Positions 1 to 64,000 of a stretch of DNA of 64,000 nt are shown here, one piece after another. The notes under the pieces were generated by a model, which did not search any database, was not told the DNA's origin, and saw only the letters and a list, made by a program, of their open reading frames with translations. The stretch covers positions 1 through 64,000 of the IMG/VR virus record IMGVR_UViG_3300043433_000105; one strand, written 5' to 3'. Position 1 is the first letter of the stretch. Every line of letters begins with the position of its first letter. Source of the DNA: a virus (taxonomy: Duplodnaviria > Heunggongvirae > Uroviricota > Caudoviricetes). The position numbers were made by a program, and so were the translations under genes.

Positions 1-57
1 CTATTTTCGTACAAAACGTCTTGCAAAGAAGGCTTGGCGCAAAATTGAAAGCAGCAT

Positions 58-495
58 ATGCTGAATAAAGAACTACCATTTCTGTTCAAAGTAGCTGACT
101 TATCGGCTGAACGATCCCATGCAAAACGTGGGAAAGTCGGTGCTGTTGTAGTTGACACTTTTGGTCGCATCATTGCAACAGGCTATAATGGCACCCACCA
201 AGGTGCTGATAACAACTGTGAATATGAATTCATTGGTGAAGATGGTGAATCATCTATGATCACACTCGACACGGTTATTCATGCTGAAGAGAATGCCATG
301 CTGCAAGCTGCAAAACGTGGCCTGCCGCTCAATGGAGCTATCATGGTGACTACCCTATCACCATGTGCCAAATGCTGCTCTCGGATGATCCAAGCAGGTA
401 TTCGGATGGTTATCTACCGTGACGAATACAGGTTGCATTCTGAAGTGCAAAATGAAATGGGGAAATACATGGTGATGCAAAAGTATGAAAATTAA
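58..495 (+). CDS. cd: dCMP deaminase (cytidine/deoxycytidylate deaminase zinc-binding fold)
   Basis: HAEENAM...PCAKCC zinc-binding signature of the CMP/dCMP deaminase family; 145 aa like T4 Cd. Confidence 0.85.
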   Translation: MLNKELPFLFKVADLSAERSHAKRGKVGAVVVDTFGRIIATGYNGTHQGADNNCEYEFIGEDGESSMITLDTVIHAEENAMLQAAKRGLPLNGAIMVTTLSPCAKCCSRMIQAGIRMVIYRDEYRLHSEVQNEMGKYMVMQKYEN

Positions 496-697
496 AAAGA
501 TGTCTGTTGCGGAACTGCAGGCCGAAATTGCCATTCTTAATGGGCAAATTAAGAACATTCAAGATTCGTGTGATCATATTCATTTTGTATCTATACCAGG
601 ATGCAACACTGGTAACTACTCACCCTCGGATGATTGTTACTGGACAGACTATATGTGTCACACTTGTTTATTGAAATGGAGAAAGTATCATGATTAA
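485..697 (+). CDS. small Cys/His-rich hypothetical protein
   Basis: ORF starts 11 nt inside cd; several Cys/His pairs (possible zinc ribbon). Confidence 0.3.
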   Translation: MKIKKMSVAELQAEIAILNGQIKNIQDSCDHIHFVSIPGCNTGNYSPSDDCYWTDYMCHTCLLKWRKYHD

Positions 698-878
698 AAT
701 GATTTTGTTTATTGGGATTGTTGTAGCAAGTTTTTATTTTTTGTTCACTTATTTGAACAACAACCATAAAAGTGTGCTACAATTCATTGGTCAGCGGTTG
801 ATTAAGATCATTCTTACAATCGTTGCAGCGGTTCTTTTTGTTAGTGGTTTTGTAATTCTTTTTTAAAGGAAAATTTAT

Positions 879-1679
879 ATGATGAAGAAAATTTTTGTGA
901 GTATGGTTTTGGCTGCATCTGCTTTGATGGTTGGATGTACCCGTATTGAAACTGGATCGGTGGGCGTTAGGATGGATGCATCCAAACAGATTCAGGGTAC
1001 TGAATTGCAGCCAGGTTCTTGGAACCAGACTTTGGTTGGATCGGTGATTACATTTCCTACCAAGGATTTGACAATCAAGATCGAAAACAAAACGCCAATG
1101 ACTGCAGACAATTCTGCTCTGAGAGAGTTGGATATGACAGTTGTTTACAGCATCAATCCAAGTTCGGTTGCGGAACTTTACTCTACCAAGAGCAAATCTT
1201 TCCATGCTCGTGATGAAGATGGTGACACTGTTTTGATGTATGAGTACATCACCACATTGGTGAATAATGCATCATACAAAGTGGTTCGCAACTACAAGTC
1301 TCTGGAAGTTGGTGACAATCGCCAAAAAATGGAAGCTGAAATCTTGGCAGAAGTTAATGATCAATTGACCAAAGAAAAGCTGAACACTGCTTTGACACTG
1401 ACTGTTGTACAAATTCGCAACGTTGCTCCTAATGATTCGATTCTGCAATCGGCAACTGAGTTTGTCCGTAGCCAAAACGAACTGAAGATCAAAGAAAATG
1501 AAGTGAAGTTGGCAAAGCTAGAGTCTGAACGTATGGCTGCGCTGGCATCCAACTCTGGACAGAGCATTGCCTACATGAATGCTCAAGCAAACCTTAAGGT
1601 GGCTGAAGCTGTTTCAAACGGAAAAGTTCAGACAATTCTGATTCCACATGGCATGTCAGTAATGAATATTGGAAAGTAA
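879..1679 (+). CDS. lipoprotein with SPFH/band-7-like coiled-coil region
   Basis: Signal peptide plus lipobox (LMVGC); coiled-coil segment similar to prohibitin-family proteins; good RBS (AAAGGAAAA). Confidence 0.5.
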   Translation: MMKKIFVSMVLAASALMVGCTRIETGSVGVRMDASKQIQGTELQPGSWNQTLVGSVITFPTKDLTIKIENKTPMTADNSALRELDMTVVYSINPSSVAELYSTKSKSFHARDEDGDTVLMYEYITTLVNNASYKVVRNYKSLEVGDNRQKMEAEILAEVNDQLTKEKLNTALTLTVVQIRNVAPNDSILQSATEFVRSQNELKIKENEVKLAKLESERMAALASNSGQSIAYMNAQANLKVAEAVSNGKVQTILIPHGMSVMNIGK

Positions 1680-1698
1680 TTGAAAATATTTTCAAGAA

Positions 1699-1724
1699 AA
1701 AGGCCCTACGAGGCCTTTTTCTAT
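1699..1724. terminator. bidirectional rho-independent terminator
   Basis: AAAAAGGCC-ctacga-GGCCTTTTT perfect hairpin with A-run and T-run on either side. Confidence 0.6.
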
Positions 1725-1752
1725 TGTATAATTCATTCATCGAAATTTGAAA
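1716..1752 (+). promoter_or_regulatory. early-type promoter/leader cassette (TATAAT + TCATTCATCGAAAT + AAAGG RBS)
   Basis: tgTATAATtcattcatcgaaatttgaaaGGtg..ATG; same cassette recurs more than 20 times in the window. Confidence 0.55.
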
Positions 1753-1753
1753 G

Positions 1754-1957
1754 GTGTTTATGTTAGTTGAACTTACAGAAAAAGAAATCATATTCATCCG
1801 ATCTGCAGCACGCGAATACCGCACTGCTGTGCCAAAAATTGTTAAAGAAAGCCCAGGCCGACTAGAACGATGGATTGAAGAGCGTGAACTTTATGACGAT
1901 TCACGCTCAAGTGTGGATCGAAAAATGACCGATATTCTGGCAAACATGGTGAATTAA
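1754..1957 (+). CDS. hypothetical early protein
   Basis: ORF directly after the promoter cassette. Confidence 0.35.
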   Translation: MFMLVELTEKEIIFIRSAAREYRTAVPKIVKESPGRLERWIEERELYDDSRSSVDRKMTDILANMVN

Positions 1958-2154
1958 AATGTTTACAAAGCTAATTAAAAACGAAAGTTACTCGTGTGGT
2001 GAACTTTACAACTGCTGCAGTTGTGGCGGTGGTGACGATGGTAGCTGCGGATGTAGATATTGCTACGATTGTCACGCATGTGAAGCATGCCGAGGTGATG
2101 ACGAATCTGTTGAGTGTGAATTAATTTCAAAGTAATTTAAAAACTTCTGAAAAT

Positions 2155-2197
2155 TGTTGTATAATTCATCCATCGAAATTCAAAAGAGGTAAACAGA
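2155..2197 (+). promoter_or_regulatory. early-type promoter/leader cassette
   Basis: tgTATAATtcatccatcgaaattcaaaagAGGtaaacagaATG. Confidence 0.55.
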
Positions 2198-2638
2198 ATG
2201 ATCTTCCAAAAGCCAACTGAAAACATGCATACCGAAGTTTGGGTGAAAATCGACAACGAAGATACTTTTATTGGCTCGGTGGATCAGATGTATGACTGCT
2301 ATTCATCTGAAATTCGTCGGCTGGAAAAAATCGCAAATGGCCTGTTGGTTAATGCTCGACTCCATGCTGAACGCAAAGCTGCGCAGATTGTCAAGTTGAA
2401 CCTTGCAGACGCACAACTGATTAAGAAAACCAAAGATATTATTTTTCCTTGGGCTGGTGGTTCTTGGCCCGAAGAATTGGAAGTAACTAGCCATATCACC
2501 GGTACTGTGGTAAAATACAAGAAAGCACCATACGAGCATCCTAAGTTTGATGCTGATGGATGGGATGGTATGGGTATGCTGTATGTGCCTGAAAACCAAG
2601 CAGATACTACTTGGACAGTTAAACTCTGGATTGTTTAA
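2198..2638 (+). CDS. hypothetical protein
   Basis: 146-aa ORF after the cassette; no recognisable motif. Confidence 0.45.
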   Translation: MIFQKPTENMHTEVWVKIDNEDTFIGSVDQMYDCYSSEIRRLEKIANGLLVNARLHAERKAAQIVKLNLADAQLIKKTKDIIFPWAGGSWPEELEVTSHITGTVVKYKKAPYEHPKFDADGWDGMGMLYVPENQADTTWTVKLWIV

Positions 2639-2639
2639 T

Positions 2640-2936
2640 ATGAAGGGAAAATTAATGCGTGAATTTAAAACACTCTATGAAGTGACTGGCGATATCAAAG
2701 ACATCAACACATTGTTGGTTTCTCGCACAGAAATGAAAGAGATTAAGAAAGATGGTGAACGACTCGACTTTTTGGGTCAAAACTTCTTTCATCGTGAAAA
2801 CGTGGATTGGGTCACTGGCAACTTGATCAAAGACACGAATATGTGGGTATTCTTTGCACCATCTAATGTGCAAGGTGATATTCGTGTTGTGCTAGATGCT
2901 GCAAAAGAAAAGCAGCGCATCCCTTATGAGAGCTAA
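2640..2936 (+). CDS. hypothetical protein
   Basis: In-frame ATG immediately after the upstream stop (MKGKLMREF...); track ORF 2547-2936 trimmed so it no longer overlaps the upstream gene. Confidence 0.4.
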   Translation: MKGKLMREFKTLYEVTGDIKDINTLLVSRTEMKEIKKDGERLDFLGQNFFHRENVDWVTGNLIKDTNMWVFFAPSNVQGDIRVVLDAAKEKQRIPYES

Positions 2937-3017
2937 GATGTGTTTTTGTGCATACTGATAATTACGGTGTTGATATAATCAGTCGTGATCTAGAACGACA
3001 TTTTGGAATTAAACTAA

Positions 3018-3215
3018 ATGCAGACAATTCGTGAACAAGCAATTCATTACGCGCAAGAGTCTGGCTTTAAAGCCAGTTTAGGTAAAACAGATCGAAATGG
3101 AAAATACACTCCACATGTGAATGCGCTTTTTAAATCTGTGCCAGTGGAGTGGATTGAGACTTTGATTGAAAAAGTTCAACAAGATATGTTGACTAACAAA
3201 CAAAATAGTGTATAA
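3018..3215 (+). CDS. hypothetical protein
   Basis: Preceded by TGATATAAT -10-like element. Confidence 0.35.
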   Translation: MQTIREQAIHYAQESGFKASLGKTDRNGKYTPHVNALFKSVPVEWIETLIEKVQQDMLTNKQNSV

Positions 3216-3249
3216 TTGCTAACTTAACTATGAAGGATTTTAAAAACCT

Positions 3250-5277
3250 ATGAAACTCGTAACCAAACACTTTGATGAAAACCAAACTACAGATATCGCT
3301 ATCCCCATGCAGCGTATCGTCGTGGTTGACTGCTCTGGTTCCATGTATGGCGAACTGCCAAAGCTGCGCACTCAACTGAAAAACAAGCTGCCCACTATGG
3401 TAGCACCTGACGATACTCTGACCCTGATTTGGTTCTCTTCGCGTGGCGAGTGCGGCACCATTTTTGAAAATCTGAACATCACAAATGCAAAAGACTTGCA
3501 AGCGGTAAACACTGCTATTGATCGTTTCTTGGTTGCACGTGGCGCAACAGGCTTTAAAGACCCACTGGAAAAGGTTGTTGAATTGGCTATCGCTAGTTCT
3601 GATCGACCAGTTTCTTTGAACTTCATGACTGATGGTGGTGAAAATCAATCTTCGCGTTCTGAAATCATCAAGGTCTGCACCAAAGTTGCTGACACTGTTG
3701 CATCCTCTGTAGTGGTTTCTTATGGCTACTACGCTGATGACGCATTCCTAACCCAGATGGCAGAAGAAATGGGTGGTGAAATGATCGGCGCGGGTGACTT
3801 CCAATCGTATACCGATGTATTGACTCGTTCGCTGAATACTCGTGCTTCGGGTAAGCGCAAAATCGTTGAAGGCCTGCCTTTGGACACAATGATTGTGGGT
3901 CACATGGATGAAAGCTACGTGACTGCTAAAGCTGATGCATCCGGTAAAGTTGCTATGCCTTCCAACTGCATTGCATACTCATATTTCACCGGTTCTGGTG
4001 ACATTGCAGAAGTCGAAGACGAATTTGCTGCTGTGCAGGTTGTTGGTGCCTTGGTGCAACGTGGTGAGTCTGATAAGGCTTTGGAATTGTCTGGATTGAT
4101 CGGTGATGAAACTCTGTTCAATACCGTGCAGAATGCGTTCTCTAAGCAAGATTTTAACCGTGTGGTGGCCTTGGTTGGTGCTTACCATCCATTCGTTGAC
4201 AAACCCCGCAATCTGAAGTTGAAGCAAGACCCTAACGCATACAACGTGTTGACATTGCTGATGGATTTGGCAGACACCGAAGGTAACTTCCTGCATATTT
4301 CGCATCCAGAATTCAGCTACAGCGCAATCGGCGGTAAGCGTGAAACTGTTGCTGATGAAGGCGGCTTCAAGCCTGTTTTCTCTTCCAAAGAAGGTGAAGT
4401 GAAGGCTGCTATCAGCACATTGAAGTTTGACGAAGATCGGCCTAACGTGTCTATTCTGACTCGCCGCGAAGGTAGCGTTTCTTTGCCTAAAAATGAGTTG
4501 GGTTTTGGTGAATCGGTGGATAGTTTCATTTGGCGTAACTATGCTATCATTCGTGATGGTATCGTGAATGTGAAGAAACTGCCTGTTGTGCTGACCAAGG
4601 CAACTTATGACTTGCTGAAGCAAAACGGTATTCCTTTGGAGCCTTTCAAGGTCAACACCACATACGTGATTGACGTGTCTGGTATGCCTGTTATTAACCG
4701 CTCCATGGCTGCGCCTGTAACTGCTAAGGATATGTTCACATGGCAGTTTGATCTGTACAAACTGCGCGTCTCGCAAAAGATTTTGAATTCTCGTATTGAA
4801 AAGCCTGAATTCTCTGAAGACTTTGCTAAGAAGTATGGTGAAGACGGTGCTGCTTTCTTGAAGCAATATGGTGTAACACCTGGTGGTTTCTCTCCCAAGA
4901 CAACCAAGGGCGAAAGTGTTGATGCATACGTTGCAAAGGCACTGGAGATTAGTTTGTCTGGTTTGAACAGCATTCCTAAAATCTCTGATGTGGAAGCTGA
5001 TATCGCTGCTGGCAAGAATTTGACACCCGCTAAACAAGTGGTTGCAAAGGCTTTGAAGGATTTGGAACCTATCACTGATAACGAAGCTGCTCTCAAGATG
5101 CTGAAGGTCAATATCGCTATTCTGCGTGACAAGATCATCAAAGCAAAGTTTGGTGTGATTTTGGGTCGCAGAATCTTTACTGATATGACAAGTTGGGATG
5201 ATAATACTAAGACAATGGATTTTGGTCTTTCCAAGCCAATCAAAGCATCTGCTGAATTGGTTGATAAGGAAGTCTAA
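3250..5277 (+). CDS. von Willebrand factor A (vWA) domain protein, 675 aa
   Basis: N-terminal VVVDCSGSM (MIDAS DxSxS) motif followed by a large C-terminal extension. Confidence 0.7.
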   Translation: MKLVTKHFDENQTTDIAIPMQRIVVVDCSGSMYGELPKLRTQLKNKLPTMVAPDDTLTLIWFSSRGECGTIFENLNITNAKDLQAVNTAIDRFLVARGATGFKDPLEKVVELAIASSDRPVSLNFMTDGGENQSSRSEIIKVCTKVADTVASSVVVSYGYYADDAFLTQMAEEMGGEMIGAGDFQSYTDVLTRSLNTRASGKRKIVEGLPLDTMIVGHMDESYVTAKADASGKVAMPSNCIAYSYFTGSGDIAEVEDEFAAVQVVGALVQRGESDKALELSGLIGDETLFNTVQNAFSKQDFNRVVALVGAYHPFVDKPRNLKLKQDPNAYNVLTLLMDLADTEGNFLHISHPEFSYSAIGGKRETVADEGGFKPVFSSKEGEVKAAISTLKFDEDRPNVSILTRREGSVSLPKNELGFGESVDSFIWRNYAIIRDGIVNVKKLPVVLTKATYDLLKQNGIPLEPFKVNTTYVIDVSGMPVINRSMAAPVTAKDMFTWQFDLYKLRVSQKILNSRIEKPEFSEDFAKKYGEDGAAFLKQYGVTPGGFSPKTTKGESVDAYVAKALEISLSGLNSIPKISDVEADIAAGKNLTPAKQVVAKALKDLEPITDNEAALKMLKVNIAILRDKIIKAKFGVILGRRIFTDMTSWDDNTKTMDFGLSKPIKASAELVDKEV

Positions 5278-6373
5278 GCAGTGTGGCGACTATGGGCGAA
5301 AGCCCTAGGTGAAAAAGCTGGCAACAATGACTGCGAAGCAAATAAAATTGCGATTATTCGAACGGTCATTGTTGTTAGTGGTATAATCACCAATGTCGTA
5401 ATCGTTGCAGGTGTAATTCGACATTGGTAAAATTAACTTAAAGATAGGAAATCAACATGATCACATTGTTCAATTGCGAAGGTGAAGGCGTTAACGTGGT
5501 GCTTGAAGCCAGCGATGAAATTAAGCAACTCCAAGAGCGCAATCGCGAACGTGTTGAGTTAGTTAAGAAGACTATGGGCACCAAGTATCTGTTGCATCCT
5601 GAAAACCGCCGCCCACGTTTGACTACGCCGCGATAACCTATGACTGATTGTGATAATTTAAAATTTATCGGATGGGTTGTTCTTGACGTTAATGGTTTGG
5701 TGTTTCATATGATACCCAAATCAAAAGACTTCTATGGGCAAATTATCGAAAATGATGCTCCTTCAAAGGAATACATTTCATTTTTGGAGCGTGATTGGGC
5801 AGGTCTTGTCCCGTTTACTGTAAAAGAACTTTACTGCTGAAATGTTTGCTCCTTCTCATTTGATTGAAAAGTTAGAACAGTTCCCCCAAGATTCAGCAAT
5901 ATGTTGACATGTCTTGGGGAACTGTTAGACTAAAAGAATATCTCGAACACCTAATGGGTGACACTCGGGAAGGAACTCGACAAGGGTTTCCTCTTGAAGT
6001 GTCATCTGCTCTCATTAACCTCGCTCTCGAAAATCAAGCATACTTAGAATCAAAAGGTCTTAGCTTTGAAGAAGACCCTGTTACGCAATTTACTGTAACA
6101 GGGTGGCAATTACCTAAAAATTTCTGAATGACTGATGAAGTACGTATTGTAAAAGTACACGAAACACACACCACATTATATGCGCTAGAACCTGGGGAAA
6201 CCCTACCAGACGCGCTTTCGGTCTTCAATCGAACAGACCACACCAGAATCCCATTTCAAAGCGTTAGAACCGCTTCTAACGTGATTGAGCTAGACTCACT
6301 TCCATTCGATTCTCCCTTGCTGCATCAGGATTATTCTGATATGGCTACCTATAACTTTAACTAAGGAAATTTT

Positions 6374-6856
6374 ATGTCAAATACATTACAAGACACATTC
6401 AACTGGTTCGCAGAAGCCATTTCACAATCTAAAATTACAAAGAAAGCTCAATCAGTTCAGATTGGTGTGCATATTGAAGAATTTGTTGAAATGCTGGAAA
6501 CAATTCGCGTTCAAGGTGTTGATACCCAAATCGCACAGGCAATTGATTTGCTGACTATTGTTGCAGACCACCTCAAGAAAAACTCCACCAGTTTCGTAAT
6601 CATGGATCGCAAGGAATTCCTTGATGCCATGGTTGACCAGATCGTTACAGCAACCGGTACAGGTTATCTGCAAGGTATGGATATCGTTGGTGGTCTTAAT
6701 GAAATCAACGGATCAAATTATAGCAAGTTTGCGGATGGTAAAGCTATTTTCGATGCTAACGGAAAGATCGCAAAGAACCCAGAAACCTACTACAAGGCTA
6801 ATCTGACTCCATTTGTCGGTATTGATGTGACGGAAATCGAAAATCCCCCACTGTAA
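6374..6856 (+). CDS. hypothetical protein upstream of gp32
   Basis: 160-aa ORF; no similarity to T4 gp59 recognised. Confidence 0.45.
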   Translation: MSNTLQDTFNWFAEAISQSKITKKAQSVQIGVHIEEFVEMLETIRVQGVDTQIAQAIDLLTIVADHLKKNSTSFVIMDRKEFLDAMVDQIVTATGTGYLQGMDIVGGLNEINGSNYSKFADGKAIFDANGKIAKNPETYYKANLTPFVGIDVTEIENPPL

Positions 6857-6994
6857 TCTCTGCTGTTGACAGAACAAAAGTCAATAGTAAACTAGAATTT
6901 GTGGGAAATAAATCACCCATAAATACATAAGTCTGGTATGTATTGTACCAGCATTTTTAATCTTTCACAATATTACATTAAAGGAAAATATTAC

Positions 6995-7966
6995 ATGTCT
7001 AAATTCGGAATGAACTTCTCTACTCTGCTTTCTCAAATTGATACCGTCAATACGAAAAAGGATTATAGCGAAGACCAGAAAAATTACTGGAAATTGACCA
7101 AAGACAAGGAAGGCAATGGCTCTGCTATTATCCGTTTCTTGCCATCCAAGAACCTAGAAGACTTCCCATTTGTGCGTATGTACAGCCACGCTTTCAAAGA
7201 CCCTTCGACACAGAAATGGTACATTGAAAACTCACTCTCTACTATTGGTCAAGTAGACTATATTGCAGAGTGCAATCGTGAACTGTGGAACACTGGCATC
7301 GATGAGAATAAGAAAATTACTCAGCGTCAAAAGCGCAAACTGCAGTACATTTCTAGCATTCTGGTTGTTAAAGACCCTGCGAACCCTGAAAACAACGGTA
7401 AAGTGTTTCTGTTCAAGTATGGCAAAACCATTTTTGATAAGATCGTTGCTGCTGCAAAGCCAGAGCCAGTAGAAAACGAAGATGGTGAAATGGAAACTGC
7501 TGATGCTGTCAATGCTTTCGACCCAATCGAAGGTGCTGCATTCTCTCTGAAGCAAACAATTGTTGAAAAGTTCCCCAACTTTGACAGTTCTACGTTTTTG
7601 AAGAAAAAGCCTCTGTTTGATGGTGACGAAGACAAGATTGAAGAATTGTTTGCAAACCTGTTTGATATCAATTTGGAAATCGCAGAAGACAAATTCAAGT
7701 CTTATGATGACTTGAAGCAACGTTACTTAGTTGTGACTGGCGAAGTCGCTGAAACACCAAAGGGTAAAGGTAAGCCAAAAGCTGCTGCACCTAAAGATGA
7801 TGATGTTGACGATACTTTGGATGAAATGGAAAAACTTGCAAAAGAAACCCCACAACCAAAGCCAGCAAAGGCAAAGGCTGAAAAAGCCCCACGTGCTGAA
7901 ACACCAATTCCAACCATGGATGATGCAGGCGACGATGATGCATTTTTCCAAAGTTTGATTGACTAA
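6995..7966 (+). CDS. 32: ssDNA-binding protein gp32
   Basis: Strong match to T4 gp32 (AIIRFLPSK, YIENSLST, ILVVKDPANPENNGKVF, acidic C-terminal tail); start moved to MSKFGM after an RBS. Confidence 0.9.
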   Translation: MSKFGMNFSTLLSQIDTVNTKKDYSEDQKNYWKLTKDKEGNGSAIIRFLPSKNLEDFPFVRMYSHAFKDPSTQKWYIENSLSTIGQVDYIAECNRELWNTGIDENKKITQRQKRKLQYISSILVVKDPANPENNGKVFLFKYGKTIFDKIVAAAKPEPVENEDGEMETADAVNAFDPIEGAAFSLKQTIVEKFPNFDSSTFLKKKPLFDGDEDKIEELFANLFDINLEIAEDKFKSYDDLKQRYLVVTGEVAETPKGKGKPKAAAPKDDDVDDTLDEMEKLAKETPQPKPAKAKAEKAPRAETPIPTMDDAGDDDAFFQSLID

Positions 7967-8002
7967 TTCACTGCATATTAAATAGTAATAACTTTTACTA
8001 TG

Positions 8003-8038
8003 TAAGCCCTAAGATGTAAAAGTCTTAGGGCTTTTTTA
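8003..8038 (+). terminator. rho-independent terminator after gene 32
   Basis: AGCCCTAAGA-tgtaaaag-TCTTAGGGCT followed by TTTTTTAA. Confidence 0.55.
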
Positions 8039-8040
8039 AT

Positions 8041-9684
8041 ATGGCAACTCAAAATCAAAATATCTATTACAACGGCAACAAAAACTTGAAGAACCATGGG
8101 GTAGTTATGAACTACACCCAAGATCAACTCAACGAGTGGGCTAAATGCGCGGCTGACCCAATCTACTTTATCAAGACATATGTGAAAATTGTTCACGTGG
8201 ATCGTGGTATAATCCCCTTTGAACTTTACCCATTCCAAGAACGGATCATTAACGCATATGTAAACAATCGAAAAGTAATCTGTAAGATTGGTCGCCAACA
8301 AGGTAAGACACAAACTACTGCGGCTTTCTTTTTGTGGTTCATTATTTTCCATGACGTTAAACTTGTTGGTATCATGGCTAACAAGGCTGCAGTTGCGCGT
8401 GAAATTTTAAGTCGTATTCAATTCTCTTACGAAGGTCTTCCTTTCTGGATGCAGCCTGGCGTAAAAGAGTGGAACAAAGGTTCCATCGAATTGTCCAATG
8501 GTAGCGGTATCATCACTGCCGCAACATCCCCAAACGCGATTCGTGGATTCTCTGTTTCTGCTTTGTATATCGATGAAACAGCGTTCATTCCGCCTAACAT
8601 TGCAGAAGAGTTTTTCACATCTGTTTTCCCTACAATTTCTTCAGGTAAAGATACTCGAATCTATTTGTCATCAACCCCAAAGGGTTTAAACCACTACCAC
8701 AAAATGTGGGTAGAGGCAGAGCAAGGTACCAACGGTTTCTTTCCTGTTGCGGCAGAGTGGCACGAGAACCCTTCACGCGACGAAAAATGGCGTCTGGATC
8801 AGCTACAGACCCTTGGTGAACTGAAGTATAACCAGGAAGTGCTTTGCCAATTTATGGGAAGTTCTAAGACCCTGTTAAACGGTGCTACGCTGATGGCGTT
8901 GACAACAGTTCCACCGATCTTTATAAAAGACAAATTAGAGTATTTCAAGCAACCTGTCAAGGGTAGAAATTATGTCATCACAGTTGATACATCACGTGGT
9001 CGCCACTTAGATTTCTCTGCACTGACTGTAATTGATATCACAAGTTTGCCATATGAAGTTGTTGCAACTTATAAAGATAACGAAATTTCGCCAGAAAGCT
9101 ATCCACATTTGATTTACACAATTGCAAAGAGCTATAATGATGCATATGTTTTAATTGAAGTAAACGACCTTGGTGAAATGATCAGTTCAAACCTGTTCTA
9201 CGAATTTGAGTATGAAAATGTTTACTTTACATTCAAAGATGTTTTGAACGAAGGAAGAGGATACCCTGGTATTCGAACCACCAAGAAAGTGAAGGCAATC
9301 GGCTGCGCTACTTTGAAGAGTTTGATGGAGCAGGATCAGTTGATAATCAACTCCCACAAGATATTGACTGAGTTTGGAGTGTTTTCGCAGAAAGGTGCTT
9401 CCTATGCTGCGGATGACGAAGAAATCAATGATGACTTGATGACTTGTTTGTGGTTGTTTGCTTGGTTGACAAAACAGCCTTTGTTTGCTGAGTTGACAGA
9501 CACCAATATTCGTTCTATTCTGGCTAAGAAGACAGAGCAGTACATTGATGAAAATATGTTGCCGTTTGGCTTTATTGATGATGGCAGAGATGCCGTTGGT
9601 GATATCGACGTTATGCAACGTGTTGGTGGCGGTGCTGACTGGATGCAAAAATGGCTAATGTCAGACTTGCAACCACGTGACTAA
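8041..9684 (+). CDS. 17: terminase large subunit (gp17-like)
   Basis: Walker A GRQQGKTQ; blocks IMANKAAVAREIL, KEWNKGSIELSNGS and IDETAFIP parallel T4 gp17. Confidence 0.9.
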   Translation: MATQNQNIYYNGNKNLKNHGVVMNYTQDQLNEWAKCAADPIYFIKTYVKIVHVDRGIIPFELYPFQERIINAYVNNRKVICKIGRQQGKTQTTAAFFLWFIIFHDVKLVGIMANKAAVAREILSRIQFSYEGLPFWMQPGVKEWNKGSIELSNGSGIITAATSPNAIRGFSVSALYIDETAFIPPNIAEEFFTSVFPTISSGKDTRIYLSSTPKGLNHYHKMWVEAEQGTNGFFPVAAEWHENPSRDEKWRLDQLQTLGELKYNQEVLCQFMGSSKTLLNGATLMALTTVPPIFIKDKLEYFKQPVKGRNYVITVDTSRGRHLDFSALTVIDITSLPYEVVATYKDNEISPESYPHLIYTIAKSYNDAYVLIEVNDLGEMISSNLFYEFEYENVYFTFKDVLNEGRGYPGIRTTKKVKAIGCATLKSLMEQDQLIINSHKILTEFGVFSQKGASYAADDEEINDDLMTCLWLFAWLTKQPLFAELTDTNIRSILAKKTEQYIDENMLPFGFIDDGRDAVGDIDVMQRVGGGADWMQKWLMSDLQPRD

Positions 9685-9687
9685 TCT

Positions 9688-9729
9688 GTGCTATAATCTA
9701 AACATCGAAATTTAAAAGGTGTTTCAATA
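9688..9729 (+). promoter_or_regulatory. early-type promoter/leader cassette at a convergent junction
   Basis: tgcTATAATctaaacatcgaaatttaaaaGGtgtttcaatATG; downstream only tiny ORFs and an A8 tract. Confidence 0.45.
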
Positions 9730-9890
9730 TGAAAATTTTAGTTACGATTCACTTTGAAAGTGGAATCAAAATTTCAAAAAAAATACGACGAAGATGATTT
9801 TCTTTTGGCAACAACTGAATATCTTCGCTTGATGCAAAATCTGAAGCCAGGACAAAAAGTATCCATGACTTCAGAAAGCCCTAAAACAAA

Positions 9891-10220
9891 TTACTGATTT
9901 TGGTATGCATGTTGCTTAGGGGCTAAAGAACCGTCTTTAAGCCCCTTCTTCATTTTTTCTCTATGCGCGTCGTCGGCATCAGGATCAGCATATCTTTGTG
10001 ACATAACAGCATCAATTGCTGCACTACTTTCTCCACGTGCTGTGTGTCCACGTTTGACTTTTGCAAGATACTCATCATGTGACATAGAAAGAGTTTTCTT
10101 CCATATATCGCGTAATTTATCGTTACTCGCAATAGTCTCTGCACTTGGGTTGCGATCCAAACCCGCCCATGCCTCTTTAATTTGATCTAATTTAGCAAAA
10201 ACTTCTTCTTTAGTATCCAT
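9891..10220 (-). CDS. hypothetical protein
   Basis: 109-aa ORF at the end of the minus-strand structural block. Confidence 0.4.
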   Translation of the reverse strand: MDTKEEVFAKLDQIKEAWAGLDRNPSAETIASNDKLRDIWKKTLSMSHDEYLAKVKRGHTARGESSAAIDAVMSQRYADPDADDAHREKMKKGLKDGSLAPKQHAYQNQ

Positions 10221-10914
10221 ATCTAGCTTTCCTTAGTTGCGCTGCTGATTCATCAATTTGTTTATTTACAACATTTTTCATTTCTTGCGTCATCACATTT
10301 GTGAGAATCGCACTCATACATTCATCTTCCACAAGGCTTGCAATAGAGTTAGCAACAAACTCTTCTGCTAACCGTAGCTGTGCTGCAGCAAACGCACCGA
10401 CATCATTAGCAATTTGTTCAGCCAGTACAGCGACTAACCCAACTGCAGTCAAAACTGTTTCGATAATTCTGCCAGCCACATTTGCTTTGAATTCTTCGAC
10501 TTTTTGAATAAACTCATTAATTTTTTGAATATATTCATCTGCCTTAGTGAGCGCACCAAAAGCAGCGAGAACACTTGAGCAACTTAGTTCGCCATTTACA
10601 TTACGCGCAGCACCAACAGTTTTTGCAATAGTTGCAAGTGTTGTATTGCCTGTTAGATCGACGCCAGAAATTCTATCGGTGTGACCTAAAAACTCGTTGA
10701 CTTTATTGTAAGCAGTTACTAAAGACTCTTGAGCAGCAACAATCTGTGGTGCAGGTGGAACGGGTAGACCTGTAATTAAACTCTGACCAGTAGCCAATAC
10801 CTGTAGCTCTGAAACACTCGGTATTTGAAAGCTACCAAACGTGCCGGTGACTGCAGATCGAATAGGGTTATACAACCCACCATTTCGCATTGCTTCTAAA
10901 ACTAAATTACTCAT
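10210..10914 (-). CDS. hypothetical structural protein
   Basis: 234 aa, Ala/Val-rich; start overlaps the PAAR gene stop, consistent with translational coupling. Confidence 0.4.
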   Translation of the reverse strand: MSNLVLEAMRNGGLYNPIRSAVTGTFGSFQIPSVSELQVLATGQSLITGLPVPPAPQIVAAQESLVTAYNKVNEFLGHTDRISGVDLTGNTTLATIAKTVGAARNVNGELSCSSVLAAFGALTKADEYIQKINEFIQKVEEFKANVAGRIIETVLTAVGLVAVLAEQIANDVGAFAAAQLRLAEEFVANSIASLVEDECMSAILTNVMTQEMKNVVNKQIDESAAQLRKARYGY

Positions 10915-11195
10915 CCTATTTCTGTCCTCAAAGCGCCTGTAGCGACTAAACTACCACATGCTATAGCATCACCTACACGACCTATTGGAAGACCGCCCAG
11001 AAAGGTTTTGGGTGATCCTGTAGCCAGTATTGATGCGTGACTTGATTTACCATCACTATGCTCTGCCCAAGCGTCTCCTACGACCTGTACACCTACACCT
11101 TCAATGAAGGTATTAAGTGACGCAGAAACAGCCTGTCTAGGTGGAAACCCACCGTGACCTGTGCATATCGATGTAAGTAATGCTACTGCACTCAT
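10911..11195 (-). CDS. 5.4: PAAR-repeat spike-tip protein (gp5.4-like)
   Basis: 94 aa with GDxxxCG/VGD PAAR-like repeats (VGDAWAEHSDG, IGRVGDAIACGS). Confidence 0.65.
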   Translation of the reverse strand: MSAVALLTSICTGHGGFPPRQAVSASLNTFIEGVGVQVVGDAWAEHSDGKSSHASILATGSPKTFLGGLPIGRVGDAIACGSLVATGALRTEIG

Positions 11196-12061
11196 TACCA
11201 GTTATTCTTACCAAAAGCCATGTTATGACGAGCTTTACGATACTTCTTAGCAATATCATTTGAAAACCCATAATCAATAATAACTGGATGACGATGACCA
11301 GTTACTGGATGTACATATATACCCATATTACGTGGAGCAAGATCGCCTGGGTGCATACCAGAATCATGCATCATACTGATCATATTACTGACATATGGAT
11401 GCTCAACAATTTTGTCATGATCTTTTGGTTCATAAGAATGTTGACCATGTGCCGACCTATGCTCATGCTCCATAGAATCTATAATTTGATGATGCGTCAG
11501 ACCCTTCGGAAAATCTTCATTCTTCGTGTGGTTTGCCAAATCTTTTGCATTGTATTTTTCAACACGACCCATTTCAAGATGATGGCCTTCAGAATGTGAC
11601 TCAAAAACTGGAGCCAAAACTCCATGGTGATTGGTCTTGTAATGCCCTTCATGATCCCACCCTAAAACACCATAAGAGCGATTGATATGGTGATCAGATT
11701 CAAGACTGTTTTGGTCTTGACCTAACAGAGTATCTTCGCCATGGTGTTTGTCGAGTTGACCTTCAAAAGCAATTTTAATTGCAGTTGGGGTTTTGGTCTT
11801 GGTACCATCGACTGTAATTTCTTTATGATCCTTGGGGAAATATACAGCACGTGAAGACCCTTTTTTAGGCTTTCCATCTTCAATACCACTATCAATACCT
11901 TGCTTACCAAGATCACTTATTTTCTTTGACACTGCCTTAAAAATATGATGCGTAGGAAGACTTTCAGAATCAAGAATCGTCTTAATATCTGGGTGAAGTT
12001 CTTCGGTAATAACTTGGTACATTGCCAAGTATGCTTCGGTTACTGTTTTAATTTGTGTCAT
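11195..12061 (-). CDS. histidine-rich hypothetical protein
   Basis: 288 aa with very high His content (HHGED, SHSEGHH, MEHEHRSAHGQH); ATG overlaps the PAAR stop. Confidence 0.5.
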   Translation of the reverse strand: MTQIKTVTEAYLAMYQVITEELHPDIKTILDSESLPTHHIFKAVSKKISDLGKQGIDSGIEDGKPKKGSSRAVYFPKDHKEITVDGTKTKTPTAIKIAFEGQLDKHHGEDTLLGQDQNSLESDHHINRSYGVLGWDHEGHYKTNHHGVLAPVFESHSEGHHLEMGRVEKYNAKDLANHTKNEDFPKGLTHHQIIDSMEHEHRSAHGQHSYEPKDHDKIVEHPYVSNMISMMHDSGMHPGDLAPRNMGIYVHPVTGHRHPVIIDYGFSNDIAKKYRKARHNMAFGKNNW

Positions 12062-12558
12062 TTTAATCCTAGAAATTTAGAAACTGTTAATAGATTTGTT
12101 TTGAACCAACCACCGATAGTGGTTGAGTCATTCATTGTTGATATAGGAGCAGACCAAACTGCATCACGAATTTCATTTGCTGTTGCTCCACCGCCACCAG
12201 TTGTAACAACTAGACCCGCTGAGTTGCCAACCACAATAGAAACTTGATTTAGATTTTTTACGTCTGCGATATTATGGTTTGCACCAACGCAAGAAACAAC
12301 ATACTGACCATCTTCAAACGTAATTGTGTATCCGTTAATAATTTCAACAGATCGTGCATACGTCACACCCGATAACGTAATTTCTGTATTATGTCGGTGA
12401 GTATCTGGGTAAACTATACCCGCACCCGACTCTTCAATCTCTTTTAACGCCAAACGTAAAGCATTAACATCCAACTCAAACAGAATTGGAGTTTTTTGAG
12501 TCATAAACGTTTTTGGAATCGATATGACTTTGGTGTTGAAATTAATTGTAATTGACAT
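12058..12558 (-). CDS. hypothetical baseplate/tail protein
   Basis: 166 aa; position and stop/start overlaps suggest a structural operon. Confidence 0.4.
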   Translation of the reverse strand: MSITINFNTKVISIPKTFMTQKTPILFELDVNALRLALKEIEESGAGIVYPDTHRHNTEITLSGVTYARSVEIINGYTITFEDGQYVVSCVGANHNIADVKNLNQVSIVVGNSAGLVVTTGGGGATANEIRDAVWSAPISTMNDSTTIGGWFKTNLLTVSKFLGLK

Positions 12559-12564
12559 AATGTA

Positions 12565-12786
12565 TTAAGCTGATGGGCCAGAGCCAGCTAATTTAGCTCT
12601 CATAAAATTCAATTGAGTTTCGAGTGCCTGTATTTTTGCTGTAAATGTGTGTACAGTATTTTGAAGAGAATCGATTTTAGCGTTTTGCGCATAAATTCTT
12701 TGATTCATCTCTTCAAGTTTCTGTGCCATTGTTTCTGTATTTCTTCTATTTAATTCACCTTGTAAAGTATCCATATTATTCGTCAC
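12565..12786 (-). CDS. small coiled-coil protein
   Basis: 73 aa; heptad-like Q/L/E-rich sequence. Confidence 0.35.
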   Translation of the reverse strand: MTNNMDTLQGELNRRNTETMAQKLEEMNQRIYAQNAKIDSLQNTVHTFTAKIQALETQLNFMRAKLAGSGPSA

Positions 12787-15643
12787 TCACTAAAAATGAT
12801 GTTATTTCCAATCCTGCAGAGGTGATAGTACCTGATAATGGAGAGTTTCTATATCTTGGCGAATCTGTCATTTTACGCACCCGACCAATTACGGGTTGTG
12901 ATGCGCCAGACAACTCAATTGATGTCGAAACAACTCCAGATGCGTTTGTAAGGTTATTTAAAATAACCGTACCTTCTGGTAAAAACCCACCCGCACCCGC
13001 AACTAAGTAAACCCTAGCGTCTTGAATAGGCGCAGAGGTTGCAGCATCTTTAGCGTCAATCACAATATTCACTGTTTCGAGTGGGTAATAGTTGGCTTGT
13101 GCAGCAGCGGTTGTTGTGGTAATCAAATACAAAGAAGTGATTGCAGTTGTGTTTGTCACAGTTGTGGTGATTTTCAAACGCAACTTAACCCCAAGTGCTG
13201 GATTAATTGCACCTAGCGCGTTTAAAGCTGTGGCTAAAGTTGTAGCTGTATAGTTTGCAGTTGTCATTGTACTCCAACCAACACCATTGTTCAAGTCAAC
13301 GGAAAAGTTGTAGTTATAGTTTGTTGCCGTACCACCCGCCATAATTGCAGCACTGTTAGTAAACTGAGTATGTCCTAATGTGTAATATGGCATTTCAAAC
13401 GTTGCAGTTTGACCAATTACAGGCATATACAATCCACCAGCCGCAGTAAACGCAGCACCACCAGTTAGTGACACTTGTGCTGCAGTCAAAACCGTAGGCT
13501 CATTCATTAAAATAGCAATACGACCAACTGTTGCAGAGATAAAATGATCAAACCAATGAGTACCATATACCGCAGTCTGTGCAGCATATGTTGGGGTTGC
13601 ACCAACACCTCTACAAAGCACGTTCAACATGTTATTAACTGGTACGTCTGCATAATCACCCATACAGTTATCAACGGTAATTCGTGTAGATGAGTTATCA
13701 CCAGAGTATAAGTTAGTTCGCGTCAGTGATGTAAAGATACGTTGTAATTTAATATCTTGAGCAGCCGCACCAGTTGCAATTGCGCACACAGTACCTGTTG
13801 AGTTAGTTGCACCAAGTGACAACTGTGCAGATGGTGATGTCCCAATTCTACGCAATTTCAAGTTTGCGCAACCTGCAGCGTTAATTGTAAGTATTGCAGT
13901 GTATGGGTGAACGTTAGTCAAACCACCAAAAGTCAAACCATCAAATACACAATTAATTGTGTTTGCGGAACACAACCAAATAGACATAGGATTGGTTGTA
14001 CCTGTAGTAGTAATTGCGTCGTAATATACTGTATTGTAATAATTAACATTGGTGCATGTTGTTAAAAGAACCTGGCCCAAGCCAATTGTTTGATTATTAA
14101 AGTTGCAGTTCTGTGCGCGTGTGAGTGTTGCTGATCCTGTTGTAGCGTTGGCACGAATAACAAGTGCAAAGACTTTGCACTTGTTAAAGGTAAACCCAGC
14201 AATATCAGTTCCAGAAAATATGTAACGACCCGCTGTAGCAAGTGAAGCTGAAGTAAAAACACTACCTTCAAAATTACCACCAGCAAAACACAGACTTATT
14301 GACAACCCGAATTGGGCGTTTGCTGCTTCTTGACCAACACCAACACGGCATACAGTCATAGGCTGTGCAATTTCGGACATAATCAACTGAGTGCAAATAC
14401 CACTGTGTTTCATCACCACAGAATATGCCTGCGCAAAGGAAGGGTACCACGCGAGAGAAGCCTTTTGAATATCAACCACGCCACCACCAGTTGTAGTAAA
14501 GTCATAGCGTGTTGCTAATGTCGCATTTGGTAATACGTTTGTTGCACGTGCAGCAGTTGTGTTATTTGCAGTAATAATGTTTGGTAAACGAATTCTACGA
14601 CCAGCAGGTGGAACATAACCAACAGCGTTTGTGCCATCAGAACCAAAACGTAAAACACCAGCAGTTGTGGCCCAGAATACTTTACCACGAACAGCATCAG
14701 TTGGTGTAGATGCGGCAGCAACGAGTGATCCTGCACATGTATACACTTCAGGAACCACAGCAGAACCGCCAGAAACCCATGCACCTGGGTCTGCTAATGT
14801 AATTGTGTAGGATGTGTTAGTCACAGCAGTAATAATCGCGTCTACAACGTTATAGCCAGCAGGTGAAGCGCCAGTTACTGTTACTTCATCCCCAACCACA
14901 AAACTATGAGACGCGACTTGATAAGTAACGCTACCAGCAGAACGAGTAGCGCCCGTGATTGTTGCAGCATCGGAATCTACATAAACGGCTGGATAATACT
15001 GCACAGAGCCATTTGTGGGTAGTTGGTATGTTGTCGCGTTTGAACCAGATGTTGTACCAACCGCATACCATGCACCCTTGAATTGAACTGTACCCAATCT
15101 GTTTGCGGTAATTGTGGATGATTCATCACCATTAACTTCAATAAACCCACGAACAGGTGCGCCTGATATCGTGAATGTGTATCCAGCTTGAGTGAATGTG
15201 CCTGACGATGGAGGTTGCGCAGATGCGTTTGTGACTTTAATAAACCCAGTGGCAACACCTGTTAACACAGGCGCAGTATTCACTGCTGACCATATACCAA
15301 TAGTGTTGCATGTAACACCTGATAATGTGATAGCTGTACCGGCAGTCATAGTGCCAGAGCCACCGGTAAATGGAATTAACCACACCTTTGTGGCATCAAT
15401 AATTAAGTTGCCTCCAGTTGTTGGAGAAACTGTAATTGATCCTAGTGTAAATGTTGTTGCGCCAGATAACCCATATCGAATATCTTGATCGATAGTTAAT
15501 GTCTGACCGTTCAACGCAAACGTATCACCACCAGTTCTAGCCGTTGTCACCCCGAATATCGAAGCGTTTCCGATATCACGAAGTGTCCCAGAACCTGTCA
15601 TTGTGTAACTTGTCATTATTCTTCCTAATAAAAAAGCCACCAA
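12776..15643 (-). CDS. large tail-fibre-like structural protein (955 aa)
   Basis: Very Thr/Gly/Ala/Ser-rich with low-complexity beta-strand repeats, typical of phage fibres. Confidence 0.55.
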   Translation of the reverse strand: MVAFLLGRIMTSYTMTGSGTLRDIGNASIFGVTTARTGGDTFALNGQTLTIDQDIRYGLSGATTFTLGSITVSPTTGGNLIIDATKVWLIPFTGGSGTMTAGTAITLSGVTCNTIGIWSAVNTAPVLTGVATGFIKVTNASAQPPSSGTFTQAGYTFTISGAPVRGFIEVNGDESSTITANRLGTVQFKGAWYAVGTTSGSNATTYQLPTNGSVQYYPAVYVDSDAATITGATRSAGSVTYQVASHSFVVGDEVTVTGASPAGYNVVDAIITAVTNTSYTITLADPGAWVSGGSAVVPEVYTCAGSLVAAASTPTDAVRGKVFWATTAGVLRFGSDGTNAVGYVPPAGRRIRLPNIITANNTTAARATNVLPNATLATRYDFTTTGGGVVDIQKASLAWYPSFAQAYSVVMKHSGICTQLIMSEIAQPMTVCRVGVGQEAANAQFGLSISLCFAGGNFEGSVFTSASLATAGRYIFSGTDIAGFTFNKCKVFALVIRANATTGSATLTRAQNCNFNNQTIGLGQVLLTTCTNVNYYNTVYYDAITTTGTTNPMSIWLCSANTINCVFDGLTFGGLTNVHPYTAILTINAAGCANLKLRRIGTSPSAQLSLGATNSTGTVCAIATGAAAQDIKLQRIFTSLTRTNLYSGDNSSTRITVDNCMGDYADVPVNNMLNVLCRGVGATPTYAAQTAVYGTHWFDHFISATVGRIAILMNEPTVLTAAQVSLTGGAAFTAAGGLYMPVIGQTATFEMPYYTLGHTQFTNSAAIMAGGTATNYNYNFSVDLNNGVGWSTMTTANYTATTLATALNALGAINPALGVKLRLKITTTVTNTTAITSLYLITTTTAAAQANYYPLETVNIVIDAKDAATSAPIQDARVYLVAGAGGFLPEGTVILNNLTNASGVVSTSIELSGASQPVIGRVRKMTDSPRYRNSPLSGTITSAGLEITSFLVSDE

Positions 15644-15685
15644 AGCCTTAGCTAAGGTGGCTCAAGACTTATATCTTGTATTTAA

Positions 15686-15916
15686 TTAGCCAACTTTGAT
15701 TAAAAAAGTTTCTTCAATAAGTTTAGCAGCAGTGATAGTTTTGTCAACAGGAAACATTTCCCATTTACGCAAGAACTCTTCAATGTAGTACAATTGATTT
15801 GACTCAATAAAATACTTTACTGAGTGAGCATACATTTCAGGTTCCAGGGATGTAATTTTTCCCCAGTCAATCAAAATCCAGTCAGATGGTGCAATTACCA
15901 AAAATTCACTACTCAT
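15686..15916 (-). CDS. hypothetical protein
   Basis: 76-aa ORF. Confidence 0.35.
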   Translation of the reverse strand: MSSEFLVIAPSDWILIDWGKITSLEPEMYAHSVKYFIESNQLYYIEEFLRKWEMFPVDKTITAAKLIEETFLIKVG

Positions 15917-16129
15917 TTATTTGCGCCCCTTACGAATAACAATACCAGCTACACTATTAATTTCTTGAAAAATACTATCTGGAAAATCACAAGATACCGT
16001 GATAATACATGTTGATTTTCCTCGGTGAGAAAAAATATTGAAGGAAGTAATATTTTCAAGTTTTACTCCCTTCCAATACAGGGTGTTCAACCCTGTAACC
16101 AATAAATCAGTTTGAACTGTTTCTAGCAT
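15917..16129 (-). CDS. hypothetical protein
   Basis: 70-aa ORF packed tightly against the previous one. Confidence 0.3.
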   Translation of the reverse strand: MLETVQTDLLVTGLNTLYWKGVKLENITSFNIFSHRGKSTCIITVSCDFPDSIFQEINSVAGIVIRKGRK

Positions 16130-16141
16130 TTATTTCCTTTA

Positions 16142-17860
16142 TTATGCGTCAGAAGTACGAATTGCAGATGCTGAACCACCGGAGCTACCAAGAGTAGCAG
16201 GCGATTCAAACGTTTTGATTGGGCTCGCAGCACCGTCGCGAACCCGCACAAACAGGTTACGGTTTGAGTGATAAACCGATGTATAGATAACACTTGAACT
16301 TGCTGCCAATGTGTCAATATACGAAATGAATACAGGCTGATTCAGTGCAGCAGTTGGCACACCGGAACAACCAGTAAAAGTCATAGTAGATGCGGCAACA
16401 GTGTAACCAGTGTAGGTCACACGTTGATACACACCGTTTGCATCCTTGATGCGAATAGTACCAGTAGTTGGTGTGTCAGTTGCAGACGCTGTGCCTGTAC
16501 CTGGCGTTTGTGTACCAGCCTTAACAACAACTGAAGTTGCGCCTGCTGTAATAGCAGCATTTAACAAGAATTGACCATCATCAAGCAAACCACCACCAGT
16601 TGCTGGCCCAACTAAAACACGATCCTCAGTTGCAACAAGACCAGACACTGTAAACTGCACATAGTTAGGTGGTGTGCGCTGAGTGTTAGTTAAGTCAAAC
16701 ACCTTGTCAGACGCAGACAGATCAGTCGATTCAAGTGCAAGACCATAAGAGCCAATCAGCGCAGAACCAGTGGAAACTCCAACAAACGGAAAGGACAAAG
16801 TACGTTCAAGTGGTGTACCGGAGTTTGTAGTTGATGCTGCGGAGGTTGTGCCTGTAATGGTAACTGCACCGGATGGGGCAACCCCAGTCAAAAGCTGAAT
16901 CCACATTTTAGTACCGGCAGTTGTAGAGTCAATTGCAAGCATCTGACCTGTGCCGCCTGACCAAGAAACTGGTTCAAAAGCATTAAACGTGCCAGCGCGT
17001 GGAGTTGTTAGTGATACTTCATGTGTAATGCCACGGAATACTTCACCATTAAGACCATAAAGAGTTTCAGTTGTGCCTCTACGAGTCAACCACTTCATAC
17101 GTTCGTAGAATTGGTTAATAGAGAAAGAGTCACGGTTCCACTTGGAGTAATAAAACTCGTTTGTACCATCATTATTAACGTCAATTGCGTTATAACCTTG
17201 GAACGTGTTATTAATGGATGTCCATGTTGCAACAGTAGCAGGGGCTGTTTCATCGTTCAAGTCATCAGCGTATGTGAGCGCCATAACGTTGTTACCACGT
17301 GAAGTACCGTTGATTTTAAACTCGGAATATGTAAACCCAGATTCACGAGTTTGACCGATAATTTTACGCAAATCAATATCTGTACCACCAGTGCGAACAA
17401 GCAACATAAACCGATGTGAAATACCGTTAGCAGGATCAGAATTAAGACCTTTTAAGGATGCACCAAATGGAATTGTATTCCAAAAGTCGTTTGCAACCAT
17501 TGACCCGTTTTGTTGAATCTCCAAATGCATACCTGGTGTTGCGAAAACCAAAACACCGTCATATACAGTAGCACCACCAGCTTGAATAATAGAGCCATCG
17601 TAAAGGTGTTCTGAAGCAACTTGATCAATGTTATATCCGTTAATCAGCGTGATAATGTTATCAGTTGATCGTTCGGATGCAGTCGCGTCTGTAATGTCCA
17701 AAATATCGTTGCCGGTAGCAGCAGCATCATCCATAAGGGCACCAAGCCAACGGTGAAACGCGATAACGGTGTAATAACCAGAACCAGATGCGCCGTGAGC
17801 AGCGCCAGTATATCGAATATCACCCGTAGCTGATACTGAAAAATCGTCTTGAATTGCCAT
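16142..17860 (-). CDS. tail-fibre/structural protein (572 aa)
   Basis: Thr/Gly/Ser-rich, fibre-like composition. Confidence 0.5.
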   Translation of the reverse strand: MAIQDDFSVSATGDIRYTGAAHGASGSGYYTVIAFHRWLGALMDDAAATGNDILDITDATASERSTDNIITLINGYNIDQVASEHLYDGSIIQAGGATVYDGVLVFATPGMHLEIQQNGSMVANDFWNTIPFGASLKGLNSDPANGISHRFMLLVRTGGTDIDLRKIIGQTRESGFTYSEFKINGTSRGNNVMALTYADDLNDETAPATVATWTSINNTFQGYNAIDVNNDGTNEFYYSKWNRDSFSINQFYERMKWLTRRGTTETLYGLNGEVFRGITHEVSLTTPRAGTFNAFEPVSWSGGTGQMLAIDSTTAGTKMWIQLLTGVAPSGAVTITGTTSAASTTNSGTPLERTLSFPFVGVSTGSALIGSYGLALESTDLSASDKVFDLTNTQRTPPNYVQFTVSGLVATEDRVLVGPATGGGLLDDGQFLLNAAITAGATSVVVKAGTQTPGTGTASATDTPTTGTIRIKDANGVYQRVTYTGYTVAASTMTFTGCSGVPTAALNQPVFISYIDTLAASSSVIYTSVYHSNRNLFVRVRDGAASPIKTFESPATLGSSGGSASAIRTSDA

Positions 17861-17892
17861 AATTTACTTTCTATGTGTTTGTTTGGGTATAT

Positions 17893-18183
17893 TTAACTTA
17901 ATAGCGAACTGTGAACGTTAACACTAAACTCTTCGGCAGAAGCGTAGTTACCGGTACTTTCCCATCGAAAATACCACATACCCGCAACATCCAATAAAAC
18001 GTTAGAAGAGTATTTATTATCAATGCGGGTGATTGATACCGTAGTAATTGACGAGTCAGGCTTTTTGTACTTTAGAGTTACAGAATCTGGAATAACTTCA
18101 ATGTTATTACCATCATAAAACTTAGTAGTCATGCTAATTGTGTTGCCGACTAATTTTGGTTCGAATGCGTTAATCAATTTCAA
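17893..18183 (-). CDS. hypothetical protein
   Basis: 96-aa ORF. Confidence 0.35.
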   Translation of the reverse strand: MKLINAFEPKLVGNTISMTTKFYDGNNIEVIPDSVTLKYKKPDSSITTVSITRIDNKYSSNVLLDVAGMWYFRWESTGNYASAEEFSVNVHSSLLS

Positions 18184-18379
18184 CTTTCATGTAGGTATAT
18201 TTTGACACAACATTTGCTTTCGTCAACATCATGTCAACTTTTACATTGCTGTATTTCTTATTTAGTTTTATTTGTGGGTCTTTGAATGCAACAGAAACTC
18301 GTGAAAACTTGTACACGAGTTTCTGTTTTGCATCTTTTGCTTTCGATACAAAAAAGCCATATAACAGGCTAATTAGCAT
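18170..18379 (-). CDS. hypothetical protein
   Basis: 69-aa ORF. Confidence 0.3.
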   Translation of the reverse strand: MLISLLYGFFVSKAKDAKQKLVYKFSRVSVAFKDPQIKLNKKYSNVKVDMMLTKANVVSKYTYMKVEID

Positions 18380-18381
18380 GG

Positions 18382-20079
18382 CTAGATAATCAGTGTTCTA
18401 CAAAGTTCAGCACGTGAGTGAAACATGCTATAAAAGAAATTAACATTACCTACACCATCAATAAACTTCTTCGTAAACATTTTGTCACCAGTCACTGTTG
18501 ATGAGTTTGGATAAACAATCACGGCAAAAGGTAATAAAACGTGTTTATCAATATCAAATTGGAAAACGCGACCTGTACCCTCTTTTTGCACATAGATAAC
18601 ACCATCATCTTCCCAAGAATGAGAACCCGAGTTGAACGTTTCAAACTGATTGCCATATGGTGCGTTGGACAGCCATGTGTTTGTAGCAATATCGTAAAAG
18701 TCTAATGTGTTGGAACCACCCCCACGAAGAGAATAGATATAACGACCATTTTGTTTTACATTAATACTACCTTGAAAGTGTGGAGTAGAGTTTGTGCCTT
18801 CACCCCAACTAGGAACACTATTCACAACATCCATTGTGAATCCACCGCCTGGATTGCCAGAACGTGCAACAGTTGGCGTGACTGTCACCCACAAATTAGA
18901 ACCTAAGTTATAGCGATACAAAGCCACTGAAGCGTTACCGCCTAAAAATACGGTGTTGTAATCACCCTCTACAACAAACAAGGAAGTCGCATCAGGGTTT
19001 ACAATCCATGTGTCTTGACCAGTGCCTGTCTGTGCCGTTGCCTGCACAGTGGTATTAGTGCCTTGCAATGTGATTAATCCATTAGAAATAGCAGTAATTA
19101 CATAAACACCGTTAAACGTAGCATCAGATGCACCTGTAATGGTGAATCCACGGCCAGGGATCATATTCAGCGCCGCACTAGATGCAACAGTTGCTATCAC
19201 AACACCAGTAGCTGCACGAGTCATAGCTGTGAGCGCAGTGGTTGCAGATGATGTTGTAAATGTAGTGTTTGGCCCAACAGACGAGGAAATAATAGTTCTA
19301 GATTGACCAGCACCTGTACCAGTAACAATACGCACAGCATAGTTTGCAACTTGGTTAAGCACTAAGTTTTTATTAGTGACAAGTGTGGTTGCAGTAGCCG
19401 ATGTTGCGTTACCAGTTAAAATTTCTTCAGGCCTATTAGTTGTAGAAACTAACTGTCCGTCAGATGCAAACGAGGTGGGTAAACCAACTACTGATTTACT
19501 TATCCAGAAGTTAGTTGCGATGTCATAAAGACTCAAGCCAACACTAGATGTACCTGCGTTGAAAAATAACAAAGAGCCTGAGTAAACTTCATACATTGTA
19601 GTGCTATTAAAAGCAATTGTTGACGCAGGTGATACTGTCAATACAGAACTTGCGCCTAGTGTGTTTGAAGAAACTACACCCTCATAACCCATACCAGCAC
19701 CAGCGATCACGCGAATTTTTGCACCTGCAATAGAGCGAACAATGTTTCTATTTGTCGTAATAGTTGTCGTAGTACCTGCAGTCGCATTCTGTACAGTAAC
19801 TCCACCCAGTGATCCAATTTCAAGCATATCGCCACATGAGCCAGAGTTAAAAGCGCCTGCAATACCCGAGTTAGGAAGTTGAATCCAAGCATCCTCATTC
19901 GTGTCATACATATACACACCAGATGCACCGTTGACGAAAAACACCATGTTATAAAACGGATGATCTGGGTCTTTGATTGTGTCAACAAATGCGCCGTTAG
20001 CGGTGTTTGCAAACATGGGACTAGCAAATTCCCATGCCTTGCGATGAACTAGTTTTCTTAGGTTATTAGTGATTGTCAT
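18382..20079 (-). CDS. tail-fibre/structural protein (565 aa)
   Basis: Thr/Gly/Asn-rich with repeated NTW/NxW beta-like segments. Confidence 0.5.
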   Translation of the reverse strand: MTITNNLRKLVHRKAWEFASPMFANTANGAFVDTIKDPDHPFYNMVFFVNGASGVYMYDTNEDAWIQLPNSGIAGAFNSGSCGDMLEIGSLGGVTVQNATAGTTTTITTNRNIVRSIAGAKIRVIAGAGMGYEGVVSSNTLGASSVLTVSPASTIAFNSTTMYEVYSGSLLFFNAGTSSVGLSLYDIATNFWISKSVVGLPTSFASDGQLVSTTNRPEEILTGNATSATATTLVTNKNLVLNQVANYAVRIVTGTGAGQSRTIISSSVGPNTTFTTSSATTALTAMTRAATGVVIATVASSAALNMIPGRGFTITGASDATFNGVYVITAISNGLITLQGTNTTVQATAQTGTGQDTWIVNPDATSLFVVEGDYNTVFLGGNASVALYRYNLGSNLWVTVTPTVARSGNPGGGFTMDVVNSVPSWGEGTNSTPHFQGSINVKQNGRYIYSLRGGGSNTLDFYDIATNTWLSNAPYGNQFETFNSGSHSWEDDGVIYVQKEGTGRVFQFDIDKHVLLPFAVIVYPNSSTVTGDKMFTKKFIDGVGNVNFFYSMFHSRAELCRTLII

Positions 20080-20080
20080 A

Positions 20081-21289
20081 TCAGTTTGTAATTGTCAGTT
20101 GGTTGTAAATGTGTGCAGAACCTGCATTAGAAAAATTCCATGGTTCATTCATACGTGAAAACGTGCGACCAGTAGTTGACTCACCTACAAGGTTCGTTGC
20201 AACACCGTAATATGCAGAATTTAATTCGTTGCCTGCGTTATCAGAAACTTGCACTGTCATTCTGTCAAATCTATCAAGACGCGCCATCTTTTCAAGCATG
20301 GAATGAGTGACATAAAGTATGCTATCCAACATGTCTTTGATTGTTTCATTAACACCTTTAATTTCTTGGGTAAGAAACTGCATAGAGATATCAGCAACTC
20401 CCAATTCAGCAGAGCGTAATTGCGTGTTGGTAAGGGCTGTTTGATTGTCCACCGAAACAGTCAATGGTGTTGCTCTAAGTTGAGTATCCGTAAGACCTTG
20501 TGCAGTTGGATTTGTAAGTGTGACTGCACCAGTGTTAACAGCAGTAACCTTCGCATTCAAGTTATCGATAGCAGTCTTTAATGCAGCCAGTGTTGTCTCT
20601 GTGGATGCGCCGTTAGGCAGTGGCTGAGATGCTAACGAAATAGGAACCGCACTCGCTCTAAGTTGAGTATCCGTAAGACCTTGTGCAGTTGGATTTGAAA
20701 CTGTTACTGTAGTGTTTTCGAGTGCGGAAAGAGTTGGTGCTGAGAGACTAACTTCACCTGCAATACTTGAAGTATTAACAGCAGTGACCTTCGCATTTAA
20801 AGCATCAACAGTGGCTTTCAAACCATCAATAACACCTTTCAAAGCAGCAAGTGTTGCCTCAGTTGAAGCGCCTGTTGGTAGTGGCTGTGATCCGATAGAA
20901 ACAGGCACAGCACTTGCGCGAAGCTGTGTATCAGTCAACCCATTAGGGGCTGGATTTGATACGGTAACAGTTAATGGCGAAGCGCGAAGTTCTGTATTAG
21001 TAAGGCCTGTTGCTGTAAGGTTTGATACAGTAACATTCAAAGGGGATGCACGAAGCTGAGTATCGGTCAATCCCGCATTAGTAGGATTCTCTACAGTGAC
21101 TTGAATGTTTTCAAGCGCAGCCAAACTCGCAGCATCCAGTTTGACCGGCATTGGGTTAAAGTTACTGACGGTACCACCATCATCACCATCACCACCCAGA
21201 GTCAATTTGACTTTTTGTAGATGTGCGCCGTTAACTTCGTCTGTCGCAACAGCCGTTGTTGTGTTGGGTAATTGGATATTATCTGACAT
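20081..21289 (-). CDS. tail-fibre protein with internal tandem peptide repeats
   Basis: Repeats of NPTxxGLTDTQLRAS(P/A)(L/V)xVSxxxQPLPxGASTExTLAALK; mirrored by nucleotide repeats about 20400-21100. Confidence 0.55.
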   Translation of the reverse strand: MSDNIQLPNTTTAVATDEVNGAHLQKVKLTLGGDGDDGGTVSNFNPMPVKLDAASLAALENIQVTVENPTNAGLTDTQLRASPLNVTVSNLTATGLTNTELRASPLTVTVSNPAPNGLTDTQLRASAVPVSIGSQPLPTGASTEATLAALKGVIDGLKATVDALNAKVTAVNTSSIAGEVSLSAPTLSALENTTVTVSNPTAQGLTDTQLRASAVPISLASQPLPNGASTETTLAALKTAIDNLNAKVTAVNTGAVTLTNPTAQGLTDTQLRATPLTVSVDNQTALTNTQLRSAELGVADISMQFLTQEIKGVNETIKDMLDSILYVTHSMLEKMARLDRFDRMTVQVSDNAGNELNSAYYGVATNLVGESTTGRTFSRMNEPWNFSNAGSAHIYNQLTITN

Positions 21290-21292
21290 TTT

Positions 21293-22054
21293 TTATTGAT
21301 AAGGATAAGTTGCTCGGTCTGTCCAAGAGTAAGAAAAAGATGCATCACCTGTTGCCCAAGTCTCCACCAAATCACCATCCACTGATAAAACTAATCGATG
21401 CAAACGCCAGACAGGATCATCTTCACGTGAACCAACTTGCGCCTCGCCCTTGTATATCAAATTCTCTGAAACAAAATCAACTCGTTTTGCGTATGGCATA
21501 TCTTCTTCTGATGTATTTATTGGTTTGTAAACGAATTTATTTAAGGTTTCATCCCACACTAGCGTATCACCAGTTTTAGGAGTCACCCGTTCAACGTCAT
21601 CCATGCGCGTGATTTGAACTTCGCCCGAACCACCTCCACCAAATGAAGTTGTGCTACTTCCAGTCTGTCGAATCACTTCCACACTCTGTTTCAAAGAAGC
21701 AAAGTCTTTTTGAAGTTGCTTTATAACGCGCATTACAGCGTTTTCTTCGGGTTGTGGTACTTCGCTATCAACTGCGTCAGAAATCGCTTCCTGCGCGGTT
21801 CTCGTGGCTTCCTCGACCTTTGTTTCAAGTGTCTTGACTAGCTCTACGACCTTTTCATGCTTTTCAACAACTTCTTTGTTAGCAACTTCCTTTGCAGTCT
21901 TTACTGTTTTGAATAATTCAGAAAGTAATGGTGCCACTTCCTTCTCTTTACGAGCGGCTTCAGCGGCAATTCGAGCGGCTTTTTCTTCAGCCGCTTTTTT
22001 CATTAGTTCTGCAAAGGAATTTAGATTACTCATCTTCAAATTTAAAGTCGTCAA
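21293..22054 (-). CDS. coiled-coil protein (fibritin/fibre-assembly-like)
   Basis: Long Ala/Glu/Lys coiled-coil N-terminus with a globular C-terminus. Confidence 0.45.
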   Translation of the reverse strand: MTTLNLKMSNLNSFAELMKKAAEEKAARIAAEAARKEKEVAPLLSELFKTVKTAKEVANKEVVEKHEKVVELVKTLETKVEEATRTAQEAISDAVDSEVPQPEENAVMRVIKQLQKDFASLKQSVEVIRQTGSSTTSFGGGGSGEVQITRMDDVERVTPKTGDTLVWDETLNKFVYKPINTSEEDMPYAKRVDFVSENLIYKGEAQVGSREDDPVWRLHRLVLSVDGDLVETWATGDASFSYSWTDRATYPYQ

Positions 22055-23441
22055 ACGACGCTGTTGTTGGTTTAATAGTGTGTGACATATCTACGGGTGC
22101 AGAGTCTGGCTTTTTACTATTTAACTTGTCACGCTTTTTTGGCGCAAACTTTTCAACATTCTCATCAAGGTCAAACATCTGCATTTTGCTGTACATCGTG
22201 CCCATGATGTGTTTCACATAACTGCTAATACCATCGTAGCGATTCTTAATCTGAACAAACATAATTTGGTTCAATTCACGCAGTTCACCAGTGTTAATCA
22301 CACCAAGCAAAAAGTCAGCAATCATGCTTGTGGATGCAGAGTCAGAAACTGCAGTCATATCCAGTTCACTCGATTCGACCCCAGATCGGTTTGTCTGTGT
22401 AGCAGTAAGAATAGCAGCATTTGCATCCTTTGCAAGCGCACGAAGTTCTTTACCGACAGACCCCACCACTGTGTAAGAATTGTGGTTGCTACCAGCTTTG
22501 TAAAACTCAGACGCACAGATGTTCATGTAATCAATGATGATCAAATCTGGCGTGAAATTCTGTTTGGTTTTCAACTCAGAAAGCAACTGACGGAAGTTAG
22601 CAGCACTAGCCATACCAGTACCATATTCTTTAATCACAAGTTTGCCGTTTGACGAGGTTTTTAGCTTCGCCATTTTCTTGAGATAAATGTCCTTTGGAAT
22701 TTCCTCAAGCATGTCAAAGTCAACATCCAACAGGTTAACGTCAAAGCGTTTACCAATTTCCATCTCAGCCATTTCCATGGTGATGTATAGAACGTTTTGA
22801 CCTTGCTTCAATGCACCTGCACCAACGTTAACCATGGCGAAAGATTTACCGCCGTGAGGTGGCGCAAGCAACACATTAAGGGTCTTACGAGGGAACCCAC
22901 CACGTGTGATTTTATCGATGTACGGGATGCCTGTCGGTATACGCGCAACTTCATCATGATAATACTCATAGCGCTCTTCAAAATCATCACCATAGCTATG
23001 CCCCACTGTAGTATCAAAGCAGACAGCCAAGGCTTGTGTAAGCAGCGTAGGGATCATTTCTGGTGTGCGCGTCTCTTTGGTGTTTGAACCATCCATGATC
23101 AACACACTGTCACGCAATGCATTGTAGAGCGCACGTTCTTTGCAATACTCTTCAGTCATATCAACTAAGTATTGCAGACTCTCCGTAAATTCTTCTTTGT
23201 GGTTTACGAACTCCACCATAGCATCATACGTATCAGCAGATGCTTTGAGTTTTTCGATTTCCAGCAACATGCTTTGTTTTGCTGGAGGTTTGTTGTATTT
23301 GGAAAAGAAGCGATGATAAATTTTCAGAAAAATCTTGGCTTCATTGGTTGACATGTATTCTTCCCGCAAATGTGGAAGTACCTTACGTGCGTATTCTTCG
23401 TTAGATAGGAGTTGGGAAAAAATCAAATTTTCAACTGACAT
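22026..23441 (-). CDS. 41: replicative DNA helicase gp41 (DnaB family)
   Basis: Walker A PPHGGKSF; ITMEM; DnaB-like RecA fold. Confidence 0.9.
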   Translation of the reverse strand: MSVENLIFSQLLSNEEYARKVLPHLREEYMSTNEAKIFLKIYHRFFSKYNKPPAKQSMLLEIEKLKASADTYDAMVEFVNHKEEFTESLQYLVDMTEEYCKERALYNALRDSVLIMDGSNTKETRTPEMIPTLLTQALAVCFDTTVGHSYGDDFEERYEYYHDEVARIPTGIPYIDKITRGGFPRKTLNVLLAPPHGGKSFAMVNVGAGALKQGQNVLYITMEMAEMEIGKRFDVNLLDVDFDMLEEIPKDIYLKKMAKLKTSSNGKLVIKEYGTGMASAANFRQLLSELKTKQNFTPDLIIIDYMNICASEFYKAGSNHNSYTVVGSVGKELRALAKDANAAILTATQTNRSGVESSELDMTAVSDSASTSMIADFLLGVINTGELRELNQIMFVQIKNRYDGISSYVKHIMGTMYSKMQMFDLDENVEKFAPKKRDKLNSKKPDSAPVDMSHTIKPTTASFDDFKFEDE

Positions 23442-23460
23442 TCATTATCTTTCTTATGCA

Positions 23461-23500
23461 TAAAACTACAAGGGGCTTAGTGTTTATTCTAAGCCCCTTT
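23461..23500. terminator. hairpin terminator between uvsX and gene 41
   Basis: AAGGGGCTTAG-tgtttatt-CTAAGCCCCTT followed by a T-rich tract. Confidence 0.4.
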
Positions 23501-23520
23501 CCTATTTTGTAAAGCGCAGG

Positions 23521-24612
23521 TTAGTCGTTGGCTTCGTCAAACAAAGGTTCTTCTTCACCCGTCTCTTCACTAGCAATCAACTGACCAGCAGACACTTGGA
23601 ATGTGTCACGAACCCACTGTTTGAAGCTCTCGCGTTTGAGAACAACCCCAAGGAATTCCTCTTTGGCAGTAGCCGATTCACGCACTGCACTACCAAGCAT
23701 CTCACCAGTGGTTTTATCGACCAACTGGTACCATCCGTTCTTAGGTTTGATTACTTCACCAGCCTCCAAAGCAAGATCAAGAATACCAGTGTACCTAGAG
23801 ATACCACCTTCGAATGTGACCAACACTTTCAGCTTAGATTTTTCCTTCACGTGGCGACTCTTCTCAATGTTAATCGTGAAGGTATAACCAAGCAAATCAG
23901 TACCATCTTTCTCTTGAGACTTACCCAAAATCCACACAGCATCCGAAGACAACATGCCGCCTTGACCACCAGACATGATAGTCTTGCCGTACATCTTTTG
24001 CTCTTCGTAGGTGTGCTGAATTGCAACCATAGGAATGTCCAACAGAGTCATGAATGGAGTAACCATGCGCCACAAACCCTTCAACGCTTTCGCACGTGAC
24101 ATATCTGTTGCGCTATTTTCATTTTGTGCATTCTCAACTTCACGAATAGAAGCCAAGTTACCAATAGAGTCAATCAAGATAAACACATGATCACCACGCT
24201 TGATACCATCAGCATTCTTACGATTCAACTTATCCATCAAGTCGAATTGCAGTTCTTCAATGTTGGTGATTGGGATATGCACAACACGGTCTGGATCGAT
24301 ACCAGCAGACTCAAAATACTTAGCCGGTGAACCGAATTCCGAATCATAGAACAGGATCACTGCGTCATCATATTTTTTCATATAAGCCGACGCCATAATC
24401 AAAGCATAGTTGCTTTTGAAATGTCGGCTTGGGCCTGCAATGGAGAGTAGGCCTGGGCGCAAACCACCATCGATATCACCAGCCAATGCAATGTTGATCA
24501 AGGGAATATCGGTAACAATCGTATCCTTCTTTGTGAAGAAAGTAGATTCACTTAGAACCGCTACTTCCTTAATCTTTGTTGTCTTAATTAACTTACCCAT
24601 CAATTTATTCAT
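23521..24612 (-). CDS. uvsX: UvsX recombinase (RecA-like)
   Basis: Near co-linear with T4 UvsX (INIALAGDIDGGLRPGLLSIAGPSRHFKSN, LFYDSEFG, FILIDSIGNLAS). Confidence 0.9.
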   Translation of the reverse strand: MNKLMGKLIKTTKIKEVAVLSESTFFTKKDTIVTDIPLINIALAGDIDGGLRPGLLSIAGPSRHFKSNYALIMASAYMKKYDDAVILFYDSEFGSPAKYFESAGIDPDRVVHIPITNIEELQFDLMDKLNRKNADGIKRGDHVFILIDSIGNLASIREVENAQNENSATDMSRAKALKGLWRMVTPFMTLLDIPMVAIQHTYEEQKMYGKTIMSGGQGGMLSSDAVWILGKSQEKDGTDLLGYTFTINIEKSRHVKEKSKLKVLVTFEGGISRYTGILDLALEAGEVIKPKNGWYQLVDKTTGEMLGSAVRESATAKEEFLGVVLKRESFKQWVRDTFQVSAGQLIASEETGEEEPLFDEAND

Positions 24613-24624
24613 ACTTACTTCCTT

Positions 24625-25683
24625 CTAAAAAAACTCGTCTAACGTTACTGCCTCTTCAAGTTCCCAACCAACAGCTTTAAAAATGTTGTTCAATGGATTC
24701 TTAAATGTCTTCTCATATTGCGTAGCACGATCCACATATTTGTGCAGTTTAAACTCCACTGGTAGATCATCAACAAACGCAATTACTTTCTCTCTAATTG
24801 GATTAGGTTCATCAATATAGATGTACTTAATTTTGTCACCTTCACCAATCGCATCGTACTTTTCATAACCATCTTTGACATCTGCCAGTAGTTTGTTGTA
24901 CATGAGAGATGCCTTAGCAGCGATTGGGGTACCTTTGATATAAACCCTGTTTGGATCACGCCACTTTGCCAGATTGTTTGCGCCGCCTGGGAAAGCAATA
25001 TCTGTAATGTTGCAGGTATTAAACTCTTTGCGCACATCCACTGCAAAATCACGTGTCTCTTGCAACTTACCGTCAATAATCAGCTTAACCGCTTCTTTCA
25101 ATCTGTCACGCACTAACTGCGGTGTACTGGATCGAACCACCTCAATACCCATGATTTTGTAATCACCATCTGGGTATCGCACACCTTCATTGTCATAGAC
25201 TTTGATTGCATACTTTTTCTTGGCACACCAGAAACCAGATGAAGAAATTGCTTCACGTTTAAAGTGAATAGTCTTATCAAAATGGTTTTGCACACGCGCG
25301 ATTTCATCAGTGGCTTCATTGATAAATGGTCGCAGTTTTGTTTCCATTAATTTATCAAGCGCATCCACAATCTTCAAGTCTGGTTGATCTTTCCAATACT
25401 TATCAACCACTGGCTTCATATTCAAATAGCAGCTATCCGTATCACTATAGAATGTGTATGTTAGATTGTCAGTTTTGAAGAATTCGTTAAACCGCTTGTC
25501 GCAGTGAGTACCGACCTTCATAATGATGTACTGACCAGAAAGCGTAATAGCCTTACCTAGTCGAGGATCGTAGAACATAAACCCTTGCTGCAAGAAAACG
25601 CCATAGAGACTGTTTGCTGCAAAAAATGTTAAAGTGAAATCGTCAGGTTCACTCCACTTTGAATTAGTGCTGCATGTCCCCAT
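24625..25683 (-). CDS. 43: DNA polymerase, C-terminal fragment (43B-like; motifs B-partial and C)
   Basis: AANSLYG (Kx3NSxYG motif B remnant) and YSDTDSCYL (motif C YGDTDS); starts with its own ATG. Confidence 0.85.
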   Translation of the reverse strand: MGTCSTNSKWSEPDDFTLTFFAANSLYGVFLQQGFMFYDPRLGKAITLSGQYIIMKVGTHCDKRFNEFFKTDNLTYTFYSDTDSCYLNMKPVVDKYWKDQPDLKIVDALDKLMETKLRPFINEATDEIARVQNHFDKTIHFKREAISSSGFWCAKKKYAIKVYDNEGVRYPDGDYKIMGIEVVRSSTPQLVRDRLKEAVKLIIDGKLQETRDFAVDVRKEFNTCNITDIAFPGGANNLAKWRDPNRVYIKGTPIAAKASLMYNKLLADVKDGYEKYDAIGEGDKIKYIYIDEPNPIREKVIAFVDDLPVEFKLHKYVDRATQYEKTFKNPLNNIFKAVGWELEEAVTLDEFF

Positions 25684-27190
25684 GCAGATCAGACTATATC
25701 ATCACCCATTTCTGGGGTTGTGCGCTTCCACTCACTTGAGTGTACTTCCTCTCGGAATAGTCGTTACACCTTCCTACAATAGTAGGCTTGGCTCGGGATT
25801 TTCTGGTCTAGATGTTCCCCGAATTCACACAATTTTCGACAGCAATTACTTGCTGAAGGTGCCAGCTTTTAACACTTTTAACGCATTTTGAAGAATATTC
25901 TTCATTTCAGATTCACGTTTAGCTGCTTTATATGCAGCGCGTAACTCGTCGTCTGTCATTTCAGATAGACTTTTCATTTTTAATAAATACTCCTGTAATA
26001 AACCACCATAAAGAGAATTAACACTGCAAACTGAAGAAATAATCCACTACGCTAACAAACATATAACAGATTTAGACTACTTTATATGGTATCTACTTTA
26101 CTGTTATGCGTTTGAAGAAACAAAAGGAACTGCAACAGAATCCCATCATATCTTACCTAAAAATAAATTTCCTGAATTTATAAAAATAAAGGACGCACCT
26201 TGGAATAGAGCAAATCTTTCTCAATTCAATCATTATATAGCTCATTATATCCTTGCTAAAGCTATGAGTCAACCATCAACAATAGCCGCATTTAATTTAA
26301 TGGGTAGATGTGCTAAAACAGAGTCTGAATTAATAATAAAAGCTAATTTATATTCTGAATTTAGAAATCAGATCGCAATAAACAATTCACTAAGAAACAA
26401 AGGTCGAAAACTGACTGCATCTCAGCTAGAAAAAATGTCAACTCATATGAAAAATAAAGTCATAGTCCACTATCCCGATTCTGATACGAATTTTCAAATT
26501 GACCGCGACGACCTTCGTTATCTAAACGGTGACGTGATTTTATGCCAAGTTGGTAGAATCCATACTGATAAAACAAAACAAAAGATGTCAGATAACGGTA
26601 TTAAAGATTGTATACAAATTTATAACATATCTAAGCCGGATAAAACTCGTTTCATCCCAAATACTGAAGATATACCACAAGGGTTTGATATCGGCAACCC
26701 ATCACACTCTAGTATTGCAGTAGAAAGATTCACTGGCGCACATCATTTTTACAACCCAACAACGAAAGAAAGTAAACGATTTAAAGTAACCGAAAATATT
26801 CCAGATGGGTTTATTCAAACAAGAGATGGATACGACAACCCATGGAAGGGAGTAGTAATCTACAAAAATTGGGTAACAAACCAAACAGAAACACATCCTA
26901 AATTAGATGAACTGCCGTTTGGTGTATCTGAAAATACATGTAAACATGCATTTATTTTTGAAGGTAAAATTACTTTTAGCCTTCAACGATTATTACGAGT
27001 TCACCCAGATAAATTTAACAATTCAGTAATTCAAAAGTTAATTCGTCTTGACGCTCCTAAGAAAATTTTTAGCTATAAAGTTTCACCATGTATTAGAAAT
27101 TATATACAAACCTTTGAATTTTACAATGACATACCTTTAGTGATACTGCCAATTTATGAAGTAGTTGATAAAATTACTCCAGAAAATTGG
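25684..27190. mobile_element. insertion splitting gene 43 (carries an HNH-type ORF on the opposite strand)
   Basis: 1.5 kb between the end of the pol N-terminal ORF and the start of the pol C-terminal ORF. Confidence 0.55.
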
Positions 27191-27196
27191 CTATAA
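26021..27196 (+). CDS. HNH-family homing endonuclease-like protein
   Basis: First ATG is at 26264, but the frame is open back to the stop at 26018 and encodes ESHHILPKNKF...WNRANLSQFNHYIAHYIL (H-N-H motif) upstream of that ATG. Confidence 0.55.
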   Translation, partial: TLQTEEIIHYANKHITDLDYFIWYLLYCYAFEETKGTATESHHILPKNKFPEFIKIKDAPWNRANLSQFNHYIAHYILAKAMSQPSTIAAFNLMGRCAKTESELIIKANLYSEFRNQIAINNSLRNKGRKLTASQLEKMSTHMKNKVIVHYPDSDTNFQIDRDDLRYLNGDVILCQVGRIHTDKTKQKMSDNGIKDCIQIYNISKPDKTRFIPNTEDIPQGFDIGNPSHSSIAVERFTGAHHFYNPTTKESKRFKVTENIPDGFIQTRDGYDNPWKGVVIYKNWVTNQTETHPKLDELPFGVSENTCKHAFIFEGKITFSLQRLLRVHPDKFNNSVIQKLIRLDAPKKIFSYKVSPCIRNYIQTFEFYNDIPLVILPIYEVVDKITPENWL

Positions 27197-28702
27197 CTCA
27201 ATGCCTCGGCGTTTTGCTTCTTCTTCAATATCCACAGACGTTTGCTTATAGCGCAACATTTCGTTCTTAGCAATTTTACGACCACCTAATGCAAAGTCAA
27301 CTACACGAGGAACGATTCCCTTCACATCCTTTCTAAACATGGCTCCGTTAGCAGCCAGTGTAAAGTCTTCGGTGATACCAAAATCTTTCAACGTCTTACC
27401 AAGTAGCATTTCATCTACAGTCACACCTTCTTTGACACCAACCAAAGTCTCTGGAGACAGGTTTAGAGCCTTCATGATGCTTGGGTATAGCGATGCAGCA
27501 TCAATGCTGATAAGCCACGCATAGAGGCCAGGAATTGGCTCAGAGACGTATGCACCTGGGATCGACTCATTACCATTGCTCTGACGTTCAATATTTACGA
27601 ATTTTTTCTCATTCAAGAGCATCGACTGGATACTACATTCCCAATACCGAACCGGCGAATAAACATCCTCAAAACAGCACTTCATCGTGTATGCCAGCAT
27701 CACACCCAAAGCAATTAAACCCTTGGCCTTATCCAACTGAGTCATGCGCTTTGTGTCAATTACGTTGTACTGTGCAAACGTTTCAATATGCTCTTCGGCT
27801 TCGCTAAACTGCTTAAACGTTGTGCATGGGTTTTCCAGCTTACCAACACCCAGATTGACTTTGGCTAAATGATCAAGACTGTATTTTTCTTCCTTTTGAA
27901 GAACAAACTTCCGGTACATTGCTTGAATGTCATAATGTGTGCGACCAACAATTGTGTATTCTTTGCGCACTTCCTCATCAATCTCATATTCACGTTCATC
28001 AATGATGCCAAATGGGGACAGGCGATTAGCCTCATCGTCACCCAATACGCGATTAATACGGTTAATCAAATATGGTACATCGAAGAATTCAGAATAGAAA
28101 CCATAGATAATATCAGGGTCTTCCTCTTGGATATAGCGGATGATTGCTTCAAGTAATTCAGCCTCGGTTTCAAACCGAACCATCTTACATCCCTCATGCT
28201 CCATAATCGTGATAGGTGCAGTGGTGTAGCTCACCATTTCACCAGTGGCATGATTCTCAAATGCAATGTGTGTAATTTCTTCCAATGCCAGATATGGGTC
28301 AGGTACACCTGGAGGGCCGTTAACACCAACACGAGTTTCAATATCAAAGCCTGTAGCCTTTAACTCAGACAACATAACCTGCATAGGTTCTTGGTAGTTC
28401 AAAGCAATGAATTCGTACTGCCACCGGTTAGGCTCGTATCCATACATCTTTATGGTGCCTTTATATTGCTTCACATACTCACGTGCTGCAGGTATAGTAT
28501 CGAACTTGCGAGGCTTCAGATTTTTACCGTAAATGCTTTTGTATTCACTCTCTTCTTTAGTCTCAAAGTAAATTGTCGGTGAGAATGGAATTTTCCCATG
28601 GACACGTACTTTCTTCCCATTTTTATGTTCGTAGCCGCGATAATAGATTTTTCCATATCGGGAACTCACATGGGTGTAAAACTGGTTAATATCTGGGTTC
28701 AT
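27191..28702 (-). CDS. 43: DNA polymerase, N-terminal fragment (43A-like; exonuclease domain and motif A)
   Basis: Exo I FDIETR; motif A DAASLYPSI; N-terminus MNPDINQFY...YYRGYEHKNGK parallels T4 gp43; start chosen at internal M19. Confidence 0.85.
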   Translation of the reverse strand: MNPDINQFYTHVSSRYGKIYYRGYEHKNGKKVRVHGKIPFSPTIYFETKEESEYKSIYGKNLKPRKFDTIPAAREYVKQYKGTIKMYGYEPNRWQYEFIALNYQEPMQVMLSELKATGFDIETRVGVNGPPGVPDPYLALEEITHIAFENHATGEMVSYTTAPITIMEHEGCKMVRFETEAELLEAIIRYIQEEDPDIIYGFYSEFFDVPYLINRINRVLGDDEANRLSPFGIIDEREYEIDEEVRKEYTIVGRTHYDIQAMYRKFVLQKEEKYSLDHLAKVNLGVGKLENPCTTFKQFSEAEEHIETFAQYNVIDTKRMTQLDKAKGLIALGVMLAYTMKCCFEDVYSPVRYWECSIQSMLLNEKKFVNIERQSNGNESIPGAYVSEPIPGLYAWLISIDAASLYPSIMKALNLSPETLVGVKEGVTVDEMLLGKTLKDFGITEDFTLAANGAMFRKDVKGIVPRVVDFALGGRKIAKNEMLRYKQTSVDIEEEAKRRGIEL

Positions 28703-28857
28703 TTTAAATTTACATAAATTTACACAAAATTTACAGAATAGAAGTTCTGTAAACAATAAATACTATTGTAGACCATTTATGTCTACTGTCAACAAAAATG
28801 TCCTTCGCGGTACTGCAAATACCCAAGGACTCTAACAGTTAAAAAGGAACTATCAGC

Positions 28858-29820
28858 ATGTCTATTTATTGCGTCTATCTTACCAGCTATCGTGGTAACA
28901 AACTCCCACCATTTTACATCGGATCAACTTCTGTTGATCGGATATTGAATGAAAATTATAATGGTAGTGTATCGTCTAAAATATATAAAAACATTTGGAT
29001 TAAAGAAAGATCATTAAACCCGCATCTTTTCAAAACTGTAATTTTAAAAACATTTGACACTAGAAATGAAGCAACAGAAAAAGAAAATAAACTGCAAAAA
29101 GCAGTTAATGCGCCAAACAATCCACTCTATATTAACAGAGCATTTGCATCAAAAATGGCATATGACGAGACTTATAATCCACTCAAGGGAATCGCATCCC
29201 CATTAAGGGGTAAAAAATACCCCAAGAGAACTGGGTCATCATTAGAAAATATTCGCGCAGGTGCTAAAAGGCGAAAAAAGATGTCACTTGAAACGAAAAA
29301 CAATGCGGATCGAAAACGTGCCGAAACAAGAAAACTGAATAATACACCTGGCTCAATGAAGGGTAAAACCCATAAGCCTGAGACTATTGCACGGTTTAAA
29401 AAAATCAGAAACGAATCCCCGCCATGGAATAAAGGTATGACAATGTTAGATGTAAATCCTGATTACATAAACCCAAATAAAGGGAATACGATATCAGACG
29501 AGCAGAGAAAAAAGATATCAGATGCAAAACATAACAATTGTCCTGAGTGGTCTGAGTCGCATAAAGAATCACATCGGTTAGCGGTTTCAGGTTCAAATTC
29601 TAATACTGCTGTAATTATTGAAATTTTCGATGACCAAGGTATTTTGCAACACACAACCCACGGAAATTTTATCAAATATTGTGATGATAATGGGCTACCG
29701 GAATCAGCATTAAGAGTTTCATATAAAAATGGCGGGTCACCGATTAAAATGAACCACCATTTAGATAAAGTTGTACCCTTTAGAGGATGGTATGCTATTA
29801 AGAAATATCCCCAAAAATAG
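28858..29820 (+). CDS. GIY-YIG homing endonuclease (Seg-like) with NUMOD3-type repeats
   Basis: IYCVY...YIGST GIY-YIG motif; repeated basic KGKxHKPETIARFKK / NKG motifs. Confidence 0.8.
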   Translation: MSIYCVYLTSYRGNKLPPFYIGSTSVDRILNENYNGSVSSKIYKNIWIKERSLNPHLFKTVILKTFDTRNEATEKENKLQKAVNAPNNPLYINRAFASKMAYDETYNPLKGIASPLRGKKYPKRTGSSLENIRAGAKRRKKMSLETKNNADRKRAETRKLNNTPGSMKGKTHKPETIARFKKIRNESPPWNKGMTMLDVNPDYINPNKGNTISDEQRKKISDAKHNNCPEWSESHKESHRLAVSGSNSNTAVIIEIFDDQGILQHTTHGNFIKYCDDNGLPESALRVSYKNGGSPIKMNHHLDKVVPFRGWYAIKKYPQK

Positions 29821-30082
29821 CATCATAAAGCTCAAATACAACCTCTTTATCACCTTCTACCTGATCTTTATTCTGACGATGGTAGATGGATGCACATGTT
29901 TTTAAAAACTTGATTGGCACTTCAGTCTTTTCAGCCAAATCAACCAATGCGTTCTTTTGGAAGTCTTTCTCGCCCTCTACACGAGTCATAGAAGCGCTGA
30001 TTTCAAAGAGAGCATCCTTGATAGTCTTCAATGTCTCAGGATCATTGGGCATGTTGATTTGGGAAGTTTGCACGATACTCAT
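29798..30082 (-). CDS. hypothetical protein
   Basis: 94-aa ORF. Confidence 0.35.
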   Translation of the reverse strand: MSIVQTSQINMPNDPETLKTIKDALFEISASMTRVEGEKDFQKNALVDLAEKTEVPIKFLKTCASIYHRQNKDQVEGDKEVVFELYDAIFGDIS

Positions 30083-30096
30083 AATTAATTTTTCCT

Positions 30097-30324
30097 TTAG
30101 TTTGCTGCTTCGAGAAGTCTAAGAGTGCTGGCAGCAGATTCAGCATCCTTATAAAATTTGATTTTGAAATTTTTCTCAACCAGATCAGTAATGATAAGCA
30201 TGATTGATGGTTTGTCAACACCGTTATCAAAGGTCGATCCTTTGACTAGAAACCGCTTACCAAACACTCTGGGTGGTGCGGAATCAAGCATAGGGTTAAT
30301 TGGGCCTAAATTATCGTCAATCAT
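30097..30324 (-). CDS. hypothetical protein
   Basis: 75-aa ORF. Confidence 0.3.
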   Translation of the reverse strand: MIDDNLGPINPMLDSAPPRVFGKRFLVKGSTFDNGVDKPSIMLIITDLVEKNFKIKFYKDAESAASTLRLLEAAN

Positions 30325-30767
30325 ACTCGTTCAGTTCCGATATAGAGAATATAGAAATCTTTGGTCAACATATTCGCATTATTTAGATCAACAATAGTCT
30401 GCCAGAAAAATTCTTTGACGCCTTCTTTATGCATATTCAAATTGAATTCATCAGCCACGCAACATTGATATTTCATACCATTACTTCGTTGCCCTCGAAA
30501 ACTACCTAATACCGTTCGATCAGAGTAAAAACCGCCTATTTTATGAAATGAATTCACAAAGCTACAAGTCACACCATCAAAACGTAATGCGGAGCGGGTA
30601 TTTGCATATTTTTCAAGAGCAGTTGTTTTACCTGTACACCGTGGTAGATTTAGACCATACATTCTAGATGATGCGATTCGAGCAACTTCTGATATGTAAA
30701 ACCTACTATCTGGCTCTACCGCACTCTGAATGTTTACGAATTGCTCCAAAAATTTCACATCGATCAT
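30321..30767 (-). CDS. hypothetical protein
   Basis: 148 aa, between regA and pol; contains CTGKTT. Confidence 0.4.
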   Translation of the reverse strand: MIDVKFLEQFVNIQSAVEPDSRFYISEVARIASSRMYGLNLPRCTGKTTALEKYANTRSALRFDGVTCSFVNSFHKIGGFYSDRTVLGSFRGQRSNGMKYQCCVADEFNLNMHKEGVKEFFWQTIVDLNNANMLTKDFYILYIGTERV

Positions 30768-30783
30768 AATATATTAATTACCT

Positions 30784-31179
30784 TTATTTCTTTTTACCTA
30801 CTGTATACTTAGATATTAAAACCCATTCTTTTTTCACTTTGAATGGAATAATATCTATCGGGGTTTCGGGTGATGCTAAAGTAACATCATCTTTATTAAC
30901 TATAACACACAGCCCCCATTTTGCAAGCAGCTTAGTTACTTCGTTTCTACGACGCAAATCCTCTTCATCAATCTCCGCATGCTTCCCATCGACTTTAAAA
31001 AACTCTTTGTAATGCATAATGTAGTATTTCCCGCGCCTATGAAGCAAACTGCAACTCTGATAAAGTGTGTTTGATTTCTTAGACTTGATACCGATTCGGG
31101 TAAGGGATTCCACAATAATAGCGAATGAATCTGGATTTGGCAAAGTCACTTCAACGCCGTAATTAAAATTTTCTGACAT
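30784..31179 (-). CDS. regA: translational repressor RegA
   Basis: Co-linear with T4 RegA (LYQSCSLLHRRGKYYIMHYKEFF, KEWVLISKYTVG). Confidence 0.85.
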   Translation of the reverse strand: MSENFNYGVEVTLPNPDSFAIIVESLTRIGIKSKKSNTLYQSCSLLHRRGKYYIMHYKEFFKVDGKHAEIDEEDLRRRNEVTKLLAKWGLCVIVNKDDVTLASPETPIDIIPFKVKKEWVLISKYTVGKKK

Positions 31180-31222
31180 AATAAAATCATGATATAGTTA
31201 AACATGATCTTATTTATGCTAG

Positions 31223-31639
31223 TTATTTCCCGCGCTTAACTACTTTTCCGCCTTGCAGCTTTTCATACTTAGCCAGCAACTCTTCATCAATCAACGGCAA
31301 TATCTCAATAGCACGTTGAATCGATACGTTCAGGTCTTCAGCCAATATTTTGGCATAATCCATATTAATATCTGTATTCTGTTGCTTCTTTGTCCACATA
31401 CTACCTGTACGAAGTTTTGGTATGCCATAGAAATAAAAGTCGTGCTGCAACTTTTTATCTAAATCAGGATAAGTCGATAATGCGTCTACAAACAGCGCAC
31501 ATCGTGGATCATTAGACAGCGCACGGTTAACAACAAATGCTACATAATCCTTTGCGAATAATGTTTCATTGTCATATAAGTATTCTTTTGTCGAAGTAAA
31601 TGACTTGACAAAATCAAAAGGTGAACTCATTGGGGACAA
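31223..31639 (-). CDS. 62: clamp-loader small subunit (gp62-like)
   Basis: Position between regA and gp44; weak similarity to T4 gp62 (NRALSNDPRCA..VDALS). Confidence 0.55.
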   Translation of the reverse strand: MSPMSSPFDFVKSFTSTKEYLYDNETLFAKDYVAFVVNRALSNDPRCALFVDALSTYPDLDKKLQHDFYFYGIPKLRTGSMWTKKQQNTDINMDYAKILAEDLNVSIQRAIEILPLIDEELLAKYEKLQGGKVVKRGK

Positions 31640-32085
31640 TCCTCAAATTTCTTAAACAAATGATGATCGCGTAACCACATCAACATGCGACCTAGTTTAT
31701 TCTGACCAACCCCATCACAAACACCCCAATAGATATCACCCCAGTGGTTTGTTTCTTCCAGATATGCGCCGGTAGTCATATACAAACTACCTTTTAGCTT
31801 TGGTGTGGAAAACTTAGCCTTTAACGCTGTCATCATAGCTTTGTCGCGCAGACCGTCATCCCAACCATCAATCAGCTTTACTTTACTGCCTAGCTTTTTA
31901 ATCATGCTAGGTTTATCGAAAGCCATTATTTTAGCACGTTCAAATGGGTCTGCACACTTAGCAGCCATGTAAAATTGTTCGGATGATGTATATAGTTCAC
32001 CATCAACCTCAAATTCTACAGGGTAAAAATTAGACAGAAAGCGATACTCACCAGAAAAGCCAAGTATCGATCTGGTGTAAGTCAT
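31627..32085 (-). CDS. NADAR/YbiA-family (DUF1768) protein
   Basis: FLSNFYP.EFE.DGE.YTSSEQFYMAAK and DIYWGVC match the NADAR N-glycosidase fold. Confidence 0.7.
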   Translation of the reverse strand: MTYTRSILGFSGEYRFLSNFYPVEFEVDGELYTSSEQFYMAAKCADPFERAKIMAFDKPSMIKKLGSKVKLIDGWDDGLRDKAMMTALKAKFSTPKLKGSLYMTTGAYLEETNHWGDIYWGVCDGVGQNKLGRMLMWLRDHHLFKKFEDCPQ

Positions 32086-33023
32086 TATTTGAACTGCGCA
32101 GTGGACATTAGTTGAATCAGGAAAGCAACCGTGTTAATTTCTGGGTCAATTGTAGCTGATGCGCGGTACTGCGACTCTGCAATAGCCAAAATAACGGGCG
32201 GAATGCTTGCTGGAGCGAGAATTGGCAGCAGCTTGTCGTATATCCCTCGATAGAACGTAGAAGCGTCTGGAGAGGCGTTTGCGACCCATTGGCGGCACTT
32301 GGTGAAGTTCTTTTCTTTGACAAAACCAATCAGTTCATCCAGATCAGAACCATCACTCAAAGAAACGATATCCGATGTGATTTCACCAGATGATGAAAAC
32401 TTCTGCAGTTGTCCGATAGTTTTACGGAAGTCAGGAAAATGTTTACCAACCAAAACAGCTACAGCTTTTTTGTCGTACTTAACATTTTCTTGAGTTAAAA
32501 TGTACTCAGCACGTGCAAGCATCTGCTTCATTGCATCAACTTTATCAGCCTTTGCAAATTTGAAGTCAACAACTTGCAAACGCGAAATAAGAGGATCAAT
32601 AATGCGTTGCTGATAGTTGCATGTAAAAATAAACGATGCATTGCTAGAGAATTCATCCAAGAATCCACGGAGCGCCGGTTGTGCAGAATTTGAAAGGTAA
32701 TCAGACTCATCCAAAAGAACAATCTTTCGACGATCTTCCATGGAGACGGTACTTACAAACTGAGTCAGTGTTGTGCGGATCGTATCAATGTTGCCTTCCA
32801 AAGATGCATTGATAACCAAAATTTCAGCATCAACTTCATCAGCAATAGCACGAGCAGCAGTTGTTTTACCAATACCGCCAGTACCAGCAAACAACATGTT
32901 AGGAACGATACCAGACTTGATATTATCCTTCAACATCTGCTTTGTGGCAGGTGGCAGAATAGTATCGTCAACACGCTTTGGACGATATTTCTGCTCCCAT
33001 ACTAGCTTTTCAAAATTACTCAT
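32085..33023 (-). CDS. 44: clamp-loader large subunit gp44 (AAA+)
   Basis: FAGTGGIGKTT Walker A; sensor motifs; ATG overlaps upstream gene. Confidence 0.85.
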   Translation of the reverse strand: MSNFEKLVWEQKYRPKRVDDTILPPATKQMLKDNIKSGIVPNMLFAGTGGIGKTTAARAIADEVDAEILVINASLEGNIDTIRTTLTQFVSTVSMEDRRKIVLLDESDYLSNSAQPALRGFLDEFSSNASFIFTCNYQQRIIDPLISRLQVVDFKFAKADKVDAMKQMLARAEYILTQENVKYDKKAVAVLVGKHFPDFRKTIGQLQKFSSSGEITSDIVSLSDGSDLDELIGFVKEKNFTKCRQWVANASPDASTFYRGIYDKLLPILAPASIPPVILAIAESQYRASATIDPEINTVAFLIQLMSTAQFK

Positions 33024-33240
33024 TACTTTTTTTCCAACCTTGTGAAATTAACCATTCATGATAAATTTCTAACGCACAACACATCATGTCGGCGTCAGAC
33101 CCATCATCATCTTTAAAGTGACCAAAATATTCAACTGCGATATCTCGCCGCTTCATACTTGGAGAAATTGGTGCTTGACCAAGGTACTCAAGAATACCTG
33201 TGGTCTTATTTACACCATAGACTGCTACATCTTCACTCAT
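33016..33240 (-). CDS. hypothetical protein
   Basis: 74-aa ORF. Confidence 0.3.
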   Translation of the reverse strand: MSEDVAVYGVNKTTGILEYLGQAPISPSMKRRDIAVEYFGHFKDDDGSDADMMCCALEIYHEWLISQGWKKSNE

Positions 33241-33243
33241 AGT

Positions 33244-33663
33244 TTAACTCGCAACGTATTCTTTGGCAAGTGTTGATACTTTGCCAGCGTCATACATACC
33301 TGGAAATGCAGTCTTGAAGTGAGTCATAATTTTACCAAGCTCTTTGCTGCAGGTAGCCAGAGCAGCACGAATTTCTTCGTCACTCATTTGCTTAGGCAGA
33401 TAAACTTGAAGTGCTGCATTTTCTTTGACAAGAATTTCAGTTTGCTCTTGGTCACCAACCAAAAGTTTGATAGTGCCATTGTTGTTATCAATAAACTTTT
33501 TCACAACAGCAACAACTTCGGCATCAGTGGTTTCACGATTACCTTTGTTTTTACCAATAGCAGAAGCCTCACCAATCAACGTAGTGAGAACACTAGCTTC
33601 TACTGTTTGACGTTGCTTACGAAAGCTGAGTTGATCAGCTTTAATTTTCTCCATTAAGCTCAT
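33244..33663 (-). CDS. GatB/YqeY-domain protein
   Basis: MSLMEKIKADQLSFRKQRQTVEASVLTTLIGEA...EEIRAAL resembles the YqeY family; start moved to internal Met. Confidence 0.55.
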   Translation of the reverse strand: MSLMEKIKADQLSFRKQRQTVEASVLTTLIGEASAIGKNKGNRETTDAEVVAVVKKFIDNNNGTIKLLVGDQEQTEILVKENAALQVYLPKQMSDEEIRAALATCSKELGKIMTHFKTAFPGMYDAGKVSTLAKEYVAS

Positions 33664-34094
33664 TACGGCTCCATTTCTTTTTGTCACTTGTTTTAAATTT
33701 ATTATGCAGATCAATGATTGTCTTATCGACAAAATTGATCTGCATAGTTGTCTGACCTGCAAAAGATGTCACAAAACTTTGCTCACGTTCAAGACGATTC
33801 ATTGCGTTTCGAGTCAACCCTTCATTTAAATGAATATAACCACGAGCAGTTAAGCCCATGATAAACAAAACATAATCGGTGAATCGACTGAAGTTTATTT
33901 CATGTATTTGCATGAAACTGATTATACACTAGATTAGACCTAAGTTTTTTCAACGCATTCAAAGTTTTTTCACGTTTCATGTAGGAAGAAATATCGTTTA
34001 CATTAAATAGAATTGTAGCACAATTTTATGCTACTGTCAATAAAAATGGTCTTCGCGATGCGTCAACATCCAAGACCTCTAACACTAAGGAACA

Positions 34095-34940
34095 GTGCCA
34101 GCCATGAATATTTATTACGTATATAGTTACGCAGACCCAACCACCAATGAAATTTTTTACATCGGTAAAGGTAAAAACAATCGCAAATTTGATCATTTAA
34201 AAGAAGCTAAAACTACAAAAAATAGTCATAAGCTGAATAAAATACGTTCAATATTAAGTAATAACTTAATGCCTGTAATCAATGTAATACAAGATTGTCT
34301 ATCAAACGAAGAAGCGATTGCATTGGAGAAAGAATTAATTAAAAAATATGGTAGACGTGATATTGGGACAGGTATATTGACCAACGGCACAGATGGTGGT
34401 GATGGAGTTATTGGCGGTTCACAATTTTTTAAAGACAGTGTTTCTAAACGTAAAGCGGGTAAAGTGACTGCAAAAAATTTAATTACCGGCGAGTTTATCG
34501 AATGTACAAAAGAAGTTTTTGATATTGACGCAAATCTAGTAGGCGTGCGACATGGTATTGAAAATATACACGCGCCAAAAGGATTGGTCACTGCAAAAAC
34601 TAAAACTGGGGACATAATCAGCGTTTCAAAAGAAGAATTCGACAGCAATAAAAATTTAGTCGGGATTAACTCTGGGAAATCGGGATTAACCAGTCACTTA
34701 AATTCAAAAACATGTAAATGTGAAAAATGTGGTGAAATGCATACACCTAGTAGCTACAAACAATTTCATGGTGAAAAATGTGGTAAGTACAAATTTTCTG
34801 AAGAAAGATTAAAAGCAATGAGTATTGCCCAAAAATCTTTACCTAAAATGCATTGTAAATGTTGCTCTAGAGATATAAGTCAAACCAACTGGATTAGGCA
34901 CTTAAATTCTAAAAAACACTTAGATATGGCGGTGGAGTAA
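34095..34940 (+). CDS. GIY-YIG homing endonuclease (Seg-like) with C-terminal zinc-finger DNA-binding region
   Basis: IYYVYSY...FYIGKGK GIY-YIG motif; C-terminal CKCEKC...C..C..H fingers. Confidence 0.8.
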   Translation: MPAMNIYYVYSYADPTTNEIFYIGKGKNNRKFDHLKEAKTTKNSHKLNKIRSILSNNLMPVINVIQDCLSNEEAIALEKELIKKYGRRDIGTGILTNGTDGGDGVIGGSQFFKDSVSKRKAGKVTAKNLITGEFIECTKEVFDIDANLVGVRHGIENIHAPKGLVTAKTKTGDIISVSKEEFDSNKNLVGINSGKSGLTSHLNSKTCKCEKCGEMHTPSSYKQFHGEKCGKYKFSEERLKAMSIAQKSLPKMHCKCCSRDISQTNWIRHLNSKKHLDMAVE

Positions 34941-35249
34941 TTACATCACATTCGCACAAGCAGAAATTTTAATAAGGTGAGACGCTGCAGGAAACTGATT
35001 TTTGAAGTCAGAAATTTTTGCGTTTATTTGATCAACCAACATATGAAGTTGACTCGCATTGGTTTGTTTTGAAACAGCATACCCGACAAACCAATAATCT
35101 CGATCAGAATCATACCATGGGCTGGCATAATCAATTTCACCGTTATACAAATATTCGTTCAATTGTTCAATTTGATCTTCGTCTAGTACGGCTGCAAGTT
35201 CTTTATATTTGCAACCTACTATCAACATTGCATCGGTTGAAATACTCAT
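34941..35249 (-). CDS. hypothetical protein
   Basis: 102-aa ORF. Confidence 0.35.
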   Translation of the reverse strand: MSISTDAMLIVGCKYKELAAVLDEDQIEQLNEYLYNGEIDYASPWYDSDRDYWFVGYAVSKQTNASQLHMLVDQINAKISDFKNQFPAASHLIKISACANVM

Positions 35250-35250
35250 A

Positions 35251-35496
35251 TTAGCCGATCTTTGTCACAACTTCTTTGAAGTCAACAGCATAGGTATCAC
35301 CATCGATTTTGAGGGCATTAGACCAACGAAGCATCAATGTGTCGCCTTCCTTCACAGAAGTAATTTCCGCTGGCACAGCAACGACTTTAGCGTTATCTGC
35401 ACCTTGCGCAACAGTCAAGATAATACCAGACGATGTGGTGGTTGTAGGTGCTTCTTTACGCACGATGATAAAGTTATTTTGGGGAGTGTATTTCAT
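35251..35496 (-). CDS. GroES-like co-chaperonin (Hsp10)
   Basis: IIVRK...TTTSSGIILT...KVVAVP...VKEGDTLM...DGDTYAVD fits the cpn10 fold and mobile loop. Confidence 0.7.
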   Translation of the reverse strand: MKYTPQNNFIIVRKEAPTTTTSSGIILTVAQGADNAKVVAVPAEITSVKEGDTLMLRWSNALKIDGDTYAVDFKEVVTKIG

Positions 35497-35530
35497 TGGT
35501 TCTTTCTTAGTTAAGTTATAATTCTACGTC

Positions 35531-36415
35531 TTATTTCTGAGGTGTCAACACCATCCCATATTCATCAACCTTTGGATAAATCTTCTCAGGTTCTTTGAAA
35601 ATAAGTTTGTTTTCTTTGAATGGCCGGTAGTCAACATGGTGATGCCAGCGACTGAATTTGAATACAATCTTTGACACATCTGGATGCAAATCAACCAACA
35701 TTTGCGATTTAGGTATGGTACCCTCATGTGCATAAAATTCTTCGGTGTTGCCACCCTTCATACGCTGCGTAGTGACCTTTTCACAAAGGAAAGCATTGAA
35801 CTGAATAGTACACAAACCATCTTTCAAAACACGCAAGGAAAGATCGGTGTCTTCGTTGTAGCGACCACGCCAACGATAGCCAGAATCATTCTCAATAAGA
35901 AGACAGGAATAGATTCGAGTATTTGTAATGAATGGTGGTACCTTGTCGGTTTTCTTTGCAAAACCTTCATAGTTCAAACCAGCAACAGGCACATTTGTAA
36001 ATCGATCAACAAAGTCTTCTGCAGCAGCCAGAATAGCACCAGTGGCAACTTGAAATTTGTTATTATCGTTTAATCGAACAAAATGCTGGATGTTGTCATC
36101 CATGACCCAGTGGCGTTTGAATCCGTTTTGTTTGGAATGATCTAGGCAGAAGTTACGGGCGGCACCTGGGCCTTTGCTTTTGGTAAATCCCAAATCATCA
36201 CATGTGTCATATTCTTCCAGATACTTATGATCCAGAATAATCACATCAGCTAATGGAGTGCAATTCTTTTTGTAGTCATCATATTGAGACTGCTCCACAA
36301 CAATAAAGTGTGGCACGTGCATACGTGTGAGAGCCTTGGATGTTAGTTGGTTCTCAAAACGGTTTTTAGAGACGATATAGACCGGATAACGTGGATTCAT
36401 GACTTGGATACCCAC
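35531..36415 (-). CDS. putative GT-A-like glycosyltransferase/nucleotidyl-sugar transferase
   Basis: VYIVSKNR...GPGAARNF...WVMDDN (DxD-like) pattern; assignment tentative. Confidence 0.35.
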   Translation of the reverse strand: MGIQVMNPRYPVYIVSKNRFENQLTSKALTRMHVPHFIVVEQSQYDDYKKNCTPLADVIILDHKYLEEYDTCDDLGFTKSKGPGAARNFCLDHSKQNGFKRHWVMDDNIQHFVRLNDNNKFQVATGAILAAAEDFVDRFTNVPVAGLNYEGFAKKTDKVPPFITNTRIYSCLLIENDSGYRWRGRYNEDTDLSLRVLKDGLCTIQFNAFLCEKVTTQRMKGGNTEEFYAHEGTIPKSQMLVDLHPDVSKIVFKFSRWHHHVDYRPFKENKLIFKEPEKIYPKVDEYGMVLTPQK

Positions 36416-36687
36416 TCAACCTTTTCGCGCCCCCAGTGGCTTTTAAATGGGTGCCAGATACTCTTTGTTTTACTAGTCAGCTTCTGACCAATCAACTTAG
36501 CAAAATCCTGTAGGTCTTCTTCAGAATCAAACCGAACAATGATTTTTGCATAAGGTTCGACTTTTTCCTGTGTAAACTCAGGCATCCCAACCCAGAGTTG
36601 ATTTGGATCATTAACAGTAGACTTTTCAACGACTTTTTCTTCTACTGGAGGTTCATCATAGGTTTCTTCAAAAATATCAAAACTCAT
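36397..36687 (-). CDS. hypothetical acidic protein
   Basis: Start trimmed to MSFDIF so it does not overlap the tRNA. Confidence 0.35.
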   Translation of the reverse strand: MSFDIFEETYDEPPVEEKVVEKSTVNDPNQLWVGMPEFTQEKVEPYAKIIVRFDSEEDLQDFAKLIGQKLTSKTKSIWHPFKSHWGREKVEWVSKS

Positions 36688-36708
36688 AAGTAATTTCCTA
36701 TTAAATGG

Positions 36709-36785
36709 TGGGAAGAGGGGGATTTGAACCCAACCGATCAACAAATTATGAGTTTGCTGCTTTAACCAGACTAAGCTATCTTCCC
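36709..36785 (-). tRNA. tRNA-Met/Ile2 (anticodon CAU)
   Basis: GGGAAGAtaGCTTagtctggttaAAGCaGCAAActCATaaTTTGTtgatcGGTTGggttcaaatCCCCCTCTTCCCacca; clean cloverleaf with encoded CCA. Confidence 0.7.
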
Positions 36786-36819
36786 ATCAAATTCTATTGT
36801 AGTACGGAAAGATTATCTG

Positions 36820-37065
36820 TCAAACAACCCTTTTCCAAACCTGTTCAATTACCCGCATAGATACCGCATCAAATTGATATCGAGTAGGCCCGGTGTCTCT
36901 AGACGTTGCAGCACCAGCCTTTAGAGCTACCTCATACACAGTATCCATTTTTATTGGTTTCCTAAATTCTATCTCAGAAATGACAACTCCAGGCGCACAC
37001 TTAGGGCACCCAGAGTTCGTTTTGGCTGGAGTGTATGGTTTCTTACACTGAAAGCATTCACTCAT
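36820..37065 (-). CDS. hypothetical Cys-containing protein
   Basis: 81-aa ORF with CxxC...CxxC. Confidence 0.35.
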   Translation of the reverse strand: MSECFQCKKPYTPAKTNSGCPKCAPGVVISEIEFRKPIKMDTVYEVALKAGAATSRDTGPTRYQFDAVSMRVIEQVWKRVV

Positions 37066-37306
37066 TGCAAGTTTCTGGCTTCAGTGTTGCTGGATCAATT
37101 TTTGCACCAGTGAGGTACGGTTCGGTAAATGCATTGTTGTTCCAGACAGCCAAATATTTCACACCATCATAACAATAGACGCGAATATTAGGAATTTTTG
37201 CTTCAGCGGCAGATGCTGTTGAATAGTCTTTGTTCGTTGGCTCTTTTTTACCACAGCCAGTCAAAAGAGATGCAAGAATTACGGTTGTAGCGATAATTAG
37301 TCTCAT
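37058..37306 (-). CDS. lipoprotein
   Basis: MRLIIATTVILASLLTGC lipobox; start moved to internal Met. Confidence 0.45.
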   Translation of the reverse strand: MRLIIATTVILASLLTGCGKKEPTNKDYSTASAAEAKIPNIRVYCYDGVKYLAVWNNNAFTEPYLTGAKIDPATLKPETCNE

Positions 37307-37503
37307 ACGTGGATGTTCAAAGTGTGGATATCGTTGACAGGGGTGTAGGAGTAGCGAACCTGAATAAACAGAGGCAGCTTCTTCCACAGATTATTGTTGA
37401 CTTCCTTCGGGAGTTGAAACCCCTTTGGAAATGCTTTGCCCAGCTTATAGCCGGTTGCAGGAATCAGTTTGTTCTGAACAAGTTCTTGAATAGAAAGTGA
37501 CAT
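37303..37503 (-). CDS. hypothetical small protein
   Basis: Immediately downstream of the promoter cassette at 37511-37548. Confidence 0.3.
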   Translation of the reverse strand: MSLSIQELVQNKLIPATGYKLGKAFPKGFQLPKEVNNNLWKKLPLFIQVRYSYTPVNDIHTLNIHV

Positions 37504-37510
37504 GTTAATT

Positions 37511-37548
37511 TTCCTTTTGAATTTCGATGAATGAATTATAACACAGTT
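37511..37548 (-). promoter_or_regulatory. early-type promoter/leader cassette
   Basis: Reverse complement TGTTATAATTCATTCATCGAAATTCAAAAGGAAAATT..ATG. Confidence 0.55.
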
Positions 37549-37740
37549 TTAGTTGGAGGTTGCAGGAGTTTCTACACGAGAAATTTCTTCTGGATAACCA
37601 TCGCATTCGTCACAATAACTATAGCCAGAACCAAAGTATGTCCCACCACCTTCTTGCGGATTGACACGAAAGCCATGTGTAGTTTGAATATGACCACACT
37701 CAGTGCATTTGACAGTAGCTAAAATTTTGGTATCTTGCAT
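37549..37740 (-). CDS. zinc-ribbon small protein
   Basis: CTECGH...CDECDG. Confidence 0.35.
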   Translation of the reverse strand: MQDTKILATVKCTECGHIQTTHGFRVNPQEGGGTYFGSGYSYCDECDGYPEEISRVETPATSN

Positions 37741-37778
37741 ACCAACCTCTTATGAAAAAGAAACAAAGTCATGGTATC

Positions 37779-38228
37779 TCAATTCTTGTACAAGATGATT
37801 TTTGGATGAACAATTTGTAGATGATTATTCGGAAGAGTCAGATAACCATCAGGTGTTTTGTATACAAGAAAACCTTGCTGAACAGATTTCCATTCTGGGT
37901 GCTTAGTTGACCCAAAGTTTTTCTGAACCATCTTAGTGTCTAAATCAACCAGTTCGGCAATTACCACTTCATTCTTTGGGGCAGCAGTTTTTACAATAAA
38001 CGACTGATAGAAAACAAAAGAAAGCAGAAGAGAAGCGAGGATCAAATACACACTAAAAACCGGTGAATTTTTTAATGACCAAGAATCTTTTCTCAAGTTT
38101 AAATCTTTTGCATGTTCATCAACAGAAATCATCAAAGAAAGTAGTGTAAACATTAAAAAAATTGCAAGAGCAACGAAGAACCCCGTATGATCTTGGCTCA
38201 AATCTGGTAAAGGTGTAGTGCTATACAT
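37779..38228 (-). CDS. membrane protein (2 predicted TM helices)
   Basis: Hydrophobic stretches FFVALAIFLMFTLLSLMI and VYLILASLLLSFVF. Confidence 0.4.
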   Translation of the reverse strand: MYSTTPLPDLSQDHTGFFVALAIFLMFTLLSLMISVDEHAKDLNLRKDSWSLKNSPVFSVYLILASLLLSFVFYQSFIVKTAAPKNEVVIAELVDLDTKMVQKNFGSTKHPEWKSVQQGFLVYKTPDGYLTLPNNHLQIVHPKIILYKN

Positions 38229-38497
38229 TAGAAACCACCATTTCCACCAAATTGCATTTCAACGAGGCTCTTACGTGGGCGCATGAATTCATTCAAGCGA
38301 GTACGAGCCTCTTGATAACGTTCAACTTCCTCATAAAAGTAGTCGCCAAAACTAGAATTATAATGATATGGGTGTGCTTTATATTTTTCACGCAACTCAT
38401 CAATGTTTTTCTTTTGCGCCAAATAATCATCTAACAGGTCAGTGAATTCCATCTTTTTCATTCTTTCCAAGTTCGTACATAAAAAGCATAGCAGCAA
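38228..38497 (-). CDS. hypothetical protein
   Basis: 89-aa ORF. Confidence 0.35.
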   Translation of the reverse strand: MLLCFLCTNLERMKKMEFTDLLDDYLAQKKNIDELREKYKAHPYHYNSSFGDYFYEEVERYQEARTRLNEFMRPRKSLVEMQFGGNGGF

Positions 38498-38787
38498 AAA
38501 TCTTATCTGTTGTCAGAGGCGGATTCTTTACTGTGATGTTGTTGGCCTGATTATAACACGAAGTCAGCCACTCGCGTATTTCTTTTTCACTCTTGTCCAT
38601 TTTTGATCATCATATCAATCAGTGACAGATCGACCATCAAAGAAGCCAGCTTTTCACGTTGTGGTTCATAAGACACATCCAAAGGCTCCCCACGAATCAT
38701 AGCGAGGTAACCTTGCGCGCATTCGGCTCTAAGTGATTCAATCTCTTTTTCAACCAGAACTTTCCGATCCTTTAGCATAATTTTCCC

Positions 38788-39828
38788 TTAAACAAACAAA
38801 CACTTCAACAATTCGATGCGTTTTTCTTTGATGGCTTTACCTAACAAAGCACCACCCATCATATGAAAATCAGCAGCAGTGACAGTGTTGCACAATTTTA
38901 CTGCGATCTTCAACAACTTCACATCACCTGCGCTGATAACACGCAACATTTCCATGGAAATGACATCTTCAACCAAGCTACTCATGCGGAAAGCATCGAG
39001 TCGCAACAAGGTGTCATATGTAGACTCAGCATTAGAAAAGTTTAGATTCCTGATAGCAGAAGCAAGACGTTTTGCAGTCGCAGAAGGCCAGATTGTTGTT
39101 TTTCCATCACTAGCAACTGCCGAAAGTTGATCTAGGCTATTAACCCAACCCAACCGCACAAAATTGCGACGAGGCAAGGCATTCTTGAAAAAATCTGAGT
39201 TGACAGGGCCAATGAAATCCAACTTGTTGAAAAAGTCATGCAGCAAACAATCATCATCGAGAACCTTTTCAAGTTCACGCCAAAAACGCTCTGCAGGTAG
39301 TTCATTCAAGGCACCGGAGTCGATTACTTCACGTGCGAGTTTGACGGAGTACATAGAGACACCCCAATCATAACGAGCAGCAAAACGAGCCATGCGCAGA
39401 ACACGCAAAGGGTCTTCTTTGAATGCGTCAGACGTAACACGGATAACACCGTCTCGGATGTCTTTCTGACCACCAAATGGATCAATGATTTGACCAGTCT
39501 TCAAATCCTTTGCCATGGCATTACAGGCAAAGTCTCGACGGAAAAGGTCATCTTCGAGAGTCACATCAGCGCCGAATTCACATTCAAAACCAAGGTAACC
39601 AGCACCCACTTTACGCTCACGACGAGCTAATGCATATTCTTCTTTGGTTTCTGGGTGAAGAAACACAGGAAAGTCTGCGCCAACCTGTTCAAACCCCAGA
39701 GAAATCATTTCTTCTGGAGAGGAACCAATCACAACATAGTCGCGATCTTTTGGAGTGGCACTCATGACTTCATCACGGACAGCACCACCAACCAAGTAGA
39801 CATTGAGTTCAGAGATAGATGTTTTCAT
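38788..39828 (-). CDS. tRNA nucleotidyltransferase (class II CCA-adding enzyme / poly(A) polymerase family)
   Basis: YLVGGAVRD head-domain signature, DxD catalytic pair (RDFACNAMA region), RRD motif. Confidence 0.75.
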   Translation of the reverse strand: MKTSISELNVYLVGGAVRDEVMSATPKDRDYVVIGSSPEEMISLGFEQVGADFPVFLHPETKEEYALARRERKVGAGYLGFECEFGADVTLEDDLFRRDFACNAMAKDLKTGQIIDPFGGQKDIRDGVIRVTSDAFKEDPLRVLRMARFAARYDWGVSMYSVKLAREVIDSGALNELPAERFWRELEKVLDDDCLLHDFFNKLDFIGPVNSDFFKNALPRRNFVRLGWVNSLDQLSAVASDGKTTIWPSATAKRLASAIRNLNFSNAESTYDTLLRLDAFRMSSLVEDVISMEMLRVISAGDVKLLKIAVKLCNTVTAADFHMMGGALLGKAIKEKRIELLKCLFV

Positions 39829-39836
39829 AATTTTAA

Positions 39837-40094
39837 TTATACCATCAAAACAAAAACAAGTGTAGAAATAAGAGAACTGATTATCAATGCAATTGGGCTT
39901 GCCAAAAGATTTAAAGTGCTACGATCTTTGACAAAAAGCCATAAAAATTTTTCAATAGGTTTAATCAACACTGGAACGCACATTATAAAAATGAATGCCG
40001 CAACCATAAATGGGAATGCGTATTCTGAATTATTCAATGCCTCATCAATACGCTGTTGAGCAATACTATTGTAGATGATTACGGATTGAGTCAT
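39837..40094 (-). CDS. small membrane protein
   Basis: 85-aa hydrophobic ORF after a promoter cassette. Confidence 0.3.
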   Translation of the reverse strand: MTQSVIIYNSIAQQRIDEALNNSEYAFPFMVAAFIFIMCVPVLIKPIEKFLWLFVKDRSTLNLLASPIALIISSLISTLVFVLMV

Positions 40095-40134
40095 ATGTTT
40101 ACCTTTTGAATTTTGATAAATGAATTATAACAGA

Positions 40135-40509
40135 TTATTTGCCGTACCAGTAAACCATATTAGCCCACTCAGGTTTATTTTTAAATTCGATAGTGTCATT
40201 ACCATCTTCTTCAGTCTTATCCCAATATACATAGTCGCCAACATAATAATGACCTGCATGAAAACAGCACCATTGGCATGTTTCATCTGTTGTTATAGAA
40301 CCACTCAACACCTGCTCTTTGAAGGTACCGATATCAACTAAAGACCCCCAACGAATGGAAGATTTGACAGTCGCTTTAGAAAGTTTTTCTAGCTCGAATA
40401 GATGGTTGTCAGATGCGATTTCGATCATAATTAACCCTAAGTTACTTGTAGATTCGGAAGAGTCGAATTTTTTTATGAGAAACAGCCTCAATACTCTCTG
40501 GATCAACAA
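40135..40509 (-). CDS. hypothetical protein
   Basis: 124-aa ORF after a cassette. Confidence 0.35.
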   Translation of the reverse strand: MLIQRVLRLFLIKKFDSSESTSNLGLIMIEIASDNHLFELEKLSKATVKSSIRWGSLVDIGTFKEQVLSGSITTDETCQWCCFHAGHYYVGDYVYWDKTEEDGNDTIEFKNKPEWANMVYWYGK

Positions 40510-40714
40510 AAATATTAGATTTTGGTAGCTGAGAGCCGTACTTTGTCAGTGCGCCGCTATACGAAAATCCACCTGTTAGTGTAAATTCGTATTTGTCACA
40601 ATAGAAGAAAAAGATGTTTCCGCTTTTCAGAAAAACGCGCACTTTAAATTTTTTGGGGAAGATTTTGTAGCCGAAGAGTTTCATAGTGTTACCTTTTGTG
40701 TTTCGATAAATGAA

Positions 40715-41179
40715 TTATACCGCAACTTTAATTACAGCGGATGGATTTGTGAGTGTGACTTTCTTTTCAAGACCTTCACCTTCGACGGTGAACTTGCGGG
40801 TCATCCAACCACAACCTTGATGATACACATCACCGAGTTTGGTGATCTTCACGAGACAGACAACGTTTTTGATAGCAGCGTAAACTGTGTCACCAACAAA
40901 CAACTCGTTACCGTTCTTGTCGAATGCAACAACGAGGTCTTCGTAGTTGACGAAATCAGCACAGTGCTTCGCAGTAGGAACCATGCAGCCGCCTTTTTCA
41001 GCGTAACCATGACGTTCTTGCTTGAGTCGCAGGTTCAGTTCAGGAATGTAGATTCCGTCACCATATTTTGCAGAATCAACTTCTGTGGATTCGGGAAATG
41101 CTCGTGCGTTGCAACCTTGACCTTCAACAACTTTACCAGCATGTTCACCAGTCTTGATCAAATAACGTTGCTTGTTCAT
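40715..41179 (-). CDS. hypothetical protein
   Basis: 154-aa ORF after a cassette. Confidence 0.4.
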   Translation of the reverse strand: MNKQRYLIKTGEHAGKVVEGQGCNARAFPESTEVDSAKYGDGIYIPELNLRLKQERHGYAEKGGCMVPTAKHCADFVNYEDLVVAFDKNGNELFVGDTVYAAIKNVVCLVKITKLGDVYHQGCGWMTRKFTVEGEGLEKKVTLTNPSAVIKVAV

Positions 41180-41222
41180 ATTGTTACCTTTTGTGTTTCG
41201 ATGACTAGATTATAGCACAGAT

Positions 41223-41513
41223 TTAGAATTTCAAAGGATTATCTGGATTATTTTTATTGTATTCAGATAGCTGTTTTTGTTGTTCTATAAAATCATCAAG
41301 GTCAAAGTCTTTGACTGCCTGTTCTTTCATCATAGCTTCTCTGCGTTCCTTTGCTTTGCGCAATTCTAAAGCAGCATCGAACCTAGAAGCGATTTCTAGT
41401 TCTTCTTTGGTGAATCTGGTGGGGTAGTCAGTAAGACCATACATAAGGCGCACATCAGCTAAGGCACGTGACATGGCTGGAAATTTTGGGAATGTGATGT
41501 ATTGTTCTGGCAT
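41223..41513 (-). CDS. hypothetical protein
   Basis: 96-aa ORF. Confidence 0.35.
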   Translation of the reverse strand: MPEQYITFPKFPAMSRALADVRLMYGLTDYPTRFTKEELEIASRFDAALELRKAKERREAMMKEQAVKDFDLDDFIEQQKQLSEYNKNNPDNPLKF

Positions 41514-41813
41514 TTAAACATCTAAAAAAGTTGTATTCGCTAATCTCACCAAAACATCACCATGGCAACGTTTTGGTCGGCACCAGCAACCCAAAACTTT
41601 CCCTTCTAACTCATGAAGAGATTTGATTAGATCGGGCTGATTTAGTAACCACTGCTCATACTTTTCGATCACATCATCGCGATATCCATCTTTACCTATA
41701 GTAAATGGATTTCCCCATTTACTAGGTCTTCCTATGTAAACATCATAGGCTTCTTCACAGTGATTAACAACTCTTGGCATAATATAAATGTTGGCAGGCT
41801 GGACACAACTCAA
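41514..41813 (-). CDS. DUF4326-like protein (NADAR-related fold, tentative)
   Basis: YDVYIGRPSKWGNPF...LGCWCRPKRCHGDVL pattern typical of DUF4326. Confidence 0.5.
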   Translation of the reverse strand: MSCVQPANIYIMPRVVNHCEEAYDVYIGRPSKWGNPFTIGKDGYRDDVIEKYEQWLLNQPDLIKSLHELEGKVLGCWCRPKRCHGDVLVRLANTTFLDV

Positions 41814-42093
41814 TTAGTCTGCGCTTCGATGTTTAACGCCCTTACGGGTTCCGCAGCACCTTTTAATACCCACCAGGGGAATTTGACCAACAAATAGTGG
41901 TGAAGTTTTTTACATTTCAGTTTTTGTAAAAATTCAACTGCTCGGGGTAAGATTTTGTGGATTCGGTTCGAAGAGTAACAATACCAGAACCATCACACAT
42001 TTCATACTGAACAAATCCTGCCAGAGTTTTTGACTTTCCTACAGCACTTGAGTTGAAGTCGATACGCTTACCACAATTTTTTAAGGAACCGTT

Positions 42094-42912
42094 ATGTCCA
42101 GCAAAACTATTTATTCATGCCACATCTGCGCTGCATCTTTTGACAGCAAAAGTGCTTTAGGTGGTCATCATGTTTCACACCGTAAAAAGAAATCGAAATT
42201 CGAAGATAAGGTGTGTTGTATTTTTACAAAGAAAATTTTCCATGTAAGAAATTTAGAAAAGTTCCAGCAAGGCTTAGTTGGAACCTATTCCGAAATTCAC
42301 AATTGTAAAGAGTGTCAGCGCCTAATATCTGTCGATAAAGAATTTTGTGGGTTTTCCTGCAGAGCAAAACATTTTAATGAAAAACGTAAAAACTCTAATT
42401 GGAAGCAAAGCGACTTCCAAAAGCAATCGGCATCGGATCACAGAAAAATAAAATCTGCCTTGAATAAAGGCGAAATATATATTGCGAAGTACACAAAAAT
42501 AAGTTGCAATGTATGTAAACTATGCGACTTTTATTGGGTTTCGCAGTCAAAGAAGAATATTTGCTCTGATTGTGAAAAAATAGATTTAAAAACAATCCAA
42601 CGAAAGAAAAGGTCGGAATACCTTTTTAATTTCGATGTTAAGAGCTATCCAGATTTATTCGATCTGAATATGGTTGAATCGATTGGGTGGTATTCACCAT
42701 CTAAAAAATATAATAGAAATCTGAATGGGTTGACCAAGGATCATATTATCTCAGTTTCAGACGCGATTAAAAACGACTACGACCCTTACTACATTAAACA
42801 CCCAATGAATTGCAAACTAATGCGACAATCAGACAATTCAAGGAAGAAAACAAAAAGTAGTATGTCATACAGTAAACTAAAAAGATTAGTTGAACTTTAT
42901 GACATGAGCTAA
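42094..42912 (+). CDS. zinc-finger HNH-type homing endonuclease-like protein (paralog 1, intact)
   Basis: N-terminal C2H2-like CHIC...H..H; C-terminal NGLTKDHIISVSDAIKNDYDPYYIKHPMNCKLMRQSDN (HNH-like). Confidence 0.55.
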   Translation: MSSKTIYSCHICAASFDSKSALGGHHVSHRKKKSKFEDKVCCIFTKKIFHVRNLEKFQQGLVGTYSEIHNCKECQRLISVDKEFCGFSCRAKHFNEKRKNSNWKQSDFQKQSASDHRKIKSALNKGEIYIAKYTKISCNVCKLCDFYWVSQSKKNICSDCEKIDLKTIQRKKRSEYLFNFDVKSYPDLFDLNMVESIGWYSPSKKYNRNLNGLTKDHIISVSDAIKNDYDPYYIKHPMNCKLMRQSDNSRKKTKSSMSYSKLKRLVELYDMS

Positions 42913-42926
42913 CGTTCCGTTTTGAA

Positions 42927-43196
42927 TTAATCGAACCAAATATCTTTGATCATAGGGATGCACCATGTATCAGGATAGTAGGTCATAGACCTCCATACAC
43001 CATCATGGCCTTTGAGGATATATCCATAGATACGAATACCATCTACTATGAAAATATCTACGAGTTTCATTTGATCACTTTCAACATAATATTCTGGTGG
43101 AGGTAACAGGAATCGAACCTGCGACCTACGACTTTCACTAAAAGATAAATATATGGTACTCACGAAATTAGCCGTTTCCAGTACCTCTAGCCACAT
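42927..43196 (-). CDS. hypothetical protein
   Basis: 89-aa ORF; 3' part overlaps the tRNA fragment. Confidence 0.25.
   Translation of the reverse strand: MWLEVLETANFVSTIYLSFSESRRSQVRFLLPPPEYYVESDQMKLVDIFIVDGIRIYGYILKGHDGVWRSMTYYPDTWCIPMIKDIWFD
43091..43138 (-). pseudogene. tRNA 3' fragment (T-arm + acceptor 3' strand + CCA)
   Basis: Reverse complement GTCGCAGGTTCGATTCCTGTTACCTCCACCA; no matching 5' half is adjacent. Confidence 0.4.
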
Positions 43197-43222
43197 TATA
43201 ACACAATTTCAAAGGAACTGCT

Positions 43223-44093
43223 ATGACCAGCAAAACTATTTATACATGCAAATTTTGCACCAAAACATTCACAACATTATTAGGTTTAAACGGTCATGCT
43301 AGAATGCATGGTAAATCTAATGGTAAAACAACATATCCCATTAGGGTTTGCTGTTTTTATACACGCAAAGTTGTTAGTGCTTCAAAATTAGAATCTTATC
43401 AACAAACATTATTAGGGTCAACATGCGGTGTTCATCCTTGTGACGGATGCGGCAATTTTATTTCAGATAGAACAAAATACTGCTCTGCGTCTTGTAGTGC
43501 GGCAATAACAAACAAAGATTACCTAAATCTCAAGAAACCAAAAACAAGATTTCACAAACTTTAAAAAACAAGCCTAAGAAATTAAAACCATTTGAGTTTA
43601 AACCAGTAAAAATAAAGAAAACTGATATTCTTGGACAATTCTCTAAACTTTTTCATTGCAAATGCTCACACTGCGGTGTTCTAAGTATAACACGAATAGC
43701 AAAGAAGTATTGTGAAACTTGCTCACCAATTTATTGTACAGAGCCAAGAAACAGATATAAATTTACATTCAATGTTTACAAATATCCCGACATTTTCGAC
43801 TTAGAACTTTTAACAAAAGTTGGTTTTTATGCACCAAGAGGTAAATCAGGCAGTTGGAATCCCAATGGGCTTTCCCGCGATCATAAAGTATCAGTCAATG
43901 ACGCACTGAAAAATAATTATGAACCATTTTACATTACACATCCATTAAATTGTGAATTAATGCCGCATCAACAAAATAACAAGAAAAAGAGTAAATCTTC
44001 AATTTCGTACTCAGAACTTGTTAAAATGGTTGATGACTATCAAAACACATTGCTCCAAGCCGAGGCATCGAACCTCGCCTAGAATTCCTTCCA
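43223..44093 (+). pseudogene. zinc-finger HNH homing endonuclease paralog 2, frameshifted
   Basis: ORF stops at 43564 in an A6 tract (cTTTAAAAAAc); the -1 frame continues through NGLSRDHKVSVNDALKNNYEPFYITHPLNCELM to 44093. Confidence 0.55.
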
Positions 44094-44147
44094 GTCCTCC
44101 GGTTAACAGCCGGGAGCCTTCACCAAGCCAGCACGCTTGGAGCAATA
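44059..44147 (-). tRNA. type-II tRNA (long variable arm; anticodon loop CTGTTAA, GUU?)
   Basis: Acceptor TCCAAGC/GCTTGGA, T-arm CGAGG-TTCGATG-CCTCG, 6-bp variable stem; isotype unresolved. Confidence 0.45.
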
Positions 44148-44172
44148 TGTTCTGTGGAATAAATTCTATTTG

Positions 44173-44248
44173 TAGCGGATACTGGATTTAAACCAGTGAC
44201 CTCTTGGTTATGAGCCAAGTGAGATAGATCGGGCTTCTCTAATCCGCA
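44173..44248 (-). tRNA. tRNA with CAU anticodon (Met/Ile2), mismatch at 1:72
   Basis: Anticodon arm CTTGG-CTCATAA-CCAAG; T-loop TTTAAAT; D-stem GAGA/TCTC. Confidence 0.5.
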
Positions 44249-44268
44249 ACAAATAAAACTCTACTTAT

Positions 44269-44457
44269 TCAACCATACCTTTTACCACAAAAAGATGGTG
44301 TGATATCAGAATCCTCAATGCGCTTGTTTAACTCAATTTTACTCGAATGCCTGTGTGCGCGTTCTTCAGTCTTCATAATTTTCTTAACACTGGAATATTT
44401 TTTTGCAAATTTACATTGGGTGCAAGAGCAAGATTTTGGTGTAGATTTATTTGACAT
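44269..44457 (-). CDS. small zinc-ribbon protein
   Basis: CSCTQC...C. Confidence 0.3.
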   Translation of the reverse strand: MSNKSTPKSCSCTQCKFAKKYSSVKKIMKTEERAHRHSSKIELNKRIEDSDITPSFCGKRYG

Positions 44458-44479
44458 TTGAATTCTTTCATATAAAACT

Positions 44480-44555
44480 TGGTACCCCGTACCGGATTTG
44501 AACCAGTGTACCCACCGTGAAAGGGTGGTGTCCTAGACCTCTAGACGAACGGGGC
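44480..44555 (-). tRNA. tRNA-Glu (UUC)
   Basis: Acceptor GCCCCGT/ACGGGGT, anticodon arm CCACC-CTTTCAC-GGTGG, T-arm ACTGG-TTCAAAT-CCGGT, encoded CCA. Confidence 0.7.
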
Positions 44556-44834
44556 ACATAAAAATTCGTGGTTAACTTGGGATTCTTACCCCAGACTTCA
44601 TTAAGAGTACGTTCAAACCATATACTCATGTCTATTTTCTATCAGTTGATCAGGCTGACATTAATTTGAAATTCGCTCTACATTCACAACTTTCGACTCA
44701 CTTGCACCAATTGATCTGTATGTTTGTGCCATTATAGCATATTGCTCTGCAATTTTCTTTGGGTCTTCTTGTTCATCGATCACATCAACTACAATTTCAA
44801 CCACAATCGCATATTTGCTCATTGTCATACTTAT

Positions 44835-45017
44835 TTACTTCTCAATTTTAACACAGCGCATGCTAGATGCATTACCATGTTTACCTTCAGTATCTTTTAT
44901 GAAGTCAACGATTGCTACCTTACACTTTTGTTCGCTCGAAAACTCAAGCGTTGGAACTACGTAGTTCCCAAAGTGACCATTTGAAACAACTGCGATTAAT
45001 ACCCATACTGTGTTCAT
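44835..45017 (-). CDS. hypothetical small protein
   Basis: Downstream of the cassette at 45018-45060. Confidence 0.3.
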   Translation of the reverse strand: MNTVWVLIAVVSNGHFGNYVVPTLEFSSEQKCKVAIVDFIKDTEGKHGNASSMRCVKIEK

Positions 45018-45081
45018 ACTTATTTACCTTTCGTTTTCGATGACTTAATTATAACACACAAATACTAACAAAACAACATTT

Positions 45082-45172
45082 TGGCGGAAAATATGCGATT
45101 CGAACACATGCTGCTATTTCTAACAGAACTTAGATTAGCAATCTAGTACCTTACCACTCGGTCAATTTTCCA
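45082..45172 (-). tRNA. tRNA-Ser (GCU), type II
   Basis: Acceptor GGAAAAT/ATTTTCC, T-arm ATGTG-TTCGAAT-CGCAT, anticodon loop TTGCTAA, about 20-nt variable arm. Confidence 0.55.
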
Positions 45173-45177
45173 CAGCT

Positions 45178-45255
45178 TGGGGTGTGATAACGGATTTGAA
45201 CCGTTGACCCTCGGAATCACAATCCGATGCTCTAACCAACTGAGCTAATCACACC
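45178..45255 (-). tRNA. tRNA-His (GUG)
   Basis: GGTGTGAttAGCTCAGTTGGTTAGAGCaTCGGAttGTGatTCCGAgggtcAACGGttcaaatCCGTT...CCCCA. Confidence 0.75.
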
Positions 45256-45582
45256 ATTATATTTCGAAGTTGACAACTTAACCGCAATCTCTCTCAACTT
45301 CTAGAACTGGCTTCAAGCGGTCTAACCATCCAGTTCTTTTTATTCTTTGAACGAATACACGGCGTTATTTGAGATCAAACCCATAACTTTTGTCGTTCAG
45401 CCAACTCTTTCCGCTATTGTTTGCTTTCATTACCCTACTGAACCGACTTCCTTTCGTAAACGTCACATCCAGCCACAGTTGAAATTATCGCCCGTACTTA
45501 GATATGAAGACCAGTTCTTTGCGCTCTGGCTCGGTTTCCATCTACTCTACTACTAACAAACAACTTAGTATTTCTACATTAT

Positions 45583-45658
45583 AACACAATTCTGGTGGGG
45601 CTGGATGGATTTGAACCACCGACGCGCAGAGCTTCAATCTGCCGCTCTACCAACTGAG
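45583..45658 (-). tRNA. tRNA-Phe (GAA)
   Basis: GGGGCTGtaGCTCAGTTGGTAGAGCgGCAGAttGAAgcTCTGCgcgtcGGTGGttcaaatCCATCCAGCCCCacca. Confidence 0.75.
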
Positions 45659-45666
45659 CTACAGCC

Positions 45667-45742
45667 CCCAAAATTATGGTGAGTCTTGACAGACTTGAAC
45701 TGCCGACCTATGCCGTGTAAGGGCACTGCTCTCCCAACTGAG
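45667..45742 (-). tRNA. tRNA-Val (UAC)
   Basis: GGGTCTTtaGCTCAGTTGGGAGAGCaGTGCCctTACacGGCATaggtcGGCAGttcaagtCTGTCAAGACTCacca. Confidence 0.7.
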
Positions 45743-45837
45743 CTAAAGACCCGTATTAGGACAAGATTCGCACTTGATAGAAGTCATTATACACCACTTC
45801 TGGTGTTTCTGCGGGATAATCTATCCGCGCCGAACTT

Positions 45838-45920
45838 TGGTGCTGGCGGTGAGACTCGAACTCACGTAGGTTTCCCGACGGCTTACAAAACCGTTGCAAT
45901 TGCCGCTATGCGACACCAGC
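45838..45920 (-). tRNA. tRNA-Thr (UGU) with an unusually long (12-nt) variable region
   Basis: Acceptor GCTGGTG/CGCCAGC, anticodon arm ACGGT-TTTGTAA-GCCGT, T-arm GTGAG-TTCGAGT-CTCAC, CCA. Confidence 0.6.
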
Positions 45921-46038
45921 TAATCTAACAATAATGGCATGCCGAGAAGGAGTTTAACCTCACCTCCTATCGCGAATAGGCGCTCTGACGTTGAGGATTT
46001 AGTTGCGCACCTCTTTAAGCTACCGACATATAAAACTT

Positions 46039-46114
46039 TGGCATACCCCGTAGGCATCGAACCTACAACCTTCGGATTTGGAATCCGACGCTCTGCCAGT
46101 TGAGCTAGAGATAT
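46039..46114 (-). tRNA. tRNA-Trp (CCA)
   Basis: Acceptor ATATCTC/GGGGTAT (G-U rich), D-arm GCTCAACTGGCAGAGC, anticodon TCGGA-TTCCAAA-TCCGA, T-arm GTAGG-TTCGATG-CCTAC. Confidence 0.6.
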
Positions 46115-46129
46115 ACATAAAATTCTTTG

Positions 46130-46202
46130 TCGGTGGGGATGGGTATGAACCACCAGCCTCTCGCAACCAAAACGCGAGTGTTCTATCTTGAACTACCCAC
46201 CG
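46130..46202 (-). tRNA. tRNA-Gln (UUG)
   Basis: Acceptor CGGTGGG/CCCACCG, D-stem GTTC/GAAC, anticodon TCGCG-TTTTGGT-TGCGA, T-loop TTCATAC; no encoded CCA. Confidence 0.6.
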
Positions 46203-46376
46203 ACAAAGAATTCTAAAATGGTCTCGGTAGAAGTGCTCGAAACTTCCCCTCATGCTCCCAAAGCACGTGCGCCGCCATCAACGCTTTACCGAGATTTAAT
46301 TATATCACACTTTTATAGAGTGTCAACTATTTATGCGTATCCAGAACCTTCGTTCATTTCAAATCCTTAAAATTTG

Positions 46377-46407
46377 TGGCAGGCCGTGTAGGATTCGAAC
46401 CTACGAC
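46377..46407 (-). pseudogene. tRNA 3' fragment (T-arm + acceptor 3' + CCA)
   Basis: Reverse complement GTAGGTTCGAATCCTACACGGCCTGCCA, fused to the same 90-bp block that precedes HNH paralogs 2 and 3. Confidence 0.35.
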
Positions 46408-46497
46408 TTTCACTAAAAGATAAATATATGGTACTCACGAAATTAGCCGTTTCCAGTACCTCTAGCCACATTATAACACAATTTCAAAGGAACTGCT

Positions 46498-47070
46498 ATG
46501 ACCAGCACAACTATTTACTCTTCACCAAAATGCTCTTGCGTAATATGCAAGAAAGAATACTCATCAAAGGGTATAAATTCTCATTTCTTATCTGAACATG
46601 GTACAGATGAAGAAAAGTTCAAAATGAGAAAAGGTGCAAAACTCGGAATGGAAGCAAACAACAAAATTAGAAAAGTTAAAGCAGCTTCCAAATTAGAGAA
46701 ACATACATACAACTACAATCTCTCGCCTAATTTTTGTAAACAATGTAATTGTAAAATTCCATTCAGTAAAAAATCAAATACATTCTGCTCAAAATCATGT
46801 TCCGCAACTTTCAAGAATTTATCAGAGGGTGCCAAAACAGAAGATTGCAAATTAAAAATATCCAAAAAGTTAACTGGTCGTAAAAGTACACATAAACGTG
46901 AAAAAATTTACGAGGGGCCATATACTCGTCTGGTTGGTTATTTCAGTGGCTCATGTGCAACAATTCTCAAGGGTGCTACCCTGTTGCTTCCTCAACCCGC
47001 GAAGGTTGATTTGCTGATTTTCTGGTTCTCTTTATACCGCACTGATACAAGCATTCCAGAAGACTTTTGA
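46498..47070 (+). CDS. zinc-finger HNH homing-endonuclease paralog 3 (C-terminally truncated/degenerate)
   Basis: N-terminus MTSTTIYSSPKCSCVICKKEY paralogous to 42094 and 43223; lacks the DH...N HNH tail. Confidence 0.45.
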   Translation: MTSTTIYSSPKCSCVICKKEYSSKGINSHFLSEHGTDEEKFKMRKGAKLGMEANNKIRKVKAASKLEKHTYNYNLSPNFCKQCNCKIPFSKKSNTFCSKSCSATFKNLSEGAKTEDCKLKISKKLTGRKSTHKREKIYEGPYTRLVGYFSGSCATILKGATLLLPQPAKVDLLIFWFSLYRTDTSIPEDF

Positions 47071-47750
47071 ATTCCAGTTCTTATTGATGCCCTTCTAAGA
47101 ACTGTAAATGTCACAACATGCCTTTGTCCGACTCTTTAAAGGCACAAGTCAGTCAGTTTTCCTGACTACAAGAATCCTCATACGAGAATCCTCTAACTTG
47201 CGTCTGACCTTGAGACATAAAATAATCAGCCATGCCAACTATTTGATCATCTTGTATCAGAATGGCTACTCCTAAGCCTACCTCCAACAGTAATTTCTAA
47301 AGAACTATTCAGCAATCAACTCGATCATTAATTGCTGTTGTGCTTATTATAGCACAGATTTAAAACTTATTCATCACGTTGAAAATGTAACACGTAAAAG
47401 AATACTGCGATTAGTGCCGAAACGGTTTGGTTAAAAACATCAACACTTGAAATAGGGCTTTCAATAACATGATCAAAAAACAATTTCGTAATAAAGCCTG
47501 CCAAAGAATAGCAGATAGCAAACCCAATAAAAGTTTTCCATTTTTGTTGCATATATTATCCTTGTTTAAACTGGCAACCATCACGACCCATCAGAACTGC
47601 ACGATTAATGCAGTTATAGATAGCACTCTTCATTGCCTTTGTCCCACCACTAATCAGTGCATCAAAGATTTCTATCATGCACTCATCAACGAATTGCTTA
47701 AACGTTCCATCGTATTTCATAGCGAACCTATTTTGTTTTCGATGTGCTTA

Positions 47751-48545
47751 TTATAGCATGGTTTTGGTGTGATAGTCAAACAAGGCATTAAAAACTGATT
47801 TGATATCATGATCATAAAAGCCTGAACTGTTAATGTTGTTAAATTCCAACACTTTAACTTCGTCATCGACCAAAGCAGTATCCATTACCACACAATCACA
47901 TGGTAACCATACATCAGCCAATCTTTGCGCTTCTTCAATCACTGCAGTGTCTAATTCCTGCTGTAAATTCATTTGATCATGGGCACGGTACATTGACCCA
48001 GATATGACTTTACCACCAACAATGAACCAACGCCACTCGGCCTGAATAGTCTTTGGGGTATTGATCACGATATCAGTTTCCGGTGCCATGTAATAGCTAC
48101 CTGGGCCACTTTCCATCATCGACTTAAACCATTCAATGATTTCCTTTGGCTCCATTACGGTACCAGAAAATTGCTTATCATCAAGGCTAGGTCGAATGAA
48201 GTATTCTTTATGCCAACGATCTTGATTGTTTTCAAGAAAAAATACCAACTCTTTTGCCGTTTGAATTTGATCATTCACCATATCAGAACGGTGTTCGACA
48301 AAGTTGTGATAATTCAACTTGGTAAGGTCATGATGCAAACCTTTCCATCCTCTTTTAGCTGCAACCCGAGCCAATAGGTTAGAACCGTAGGGAATATAGT
48401 TTAAACCTCCCAGGTCTTCGTTTGCCGCGATTTCTTCGGTAAATGGTATAGCACCTACCCAAACAACGGGAAGATGGCCTGTAGCCCTTCTAATCTTTTC
48501 AAGCGACTGAGCGTTAATGAGGTTGTGTTGGATTACGAATTTCAT
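47751..48545 (-). CDS. ATP-grasp fold enzyme
   Basis: FIRPSLDDKQFSGTV, EWRWFIVGGKVISGSMY, DEVKVLEFNNINSSGFY (ATP-grasp C-terminal E-x-N motif). Confidence 0.6.
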   Translation of the reverse strand: MKFVIQHNLINAQSLEKIRRATGHLPVVWVGAIPFTEEIAANEDLGGLNYIPYGSNLLARVAAKRGWKGLHHDLTKLNYHNFVEHRSDMVNDQIQTAKELVFFLENNQDRWHKEYFIRPSLDDKQFSGTVMEPKEIIEWFKSMMESGPGSYYMAPETDIVINTPKTIQAEWRWFIVGGKVISGSMYRAHDQMNLQQELDTAVIEEAQRLADVWLPCDCVVMDTALVDDEVKVLEFNNINSSGFYDHDIKSVFNALFDYHTKTML

Positions 48546-49012
48546 GCTAGTTCTTTCGCATAACAAATAAGTTCATCCAGTGTATCAACCATGGGAATAT
48601 TAAACCGATCACAAATAATTTCCACATTACCCTTGCGCCAAAACCCATCAGGGCAACAAACAACAGCATTGCGATATTGACCTGCAATTAACCCTAACTC
48701 CATTAGAGTAATAGGTGATTTCGTGTTTGGATCAAAGTAAAAAACAATAAGCGAAGACTTAAACAAGTGATCAATTTCCCAATTGACTTGCTGATTGAAC
48801 TGCTTATCATGAATGCTTTGAACCCATGAAGAATCCCAGTCATCGCGGCGAGGATTGTAGATAGTTACTTCAGTACCACTTAATGCTAATGCGGTCGTGA
48901 GTCGAGTTTGCCAGTCTTCAGCAACACCCATTTCAATAGAGCCTGCCAGAAAAATGGAAAATTCATTCGATTTTACACTACTTGTATCTTGCGGGGATTT
49001 AAAAATTTTCAT
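48542..49012 (-). CDS. nucleoside 2-deoxyribosyltransferase-like protein
   Basis: IFLAGSIE...W......YNPR...SSLIVFYFD...ITLMELGLIAG pattern of the NDT/DUF4062-like fold; start at MKIFKSP. Confidence 0.45.
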   Translation of the reverse strand: MKIFKSPQDTSSVKSNEFSIFLAGSIEMGVAEDWQTRLTTALALSGTEVTIYNPRRDDWDSSWVQSIHDKQFNQQVNWEIDHLFKSSLIVFYFDPNTKSPITLMELGLIAGQYRNAVVCCPDGFWRKGNVEIICDRFNIPMVDTLDELICYAKELA

Positions 49013-49181
49013 AGCTTGTTCAACTCTCGCCAACCGAGTTTTGCAATATGATATTTTTGGTGTCATCTTCACCAACAAGTAAACCACCAAAGATATGAAC
49101 AAATTTTTTAGAACTCATGAAAAAATGAGTACAACCAGCACGTTCTTGTCGAATTGTTTTAAGTTTTCGTTGTTTCATAAA

Positions 49182-49718
49182 TTACCAGTCAATGTTAATC
49201 AAGTATTTTCCAGCAGGAATTAAACCCCTCTTATAAAGGTCATCAACCACTACATCAACATGTGGATAGAAATTGCGTTCCCACCAAAGGCACAACCCAT
49301 GGTCACGATCCCATTCATCTTCAGTGTCCAATTTTTGGTTTGGATCACGTGCAAGCCATGATGCAAAAGAAACACCCATATCTTCTGAGTTTACCTCTTC
49401 TTCTACAGTGGCACTTTCATGATCCTCTGGGACATATTCATCATCAAAAGGTAAAGTAAATTCATATGTGCCACGATCCTTACACCCATCCTGTTGTTGA
49501 AATGAATACGTTCTTCCATACGTTTTTTCAACTAGTGAGTCAAAATCTTGAACTGAAATTACGTTAACTGTTTGTATTTTAATCATATAAATTTTACCAC
49601 CGAATAAGATAACCAAAATTTTTGTGTTGTGGCCCATTACCATCATCATCCGCAAGACCTCGGGGCACATACGAAGCACCATGCCAAGACATATTTGCAC
49701 TGAATCCAAGTGTCCCAA
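49182..49718 (-). CDS. hypothetical protein
   Basis: 178-aa ORF. Confidence 0.35.
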   Translation of the reverse strand: MGHLDSVQICLGMVLRMCPEVLRMMMVMGHNTKILVILFGGKIYMIKIQTVNVISVQDFDSLVEKTYGRTYSFQQQDGCKDRGTYEFTLPFDDEYVPEDHESATVEEEVNSEDMGVSFASWLARDPNQKLDTEDEWDRDHGLCLWWERNFYPHVDVVVDDLYKRGLIPAGKYLINIDW

Positions 49719-50081
49719 GTTTACTCAGAACCATTTTATTCAAGGGTGTTGATGGTAAGTTGTTGAATGTTTGTTCTGCATCAAGAAAATAAAACAACTC
49801 ACGTTTACCTTCTTTGGCAGCATTAGTAATTAGTGGGTCTAGCGTTTTCAAAACTGCATCAGCTTCAACACCAGATTCAGCTACTAATTCACGTGCCTGA
49901 ATTGCATTGATCATTTCTTATTCCTTCTACGATAAAGTTCTGTGCATGCATCATTGACCTGATCAAGATACTTTGCTTCTGCAACAGGGTTGAAATCTTT
50001 CATACATTTTGCAGATTCACCCGCATCCTGAATAATAAACTTCAACTCAGCGTCAGTTTTGTTTTTATATTGGTTTGCCAT

Positions 50082-50453
50082 TTAAGCCACCACATTGTAA
50101 GGTTTATCCCAAGAACCGATGTTGATATCAATGTAGTGACCACAATCAAAATAGTCTGTCTGTACATCGCTATTGTCATAGTTACCTACATTCATGGCAG
50201 CAACCAACTCTTTCAGAAAGAAATATGTTTCACCTTGGTGATTGTCTTTCAGATAGTAGGGGTTGATGCTAATTTTTTCACAACCTTGACAGTCTTTTGT
50301 TTCACCCATCACATCCAACTTACCGGATTTGATGTTCACAACGAGAGTGGAATTATGGCGAACTGCAATAGTGCCCTTCATGTTGTACTTCTTCAGTACA
50401 GCTTTGATAGCAGGAGACATAGCAGCTTTTTGTTGTTGAGACATGTAGGCCAT
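50082..50453 (-). CDS. hypothetical protein
   Basis: 123-aa ORF after the cassette at 50461-50500. Confidence 0.4.
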   Translation of the reverse strand: MAYMSQQQKAAMSPAIKAVLKKYNMKGTIAVRHNSTLVVNIKSGKLDVMGETKDCQGCEKISINPYYLKDNHQGETYFFLKELVAAMNVGNYDNSDVQTDYFDCGHYIDINIGSWDKPYNVVA

Positions 50454-50460
50454 AATTCGT

Positions 50461-50500
50461 TACCTCGTTTGTGTTTCGATGAATGAATTATAACATAGAT
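50461..50500 (-). promoter_or_regulatory. early-type promoter/leader cassette
   Basis: Reverse complement ATCTATGTTATAATTCATTCATCGAAACACAAACGAGGTAA. Confidence 0.55.
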
Positions 50501-50534
50501 TTTCTCTTTTACACAAAAAAAAATCTAAAAATAT

Positions 50535-50608
50535 TTGGAGCGGGTAGGGATAATCGAAATCCACTCTGCACAGCTTGGAAGGCTGGCGACACACCTTGTG
50601 CTTACCCG
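50535..50608 (-). tRNA. tRNA-Gly (UCC)
   Basis: Acceptor GCGGGTA/TACCCGC, anticodon loop CTTCCAA, T-loop TTCGATT, CCA. Confidence 0.6.
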
Positions 50609-50616
50609 CAAAATTT

Positions 50617-50698
50617 GTGGGAGAGACAGGAATCGAACCTGCACACCTTTCGGTACTGGCTTCTTAAACCAGCGCGTCTACCTATTCCGCCACTCTCC
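50617..50698 (-). tRNA. tRNA-Leu, type II (anticodon loop region TTTAAGAAG; UAA or AAG)
   Basis: Acceptor GGGAGAG/CTCTCCC, T-arm GCAGG-TTCGATT-CCTGT, variable stem ACC-GAAA-GGT; no CCA. Confidence 0.55.
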
Positions 50699-50967
50699 CA
50701 AATTACCCTACATAGACAGCCTGTGGTACATTTTAGAAGTGACTCCAACTTCATGAAACCAAACTCAGGATTTACAGGAACTTTACACTTTAACAGTTAA
50801 GGCTTAATAAATTAAGTCTTGACTCCTGAACCTTAAACGCTGAACTCTAAACTTTGAACTTTGAGGTTCCTTATTTAAGTTGCATTAAAAGTGCAGTGCC
50901 CGAATTTTAGTTCGACAGGCGAGGAACGGTCTTGTAAAAATGTTCGTCTATGTACGGTAAAAACTTT

Positions 50968-51603
50968 TTAGAAGTTCACTTCAATTTCTGTCCGTGCATT
51001 GCTTTCAGACAACAAGAAATCCAGTTCTGTGTCAACCACGGAGATTTCATCCTTCATGGTGTTGATCTTAGTCACAATTTCCAGTGGATCAATCAATGCT
51101 TGTTCTTTCTGGGCTTTTTGTGCAGAAGCAACAGTATCAATATCAGCCTGAGAAACTTTGTTCTTGTCAGTACCCAAAACTTGGCTCACCATGGTTTCAA
51201 TGGTGGATTCCAGCTTGGTATTTGCTGCATTCACCAAGTTGATAGCTTGGGTGTAACGCTGAGACATGATGTTCACCAGTTGGCGCTTGGATTCAATTGA
51301 CTTTTTCAGTTCAATTGTTTCAGCAACAGACATTTGTAAACCAGAGACAGTCAATTGAGTCACTGCATTGGATTGAACAATCTTGCGCTTCAGTTCTTGA
51401 CGATTCTTCAACAGCGATTGAAACTGATCCCAAGAAGATGTGATTCCCTTGGAAGTTGCTTCTACGCTAGAACCTGCAACGGTTGCATTAGCACCACGAC
51501 CTACTTGGATACCAACCCATGTTCCCTCCATGGACAGACGGGACAACTTTTCATCAATGCGCTTGATTTCAGCCAATGCGCGGGTAACGGACATTTTTGT
51601 CAT
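50968..51603 (-). CDS. hypothetical protein (211 aa)
   Basis: Largest ORF within the tRNA region. Confidence 0.45.
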   Translation of the reverse strand: MTKMSVTRALAEIKRIDEKLSRLSMEGTWVGIQVGRGANATVAGSSVEATSKGITSSWDQFQSLLKNRQELKRKIVQSNAVTQLTVSGLQMSVAETIELKKSIESKRQLVNIMSQRYTQAINLVNAANTKLESTIETMVSQVLGTDKNKVSQADIDTVASAQKAQKEQALIDPLEIVTKINTMKDEISVVDTELDFLLSESNARTEIEVNF

Positions 51604-51736
51604 TTTAATTCCTTCATTATATTTACTTACTTACACAATATCAGTTGTACCAAAGTAGGAATCGAACCTACGTTGCGACCTCAAGACGGGTACGTATCCT
51701 TGCCTCTAGATGATTTGGTACGTTTTCTTTATTCTA

Positions 51737-51970
51737 TCACAGTTTTTGAATCTTGTACATAGCCAGTGATTTACCACCTAACAATTCTAGCTTATGTGCG
51801 TTACGATCATTGGTCGCATCGACATTCAGGTTCAACCAAGGAACCATCTTACCAGATGCATTTTTACCAATTCTAACATGACTCACAGTAGCAGTCAACA
51901 CACCACAATTACTTTGGTAAGAGATACGATCACCACCGTTCAATTGTGCATAAGAAGTAATGTGTGTCAT
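51737..51970 (-). CDS. hypothetical small protein
   Basis: After the cassette at 51981-52020. Confidence 0.3.
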   Translation of the reverse strand: MTHITSYAQLNGGDRISYQSNCGVLTATVSHVRIGKNASGKMVPWLNLNVDATNDRNAHKLELLGGKSLAMYKIQKL

Positions 51971-52082
51971 GTTTAAACCTTTTTGAATTTCGATGGTTAG
52001 ATTATATCACTGTTTTATTCAACTTTGCTCGTTTTGTGTTTGACGCACCAACAAATGATTTGTTAAGAGGTGTCATTGCTAA

Positions 52083-52376
52083 TTATTTCCAATCACTGGC
52101 AACGTAGGTTTCTTGATTCACTTGCAGAGGAAACTGAAAATAACCGTTTTGATCCAAGTGACCATACCCAGCAGTAGTTGAACCACAAATTCCTGTAGAG
52201 AAATCTGGTTTCACGCCGCTATTGAACTTGTCAGAAGCGATAGCCCGACGAACCTTCAGTGCTGCGTTATCGACTGTCTGTTTCAGCGTAACAGTTCCAA
52301 CAGCAGGCGCAGTACGAATCAAGGTACTCTGAATTCGCAAGATTTCTTCGCACAGTGTAATTTCCAGATCAGTCAT
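52083..52376 (-). CDS. hypothetical protein
   Basis: After the cassette at 52381-52420. Confidence 0.35.
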   Translation of the reverse strand: MTDLEITLCEEILRIQSTLIRTAPAVGTVTLKQTVDNAALKVRRAIASDKFNSGVKPDFSTGICGSTTAGYGHLDQNGYFQFPLQVNQETYVASDWK

Positions 52377-52380
52377 AATT

Positions 52381-52420
52381 TACCTCGTTTGAATTTCGAT
52401 GAATGAATTATATCACACTT
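52381..52420 (-). promoter_or_regulatory. early-type promoter/leader cassette
   Basis: Reverse complement GTGTGATATAATTCATTCATCGAAATTCAAACGAGGTAA. Confidence 0.55.
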
Positions 52421-52429
52421 TTTACTGAA

Positions 52430-52642
52430 TTACTTCTTTTTACCAATCTTAGCAACAACTTCAGCTTTAGACTGCAGCAACTGGCATAGAAAATGTCGGT
52501 ATGTGCGCAAGCAACCCTCCGTGTGTTTTGTTTGCTCACCACTTTCAAGCATTGCAATCTTAGCTTCCAACTCTTTCTGTTGCGCACGATGCCGTTCGAT
52601 GTCTGCGTTAAGTGGAACATCTTTCCAGAAGAATTTAGTCAT
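52430..52642 (-). CDS. hypothetical small protein
   Basis: After the cassette at 52651-52690. Confidence 0.3.
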   Translation of the reverse strand: MTKFFWKDVPLNADIERHRAQQKELEAKIAMLESGEQTKHTEGCLRTYRHFLCQLLQSKAEVVAKIGKKK

Positions 52643-52771
52643 TTTGATTACCTCTTTTGTTTTTCGATGATTGAATTATAGCACAGTTTGTATGAAGTTT
52701 TGGAATCGAACCAAAAATTTGTTGCCAATCAGTGACGCCTTTTTCTGATATCGAGGGCAACAGCTTAACCT

Positions 52772-53098
52772 TTAGCTGACTTCATTCTTTTCTTTCCATT
52801 GTGACCAGATTATATCTGCTTCTTCCTTTAATTCTTGATTCAATTTTTTTCTTCTCACATATGCATTGATGCTTTTTTCAAATTTTTCCATCAATTCTTC
52901 AGGAGAAATTCTGCCACAGAAAACTTCCGATGAACTATATGCATCTATTACTTTACTTGTTCTTCGTGTCCACCACTTCAAAAATGGAACAGTTTTTACA
53001 ATACGCACCTCACCATAAAAATCTGGCTCCAATACCATATCATAGTATTGATCATCTTCTTTACAGTAAACATGCATTACTTGATTATATGCGTTCAT
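52772..53098 (-). CDS. hypothetical protein
   Basis: 108-aa ORF. Confidence 0.35.
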   Translation of the reverse strand: MNAYNQVMHVYCKEDDQYYDMVLEPDFYGEVRIVKTVPFLKWWTRRTSKVIDAYSSSEVFCGRISPEELMEKFEKSINAYVRRKKLNQELKEEADIIWSQWKEKNEVS

Positions 53099-53592
53099 TC
53101 TTCACTCGCAAGGCGTTTAATGATTTCTTTTCCTTTTGCAATGTCTTTATGCCACTGCTGATTATTAGTGACTGAGGTTTGCACCGCATCACATTCTTTG
53201 CAACCATCGCGGTATACTTGTTTAGGTTTCCACATCTTTGCAAAAGTCAAAACGTTTGGATTTTCTACTCGCGGATACACGACAGCACAAGACTTACGAC
53301 CATCAAGTGTTTTTTTCTCATGACCCAAGTATACGCTTGGTAGTTGACTAATTTTGTCAAACTCTTTTTGATTCACTCGAATGACTACCTTCTTAAATGA
53401 GTCAGCAAACCAAATATCGTATAGCTCAGAGCCTGCGAAAATGCGATCTGCCGCTAAAACAGAGTGTGATACTAGTGTTGGTACCATGTAGTCTGGAAAA
53501 TCGTCTAGAACCGCGATATACAGCTTCAAATCGATCATTGTATTTTCTATCATAATATAAAATGGTGCGACCAGAGGGATTCGAACCCCCAA
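53095..53592 (-). CDS. hypothetical protein
   Basis: 165-aa ORF; start lies inside the tRNA-Arg coordinates, so the true start may be internal. Confidence 0.35.
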   Translation of the reverse strand: MGVRIPLVAPFYIMIENTMIDLKLYIAVLDDFPDYMVPTLVSHSVLAADRIFAGSELYDIWFADSFKKVVIRVNQKEFDKISQLPSVYLGHEKKTLDGRKSCAVVYPRVENPNVLTFAKMWKPKQVYRDGCKECDAVQTSVTNNQQWHKDIAKGKEIIKRLASEE

Positions 53593-53639
53593 CAGACCGT
53601 GTAGAAGACGGTAATTCTATCCAATTGAATTATGGTCGC
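53563..53639 (-). tRNA. tRNA-Arg (UCU)
   Basis: GCGACCAtaATTCaattggataGAATtACCGTctTCTacACGGTctgttGGGGGttcgaatCCCTCTGGTCGCacca. Confidence 0.75.
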
Positions 53640-53647
53640 AAAAATGT

Positions 53648-53977
53648 TTATTCGTTATCCAAATACTCAGTCATGAACATCAAGAAAAACCAACGAGCTT
53701 CTTGGCGACGTTCAGGTTCGATATGCTTCCAGGTGTTCATACCAAAGGATGTCATACCAAATAGACGCATCTCTTCTTTCAAGATATTCTCATTTTTATA
53801 GCTACCTGCAACATGATATAGACAGTCGCAAATATATGGTGATGAAAAGTTAGTGGAATTTTTAGCGACTACGACAAATTCATTTTGGTGCGGGTGCAAT
53901 GTGCCTTCGCACCACTCCAAAATAAGAATTTCAGTAGCTACATTGAAAAATGCATCAGCTTTTTCGGAGTTTTTCAT
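53648..53977 (-). CDS. hypothetical protein
   Basis: 109-aa ORF after the cassette at 53985-54030. Confidence 0.35.
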   Translation of the reverse strand: MKNSEKADAFFNVATEILILEWCEGTLHPHQNEFVVVAKNSTNFSSPYICDCLYHVAGSYKNENILKEEMRLFGMTSFGMNTWKHIEPERRQEARWFFLMFMTEYLDNE

Positions 53978-54134
53978 TTTAAGTTTCTTTTGTATTTTGA
54001 CAACTTGATTATACCACTAACTTACGCGAGTAAGTGCATCAATGAGCAAAATGATTCCAATAAAAGGGTGATCATTACAAATAAGATAGATCGCGAAAGT
54101 AAACTCAAGCAAAGGCATAAAATTCCTACATTAA

Positions 54135-54224
54135 GTGGCGGGGTGTGTGAGATTCGAACTCACGGAGCCATTTCTGACTCAGTTGCTTTCAAGGCAACCG
54201 CAATAGACCACTCTACCAACACCC
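54135..54224 (-). tRNA. tRNA-Ser (UGA), type II
   Basis: Acceptor GGGGTGT/ACACCCC, anticodon arm GTTGC-CTTGAAA-GCAAC, long variable arm, T-arm GTGAG-TTCGAAT-CTCAC, CCA. Confidence 0.7.
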
Positions 54225-54356
54225 CAATTTGATTCTTGATTCGATGTTGTCTGCCCACAACACCAGGAGAAAAAACGAGAAAGAAAAATCAAGAATCAAA
54301 AATGGTCGGGACTTCTCGCACCCGCAGAATCAACAATGTAACTCTTGATCTGAGTT

Positions 54357-54395
54357 GTTCGGGCGCTACCCGACTTGCTCTTTTTTTTGTTGATA
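54357..54395 (+). terminator. plus-strand hairpin followed by T8
   Basis: GTTCGGGcgctaCCCGAc-ttgctc-TTTTTTTT. Confidence 0.3.
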
Positions 54396-54624
54396 GGATT
54401 CGAACATACACAAGCACCGGCTTACAGGAGGGCTACTTTAAGGTGGTAAACACCGCTATCCCACTATTATCCAACCAGTAGGGTATACCAATTCCCCTTC
54501 ACAACAAAAATAAGTGAACCCTTTGCAACTGCACATCCTGAGAAGGAATTTATCGACTTTGCCAGCAGTTTTCTTGCAATTCAACGTCATGTCTCTGTTA
54601 CTTAGACGTTTAGGGTTGCAAACT

Positions 54625-54699
54625 TGGTTTACTCGGATAGTTTCGATCTACCGACCTCCCCATTAAAAGTAGGGTGCTCTTCCACTGAGCTACGAGTAA
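54625..54699 (-). tRNA. tRNA-Lys (UUU)
   Basis: Acceptor TTACTCG/CGAGTAA, D-arm GCTCAGTGGAAGAGC, anticodon CCCTA-CTTTTAA-TGGGG, T-arm GGTAG-ATCGAAA-CTATC, CCA. Confidence 0.65.
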
Positions 54700-54706
54700 G
54701 TATTCT

Positions 54707-54952
54707 TCAATCAAAACGGATGGTAGAACCTTTAAACCATCCAGAACAGACAACACCGGTCACTGTTTTACCGGATGGGCTTTTAGCTTTGAATCCATCA
54801 GAAAAACTGTCGTTTTTATCACAACCAAACATACTATATCCAGTCATTTGGATTTCAGTGTAACCATTTTCGTTCAATACACGTTCTGCTTTACTTGTAT
54901 TTGTGCATGCACTCAAAATTACAACTGCAGCGATGACCAATAACTTTTTCAT
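54707..54952 (-). CDS. lipoprotein
   Basis: MKKLLVIAAVVILSAC lipobox; start trimmed to internal Met. Confidence 0.45.
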   Translation of the reverse strand: MKKLLVIAAVVILSACTNTSKAERVLNENGYTEIQMTGYSMFGCDKNDSFSDGFKAKSPSGKTVTGVVCSGWFKGSTIRFD

Positions 54953-55120
54953 AATAACCTCAAAAAATAAATGGTAATGGATCAGCACCTACCTTGCGAC
55001 CTTATTTCGACAAACTACAAAATTTTCATTTTGCCACATCGTGCTACTTAAAGCATTTTCGCATCGTACCCTATGATTCCCCATTACCCCCGAGTGTGGT
55101 TCGGGTTTAAACCTAAAATA

Positions 55121-55351
55121 ATCATTGCCGGTATCCAAGGATTTGAACCTCGAATCCATTCTACCCCCAGCACCGTTCGGATTCCTGTTAAGCGGGATTG
55201 GTATTTATCCCGACTTCGTTTCATAAGATAACACTCTTATGTCACTACTGCCCTATTCTCCGATGCCTTGTTAGGTAAATTGTCCTCTTAGACCACAATA
55301 TCAGTTCTTTCTACTGACTCTGTTTTATTAAAGGCAGATACCGGCAATGAC
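55121..55351 (-). ncRNA. tRNA-like structured element bounded by perfect 14-bp inverted repeats
   Basis: TCATTGCCGGTATC ... GATACCGGCAATGA; contains a canonical T-arm (CGAGG-TTCAAAT-CCTTG) but no foldable anticodon or D arms. Confidence 0.3.
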
Positions 55352-55377
55352 CACTTAACTCTATTGTAACACAAATT

Positions 55378-55465
55378 TGCCAGAGTGGATTCGAACCACC
55401 AAATATCTTTCGATATTTTTTGCAGGGCTTTCACCTGCGACTCTACCTCATTTCGTCCACTAGCA
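55378..55465 (-). ncRNA. tRNA-like RNA with T-arm and long hairpin, non-canonical
   Basis: T-arm GGTGG-TTCGAAT-CCACT; hairpin AAATATC-GAAAG-ATATTT; no acceptor pairing found. Confidence 0.25.
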
Positions 55466-55480
55466 AAACTTTATATATGA

Positions 55481-55567
55481 GAGCCAACTGAGATTCGAAC
55501 TCAGGACTACACAACCAAATCATATTTCTGGTTGACCTACCGACTTGCCGTTACGTGCGATTGGCTC
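55481..55567 (-). ncRNA. tRNA-like RNA (type-II length) with perfect acceptor and T-arm but non-canonical body
   Basis: Acceptor GAGCCAA/TTGGCTC, T-arm CTGAG-TTCGAAT-CTCAG, 8-bp hairpin CAACCAGA/TTTGGTTG with loop AATATGA lacking U33. Confidence 0.35.
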
Positions 55568-55590
55568 TCATATATAAACTGTTCGACCAT

Positions 55591-55737
55591 ATGTAGGGGG
55601 ATTCGAACCCACCGCTGTGCCCGCCTTAAACCAACTTGGCTACACCTCCATTACGGAAGTGGTAGGATTCGAACCTACGAATGGGCACGTGCTAACCAAC
55701 TACACTATACTAGGTCTAGGAGTAATTACTTCCTATT
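55591..55737 (-). ncRNA. two adjacent tRNA-like units lacking anticodon arms
   Basis: Unit A: GGAGGTGtaGCCaagttggtttaaGGC fused to T-arm GGTTCGAATCC. Unit B: D-arm TAGTGTAGTTGGTTAGCAC followed 10 nt later by T-arm GTAGGTTCGAATCCTAC. Confidence 0.3.
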
Positions 55738-55890
55738 GTAAAACAAAATTCGTCAACTTTGTATCACATGTAAGAATTATATCACATTTTTCTTACATGT
55801 GGGAACTATTTCTAATTCCTCATCAAGTTCTCAACTGTCACGGCTTTCTGTTGAGAATCCTACGCAGATAGCTCTTGCTACCTTGTCCGA

Positions 55891-55930
55891 ACCATTCGAT
55901 GTGTGTAGGATGACTTAATTATAGCACACT
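55891..55930 (-). promoter_or_regulatory. early-type promoter cassette positioned to transcribe the tRNA-like array (no ORF downstream)
   Basis: Reverse complement AAAAGTGTGCTATAATTAAGTCATCCTACACACATCGAATGG. Confidence 0.45.
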
Positions 55931-55931
55931 T

Positions 55932-56288
55932 TTAATTCCAAGAAGACAAATCAGCTTGCATTTGTCGAATTCTTTTCAAGGCATCTGTATTTCTAGGTGA
56001 AATTTCATTTGCCAAGATATGCAACTCATGAATTATATCCGAATACAAGTAAGACATCAAACCATTTCTCGCTAAAGTATGGTTAGGGTTATCTCCTGTA
56101 GGAAACTGACCTGTAGCAAAAATTCTCAACTCATGTTTATATCTATCAACATATGGCGCATCATAAGATGGCTTTAGATGCTCCATACCATATTCAACTT
56201 GAATGAACTGTGGTGAAAACTCGCGAGTTGCGGTTTTATCTGTTCGAAGTTCTTTCTTGATCTTCAATTCCATTTTAGATTTGCACAA
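55932..56288 (-). CDS. hypothetical protein
   Basis: 118-aa ORF. Confidence 0.35.
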   Translation of the reverse strand: MCKSKMELKIKKELRTDKTATREFSPQFIQVEYGMEHLKPSYDAPYVDRYKHELRIFATGQFPTGDNPNHTLARNGLMSYLYSDIIHELHILANEISPRNTDALKRIRQMQADLSSWN

Positions 56289-56778
56289 TCTTCAAAACTT
56301 CGCCAGTTTCTGGGTTAATAGTGACTTCCACATTAGAAACGCCATCATCATACCATGTAAGGTATGGCTTGCCACTTGAAACACTGGGTAAATTATATGC
56401 GATTCGACGCTTCATAGTAATAGGCGAAACTTCTTTTGGTTTTACACGATACACACCCTTAACACCCCAACCTGGATTTTTATTCTCTTTCCACAGTTTT
56501 GTGCGCGAATCAAGCTGCTCAATTACAGCACCATTTGCCCACTGAACAATCAAATCAGCATGAGTATGCTTTTTATTTTTTTGTGCCACAATTTGACCTC
56601 TGTAAAGTTCAAAGTTTGAAGAAAACCAAGCCCCAGCAGTATCTTTCAAATACAGTAAGGTACCATGGTCAGTGCATCGCTCAACTGTATATACATTACC
56701 GACGCGCATAACGTTGGTATCAACATTACCATCGACATCAACTGTGCGAACAACTTTATCACCTGCTTTGAATTTCAT
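56275..56778 (-). CDS. hypothetical protein
   Basis: 167-aa ORF. Confidence 0.4.
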   Translation of the reverse strand: MKFKAGDKVVRTVDVDGNVDTNVMRVGNVYTVERCTDHGTLLYLKDTAGAWFSSNFELYRGQIVAQKNKKHTHADLIVQWANGAVIEQLDSRTKLWKENKNPGWGVKGVYRVKPKEVSPITMKRRIAYNLPSVSSGKPYLTWYDDGVSNVEVTINPETGEVLKIVQI

Positions 56779-56796
56779 AGTTTTTCCTTTATGTTT

Positions 56797-56869
56797 TGGA
56801 GGCGCATACCGGAATCGAACCGGGTCTTAGGATTTGCAATCAGTGACCTAAACTTTCTGCCAATGCGCC
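56797..56869 (-). tRNA. short tRNA-like gene (anticodon region contains GCA; Cys?)
   Basis: Acceptor GGCGCAT/ATGCGCC, T-loop TTCGATT, CCA; anticodon arm could not be folded confidently. Confidence 0.4.
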
Positions 56870-56875
56870 TTAATA

Positions 56876-56962
56876 TGGTGGGTGTGGATAGGATTCGAAC
56901 CTACATTAGTGATGTACTCACAACTGCGTCACTCGCAGCCCCGATTCTCCAAGTAATTGTAC
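56876..56962 (-). ncRNA. tRNA-like RNA with T-arm and CCA but no acceptor pairing
   Basis: GTAGG-TTCGAAT-CCTAT...CACACCCACCA; 5' region has a CTGCG-AGTGA-CGCAG hairpin. Confidence 0.3.
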
Positions 56963-56997
56963 ATTTTACACATCGAGAAGCACACCCATATTTCATT

Positions 56998-57074
56998 TGG
57001 TGCGGCTAGGTGGATTCGAACCTCCAAACAACAGATTTTAAGTCTGTTTGCGTTACCTATTAGCATACAGCCGC
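56998..57074 (-). tRNA. class-I (short variable loop) tRNA with UAA anticodon (Leu-type reading UUA/UUG)
   Basis: Acceptor GCGGCTG/TAGCCGC, D-stem TGC/GCA, anticodon arm ACAGA-CTTAAAA-TCTGT (perfect), 5-nt variable loop, T-loop TTCGAAT, CCA. Confidence 0.6.
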
Positions 57075-57800
57075 TATTTTTTCTAAAATCCCTTCTATTG
57101 TAAACGATTTTTTATCATTGGCCCATAGTATAACACATCTGGTGCTATATTCAAACTCAAATTGTTCAATTTTTTTAAGTTGAGATTCTTGTTTCGCATA
57201 TCCTTGATAGGTTGTGGTAGGTTTTCCTTTCCATTTTGCTTTCGGATCAAGGTAAACATCAAATTTAGGCAAATAAAAATCTGGTTGATATGTTCGATTA
57301 TCAGATAACAAAATTTGATTTGGATGCATCCATTGAATATTATTTCTATCTAATAAATTCGCAACTTGCCATTCATGTATAGATTCGAGATTGAATACAT
57401 TTCCAAAACTATCAATATATGGTATATAATTTCTTTTCCATCGCAAAACCGGGTCAATTGCAACTCCTGCTCTAGCGGCTTTCCACAAACCATTTTCAAA
57501 AGATTTTTTATGATTTGCAACCTGTCGCCTTGTAGGTTCATAATTTTCTGTAGTTTTACCTTTATTATGTTTCATTCTATCTTTAGAATCTTGAGACATA
57601 GACTCATAAACAGATTTTGCATCACGACCCGACTTATAAGTTTCCTTACACTTTTCACTGTTCTTTTTTTTATTTGCAGGACAAGAAGCGTGTGATTCGC
57701 AACACATTAATCTGTCACTGCTGTTTTTAAACAATGCTAAATTCCCACATCCATAGTCACACAATTTATCAGTTACTATAGGCTCAGATTTTTTTCTCAT
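57060..57800 (-). CDS. Cys-rich protein, possible nuclease/homing-endonuclease-like
   Basis: N-terminal CDYGCGN...CCESHASCP zinc-binding cluster; basic C-terminal region; assignment tentative. Confidence 0.3.
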   Translation of the reverse strand: MRKKSEPIVTDKLCDYGCGNLALFKNSSDRLMCCESHASCPANKKKNSEKCKETYKSGRDAKSVYESMSQDSKDRMKHNKGKTTENYEPTRRQVANHKKSFENGLWKAARAGVAIDPVLRWKRNYIPYIDSFGNVFNLESIHEWQVANLLDRNNIQWMHPNQILLSDNRTYQPDFYLPKFDVYLDPKAKWKGKPTTTYQGYAKQESQLKKIEQFEFEYSTRCVILWANDKKSFTIEGILEKIAAVC

Positions 57801-57870
57801 ACATGTACTCCAAAAGGTTATACATGTATTTAATGATTTCTGAATTTCACCAGTGCGTCTACCTATTTCG

Positions 57871-57900
57871 CCACTCTCGCATAACTTGATTATAGCACAG
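57871..57900 (-). promoter_or_regulatory. promoter cassette fused to a tRNA-Leu 5' fragment
   Basis: GCGAGAGTGGCGAAATAGGTAGACGCACTGG (copy of the 5' half of the tRNA at 50617-50698) directly upstream of TTGATTATAGCACAG. Confidence 0.4.
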
Positions 57901-58311
57901 TTTTACAACGAATCAACAAACTTCCAAACTTTATAGAACCAAGAATTCTTAAAACGTTGATCTTCATAGATCACATCCGCAGCTTCAGCAAGAAGAGGTG
58001 ATAATCGGTCTAACTGTTTTACATGACCCATTTCATAAAGTCTTCTGCGAACATCTGCTGCTGCGCGAAGTCTAAGAACTAACTGAAATTTATTATCCAT
58101 TAGTTACTCAACTCATACTTAATGATATGGTAACTCTGGTTTTGCGGCGTTGATGTTTCAGTTGGCTGCATAGCAAAAATAAATTTAACATCTTTTTGAG
58201 ATTGTTTAATTAAACCAGGTACGTTACCAAATGTGTCAACAGATTCTTTTTCAATGTTTCTGCTGTGACCAGCATATGATTTTCTAAACTTTTGAATAAT
58301 TTCTTCAATTT

Positions 58312-58626
58312 TCATTTCACTCGCCTCATTTTAAAAATTTCCATGTCGTAATCACTCTCACCCCAGTAGTCTTGATAATGAGAAAATTCAACATGAGCAA
58401 AGTATCGCCTACGTTCACCCACCTTCATTTTTCTGAAGATGTAATTGAATCCAAACTGTGACATTAAACCAACACAATCACTCGCCCATTCTCGATAGTA
58501 AATGCTGCGTTCAAGATCATTAGGTTGACGACAATAAAACATGCGATATTCAAATGGAACCCATTGAGAATCGAATCGTTCTACAGTAAAACCAATTCGA
58601 GAAATTTGTGATGTTACGAGTGTCAT
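58312..58626 (-). CDS. hypothetical protein
   Basis: 104-aa ORF. Confidence 0.3.
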   Translation of the reverse strand: MTLVTSQISRIGFTVERFDSQWVPFEYRMFYCRQPNDLERSIYYREWASDCVGLMSQFGFNYIFRKMKVGERRRYFAHVEFSHYQDYWGESDYDMEIFKMRRVK

Positions 58627-58763
58627 ATTAATTCCATAATTATTAGTGACGGTGATGTGTCCGTCTTGACCCTTTCGTGGTCAACATTCAACTAGTTCAC
58701 GCTTTCTCTTATTTTACATCGTGTCCGGTTACGATGCTCTTCCCACCCTAGGAAACTTAGGTA

Positions 58764-59114
58764 TTACATCTTTTCAGTCTTATTGATAAACTCAAAAAGG
58801 TCTGTTAGTGTAAATTCGGTATTTTCAACTTCGTTGCCATGTTCGTCAAAAATGTAAACACCAGTTGCACTGTTAATAATTTGACACCCCAACTCGGCAG
58901 CAGCAACTGCCGCTTCAAAGGCATCATCAAAAACACCAATGTCAGTCTCAAGAATAACACCTTGATTTACTTTTTCACCATCAAATGAAATCAAAACAAG
59001 TGTTGGGCTGTACATTACAACAAGTGTATCACTTTCATCGTAATGCGGAAATTGATTTAAGTTAATATCAAAAGACGTTGGTGCAAAATAATCAAATGGT
59101 TGAATAGCCTTCAT
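58764..59114 (-). CDS. hypothetical acidic protein
   Basis: 116-aa ORF. Confidence 0.3.
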   Translation of the reverse strand: MKAIQPFDYFAPTSFDINLNQFPHYDESDTLVVMYSPTLVLISFDGEKVNQGVILETDIGVFDDAFEAAVAAAELGCQIINSATGVYIFDEHGNEVENTEFTLTDLFEFINKTEKM

Positions 59115-59117
59115 AAA

Positions 59118-59795
59118 TTAATCTTCCCACTTGCTAGATTTTTCGTTGGCAACATACAGTGTGTATGTCTTACCAGTGTTTGCAAAACGAGCAATGCGCT
59201 TTGTAGACAGTGATACTTCATAGTTACCACTCATCAATTTAATGTTTTCCAAACGAATGTCAACCGCAAAATTACGATCAGTTTCCCCAACATCAACACT
59301 AAATGTATTGAACGAGGTGGATGGATTACCGTCTTTATCCAGAGTCAACAATGTGCATGTGATCTTGCTACCGTCGCCACCGATGCGCAGCATTTCAGAA
59401 CCCAACACAGCGCCTGCCTTCAACAGTGACTTCAGGTTTTCTTCAGTCAAAGTAAATGTTGCGTCAAAACTTGGCTCTGGCAATTTCTTATCTGGGAATG
59501 CCAAAATCTCAGGCGCAGCATATCGATATTCTACACGATTTTTACCTTGGCTAATGGTCAAAGAAGACTCACCAAATTCCAGTTCTGGTTCGCTAAACAA
59601 GCTAATCACGCCAAGCAATTGAGACAGGTCATAGATACCAAAGGATTTTGGAAACTCGTCTTCAATAGTAGCACCCGCATACATGTTACGCTCGACAGTA
59701 CGAGTATGAATGTAGTTACCCGCTTCAATCATCACGTTACGATTAATGGAGGAAAAGTTCTTCAAAATTTCCATGGTTTGTTTGCTAATCTTCAT
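59118..59795 (-). CDS. 45: sliding clamp gp45
   Basis: Co-linear with T4 gp45 (MKISKQTMEILKNFSSINRNVMIEAGNYIHTR vs MKLSKDTTALLKNFATINSGIMLKSGQFIMTR; YDLSQLLGVISLF). Confidence 0.8.
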   Translation of the reverse strand: MKISKQTMEILKNFSSINRNVMIEAGNYIHTRTVERNMYAGATIEDEFPKSFGIYDLSQLLGVISLFSEPELEFGESSLTISQGKNRVEYRYAAPEILAFPDKKLPEPSFDATFTLTEENLKSLLKAGAVLGSEMLRIGGDGSKITCTLLTLDKDGNPSTSFNTFSVDVGETDRNFAVDIRLENIKLMSGNYEVSLSTKRIARFANTGKTYTLYVANEKSSKWED

Positions 59796-59842
59796 TGTTA
59801 TTCACTTTCTCTAGGGTTAAAATAATAAGTTTACTATGAGTT

Positions 59843-60232
59843 TTAAATTTTACAACCGTACCACTCATCAGCATAATGTACGGCGGCAGCAATCATGTTT
59901 TTGTAAAATCCTTCGGAGTATGTCAACTGCCTCATCTGTTTGATAAAGTCTGTTTTCATCGCGATCAACTCAGTTAATGTGTACCTGCGCGTCTCACACA
60001 TCTCCTGCATCATTCCAATGTCACCAGATCGGCGCAGATAATCTGTACCACCATCGACACTTACAGAGCCACACCCACAGGCGCGGAAATCATGTCGGTG
60101 GGTTGATTCAACAACATCACCGCAAGACTTGCATTTAACGGCATTCCTAACAATCTTATAGAAGTGCCGTTTATAAGTCTCAAGATGCTCCATTGATTTG
60201 TTTAATCCAAAGTATTTGGTCGTGACAATCAT
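59843..60232 (-). CDS. hypothetical Cys-containing protein
   Basis: 129 aa with CKSCGD...CGCG. Confidence 0.35.
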   Translation of the reverse strand: MIVTTKYFGLNKSMEHLETYKRHFYKIVRNAVKCKSCGDVVESTHRHDFRACGCGSVSVDGGTDYLRRSGDIGMMQEMCETRRYTLTELIAMKTDFIKQMRQLTYSEGFYKNMIAAAVHYADEWYGCKI

Positions 60233-60710
60233 CTAACGCATTGTGATGTGTACCTGTGCGTTTAGCTGTTTTTGTGTCAAAACCGGCAGCTTTATAAATG
60301 GTTCGGCAATCCATCTGATTCCAATAGAACCACATCAATTCATTTTCAGTCAACCGCAACATATTTTTTATTGGTGGAAAGTCAAAGTCGATACCATTTG
60401 ACCAAACCTGTACATCAAATTTGTTGGTGTTGATCCGCATGAATTCGGTAAACTGGTCAGCAGCTTCTTTGACAGCGACACCATTTTTAATCCAAGCGCG
60501 TACCGCTTCGGGTTTTTGTTTTCGCCACCAATCAAGTGTATCCTGTGTGATTGACATTGCGTACTGTTTACTATCACGTGGATCAATGTTGATATAAAAG
60601 TCTGCAGTATCATTGTTATGCATATTGAATGCAACTGCACCAATTGACACTATCGCAGCATCTGGAAACGTACTAAGCGTCTCCAGATCAATCATTACAT
60701 TGTCAAACAT
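60180..60710 (-). CDS. dexA: DEDDh 3'-5' exonuclease (DexA-like)
   Basis: IDLETLS (Exo I), NGIDFDFP (Exo II), HNALDD (Exo III). Confidence 0.7.
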   Translation of the reverse strand: MFDNVMIDLETLSTFPDAAIVSIGAVAFNMHNNDTADFYINIDPRDSKQYAMSITQDTLDWWRKQKPEAVRAWIKNGVAVKEAADQFTEFMRINTNKFDVQVWSNGIDFDFPPIKNMLRLTENELMWFYWNQMDCRTIYKAAGFDTKTAKRTGTHHNALDDCHDQILWIKQINGAS

Positions 60711-61119
60711 TTTCTTTTTGCATTTCTTGCCAACGCACCAGAGAGTCGATAGACTCTTGAATATCTTTACTCACATCTTTTCCAGCACCGCGCCCACCGG
60801 CTACCAACAGCTTCTTAACCGCATGCTGAATGCATGGATCAGTGACATTAAAAAGTGACAACACACGATACACATCAATATATTTCAGTTTTGAAACATC
60901 CTTGAAGTAATGATTATGTGCGCGTTTATCTTCTGATGGTTTAATAGAAATTACGTTATCAACCCATCCATTAGTAAGTGCTGGTACTGAAACTGTACCA
61001 TCACGCGACGGAATATATTCTCGCGTACTAATACTGCCAGCACTAATGCTAGGAACTACACCAGTTGGGTATGCGGGTGCGGGTGGTAATTCATCAAACA
61101 TACTATTACTCATATTCAT
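60703..61119 (-). CDS. hypothetical protein
   Basis: 138-aa ORF. Confidence 0.35.
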   Translation of the reverse strand: MNMSNSMFDELPPAPAYPTGVVPSISAGSISTREYIPSRDGTVSVPALTNGWVDNVISIKPSEDKRAHNHYFKDVSKLKYIDVYRVLSLFNVTDPCIQHAVKKLLVAGGRGAGKDVSKDIQESIDSLVRWQEMQKENV

Positions 61120-62786
61120 TTTCCTTTACTTAAAACCTTGTAGTGATTTTTCCACAAGTTAGATTTACCGTTAAACAATTTCTCAATAGCTGTATCGAGC
61201 ATATAAGTATCAGCCCTGTCAGTTGGTGAGCGTACACTACGCCCAATACCTTGCAGAATCTTCAAGAGCGTCATTTCTTGATACACTATAGGATAGTTAT
61301 CACAAATGTACTTAATTCGCTTGTCGCCAAGTGATGCATAGGGCGCTTTAAGCAAGATTTGATATTCCGACTCAGCAATATCAAACCCTTCCCAAATGCT
61401 AGGCGAAACTAGCAATGCTCCACCTTTATAATCTTTGAATTCACGGATCAACTCGGGTAATTTCTTACCACCCGACACATGCTCAAATACTTTAACACCC
61501 TTCAGATTTTTTGCAACTGCATTGCCTAGATAGAATGATGGTGCAATCAATAGCCCCTTGTCGTCAGAGTGTCGCTCAGTGATCTTTTGCACCATTGTGC
61601 GCAAGTCAGTAAGTACACTAGGGTCTTTCAATGTGTTGTAATTGAGAGCGTTTTTACCCACAAAGAAAATAGGTTTATTCTCTGGTGGAAACACCGGATC
61701 AAGCATGATAAACGCGCTCGAATCTTTGTCAAGACCAAGAATATTCCACGCGATATTTTCAGTGATCGTGGCAGACATAAACAAGTTCTTTTCACCCAAA
61801 CATGCTTCAATAGAATCAGACACAAAAATAGTCTTAATCGCGGCACAATTTGGCGCAGTGTTATCAAACACATGTTCATACTCTCCATCAATCAAAAATT
61901 TGATCCGCTGGAAGTTGTTTTCGTACTTTTTTGCCATCTTTGCATACTTCATAGCAAGCACCTTGTCATGATCCTTGATCAGACTAGCCTGTGATGTGAG
62001 TGTCGATGACGCGCTCTCATAAATTTGACCAAGCACCTGGATAATCTGCTCATAGCTCGACTCATGCACTTCGTTGTTTTCAAGTTTTTTCTTGAGCATG
62101 GCTAGGCCTGCAGCCTCATCATTACAACGGTCATTGACATTACTCAACTCGTCAATGTACTTAGACAGCAATTCAGTTGTGATAAGGATTTCAGTAAAGC
62201 TGGTATATGCATCGTTGAATGTATGTGCTTCATCAAAGATGTGCAGCTTACGAGTTTCTAAATGACCAGAATTTAAACTGGCAGTCAAAAAGTAAGAAAA
62301 ATTGGTGATAAGGTTGTCGGTCTTATTGACCATCTTTTTTGCATGGTCAAACTCACACCCTTTGCAATACTTACCCACTTCCATTTCATGGAGCAAAGGC
62401 TTGCAGCACTCTTCACCTGTTGCAGATGTTGCACTAGGCTGCGCTTCCATAAAGGCACATGTGTAATTTGAAGCACCTTTAATCTGAAAAAACTTGTGAT
62501 GATCAAGATGCCCGAAAGACTCCGCATACTGTTTGGCTAGACCATTCGTACCCATCAAAATAATGGATGAAAGCCCAGGAGGTTTTTCCGATAGTGAATC
62601 AACACACCCCGCAATCACTGCACCCAAGATCGATTTACCGATACCTGTAGGTGCGTTTAAGACTACGTTCTGTTTTTTGTTATCAAAAAATTCAACGAGA
62701 ACCTGATTGATAATCTCTGTTTGATTACCACGTGGTTCCCGTTGAATATTCTTAAAAACACTTTCGATTAAAGTTTGATACTTCAA
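61116..62786 (-). CDS. SF2 Fe-S helicase (XPD/DinG/Rad3-like)
   Basis: Walker A APTGIGKS, DEAH-like FDEAHTF, four-Cys cluster between motifs I and II (CAFME...CCKP...CKGCEF). Confidence 0.6.
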   Translation of the reverse strand: MKYQTLIESVFKNIQREPRGNQTEIINQVLVEFFDNKKQNVVLNAPTGIGKSILGAVIAGCVDSLSEKPPGLSSIILMGTNGLAKQYAESFGHLDHHKFFQIKGASNYTCAFMEAQPSATSATGEECCKPLLHEMEVGKYCKGCEFDHAKKMVNKTDNLITNFSYFLTASLNSGHLETRKLHIFDEAHTFNDAYTSFTEILITTELLSKYIDELSNVNDRCNDEAAGLAMLKKKLENNEVHESSYEQIIQVLGQIYESASSTLTSQASLIKDHDKVLAMKYAKMAKKYENNFQRIKFLIDGEYEHVFDNTAPNCAAIKTIFVSDSIEACLGEKNLFMSATITENIAWNILGLDKDSSAFIMLDPVFPPENKPIFFVGKNALNYNTLKDPSVLTDLRTMVQKITERHSDDKGLLIAPSFYLGNAVAKNLKGVKVFEHVSGGKKLPELIREFKDYKGGALLVSPSIWEGFDIAESEYQILLKAPYASLGDKRIKYICDNYPIVYQEMTLLKILQGIGRSVRSPTDRADTYMLDTAIEKLFNGKSNLWKNHYKVLSKGK

Positions 62787-62838
62787 GTTTCATTAAACGC
62801 CCGTTAGAGCGTTTTCCATAATTATTAAGGGGTTGGTA

Positions 62839-63513
62839 TCAGTCTGACTCAAAAACCGCTTCTGGGGCTGGTTTGGCCTTTTTACGGCTTGGTTTCTTTG
62901 CGTTCTTTTGCTCGTTATGCTTCATACGATTTTCAACACGTTTGGCAATCTGTTTTGCACTGAACCAGAACTCACGCCCTGTTTTCAACTCTTTCAGTTC
63001 AGACTCAGTTAAGAATCCACCATAAACTTCATCAAACAAAACGCCAAGCTGAGACACCGAAAAGTCTGCATGGTGTTTTACGTTGTGCGCAAAACCACCA
63101 GACCCAAACGATGCAGAATGAACCATCATATTCGCAGCATCAGTAATCATGATTTCATTACATGATAGTGTGATAATACTTGCTGCAGAGTGACATTCAC
63201 CCACAACAATAGCTCTCACGTTTGCCTGACTTGCTTTGATTGCTTCGATGATAGCCAAAGCAGTATACAAATATCCGCCACCGTTATTGATAAACAAATT
63301 GAATTCATCATGTGGGCCAGCAGCACACAGAGCATCAATCAAATCACGATATTTTTTTGCTTCACCGATATGTTCATCCAAGTATACACGATAATTTGTC
63401 AGTGTATGACGGGATGCACGAATCATTGATGATTGTGAGGCTCCGATTTGAATCATTTCCATTTCATCGTCACCATCATCACTACGACTGCGGCGCATTA
63501 GAGTATTTTCCAT
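62839..63513 (-). CDS. ClpP/S49-family serine protease-like protein
   Basis: INNGGGYLYTALAI, GECHSAAS nucleophile region, MMVHSASFG. Confidence 0.5.
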   Translation of the reverse strand: MENTLMRRSRSDDGDDEMEMIQIGASQSSMIRASRHTLTNYRVYLDEHIGEAKKYRDLIDALCAAGPHDEFNLFINNGGGYLYTALAIIEAIKASQANVRAIVVGECHSAASIITLSCNEIMITDAANMMVHSASFGSGGFAHNVKHHADFSVSQLGVLFDEVYGGFLTESELKELKTGREFWFSAKQIAKRVENRMKHNEQKNAKKPSRKKAKPAPEAVFESD

Positions 63514-63887
63514 AAATCAGTTCCTTCTTCTGTTAGTTGTTTTTGATAGAGTATCACAACAGATTTAACACCGATTTTCTTAGCAAAATCAATAGTAGAT
63601 TTTGTGCCTTTTGAAACACCATCCCAAAAGGCATAAACGATATCAGAGGCATTTACAATGTCTTTGTTACGCTTAAACCCAGCAGAATTGTCATATACAC
63701 CATTTTTATACCAAACAGGTATAAACTCTAAAAGTGGTATATTATTTTCGTTTGCGTATCTAGCGCCTAGAATGTCAGCACCGATAGCACCACCCGAAAC
63801 AATTTGTGTTATTTCAAGTGGTGCTAAAGTTTTGCTAAGTAGATCGTAATCGCTAAATCCGCGACTTCCGACTACAGCGACTCGCAT
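63498..63887 (-). CDS. SLOG/DUF2493-family protein (Rossmann-like, LOG/DprA-related)
   Basis: VVGSRGF...VSGGAIGADILGARYA...YAFWDG pattern. Confidence 0.5.
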   Translation of the reverse strand: MRVAVVGSRGFSDYDLLSKTLAPLEITQIVSGGAIGADILGARYANENNIPLLEFIPVWYKNGVYDNSAGFKRNKDIVNASDIVYAFWDGVSKGTKSTIDFAKKIGVKSVVILYQKQLTEEGTDLWKIL

Positions 63888-64000
63888 TAGACAGTTTGAT
63901 ACTTACGACGAATAGAGTCAACAAACACTACACGGTGGCTAATCATGTCACGATGACCATCACCCTTCAAATTCACCACAGCAGCTTTGTCGTTACCCAC

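Follow-up and report, generated by a model that had tools for sequence, protein, structure and literature searches.

The closest precedents for the locus described here are Aeromonas phage 25 and the Acinetobacter Lazarusvirus phages. In Aeromonas salmonicida phage 25 (NC_008208), gene 43 is reported to consist of 43A, a free-standing homing-endonuclease gene (HEG), seg43(25), and 43B, the last interrupted by the group IA2 intron 25.g43B (Petrov, Ratnayaka and Karam, J Mol Biol 2010, as described in PMC2988022 and PMC2993671). This intron has no HEG of its own, and the free-standing HEG was predicted to account for its mobility (PMC2993671; PMC2988022). The split gp43A and gp43B of Aeromonas phages 25/44RR are stated to co-purify and to be active (PMC2988022, citing Petrov 2010), and Pfu polymerase split at the finger tip is active as well (PMC3061061). 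In Lazarusvirus phages (vB_AbaM_Lazarus, MN782535; AB-Navy4, OL770259; and relatives), a 'split DNA polymerase 43A/43B' and a 'putative intron associated homing endonuclease' are annotated. A free-standing HEG adjoining an intron devoid of a working HEG of its own is also known for the psbA intron and F-CphI of cyanophage S-PM2 and for the nrdB intron and MobE of T4 (PMC2790892, PMC6083498, PMC2988022), where MobE drives trans homing of the intron (PMC2790892).

Here, we describe the gene 43 locus, encoding a family B DNA polymerase, of an uncultured T4-like phage, found in a stretch of 64,000 nucleotides (the window). It comprises the cistrons 43A and 43B, an antisense HEG between them and an intron in 43B. 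We consider it likely, with a probability of about 80%, that the two-cistron polymerase, the HEG and the intron form a composite mobile cassette in which the intron has a protective role. Since such an arrangement already has published precedents, the locus is a tidy new example and not a new mechanism.

Comparison with described systems

Phage 25 shares with the window the finger-tip position of the split and a free-standing HEG between the cistrons. In both, 43B is interrupted near motif B by a group I intron that lacks an ORF, and the two introns belong to one structural family. Both have the P7.1/P7.2 region, and their 3' extension hairpins covary. However, the phage 25 HEG is of the GIY-YIG (seg-like) type and lies on the polymerase strand, whereas that of the window is Mob-like HNH and lies on the opposite one; the phage 25 intron follows NSLYGAL, 7 codons downstream of the window site (inside KV|SANSLYG). 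The two polymerases are only distantly related, and the mutated HEG start is a feature of the window copy.

The Lazarusvirus HEG is a homologous HNH gene (about 32% amino acid identity over 62% of the query) which, as in the window, is antisense and abuts the start of 43B at the shared split point. Its 5' leader is similar too, with TATAAATA-like and CACCATA.AGAG.ATT.AC.ATG elements. Unlike in the window, 43B of these phages has no group I intron, the insert of about 3 kb holds five extra small ORFs, and a long T-even-type finger-tip is native to them.

The S-PM2 and T4 systems have in common with the window the proposed logic of collaborative homing, in which the HEG cleaves an intron-less allele where the intron inserts, and HEG and intron are copied together. 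Experiments have demonstrated cleavage for S-PM2 and T4, whereas in the window we infer it, and only in the window does the HEG also split the host gene into two cistrons. Such splitting of an essential replication-related gene by a Mob-type HNH HEG occurs in nrdA/mobE of Aeromonas phage Aeh1, whose two-cistron products reassemble (PMC3045599), although the host gene is a different one and no intron is involved. The DNA polymerase subunits A and B of Synechococcus phage S-CREM2 (OR473000) are divided at the same point as in the window, and the subunit ends are strikingly alike: ...IKEELKRRGL-stop / MDLSKLSNDELLALKEQTEKE... in S-CREM2 versus ...DIEEEAKRRGIEL-stop / MKSLSEMTDDELRAAYKAAKRE... in the window. 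Contiguous relatives from both clades are devoid of these end segments. In S-CREM2, the gap contains a 98-aa ORF of unknown function, with no recognisable HEG and no intron.

Organization of the locus

The following features were assigned:

28765-28792, minus strand: candidate sigma-70-like promoter, TTGACA-16-TACAAT, which matches the consensus at 11 of 12 positions and lies about 60 nt ahead of 43A
27191-28702, minus strand: 43A, N-terminal polymerase subunit, 503 aa (ORF list, Pfam, homologues)
26024-27196, plus strand: free-standing Mob-like HNH HEG, 390 codons, antisense to the polymerase (PHROG, tblastn, homologues)
26138-26254, plus strand: HNH catalytic motif, HEG residues 39-77, ESHHILPK...PWNRANL...NHYIAHYIL (alignment with proteins P0002 and P0003)
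25982-26015, plus strand: HEG 5' leader with T4-late-promoter-like AATAAATA (25982-25989) and Shine-Dalgarno-like AAAGAG (26010-26015) (comparison with L001 and Lazarus)
25990-25994, minus strand: 43B ribosome-binding site, AGGAG, 12 nt upstream of ATG 25977 (sequence)
25872-25977, minus strand: 43B exon 1, MKSLSEMTDDELRAAYKAAKRESEMKNILQNALKV plus the first base of the next codon (kept in L001 and L002)
25620-25871, minus strand: ORF-less group I intron, 252 nt, IA2-like (Rfam RF00028, splice-site sequence, relatives)
25633-25653, minus strand: terminal intron hairpin, P9.1/P9.2-like, AGUGAA-CCUGACGAU-UUCACU, downstream of the Rfam model end (covariation)
24625-25619, minus strand: 43B exon 2, (S)ANSLYG..., motif C YSDTDSCYL, thumb, C-terminus and stop (ORF list, Pfam, alignments)

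The same layout is present in two independent assemblies, L002, a contig nearly identical to the window (11 differences in 5196 positions), and L001. It is thus not an assembly artefact.

43A ends at 27191, as had been noted, and contains the exonuclease domain, motif A (ISIDAASLYPSI) and the first fingers helix; Pfam matches are DNA_pol_B_exo1 and positions 23-142 of the DNA_pol_B profile. Its start at ATG 28702 agrees with the N-termini of homologues, and it is 88-90% identical in amino acids to the L001 and L004 polymerases. The upstream promoter is a candidate, as sigma-70-like sites in the region are no more numerous than expected from shuffled sequences. The protein finishes with ...VDIEEEAKRRGIEL-stop, at the tip of the fingers domain. 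Spliced 43B covers DNA_pol_B profile positions 144-342. Concatenated, 43A and spliced 43B gave a single alignment with contiguous cyanophage polymerases (coverage 99%) and another with RB69 gp43 residues 393-751, the latter placing the split at the fingers tip. The annotations of phage 25, Lazarus and S-CREM2, which name the halves 43A/43B or subunits A and B, divide the polymerase at this very point. Beyond the shared core there are about 16 aa of 43A tail and about 26 aa of 43B head, both of which align to the polymerase's own finger-tip. The catalytic motifs Exo, A, B (after splicing) and C are all present, and the exons are under purifying selection (88-90% amino acid versus about 78% nucleotide identity to L001); in exon 2, two of the eight SNPs between the window and L002 change the protein. 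The earlier suggestion that the polymerase functions as two polypeptides of the 43A/43B type thus holds at the level of cistrons, and by analogy with phages 25/44RR and split Pfu polymerase, gp43A and gp43B, the latter made from its own ribosome-binding site and ATG 25977, would assemble non-covalently. The stretch AGGAGTATTTATTAAAAATG at this ribosome-binding site is identical in L001.

The first-pass annotation had proposed to examine the region around 25684-26020 with a group I intron covariance model, and this gave a positive result: RF00028 matched 25881-25670 with 76.1 bits (E 1.3e-18), and L002 and L001 gave matches as well. The 5' splice site lies after U25872, which forms a U.G pair with G25862, and the terminal G is 25620. 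On the internal guide sequence (25866-25859), P1 (GUGU:GCAC-G) and P10 (CAGC:GCUG) are contiguous. The predicted junction in RNA, AAAGUGU|CAGCAAAC, places the intron within the motif B codons K-V-S|A-N-S-L-Y-G, and the spliced ...ALKV|SANSLYG is canonical, with the length and spacing of KV(A/M)ANS(L/F)YG or KTGANSLYG in 11 uninterrupted relatives. If the end of the Rfam model were taken as the splice site, the L001 homologue would acquire an in-frame TAA. The terminal hairpin beyond that end is supported by covariation: in five related introns, all 30 of 30 cells are paired, both partners have changed in 5 of 6 pairs, and the observed score was reached by none of 500 shuffles. The annotated intron of phage 25 is extended in the same way. 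To restore catalytic motif B, the intron must, as predicted from these features, self-splice; it joins the two 43B exons and not 43A to 43B.

The HEG product matches the PHROG profiles phrog_655 (homing endonuclease, 1.7e-19) and phrog_12434 (HNH endonuclease, 2.1e-11), and is 49% identical to P0002 over 97% of the query. Its tblastn matches are annotated HNH/mobile endonucleases, mobC and F-LimIX; searches of Pfam, NCBIfam and PDB sequences were negative. Residues E39, H41, H42, I43, L44, P45, K46, P59, W60 and N61, and further L65, H70, A73, H74, Y75, I76 and L77, are invariant among the HEG, P0002 and P0003, and the Lazarus HEG has the HNH catalytic motif, too. The AlphaFold model (pLDDT 53) did not confirm the HNH fold. 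The 5' leader is identical or near-identical in L001, and in Lazarus TATAAATA and CACCATACAGAGGATTTACCATG stand at the corresponding positions. As the late-promoter-like octamer is not enriched within the window, its function as a promoter is a matter of prediction. The HEG is probably transcribed from a late-type promoter.

HEG and intron as a probable mobile unit

In the exons, L001, which carries the cassette, shares 92-100% identity with L004, whose 843-aa polymerase is contiguous. The two differ by one block that extends from the tail of 43A as far as the intron, and identity is lowered over about 120 nt of the block's 3' flank. Relatives with such similar exons possess either the whole block or none of it, which identifies the HEG-exon-intron block as a presence/absence mobile cassette. 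Both HEG and intron are present in all three carriers and absent from all 11 uninterrupted relatives, a co-occurrence weakly sampled, as the carriers represent two independent lineages only (window/L002 and L001). One plausible mechanism would be 'collaborative' or trans homing: the HEG would cleave alleles that have neither the split nor the intron, close to where the intron inserts; during repair, a single tract comprising the HEG, the codons of the 43A tail and of the 43B head, exon 1 and the intron would be copied, and the intron would shield the carrier genome.

It is possible, though we find it distinctly less probable, that HEG and intron are separate parasites which came to lie about 150 nt apart by chance. 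The HEG would then home to the finger-tip region by intron-less homing, and the intron, either long resident or carried along passively in the co-conversion tract, would be neither the HEG target nor an immunity device. Indeed, in Lazarusvirus phages the antisense HEG homologue occupies this split point and no intron is present, so this HEG family does not require one, and the cleavage sites of free-standing HEGs are typically hundreds of bp away from the genes encoding them (PMC2988022). The two elements are also very unequally diverged between the window and L001 (HEG 49% amino acid, intron core about 92% nucleotide identity); the HEG is far more diverged than the intron core or the exons, for which separate histories and rapid evolution of the HEG are equally good explanations. 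However, within the clade the elements occur together or are both missing (3 carriers versus 11 empty alleles), exon 1 between them is likewise diverged from the empty allele, which points to inheritance of the block as one unit, and phage 25 provides a precedent (PMC2993671).

The HEG start codon

The first-pass annotation correctly recognized a plus-strand ORF from ATG 26264 to 27196 with the frame open upstream and an HNH signature there, but the frame is open from 26012 (after TAA 26009-26011) and not from 26021. Nor are ATA and ATC the sole upstream start candidates: the homologues in L002, L001 and Lazarus start with an ATG that corresponds to CTG 26024, located exactly 80 codons ahead of ATG 26264. 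The motif thus lies upstream of the first ATG because of a single A-to-C change in the start codon. As a consequence, the HEG of the window copy is, judging from this codon, either very weakly translated or newly inactivated. Of the earlier notion of an unusually initiated or decaying gene, the defective or weak start stands, while the 'unusual initiation' reduces to one base relative to a near-identical genome; L002 in effect supplies the in-frame upstream ATG that, if revealed by resequencing, was to speak against that notion.

There is a modest chance that the C of CTG 26024 arose as an error in sequencing or assembly, or stems from a minority of the reads, and that the true phage has ATG and a fully active HEG. 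Only a single base is concerned, the otherwise so similar L002 has ATG, and the rest of the HEG ORF is intact. On the other hand, the other 10 differences from L002 resemble ordinary population SNPs, and the source database called a 310-aa ORF from ATG 26264 on the same contig (P0001), so that C at 26024 was present in the deposited assembly.

Other readings of the locus

Two interruptions and a mutated HEG start might suggest a decaying pseudogene in a phage dependent on another polymerase, but this is very improbable, as every exon is intact and kept in three assemblies, the catalytic motifs are complete, and amino acid identity between the lineages exceeds nucleotide identity.

Rejoining of 43A and 43B after transcription or translation, by a split intein ('fractured gene'), trans-splicing or a large HEG-containing intron, seems hardly credible either, although metagenomic fractured genes with split inteins flanking a HEG are known (PMC2677866) and L001 uvsX seems to be arranged in this way. 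The 43A tail and 43B head correspond to finger-tip sequence, and no Hint/intein Pfam match was found. The RNA-level rejoining considered in the first-pass annotation is contradicted further by the 6-nt overlap of the HEG and 43A stops, which leaves no room for the 5' half of an intron, and by the lack of a second Rfam match at E<=1 in 24000-29500.

We likewise give almost no credence to a C-terminal subunit starting at ATG 25683 inside motif B, as originally described, with the 1.5 kb as one unspliced insertion cutting this motif. The minus-strand ORF 25683-24625 with AANSLYG and YSDTDSCYL does exist, but its ATG has no Shine-Dalgarno sequence ahead and lies within the P9 stem of the 76-bit intron; the true start of 43B is 25977. 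The 21 N-terminal codons of the ORF are intron RNA, cover the covarying hairpin and are broken by an in-frame TAA in L001. It reads FFAANSLYG, with F in place of the invariant motif B lysine; the overlooked lysine half of the motif sits in exon 1, a mini-exon of 35 codons (25977-25872) that aligns to RB69 fingers helix P with K560. A start at 25683 would imply the peptide MGTCSTNSKWSEPDDF.

Organization of the split polymerase locus

The T4-like family B DNA polymerase of the window is encoded by two cistrons, 43A and 43B, with an HNH homing-endonuclease gene (HEG) lying antisense between them and a group I intron interrupting the second cistron. The first-pass annotation, which had been made without database searches, was real in its observation and half right in its interpretation, and its anatomy needed correction.

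Features of the split polymerase locus
28702..27191, minus strand: 43A, exonuclease domain and motif A; likely start at ATG 28702 (matching the N-termini of homologues), end at 27191
26024..27196, plus strand: free-standing, Mob-like HNH HEG of 390 codons, in a frame open back to 26012
25977..25846, minus strand: ORF of 43 codons beginning MKSLSEMTDDELRAAYKAAKRESEMKNILQNALKV, overlooked previously
25871..25620, minus strand: ORF-less group I intron of 252 nt, IA2-like phage subgroup, defined by RF00028 and splice-site pairing
25866..25859, minus strand: internal guide sequence of the intron, 5'-GCUGGCAC-3', pairing with the exon ends
25683..24625, minus strand: mechanically called ORF with AANSLYG and motif C

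The previously described split polymerase with an antisense HNH gene was recovered: the reading frames exist, and 43A and 43B cover a complete family B polymerase, positions 23-142 of the Pfam DNA_pol_B profile being contributed by 43A and positions 144-342 by spliced 43B. When joined, the two products align in one piece with contiguous polymerases of T4-like cyanophages (99% coverage, 36-40% identity) and with residues 393-751 of RB69 gp43, the lysine of ALKVSANSLYG falling on K560. The break (...RRGIEL* / MKSLSE...) is at the tip of the fingers domain, and the same split point is found in phage 25, Lazarus and S-CREM2. This location agrees with the earlier reading of the gene as encoding two polypeptides, but 43B starts at 25977 and not at ATG 25683, as the latter falls inside the P9 hairpin of the intron (CUGCAUGGGGACAUGCAG).

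The other possibility raised at that time, rejoining of the halves at the RNA level, holds insofar as an intron exists and joins the exons of 43B, but none joins 43A to 43B. Nothing points to rejoining of these two halves, since the HEG stop codon (27194-27196) overlaps that of 43A (27193-27191), the Rfam scan gave no second RNA-family match at E<=1 in 24000-29500, the Pfam search gave no Hint or intein signature at the polymerase locus, and 43B has its own AGGAG and ATG, both conserved base for base in L001, a contig carrying the same layout. A "fractured gene" with a split intein was rejected, there being no Hint/intein match and the 16- and 26-aa tails being homologous to the polymerase finger-tip; trans-splicing and pseudogene readings of the locus were rejected as well.

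A split at the finger-tip is tolerated by engineered Pfu polymerase (PMC3061061). As PMC2988022 reports, citing Petrov et al. 2010, gp43A and gp43B of Aeromonas phage 25 purify together and show activity, and both subunit association and activity are presented there as demonstrated for the phage 25/44RR split polymerase. By analogy, association and catalytic activity are predicted for the 43A and 43B subunits of the window phage.

Upstream of 43A there is a near-consensus sigma-70-type promoter candidate (TTGACA-16-TACAAT, 28792-28765, minus strand), which coincides in part with a terminator-like hairpin (28786-28768). Neither the scans for promoters and terminators nor the counts of the T4-late-promoter octamer exceeded chance. 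A sigma-70-like site upstream of 43B (26272..26244) was discounted because it is not conserved in L001 and falls on codons of the HNH motif.

A group I intron within 43B

A covariance-model search for a group I intron, suggested in the first-pass annotation, was successful: RF00028 scored 76.1 bits (E 1.3e-18; the gathering score is 50) on the minus strand at 25881..25670, the match spanning the full model (positions 1-253, including the conserved core P3-P9). It was the sole match at E<=1 when 24000-29500 was compared with all Rfam families. Homologous matches reach 70 bits in L001 and 76 bits in L002, another contig with the layout of the window.

The 5' splice site is marked by P1, in which the guide sequence pairs with the last bases of the 5' exon, GUGU, including a U25872.G25862 wobble. 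Contiguous with P1 on the guide sequence is P10, formed by CAGC (25619..25616) and GCUG (25866-63), which makes 25620 the terminal G of the intron. Joining of ...AAA GUG U to CA GCA AAC AGU... (predicted junction ...UUAAAAGUGU|CAGCAAACAGUCUC, minus strand) keeps the frame and restores ALKVSANSLYG, with the canonical motif B, KxxxNSLYG; all 11 uninterrupted relatives have ALKV(A/M)ANS(L/F)YG or ALKTGANSLYG, with the spacing of spliced KVSANSLYG. The 50-nt stretch past the end of the Rfam model includes a terminal hairpin (25653..25633, minus strand), which was the peripheral helix assessed for covariation. In an alignment of the introns of the window, L001, Aeromonas phage 25, E. coli phage G2285 and Klebsiella phage Roth32, 30 of its 30 cells are paired, five of six pairs are changed on both sides, and none of 500 shuffles matches the observed score.

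Two other splice options were considered. Splicing at the Rfam end, G25670, with U25871 is in frame in the window, but it would leave 17 extra residues in motif B (ALKVFTNSKWSEPDDFTLTFFAANSLYG), and the homologous intron of L001 would then meet an in-frame TAA. Splicing at G25617 is also in frame, but it produces KVSNSLYG, which has the wrong spacing, and lacks P10. Thus, P1/P10 pairing, the in-frame joint, the spacing in relatives, the TAA in L001 and the covarying hairpin together place the 3' end 50 nt beyond the model end, and the intron at 25871..25620, with no ORF. GTP-dependent self-splicing of this intron is predicted.

The HNH endonuclease gene and its start codon

The HEG had been listed as a plus-strand ORF from ATG 26264 to 27196, although the same frame is already open from 26012, and its HNH motif was described as lying upstream of the first ATG. 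This is correct for the listed ORF, but the ATG of the homologues aligns with CTG 26024 of the window. In L002, which comes from a different sample and matches the window at all but 11 of 5196 positions, the codon at this place is ATG, and the A-to-C substitution is the sole difference across the entire HEG. The L001 homologue (49% identical) has ATG at the aligned start, after the same AAAGAG, and the homologue of Acinetobacter phage Lazarus (32% identical) reads CACCATACAGAGGATTTACCATG where the window reads CACCATAAAGAGAATTAACACTG. The ATG shared by these three sequences defines the HEG as 26024..27196. Alignments to PHROG profiles start at profile positions 23-43, which indicates that the full-length protein begins near the start of the open frame. 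Judged from these comparisons, one A-to-C change in the start codon accounts for a catalytic motif that precedes the first ATG. Initiation at CUG in bacteria reaches at most a few per cent of that at AUG, so the window allele would be either strongly down-tuned or freshly inactivated. Alternatively, CTG at 26024 may be an assembly error.

The extended frame matches phrog_655 (homing endonuclease, 1.7e-19) and phrog_12434 (HNH endonuclease, 2.1e-11), and in tblastn it matches annotated HNH and mobile endonucleases, mobC and F-LimIX of T4-like phages. The catalytic residues HH(41-42), N61 and H70/H74 are invariant in the window protein and its aligned homologues P0002 and P0003, and are found in the Lazarus homologue too. 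Pfam and NCBIfam gave no match to the HEG, the PDB sequence search gave chance matches only, and AlphaFold2, run on a three-sequence alignment, modelled residues 1-140 with a mean pLDDT of 53, a confidence too low for the model to bear on the beta-beta-alpha-metal fold of such enzymes. Site-specific DNA cleavage by this protein is predicted.

Distribution and possible mobility of the cassette

L001 repeats the order found in the window (43A, antisense HEG, 43B exon 1, intron, exon 2), and three relatives, L003, L004 and L005, encode an uninterrupted polymerase of 843 aa. At the nucleotide level, the L001 and L004 exons share 92-100% identity, and each set is about 70-90% identical to the window. 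These two contigs differ by one contiguous block, extending from just after ...KNEML in 43A to the 3' splice site of the intron and including the diverged 43B exon 1; identity is somewhat lower also over about 120 nt beyond the splice-site end of the block. At the sequence level, such a pattern is the signature of a homing cassette, with only two independent carrier lineages found. Megablast of the whole locus against phage genomes returned only short matches to the intron core and no close relative, and a metagenome scan with 43B yielded only three further loci, all uninterrupted. Of the 11 positions at which L002 departs from the window, eight cluster at 24667-25312, in the 3' two-thirds of 43B exon 2, and of these only two alter the protein; this cluster may be a small recombination tract.

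A short finger-tip (...KQLYVDTGD-AQYKVKSDIQNVLQNALK...) is found in all contiguous relatives in the clade and in the contiguous cyanophage polymerases. Split alleles are longer on either side of the break, and the added sequence resembles the subunit ends in Synechococcus phage S-CREM2, whose polymerase is likewise split (...IKEELKRRGL* / MDLSKLSNDELLALKEQTEKE...), and also the long finger-tip found in RB69, phage 25 and Lazarus. From this likeness, the cassette seems to bring its own exon flanks, presumably via co-conversion from a long-finger-tip donor.

We propose collaborative homing of the HEG and the intron, by analogy with the phage 25 intron and HEG (PMC2993671, PMC2988022), T4 MobE and the nrdB intron (PMC2790892), and cyanophage F-CphI and the psbA intron (PMC6083498). 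The HNH enzyme would be expressed from the strand opposite the early/middle replication genes, driven by the candidate late-promoter-like AATAAATA located 34 nt upstream of the HEG start; Lazarus has TATAAATA at the matching place, and the motif is not enriched in the window. During co-infection, the enzyme would cut unsplit, intron-less polymerase alleles near motif B, and repair would then copy the entire block, while in carriers the intron would interrupt the target. Cleavage of intron-less alleles at or near the insertion site, with intron-containing alleles left uncut, is predicted under this mechanism. The main rival explanation is that the HEG and the intron are independent neighbours, as could be expected from Lazarus-type phages, which have the HEG without the intron, and from the very different divergence of HEG and intron between the window and L001. 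In our small sample, both elements are present in all three carriers and neither in any of the 11 uninterrupted relatives.

The mobile unit could be more than an HEG, namely a portable gene-splitting module, a reading to which, taken whole, we would give roughly one chance in three. It may comprise a stop codon with 43A-tail codons, the antisense HEG with a late promoter, a ribosome-binding site with ATG and 43B-head codons, and a protective intron. The exon adaptors may come from a long-finger-tip polymerase of the T-even type, and the module may have turned short-finger-tip contiguous polymerases into enzymes of two subunits in at least two distant lineages of T4-like phages, those of the window clade and of S-CREM2 (Kyanoviridae). 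On this view, HEG decay would begin with the ATG-to-CTG allele and would leave the polymerase permanently split, as in S-CREM2 and 44RR.

Comparison with known loci

The window locus adds a new example to an arrangement already known from Aeromonas phage 25 and from the annotation of Acinetobacter Lazarusvirus genomes, and it involves no new mechanism. The phage 25 intron (NC_008208) is annotated as group IA2 and continues, by way of the hairpin also seen in the window, for about 64 nt beyond the end of the Rfam model; PMC2993671 describes it as having no HEG of its own. The two loci differ in the HEG family, HEG orientation and intron site. In S-CREM2 (OR473000), the gap in the two-subunit polymerase (2964-3346) is taken up by an ORF of 98 aa, of unknown function, and a GC-rich spacer of 86 nt, with neither an HEG nor an Rfam match in this interval. 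In the Mosigvirus vB_EcoM_G2285, an E. coli phage (MK327933, 1950-3210), the polymerase gene carries the annotation "unable to determine intron/exon boundaries". A group I intron scoring 83.6 bits and enclosing a 273-aa ORF lies in this gene, and since the 3' extension of this intron is homologous to the extensions in phage 25 and in the window, the boundaries could be fixed in the same way.

This is an independent case, in an uncultured T4-like lineage, of a free-standing HEG combined with an ORF-less intron and a split essential polymerase. L001 and L004 represent natural filled and empty alleles at about 95% identity, and L002 and the window represent HEG alleles with an intact and a mutant start codon, so that collaborative homing, co-conversion tracts and the decay cycle of the HEG can be tested directly. 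Standard pipelines would mis-call the locus in three ways: the 310-aa ORF of the source database has no nuclease domain, the mechanical 352-aa ORF begins within the intron, and the 35-codon exon is wholly missed.

Neighbouring endonuclease-like genes

A second free-standing homing-endonuclease-like ORF, of the GIY-YIG/seg-like type (28858-29820, plus strand, 320 aa, N-terminus IYCVYLTSYRGNKLPPFYIGST), is divergent from the polymerase start. It matches phrog_314 and phrog_10820 and, weakly, Pfam GIY-YIG; L002 and L003-L005 (72% aa identity) have this ORF, and L001 lacks it. In L004 (8111-9061) and L001 (3814-4698), an extra GIY-YIG-like ORF lies between the polymerase and uvsX. The window has no such ORF, and 12 nt separate its polymerase stop (24625) from its uvsX start (24612). 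The window uvsX (23521-24612) is intact. In the 183-kb contig L001, uvsX is in three parts (1258-3817), a RecA_N ORF running into Hint-like ...VEIGCMHGSTQIMTTTG..., a 363-aa ORF without a Pfam match, and a T4_UVSX_C ORF, and by its sequence looks like a "fractured gene" with a split intein and an HEG. The endonuclease-like ORFs at 26024-27196 and 28858-29820 of the window and at 10910-11665 of L001 lie on the strand opposite the replication genes, a position shared by all free-standing endonuclease-like ORFs seen near the replication genes of this clade.

Follow-up and report, generated by a model that had tools for sequence, protein, structure and literature searches.

Introduction

Schuller et al. 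(2023) reported that the toxin DarT1 ADP-ribosylates guanine and that NADAR proteins undo the modification (PMC11543638), and in the work of Cihlova et al. (2024) guanine-ADPr was cleaved by each of the four NADAR subtypes from E. coli or phages, and thymidine-ADPr by none. The target of DarT2 is thymidine, and no tested NADAR has succeeded against thymidine-ADPr or DarTG2 (PMC11543638, PMC11125620, PMC11825919). Counter-defense by phage NADARs has already been published under the name AdfN. Johannesman et al. (2025) gave this name to T4 gp30.3, which is necessary and sufficient for DarTG1 resistance, and reported neutralization of DarT1 by the unrelated Bas32/33 and Bas60 NADARs as well, with none countering DarTG2. 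In E. coli, AdfN-Bas32/33 neutralizes DarT1; it also rescues RB69, T5, and Bas25 on DarTG1. YbiA and T4 gp30.3 hydrolyze G-ADPr in vitro, yet they do not rescue uninfected cells from DarT1 toxicity, so NADAR activity in vitro is no guarantee of protection in vivo.

The catalytic Glu and Lys of these enzymes have equivalents at E43/K50 in the NADAR of Phytophthora nicotianae (PnNADAR), E88/K95 in E. coli C7, and E36/K43 in T4 AdfN. The position of PnNADAR E125 is a Glu in the YbiA family, an Asp in BC4488/DarG1, and a His in T4-type phage NADARs (PMC11543638). Here, we describe a NADAR gene located between the two clamp-loader genes of an uncultured T4-like phage, based on 64,000 nucleotides of its DNA (the window; GC 39.8%) and following up a preliminary description of the same DNA.

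Results

A NADAR gene lies between gp44 and gp62

The NADAR gene (31627..32085, minus strand) encodes a 152-aa protein of the YbiA-family type, resembling AdfN-Bas32. It is flanked by gp44, the clamp-loader large (AAA+) subunit (32085..33023, minus strand; PHROG 168, E 2.3e-98; Pfam Gp44_lid, AAA, and DNA_pol3_delta2), and by gp62, the clamp-loader small subunit (31223..31630, minus strand, with its ATG at 31630; Phage_clamp_A, E 1.5e-09; PHROG 225, E 8.6e-20). The protein matched Pfam PF08719 NADAR, the former DUF1768, over residues 13-140 of 152 (E 1.1e-17; 65.2 bits, gathering cut-off 35.1) and PHROG 1017 with an E of 3e-38. Only two sequence matches were obtained in the PDB, E. coli YbiA (2b3w, 1.1e-13) and the P. 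nicotianae NADAR in complex with ADP-ribose (8bau, 8.5e-11). These matches, together with the profiles of the neighboring genes, confirm the preliminary placement of a NADAR ORF between gp44 and gp62, and the signature strings quoted in support of it, RFLSNFYPVEFEVDGELYTSSEQFYMAAK and GDIYWGVCDG, are both present in the translated ORF.

An AlphaFold (AF2) model built from an alignment of 68 homologues had a mean pLDDT of 94.5, and a Foldseek comparison gave a TM of 0.81 to both 2b3w and 8bau, indicating that the protein shares the alpha+beta fold of the NADAR structures. The PnNADAR residues that contact ADP-ribose or participate in catalysis were taken from PMC11543638 and mapped onto the window protein through a HMMER alignment. 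Seven of the eight are kept (PnNADAR/window pairs E43/E36, K50/K43, W89/W75, R93/R80, E125/E111, D130/D117, and W133/W120), and the sole loss is the phosphate contact R79, which aligns to S67. None of the seven kept residues falls below 90% conservation in the 68 homologues; E36 and E111 are invariant, and K43, W75, D117, and W120 are at 90% or above. The catalytic codons, all on the minus strand, are those of E36 (31980-31978), K43 (31959-31957), E111 (31755-31753), and D117 (31737-31735). Loss of the conserved catalytic Glu and Asp residues would have spoken against the identification made in the preliminary description, and E36, E111, and D117 are retained. Judged by this alignment, the window protein is an intact NADAR that keeps the catalytic Glu and Lys.

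The window NADAR resembles AdfN-Bas32/33

The residue aligned to PnNADAR E125 is a glutamate, E111, which makes the window protein a member of the YbiA family as de Souza and Aravind define it. By BLASTP, the protein gave 94 bits and 39% identity to AdfN-Bas33 (pairwise E 3e-30), 59 bits and 32% identity to E. coli YbiA, and 20 bits (E 0.016) to T4 gp30.3; the locus tag bas33_0070 identifies the Bas33 comparison protein as the published AdfN-Bas32/33. On the equivalog model TIGR02464 (riboflavin N-glycosidase, cut-off 73.7), the window protein scored 66.0 bits (E 4.5e-18), which is below the cut-off, compared to 66.8 for AdfN-Bas33 and 169.5 for true YbiA. A PADLOC scan for a DarG-type match returned none, PDC-M42C being the only candidate family. 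From the TIGR02464 scores and the PADLOC result, the window protein is as distant from housekeeping YbiA as the validated anti-DarT1 AdfN. It has clear homology to an experimentally validated AdfN, and by sequence it belongs to the same neighborhood as the AdfN of the T5-like phages Bas32 and Bas33. Two close relatives, P0004 and P0012, reached 85 and 75 bits on TIGR02464, just over the cut-off, and the boundary to housekeeping YbiA-type enzymes is not a sharp one. An assignment to the DarG1/BC4488 antitoxins, which are characterized by a basic N-terminal extension, an Asp at the catalytic position, and a gene beside darT1, was considered and rejected; the window protein begins about 10 residues before the core, has a Glu instead of an Asp, and has gp44 and gp62 as neighbors. 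A tblastn search with the window NADAR found a homologue in 711 phage records, all with less than 60% identity, the best isolate-phage match listed being about 47% identical. NADARs are thus common in phages.

The best explanation of these data, to which we assign a probability of roughly 0.6, is that the window NADAR strips ADP-ribose from guanine in phage DNA modified by a DarT1-type toxin, a function suggested by the homology to AdfN-Bas32/33. A DarT1-type (DarTG1) or similar guanine-directed ADP-ribosyltransferase of the host would modify guanines of the phage DNA, this small stand-alone N-glycosidase of the YbiA-family type would cleave the N-glycosidic bond between ADP-ribose and guanine, and the removal of ADP-ribose would let phage replication proceed. 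The preliminary description was right that NADARs reverse guanine ADP-ribosylation (PMC11543638) but attributed the guanine modification to DarT2, whereas it is DarT1 that carries it out and DarT2 that hits thymidine. Its proposal of a counter-defense survives as the best-supported one in the form of DNA de-ADP-ribosylation, considering the 39% identity to AdfN-Bas32/33, although the idea is not new, AdfN having been published in 2025.

Another candidate function is that of a housekeeping-type YbiA N-glycosidase destroying reactive ribosylamino-pyrimidines (the riboflavin side of GTP metabolism) or damaged nucleotides during nucleotide synthesis. The family glutamate E111, the TIGR02464 match, and the scores of P0004 and P0012 agree with such a role, many phage homologues carry annotations related to riboflavin or GTP cyclohydrolase II, and nucleotide-metabolism enzymes (dCMP deaminase, GMP reductase/IMPDH, and glutaredoxin) occupy the same genomic slot elsewhere. 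However, the TIGR02464 score of the window protein not only falls short of the cut-off and far short of YbiA but equals that of the anti-DarT1 AdfN-Bas33, and the window ORFs scanned contained no gene of the riboflavin pathway. Moreover, YbiA also cleaves G-ADPr in vitro, so the resemblance cannot discriminate between the two functions. We consider the housekeeping role quite unlikely.

If de-ADP-ribosylation of nucleic acid is the function, the adduct could also come from transferases other than DarT1, such as pierisin/ScARP-like enzymes acting on guanosine and cytidine, YarT-like toxins, or an enzyme of the phage itself. YbiA-type and other NADARs remove cytidine-ADPr added by ScARP or Scabin (PMC12945103), the non-DarT toxin YarT has a YbiA-like protein as its antitoxin, and Johannesman et al. 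noted that the enzymatic mechanism is the same regardless of the toxin responsible for the adduct. Against this, no ADP-ribosyltransferase gene was found among the screened ORFs of the 64-kb window, which is part of the genome, and DarT1 is the only phage-relevant target of this branch shown by experiment. We regard a non-DarT1 source as very unlikely.

A DUF4326 gene is located 10 kb from the NADAR gene

The variable region of the window contains a DUF4326 gene (41514..41780, minus strand; 88 aa from its ATG, with a TTG-extended ORF to 41813) that matched Pfam PF14216 with an E of 5.9e-29 and 101 bits, against a gathering cut-off of 25. The ATG at 41780 is the probable start, since a database protein with no differences in the matched region has a length of 88 aa. 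The preliminary description had presented this ORF as a second NADAR-superfamily-like gene. The DUF4326 ORF is real, but its kinship to NADAR is unproven, as an hhalign comparison of the NADAR and DUF4326 profiles gave a probability of 0.2% and therefore no sequence-level link. A PDB sequence search with the DUF4326 profile returned nothing significant, and the Aravind group assigned DUF4326 to the rhodanese-phosphatase superfamily (PMC9503650). The protein is predicted to be an enzyme of the ADPr/NAD network.

The presence of both genes in the same phage brings up the option that NADAR, perhaps in series with DUF4326, degrades soluble ADPr-derived molecules (immune signals or toxic derivatives) or acts on ADP-ribose attached to RNA. 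Fusions of DUF4326 to NADAR, Macro, or SLOG domains are reported to be frequent, and DUF4326 may process ribose-linked phosphates (PMC9503650; PMC7824862). Here, however, the two genes lie apart, at 31.6 kb and 41.5 kb, and are not fused, none of the NADARs of this branch is known to act on a soluble substrate, and the proposal is older than the experiments, in which all three phage NADARs tested counter the modification of DNA by DarT1. We find a soluble or RNA-linked substrate unlikely.

Two other loci are recorded here. The gene at 38788-39828 (minus strand), also in the variable region, encodes 346 aa and matches the PolyA_pol head domain (CCA-adding or tRNA nucleotidyltransferase type; E 4.3e-19). 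At 47751-49066 (minus strand), a gene of the ATP-grasp R2K clade (E 2.3e-19) and a gene resembling nucleoside 2-deoxyribosyltransferases (E 2.5e-35) overlap and may be a nucleotide or DNA-modification pair.

The NADAR gene overlaps both clamp-loader genes

The three genes are joined by overlapping codons on the minus strand. The stop codon of gp44 and the start codon of NADAR have one base in common at TAATG (32083..32087), and the NADAR TGA and the gp62 ATG share three at ATGA (31627-31630). A Shine-Dalgarno-like GAGGA for gp62 (31640..31644, minus strand) is located 9 nt before its ATG, embedded in the codons of the NADAR C-terminal tail (F-E-D-C-P), and no Shine-Dalgarno-like purine run is present upstream of the NADAR start at TAATG. 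The gp44-NADAR junction suggests termination-reinitiation coupling. Since start and stop codons overlap on both sides of NADAR, we infer that translation would be coupled as a ribosome relay from gp44 to NADAR to gp62, in which NADAR is probably made by ribosomes leaving gp44 and gp62 by ribosomes leaving NADAR. Genes 44 and 62 of T4 are reportedly also translationally coupled.

The minus-strand block extends uninterrupted from approximately 33913 to 29798, its largest intergenic gap being 43 nt as calculated from the ORF coordinates. Its order is an orf, a YqeY-like gene (33244..33663, minus strand; Pfam YqeY, E 5.2e-11), a further orf, gp44, NADAR, gp62, and, next after gp62, the gene of the translational repressor regA (30784..31179, minus strand; PHROG 242, E 1.5e-45). 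At its head is a candidate early promoter, a sigma-70-like TTGACA-17-TACAAT site with TG (34012..34040, minus strand), which is the best consensus match of the region, not proof of a promoter, as the count of sigma-70-like sites in this region is not above the shuffled expectation. Scans for terminators and promoters within the block likewise gave nothing above the shuffled expectation, and the T4 late-promoter motif TATAAATA is uninformative, occurring once in the window versus 3.5 times expected by chance. With this organization, the NADAR enzyme would appear alongside the clamp loader at the onset of replication. The strongest form of the arrangement, a de-ADP-ribosylase wired into the translational relay of the clamp loader with the gp62 ribosome-binding site inside the NADAR tail, appears quite doubtful.

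Unrelated accessory genes occupy the gp44|gp62 junction in other phages

In T4 and Synechococcus phage BUCT-ZZ01, gp44 and gp62 are directly adjacent, whereas in the window phage NADAR lies between them. Other phages carry other inserts at this junction, namely a 2OG-Fe(II) oxygenase plus a DNA methyltransferase in cyanophage S-WAM1 and a small ORF in Stenotrophomonas phage DLP_6. We sampled 80 IMG/VR loci (L096-L175) with a gp44 41-49% identical to that of the window, 78 of which have a downstream gp62 on the same strand. The two genes are adjacent, with a spacing below 100 nt, in 30 of the 78 loci; the other 48 have a spacing of at least 100 nt, a subset of 32 reaching at least 400 nt. No NADAR is encoded in the intervening sequences of the 78 loci. 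Pfam matches were obtained for 8 of 10 inserts scanned, the families being cytidylyltransferase-like, IMPDH/GMP reductase, Rv2179c-like exonuclease, FAD oxidoreductase, dCMP deaminase, N6/N4 DNA methylase, 2OG-Fe(II) oxygenase, and glutaredoxin. A membrane-like ORF of about 95 aa is recurrent among the inserts of environmental T4-like phages. The Rv2179c-like 3′-5′ exoribonuclease family, which fills the slot in the T4-like contig L113 (4154-4759), is also encoded in the window, next to gp45 (60180-60710, minus strand). YbiA-type NADARs are found elsewhere in T4-like isolates, in the tRNA region of pf16 and, in Stenotrophomonas phage Bhz51 (L095, 3456-4121), abutting a QueD-like gene.

These observations mark the gp44|gp62 junction as a general insertion site for accessory genes. 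Because unrelated genes fill it in other phages, the position says little about the function of NADAR, and the survey warns against inferring function from it. The argument that a NADAR within the replication module protects replicating DNA, put forward in the preliminary description, is weakened accordingly, with the junction occupied in 48 of 78 loci. Location in the slot ensures co-expression of NADAR with the replisome and is not specific evidence for a replication-linked role.

The gene order and its overlaps are conserved in relatives of the window phage

The gp44-NADAR-gp62 order recurs in metagenomic relatives whose NADARs are 99, 92, 81, 72, 56, and 52% identical to that of the window. 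The same NADAR-gp62 junction is present in L029 (NADAR 47% identical), on a contig where gp44 was not found, and L003 (56% identical) has its NADAR elsewhere, between gp45 and YqeY. Over the relatives that keep the order with overlapping junctions, NADAR identity spans 100% to 47%. Every junction checked in the relatives has overlapping stop and start codons, in the forms ATGA, GTGA, and TAATG in L002, L004, L011, and L013. A GAGGA or AAGGA is found at the equivalent site in L002, L004, and L011, and an AGGA/GAGG-like sequence in L014 and L029. Compared to L011, the dN of NADAR (0.043) was lower than those of gp44 (0.096) and gp62 (0.130); synonymous sites are saturated at this distance, so that dN/dS is not estimable and the comparison of dN alone is usable. 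The GC and GC3 of NADAR match those of the neighboring genes. Together, these results demonstrate that the NADAR gene is a long-resident and strongly constrained part of this lineage, under purifying selection.

We also considered the C-terminal tail HHLFKKFEDCPQ as a clamp-binding peptide. This idea is unsupported, as the tail is limited to the close clade and missing in distant phages with the same gene order, and its conservation is better explained by the gp62 Shine-Dalgarno element embedded there. The TLDEFF at the C-terminus of the window DNA polymerase is presumably of the T4-type clamp-binding kind.

The YqeY gene upstream of gp44 is present in L001, L002, and L010-L013, and the conservation of a YqeY-like gene immediately upstream of gp44 extends over the clade and more distant relatives (L002, L003, and L013). 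In L002, the relative with a 72% identical NADAR, a preQ0/7-deazaguanine-type cluster is located just upstream of YqeY-gp44 (contig SRR22387957_40104, 1-4553); it contains radical SAM, PTPS/QueD, GTP cyclohydrolase I, and PAPS_reduct genes and is accompanied by a glycosyltransferase gene. The window phage has at this place a gene for a TET-associated glycosyltransferase, TAGT (35531-36400, minus strand; Pfam TAGT, E 6.7e-53), which suggests DNA hypermodification with a glycosylated hydroxymethyl-pyrimidine; a TET/JBP dioxygenase was not seen among the window ORFs scanned. Considering L002 and Bhz51, there may be a recurring association of NADAR with guanine-modification genes.

Genomic setting of the window phage

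A megablast of positions 30300-33800 against 50,697 phage records gave zero matches, showing that a close sequenced isolate of the window phage is absent from them; the closest match of its gp44 is that of BUCT-ZZ01, with 51%. In T4, gp45 adjoins gp44, whereas in the window phage gp45 (59118-59795) lies 26 kb upstream of gp44, with many small ORFs in the intervening variable region (33023-59118). Gene 43, encoding the DNA polymerase, is split into an N-terminal part with the exo and palm domains (27191-28702, minus strand) and a C-terminal part ending in TLDEFF (24625-25683, minus strand), separated by plus-strand ORFs (25682-27196) that include a 310-aa ORF without a Pfam match. The same split is present in L002 (9874-12717; 499 aa and 317 aa, 'divDNApol'). 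Two further plus-strand ORFs of low GC3 (28858-29820 and 34104-34940) break into the minus-strand replication block, and their N-termini resemble GIY-YIG homing endonucleases, the LEM-3 GIY-YIG Pfam family being matched for ORF 34104-34940 in the identical contig L001. Both look like free-standing homing endonucleases.

Discussion

Our analysis extends the range of phages with AdfN-type NADARs to a divergent, uncultured T4-like lineage and leaves the current picture of DarTG counter-defense unchanged. From the NADAR type of this lineage, it follows that T4-like phages have acquired NADARs of two branches, one with the His of gp30.3 and one with the Glu of YbiA. A literature search combining NADAR and clamp loader found no report of this arrangement, which could be a natural case of counter-defense expression tied to replisome synthesis. 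If the relay were true, the counter-defense enzyme would be made in a fixed proportion to the replisome, loss of NADAR would be impossible without disturbing the supply of gp62, and NADAR might act at the fork with the clamp loader or the clamp. It would also hint at a component of the replisome as the phage factor on which T4 AdfN depends.

Among the described systems, T4 gp30.3 is also a stand-alone NADAR of 152 aa in a T4-like phage, encoded near replication and repair genes (the DNA ligase cluster), and its E36 and K43 have residue numbers identical to those of the window protein. However, similarity between the two is barely detectable, gp30.3 has no NCBIfam match, the T4 clade has a His at the position of the window Glu 111, and the genomic locus is another one. 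The T4 NADAR clade groups with DarG1 and requires a T-even factor for full activity. E. coli YbiA (2b3w) is an N-glycosidase of riboflavin intermediates, set apart from the window protein by its TIGR02464 score (169.5 versus 66.0); it is encoded on the chromosome in a LexA-controlled operon and gives no protection from DarT1 in vivo. The P. nicotianae NADAR (8bau) is a eukaryotic protein of 189 aa, with an N-terminal extension, an internal insertion, and R79 where the window protein has S67. Antitoxins of the DarG1/BC4488 type (Geobacter lovleyi 8bat; E. coli C7) share the superfamily with the window NADAR and probably also the chemistry, the reversal of guanine ADP-ribosylation by DarT1, which for the window protein is predicted from its sequence.

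AdfN-Bas32/33, from Escherichia phage HildyBeyeler (T5-like Markadamsvirinae), is likewise a stand-alone NADAR of about 150 aa without an N-terminal extension. It has in common with the window protein the block LxExNxWGDxYWGVCxGxGxNxLGxxLMxxR and the E, K, and E catalytic positions, and AdfN-Bas33 and the window protein are both sub-threshold on TIGR02464 (66.8 and 66.0 bits). The AdfN-Bas33 gene is also found amid genes of replication and nucleotide metabolism (RNR, DHFR, thymidylate synthase, and RNase H). In contrast to AdfN-Bas32/33, the window NADAR belongs to a T4-like and not a T5-like phage, its closest clade has the C-terminal tail described above, and its gene separates the two clamp-loader genes and overlaps each of them.

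Follow-up and report, generated by a model that had tools for sequence, protein, structure and literature searches.

A recurrent putative extended −10 promoter joined to a conserved leader in the hyperplastic region of an uncultured T4-like phage

Introduction

T4-type phages carry promoter–early stem-loop (PeSL) cassettes (Arbiol et al, 2010, PMC2839356; Comeau et al, 2014, PMC4122927). The early consensus sequences described for T4-like phages all keep a −35 element (GTTTAC or TTGACA) together with an A-rich UP region (PMC2988021, PMC1524935), and the TGn/−10 pair constitutes a sufficient class of σ70 promoter that is insensitive to AsiA (PMC2988021).

Here, we analyze a 64,000-nt stretch of DNA (the window) whose source is an uncultured, deep-branching T4-like phage; terminase, RegA, gp44/62, gp41-like, and gp32-like proteins are encoded in it. 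Its hyperplastic region of tRNA genes and ORFans harbors a repeated cassette of promoter, leader, Shine–Dalgarno sequence (SD), and ATG. Like PeSLs, the cassettes are repeated composite intergenic elements of hyperplastic regions. Both terminate in an SD plus the start codon of a short ORF, and comparison of related phages places both at the junctions of insertions, deletions, and replacements. To this extent, the likeness to PeSLs proposed in the initial annotation holds. In contrast to PeSLs, the cassettes have neither a −35 box nor an AT-rich upstream tract, span ~50 bp instead of ~70 bp, and are most strongly conserved in the transcribed leader. Moreover, the stem-loop expected directly upstream of each copy is missing from 13/14, and terminator-like sites occur in the region at chance level (13 versus 13.6 expected). 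As a hairpin accompanies just one copy, the cassettes are not strict PeSLs.

Results and Discussion

Census of the cassette family

The window contains 14 full cassettes (Table 1), the consensus of which runs from an A-rich segment over cTGTGnTATAAT, TCATTCA, and TCGAAAywCAAAAGG(T)AA to a spacer of 3–7 nt and the ATG. The family stands far above chance, with 26 matches to TGnTATAAT (3.75 expected; shuffles reach 8 at most), nine to TCATTCATCGAAAT at ≤ 2 mismatches (1.19 expected), and seven to CATCGAAAT (0.93 expected). An unbiased repeat finder recovered it independently as D1, D3, D4, D5, and D11. A 45-column weight matrix separates the 14 cassettes (28–58 bits) from the next site (14 bits), and beyond these no site on either strand exceeded 8 bits. 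About a dozen further sites have the extended −10 promoter without the leader; what follows them is a tRNA, another RNA, or a leaderless ATG.

The initial annotation had correctly recognized a repeat in which conservation begins at the −10 hexamer, spans the leader, and reaches the SD, but its count of more than 20 copies is reached only by including promoter-only sites. Fourteen of its 19 coordinates are full cassettes, among them the plus-strand copies at 1716, 2155, and 9688, whereas 47335, 55891, 57871, 43190, and 46450 mark promoters without the conserved leader; the latter two, taken for plus-strand copies, are a minus-strand promoter duplicated within a 119-nt unit. That a copy drives each small ORF is overstated, since the roughly 45 minus-strand ORFs in the 36–58 kb interval have only 11 cassettes among them. 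The ATG follows the hexamer at a distance of 27–33 nt in all 14 cassettes and opens an ORF of 54–154 aa in 13 of them and of 22 aa in the remaining one.

Table 1. Positions of cassettes and related promoters in the window.
Class	Position	Strand	TATAAT	ATG	ORF (aa)	Matrix (bits)	Remarks
Full	1713..1762	+	1727	1760	65	42	Sole copy with terminator-like hairpin just upstream (AAAAAGGCCCTACGAGGCCTTTTT; −17.6 kcal/mol)
Full	2146..2200	+	2160	2198	146	50	Ortholog in relative (L072) also cassette-driven
Full	9678..9731	+	9692	9729	22	45	Immediately preceded by terminase stop codon
Full	37501..37554	−	37540	37503	66	58	Orthologous cassette: L007 12090
Full	40092..40143	−	40129	40094	85	46	Left end of module missing from relative (junction analysis)
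Full	40682..40733	−	40719	40684	80	48	Hexamer contains stop codon of upstream ORF (ORF coordinates)
Full	41177..41228	−	41214	41179	154	52	Homology with relative ends at ATG; genes downstream replaced
Full	45015..45067	−	45053	45017	60	38	Within tRNA cluster
Full	47718..47769	−	47755	47720	54	28	Hexamer holds stop codon of upstream ORF and marks synteny break; third-lineage (L102) ortholog also cassette-driven
Full	50451..50506	−	50492	50453	123	53	phrog_10415; orthologous cassette in relative near-identical, upstream flank unrelated
Full	51968..52020	−	52006	51970	77	46	Orthologous cassettes in relative and L102
Full	52374..52426	−	52412	52376	97	52	Cassette and ORF inserted in window only; flanking ORFs overlap (ATGA) in relative
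Full	52640..52694	−	52680	52642	70	52	Ortholog at 4577 in relative
Full, degenerate	53975..54027	−	54013	53977	109	39	Weak SD; downstream gene replaced in relative
Leaderless ATG	33911..33940	−			90		Cassette-type promoter, N7, ATG; conserved in relative
Leaderless ATG	39826..39855	−					Cassette-type promoter, N7, ATG of CCA-adding enzyme gene; right end of 85-aa ORF module
Promoter only	43188..43214	−					TGTGTTATAAT; inside 119-nt duplicate (repeat D6); precedes RNA with tRNA-like 3′ end
Promoter only	45571..45597	−					Upstream of conserved non-coding stretch, 45.26–45.58 kb
Promoter only	45779..45805	−					Upstream of tRNA-Val and tRNA-Phe
Promoter only	46292..46318	−					Full TTGACA-N16-TGATATAAT; directly before tRNA-Pro, Gln, and Trp
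Promoter only	46463..46489	−					Second copy of 119-nt duplicated unit (repeat D6)
Promoter only	47339..47365	−					Initially 47335; synteny with relative resumes exactly at upstream edge
Promoter only	55769..55795	−					Perfect 12-nt inverted repeat brackets −10
Promoter only	55911..55937	−					Initially 55891; before conserved structured RNA
Promoter only	57882..57908	−					Initially 57871; tRNA-like 5′ half directly downstream

Promoter architecture

Information content is absent upstream of about −22 in the 14 window copies and in 22 copies from a relative, and the cassette alignments contain no conserved −35 or UP element. Canonical −35/−10 matches remain at chance level (48 versus 51 expected). 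The −35 position falls within the upstream gene in 9/14 copies, and in two copies the upstream stop codon lies within TATAAT. With all needed parts in ~50 bp and the −35 position often occupied by the upstream gene, the cassette would thus constitute a self-contained, context-independent expression plug for small accessory genes. Three copies lack the canonical TGn (1727 and 2160, TTGTATAAT; 40719, CGGTATAAT).

A TRTG “−16 region” is a feature of Gram-positive extended −10 promoters. The cassettes share TGTGnTATAAT and the dispensable −35 with the extended −10 σ70 class, which, however, is defined by promoter elements alone and has no fixed 5′ UTR. With the early “uber” UP/−35/TGn/−10 promoters of T4 and T4-like phages they have in common a σ70-type −10 with TGn, the position before ORFans and tRNA genes, and the phage background (RegA, gp44/62, gp17, and others). 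In contrast to these, −35 and UP carry no information here, and a conserved leader is added.

We consider it probable that the repeats are σ70-type TGn/−10 early promoters that do not need a −35 and are fused to a standard unstructured 5′ UTR, serving as a module for expression and recombination. The promoter part would be an extended −10 of the host σ70 type (A-rich, TGTGnTATAAT) with no −35 required, from which host RNA polymerase would start ~7 nt past the hexamer at a conserved A, immediately after infection and with no need for phage factors. The resulting A-rich, unstructured 5′ UTR of ~21–27 nt, held at a fixed distance, would read AUCGAAAywCAAAAGG(U)AA before the SD and ATG and may provide an open, efficient ribosome-loading site for whatever ORF follows. 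One ~50-base plug would in this way be reused before many small accessory genes.

The leader

Twelve of the 18 leader motif matches in the window lie in cassettes, and the other 6 compare with 3.5 expected; the motif exceeds chance only where it is joined to the promoter. Only protein-coding units have the leader, suggesting that it plays a role in translation or at the mRNA. Its folding free energy is near 0, and cassette genes have start regions with less structure than the other genes (−2.7 versus −6.2 kcal/mol; Mann–Whitney p = 0.001). As low structure alone needs no TCGAAA or CAAAAG words, some sequence-specific reader may be involved, with a protein, an RNase, a ribosome contact, or RNA polymerase as candidates.

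A dedicated post-transcriptional regulator might use the leader block as its operator and control all cassette mRNAs jointly, with the promoter merely attached; candidates are a translational repressor like RegA, an endoribonuclease, or an early-mRNA-marking factor. The initial annotation had likewise suggested a site for an RNA-binding regulator or endoribonuclease. The TCGAAA..CAAAAG words are conserved in three lineages beyond what an unstructured, A-rich leader demands, and the confinement to protein-coding units as well as the RegA homologue encoded at 30784–31179 would fit such an operator. However, the conserved block stops short of the SD and the SD-to-AUG spacer varies, whereas T4-type RegA sites overlap the AUG. 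Moreover, the start region of regA itself (GAUUUUAUUAUGUCA) resembles the T4 RegA site, while the leader block does not. Neither a batch of 40 small ORFs, covering part of the genome, nor a PHROGs search of the cassette-driven ORFs yielded a RegB-like or other RNA-binding family, and no antisense copy of the leader was found elsewhere in the window. We therefore regard a regulator operator as rather unlikely.

Promoters without the leader

The promoter-only copies share the upstream half of the cassettes, and hence use of the promoter does not depend on the leader. Two of the promoters stand seven nucleotides before an ATG, and the mRNAs of the 90-aa ORF and of the CCA-adding enzyme are probably leaderless. 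This N7 arrangement concerns two orthologous genes and is kept across two or three lineages, with N6 spacing for the CCA-adding enzyme gene in the third lineage. Together with the tRNA-adjacent promoter-only copies, it pins down the likely start site. Three kinds of downstream half thus occur with a single type of promoter half: the standard leader, an ATG lacking a leader, and a tRNA or another RNA joined at its first base.

These combinations bear on a second alternative, in which the conserved +1 to +17 block acts at the level of DNA and transcription, either as a discriminator and initial transcribed sequence optimized for rapid escape from the promoter, in the manner of strong promoters of phage T5, or as a start-site operator through which a phage repressor would turn early transcription off. 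The spacing between the block and the −10 is indeed constant, the block is never seen apart from the −10, and promoters lacking a −35 may need additional downstream information. In strong early T5 promoters (e.g., PN25) and in T7 promoters, conservation extends past +1; T5 promoters have −35 elements, and T7 promoters use the phage RNA polymerase. Neither type is known to have one shared leader with an SD in front of numerous genes. Both resemble the cassettes in conservation that reaches into the initial transcribed region, and PN25 is broadly similar to them in the start context (ATTCAT...AAATT). A similar start region also precedes gene 31 of Aeromonas phage 44RR2.8t (NC_005135), where a hairpin is followed by TATAAT-TCATTCATC...CAAAGAGGTAAATATG. 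This site agrees with the cassettes in start-site context, SD, and spacing, but it scores 9 bits on the cassette matrix and lacks the GAAAywCAAAAG block; the examined 50 kb of the 44RR2.8t genome contain no cassette-type match. Yet the same upstream half serves tRNAs and leaderless ATGs with unrelated sequence downstream, so promoter use does not require the +1 to +17 block. An operator for general shut-off should be present at those promoters as well, and the discriminator is only semi-conserved. A DNA-level function of the block is thus unlikely.

Relatives and recombination junctions

A relative of 198 kb, with 41–92% identity between orthologous proteins, carries at least 22 cassettes with a consensus identical to that of the window. 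Cassettes are also present in a third lineage (~50–65% protein identity), where the 77-aa and 54-aa ORFs have orthologs that again follow a cassette despite a different gene order. They are missing from 17 more distant T4-like contigs with the same CCA-enzyme gene and were not found in the deposited phage genomes or bacterial genomes searched.

Two clean promoter-to-promoter footprints distinguish the window from the relative. In the first, the promoters at 40129 and 39841 of the window face a single promoter in L007; in the second, the promoters at 1026 and 1217 of the relative, which flank an extra leader and small ORF, face the one at 55923 of the window. Both genomes have insertions of cassette–ORF units, and where genes are replaced, the replacement begins at the cassette ATG. 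Of 40 indel junction ends, 15 lie no more than 45 nt from a −10 hexamer (18% expected, p = 0.003) against a null of random positions; because ~40% of the gene boundaries in the region carry a promoter, a null restricted to intergenic positions would be much weaker. Crossovers in RB49 likewise map between the −10 and the ATG (PMC2839356, PMC4122927).

The likeness of the copies could also be purely historical, the result of recent duplicative spread or gene conversion among copies, together with exchange between phages, and with no selection on the leader. The cassettes do form recombination junctions, and those at orthologous positions are sometimes chimeric or of another subtype (e.g., 41214 in the window versus L007 9233). 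However, the consensus and both subtypes (ATTCAAAAGG and ACACAAAAGG) persist across the lineages despite their protein divergence, while the intergenic bases immediately flanking orthologous cassettes are unalignable. In addition, variable positions diverge where consensus positions are kept, indicating that homogenization is incomplete. A history without selection is therefore improbable, although part of the consensus identity across phages could stem from cassette exchange between co-infecting phages and not from selection at every site. That the repeats are middle or late promoters, read by a phage-modified polymerase or a phage sigma factor, is highly improbable: T4 middle promoters likewise often have TGn and lack a −35 (PMC2988021), but no box is conserved near −30, the position of the MotA box, the scanned ORFs yielded neither a MotA nor an AsiA family, the hexamer matches the σ70 TATAAT perfectly, unlike the T4 late TATAAATA (1 match in the window versus 3.5 expected), and the sites precede tRNAs and ORFans like the early promoters of other T4-like phages (PMC1524935).

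If the repeats are early promoters fused to a standard 5′ UTR, as we favor, their near-identical copies would double as short homology patches, at which cassette–ORF modules may be gained, lost, and swapped in a PeSL-like manner but without the terminator stem-loop. Morons of lambdoid phages are units of promoter, gene, and terminator. The cassette units differ from them in having no terminators and in sharing one standard promoter–leader sequence, but resemble them as autonomous units of promoter and ORF inserted between neighboring genes, for example at 52437–52080 of the window, between two ORFs that overlap in the relative.

The repeat is a promoter-leader cassette present in 14 copies

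The repeat occurs far more often than expected by chance. TCATTCATCGAAAT with up to two mismatches gives 9 matches against 1.19 expected, CATCGAAAT gives 7 (0.93 expected), and TGnTATAAT gives 26 (3.75 expected); a repeat finder run without prior input recovers the same family. When the window was scored with a 45-column matrix built from the copies themselves, 14 sites reached 28-58 bits, while the next best reached 14 bits. The motif noted in the initial annotation is real and non-random. At the 14 sites the full cassette reads AAAnnTGTGnTATAAT-TnAnTCA-TCGAAAnnCAAAAG, then G(T)AA, 3-7 nt, and ATG, with a hexamer-to-ATG distance of 27-33 nt in all copies. Thirteen of these ATGs begin ORFs of 54-154 aa, and that of the 9692 copy begins a 22-aa ORF.

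The same annotation had put the number of promoter-plus-leader cassettes at more than 20, with one driving every small ORF of the region. We find 14 full cassettes and another dozen or so promoters of this type, which makes about one cassette for every four ORFs there. The former figure is an over-count because five of its 19 coordinates are promoter-only sites, which have the same -10 promoter half without the conserved leader. Two of these five, 43190 and 46450, had been taken for plus-strand copies but represent one minus-strand promoter in duplicate. What stands is a genuine, lineage-wide, minimal promoter-leader cassette. One well-formed unit (9678-9797, plus strand) follows directly on the terminase stop at a convergent gene junction and heads only the 22-aa ORF, making it either a micro-ORF or the remnant of a lost module.

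The promoter half has an extended -10 make-up

The -10 box is a perfect TATAAT in all 14 cassettes and TGn is present in 11. Upstream of about -22, sequence information is absent from the 14 window copies and from 22 copies of a relative, a phage represented by a 198-kb IMG/VR contig; neither a -35 box nor an UP element has information content in this set. Moreover, a scan of the region for canonical -35/N16-18/-10 arrangements returned 48 matches, with 51 expected by chance. Canonical -35/-10 promoters were rejected, since the -35 position carries no information. Instead, TGn at -15 to -13 adjoins a consensus -10 without a -35 signal, as in extended -10 promoters. The TGn/-10 class needs no -35 box and is insensitive to AsiA-type factors (PMC2988021), and we infer that the cassettes would be functionally independent of a -35 box as well. 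T4-type early promoters, which unmodified host polymerase uses as soon as infection begins, combine UP, -35 (GTTTAC/TTGACA), TGn, and -10 elements, whereas the cassettes share only the latter two; the described T4-like early promoter consensus sequences all keep -35 and UP signals (PMC1524935; PMC2988021). The preceding ORF reaches up to the promoter in 9 of the 14 copies, its stop codon being inside the hexamer or no more than 18 nt away from it; at 40719 and 47755 the TAA of TATAAT is itself that stop codon. Consequently, the -35 position falls in coding sequence.

T4 late promoters were rejected as the identity of the repeats, as their word TATAAATA is essentially absent (one match in the whole window, 3.5 expected), and this lineage probably uses a late-promoter consensus different from that of T4. 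At the 55781 promoter, a perfect 12-nt inverted repeat (CACATGTAAGAA ... TTCTTACATGTG; 55755-55800, minus strand) brackets the -10 hexamer and resembles either an operator or a hairpin that would occlude the promoter.

One promoter half precedes three downstream formats

The A-rich/TGTGnTATAAT half, with unrelated downstream sequence, precedes tRNA-Pro/Gln/Trp and tRNA-Val/Phe. It is also found, again without leader, before a tRNA-like 5' half and before further RNAs that look non-coding. In two further genes the hexamer is followed almost immediately by the start codon (Table). This arrangement is kept in the relative (positions 16173 and 19699 of its merged sequence), and a third lineage has N6 in place of N7 (contig L137, ~115-132). 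Such genes are probably transcribed into leaderless mRNAs, and their geometry would place the start site ~7 nt after the hexamer, at the A that 13 of 14 cassettes keep.

Among the RNA units, the RNA whose 5' part lies in the 119-nt duplicate ends in a tRNA-like 3' end that receives no ARAGORN or Rfam call. The duplicate abuts the plus-strand paralogous ORFs 42094, 43223, and 46498, which have similar N-termini; the first two show sub-threshold C2H2 zinc-finger matches, and ORF 46498 has no family match. Two further tRNA-like 3' ends (55599-55623 and 55665-55689) receive no tRNA call, and an ARAGORN 'tRNA-Phe(aaa)' at 55375-55467 finds no confirmation in Rfam. Downstream of the 45583 promoter, within the tRNA cluster, a non-coding stretch (45260-45580, minus strand) shows 77% conservation with the relative and may be a stable small RNA comparable to RNAs C and D of T4. 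Standard leader, leaderless ATG, and RNA gene behind one promoter half represent a natural experiment on the contribution of the 5' UTR.

Coordinates of features in the window
Feature	Position	Strand	Remarks
CCA-adding enzyme gene (PolyA_pol family), start region	39826-39855	-	TATAAT-N7-ATG, no SD
90-aa ORF, start region	33911-33940	-	TATAAT-N7-ATG, no SD
119-nt near-exact duplicate	43124-43242 and 46399-46517		minus-strand TGTGTTATAAT promoter and 5' part of RNA
Conserved structured/tRNA-like RNAs of promoters 55923 and 57894	55585-55923, 57800-57894	-	TCCTACACACATCGAATGG...GCGTAGGA and GCGAGAGTGGCGAAATAGGTAGACGC
Group I intron	25670-25881	-	Rfam RF00028, 76 bits; split DNA-polymerase region
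ORF resembling homing endonuclease	34095-34940	+	clear GIY-YIG domain; opposite strand, near intron
ORF resembling homing endonuclease	28858-29820	+	GIY-YIG match sub-threshold; opposite strand, near intron
Putative homing-endonuclease ORF	26264-27196	+	no family match; status inferred from position and strand only
TET-associated glycosyltransferase	35531-36415	-	Pfam TAGT, E=7e-53
RegA translational-repressor homologue	30784-31179	-	E=1e-35; own start region GAUUUUAUUAUGUCA, no SD

The leader most likely acts in translation or mRNA fate

Twelve of the 18 matches to the leader word ATCGAAAnnCAAA lie at a fixed distance from the promoter, and the other six compare with 3.5 expected. The standard leader is confined to leadered protein-coding units and is therefore dispensable for promoter use. 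It ends in an SD of the form AAAGGTAA or GAGGTAA, whereas the general SD of the phage is AAGGAA. The leaders are predicted to be unstructured, with a start-region folding energy of -2.7 kcal/mol for cassettes and -6.2 kcal/mol for other genes (p=0.001). A role in translation or mRNA fate is most likely for the leader.

The words TCGAAA and CAAAAG are kept across three lineages. Such conservation exceeds what low structure requires, so a sequence-specific reader is possible. Specifically, AUCGAAA..CAAAAG, with which about a dozen early mRNAs per 64 kb would begin, might be a recognition tag for a phage or host factor, a proposal that we consider rather unlikely. The factor may be a regulator that times or shuts off the entire ORFan regulon, or the tag may spare phage early mRNAs from phage-induced RNA decay or direct ribosomes to them; if true, this would constitute a new post-transcriptional regulon in T4-like phages. 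Within the window, which is part of the genome, the RegB, AsiA, and MotA families were found neither among 40 small ORFs (batch Pfam scan) nor among the cassette-driven ORFs (separate PHROGs searches).

Pure concerted evolution would also explain the likeness of the cassettes, but is weakened because the consensus positions stay while variable positions and flanks drift. Similarly, a purely transcriptional or operator role of the +1 to +17 region would account for a conserved block next to the promoter, but loses weight with the existence of promoter-only and leaderless copies.

In T4, the RegA operator is AU-rich and overlaps the AUG, with AAAAUUGUUAUGUAA as the SELEX site. The conserved block of the cassettes sits 10-25 nt before the AUG, with an SD-to-AUG spacer of variable length; the start region of regA itself looks T4-type, while the leader does not. 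A RegA operator was thus rejected, as the block is located upstream of the SD while T4-type sites span the AUG, and as the sequence is unlike. A leader motif acting alone or as an antisense target was rejected because it occurs away from the promoter only at chance level. The glycosyltransferase gene had also suggested that the TCGA of the start site might be a modification motif, an idea dropped because TCGA occurs at 1.05 times expectation.

The cassette is shared by three lineages

IMG/VR was scanned for the cassette with an exact 19-mer and in degenerate form. One sample contributes three contigs that have it, 3300022468_000772 (198 kb), _000539, and _000934, and contigs L002 and L003 have it as well. 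L007 and L060, both from the 198-kb contig, are syntenic with the window from 57 kb down to 25 kb, orthologous proteins being 41-92% identical. The phage of this contig contains at least 22 non-redundant cassettes with the consensus of the window, and two subtypes, ATTCAAAAGG and ACACAAAAGG, are common to both phages. A metagenome scan yielded the third lineage, contigs L102 and L137 of Ga0181346, with protein identities of about 50-65%; in it, orthologs of the window's 77-aa and 54-aa ORFs are likewise cassette-driven, in a different gene order.

Beyond these lineages, the cassette is absent from 17 other T4-like viral contigs with a CCA-enzyme gene. Deposited phage genomes gave marginal single matches only (E of 0.07 or higher), and the 16 matches in species-representative bacterial genomes were single, at chance level, and uninformative about the host. 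The best outside likeness, a hairpin followed by TATAAT-TCATTCATCAACTCAAAGAGGTAAATATG upstream of gene 31 of Aeromonas phage 44RR, amounts to 9 bits only; 50 kb of that phage contain no cassette. An exact-protein contig look-up returned one 5-kb contig of the window's own phage and nothing else.

Cassettes coincide with indel and replacement junctions

Comparison with the relative reveals two clean promoter-to-promoter footprints. Between the hexamers at 40129 and 39841 the window has an 85-aa ORF and leader, where the relative has a single promoter; its upstream flank matches 40129, while its downstream flank, with the CCA-enzyme ATG, matches 39841. Conversely, the single window promoter 55923 corresponds to two promoters of the relative that enclose a leader and a small ORF, and both flanks align to 55923. 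Further, a cassette with a 97-aa ORF (52437-52080) is inserted in the window between ORFs that overlap by ATGA in the relative, and the relative has an additional cassette and ORF between tRNA-Leu and its ortholog of the 50492 cassette. At 41214 and 54013, homology ends at the cassette ATG and other genes follow; at 47755, it ends within the hexamer and restarts at the upstream edge of the 47351 promoter. Of the 40 indel junction ends in total, 15 map no farther than 45 nt from a -10 hexamer, with 18% expected at random positions (p=0.003). This null is generous, given that junctions arise only at gene boundaries, about 40% of which have a promoter here. The two footprints are the stronger evidence.

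The near-identical strain contig L003 (14.8 kb, IMG/VR; 99% identical to window 1-12366) differs by a single indel in 12 kb, which is not a cassette event. This 1.1-kb insertion in L003 (window 6775-6855, L003 8148-9326), between a 160-aa ORF and the gp32-like gene, contains an opposite-strand GIY-YIG homing-endonuclease gene (356 aa); the flanking coding end has diverged, consistent with a co-conversion tract.

The cassettes work like PeSLs without being strict members

By definition, promoter-early stem-loop cassettes (PeSLs) consist of an AT-rich tract, a stem-loop terminator, -35/-10 boxes, and an SD with ATG; they occupy hyperplastic regions as well as indel junctions (PMC2839356, PMC4122927). 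A further PeSL trait is that mini-circles are excised when neighbouring copies recombine. The cassettes share with them the -10 box, a 3'-terminal SD with start codon, the position at indel or replacement junctions, and the hyperplastic location: 11 of 14 lie in 37.5-54 kb, among tRNAs and 54-154-aa ORFs mostly without family match. They differ in lacking an upstream stem-loop terminator and a -35 box at N17 from the -10. The initial annotation proposed to look for a conserved stem-loop directly upstream of each copy; among the 14, only 1727 has a terminator-like hairpin there, the mean upstream folding energy is -8.3 kcal/mol (-8.9 in controls), and the region has 13 terminator-like sites (13.6 expected). 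Upstream folding and terminator scan led us to reject a strict PeSL. The suggested resemblance therefore holds for the way the cassettes work, not for membership in the strict sense. A moron, in turn, is a promoter, ORF, and terminator between two genes; cassette and ORF show the promoter and the insertion, but terminators are at chance level.

The sequences are best read as a sigma70-type TGn/-10 promoter joined to an open 5' UTR of standard form with its SD. This fusion would create a 50-bp, context-independent expression plug, presumably used immediate-early by the host polymerase, with a putative start ~7 nt after the hexamer and a translational benefit from the leader. Promoter cassettes as linkers for modular shuffling would thereby extend to a deep-branching, uncultured T4-like lineage, with terminator stem-loop and -35 box dispensable for the linker role. 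The remainder, TGn/-10 promoter plus standard leader, would be the smallest self-sufficient expression unit, a marker by which early genes and module borders of this phage group could be found, and a compact candidate part for expression design. Current understanding is not overturned.

Genome background

The window region has no DNA-level match among deposited phages, and its proteins indicate a deep-branching T4-like myophage. The gp17-type large terminase shares no more than 50% identity with its counterparts in cyanophage BUCT-ZZ01 and Caulobacter phage Cr30. Further T4-like proteins include a DnaB/gp41-like helicase, a gp32-like SSB, a split DNA polymerase, RegA, and the gp44/gp62 clamp-loader subunits. 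The minus strand has 18 tRNA genes at 36.7-57.1 kb. Rfam matches in the window are confined to tRNAs and one group I intron, the cassettes having none. The TET-associated glycosyltransferase suggests hypermodified cytosines in the phage DNA; no TET or methyltransferase gene was seen in the window. A DsbA homologue (29798-30082) is also present, together with a NADAR-domain protein (31627-32085) between gp44 and gp62, both on the minus strand. Finally, a repetitive 402-aa ORF of unrecognised family (20081-21289) contains five in-frame 66-74-nt repeats (D2; 20453-21102, minus strand).
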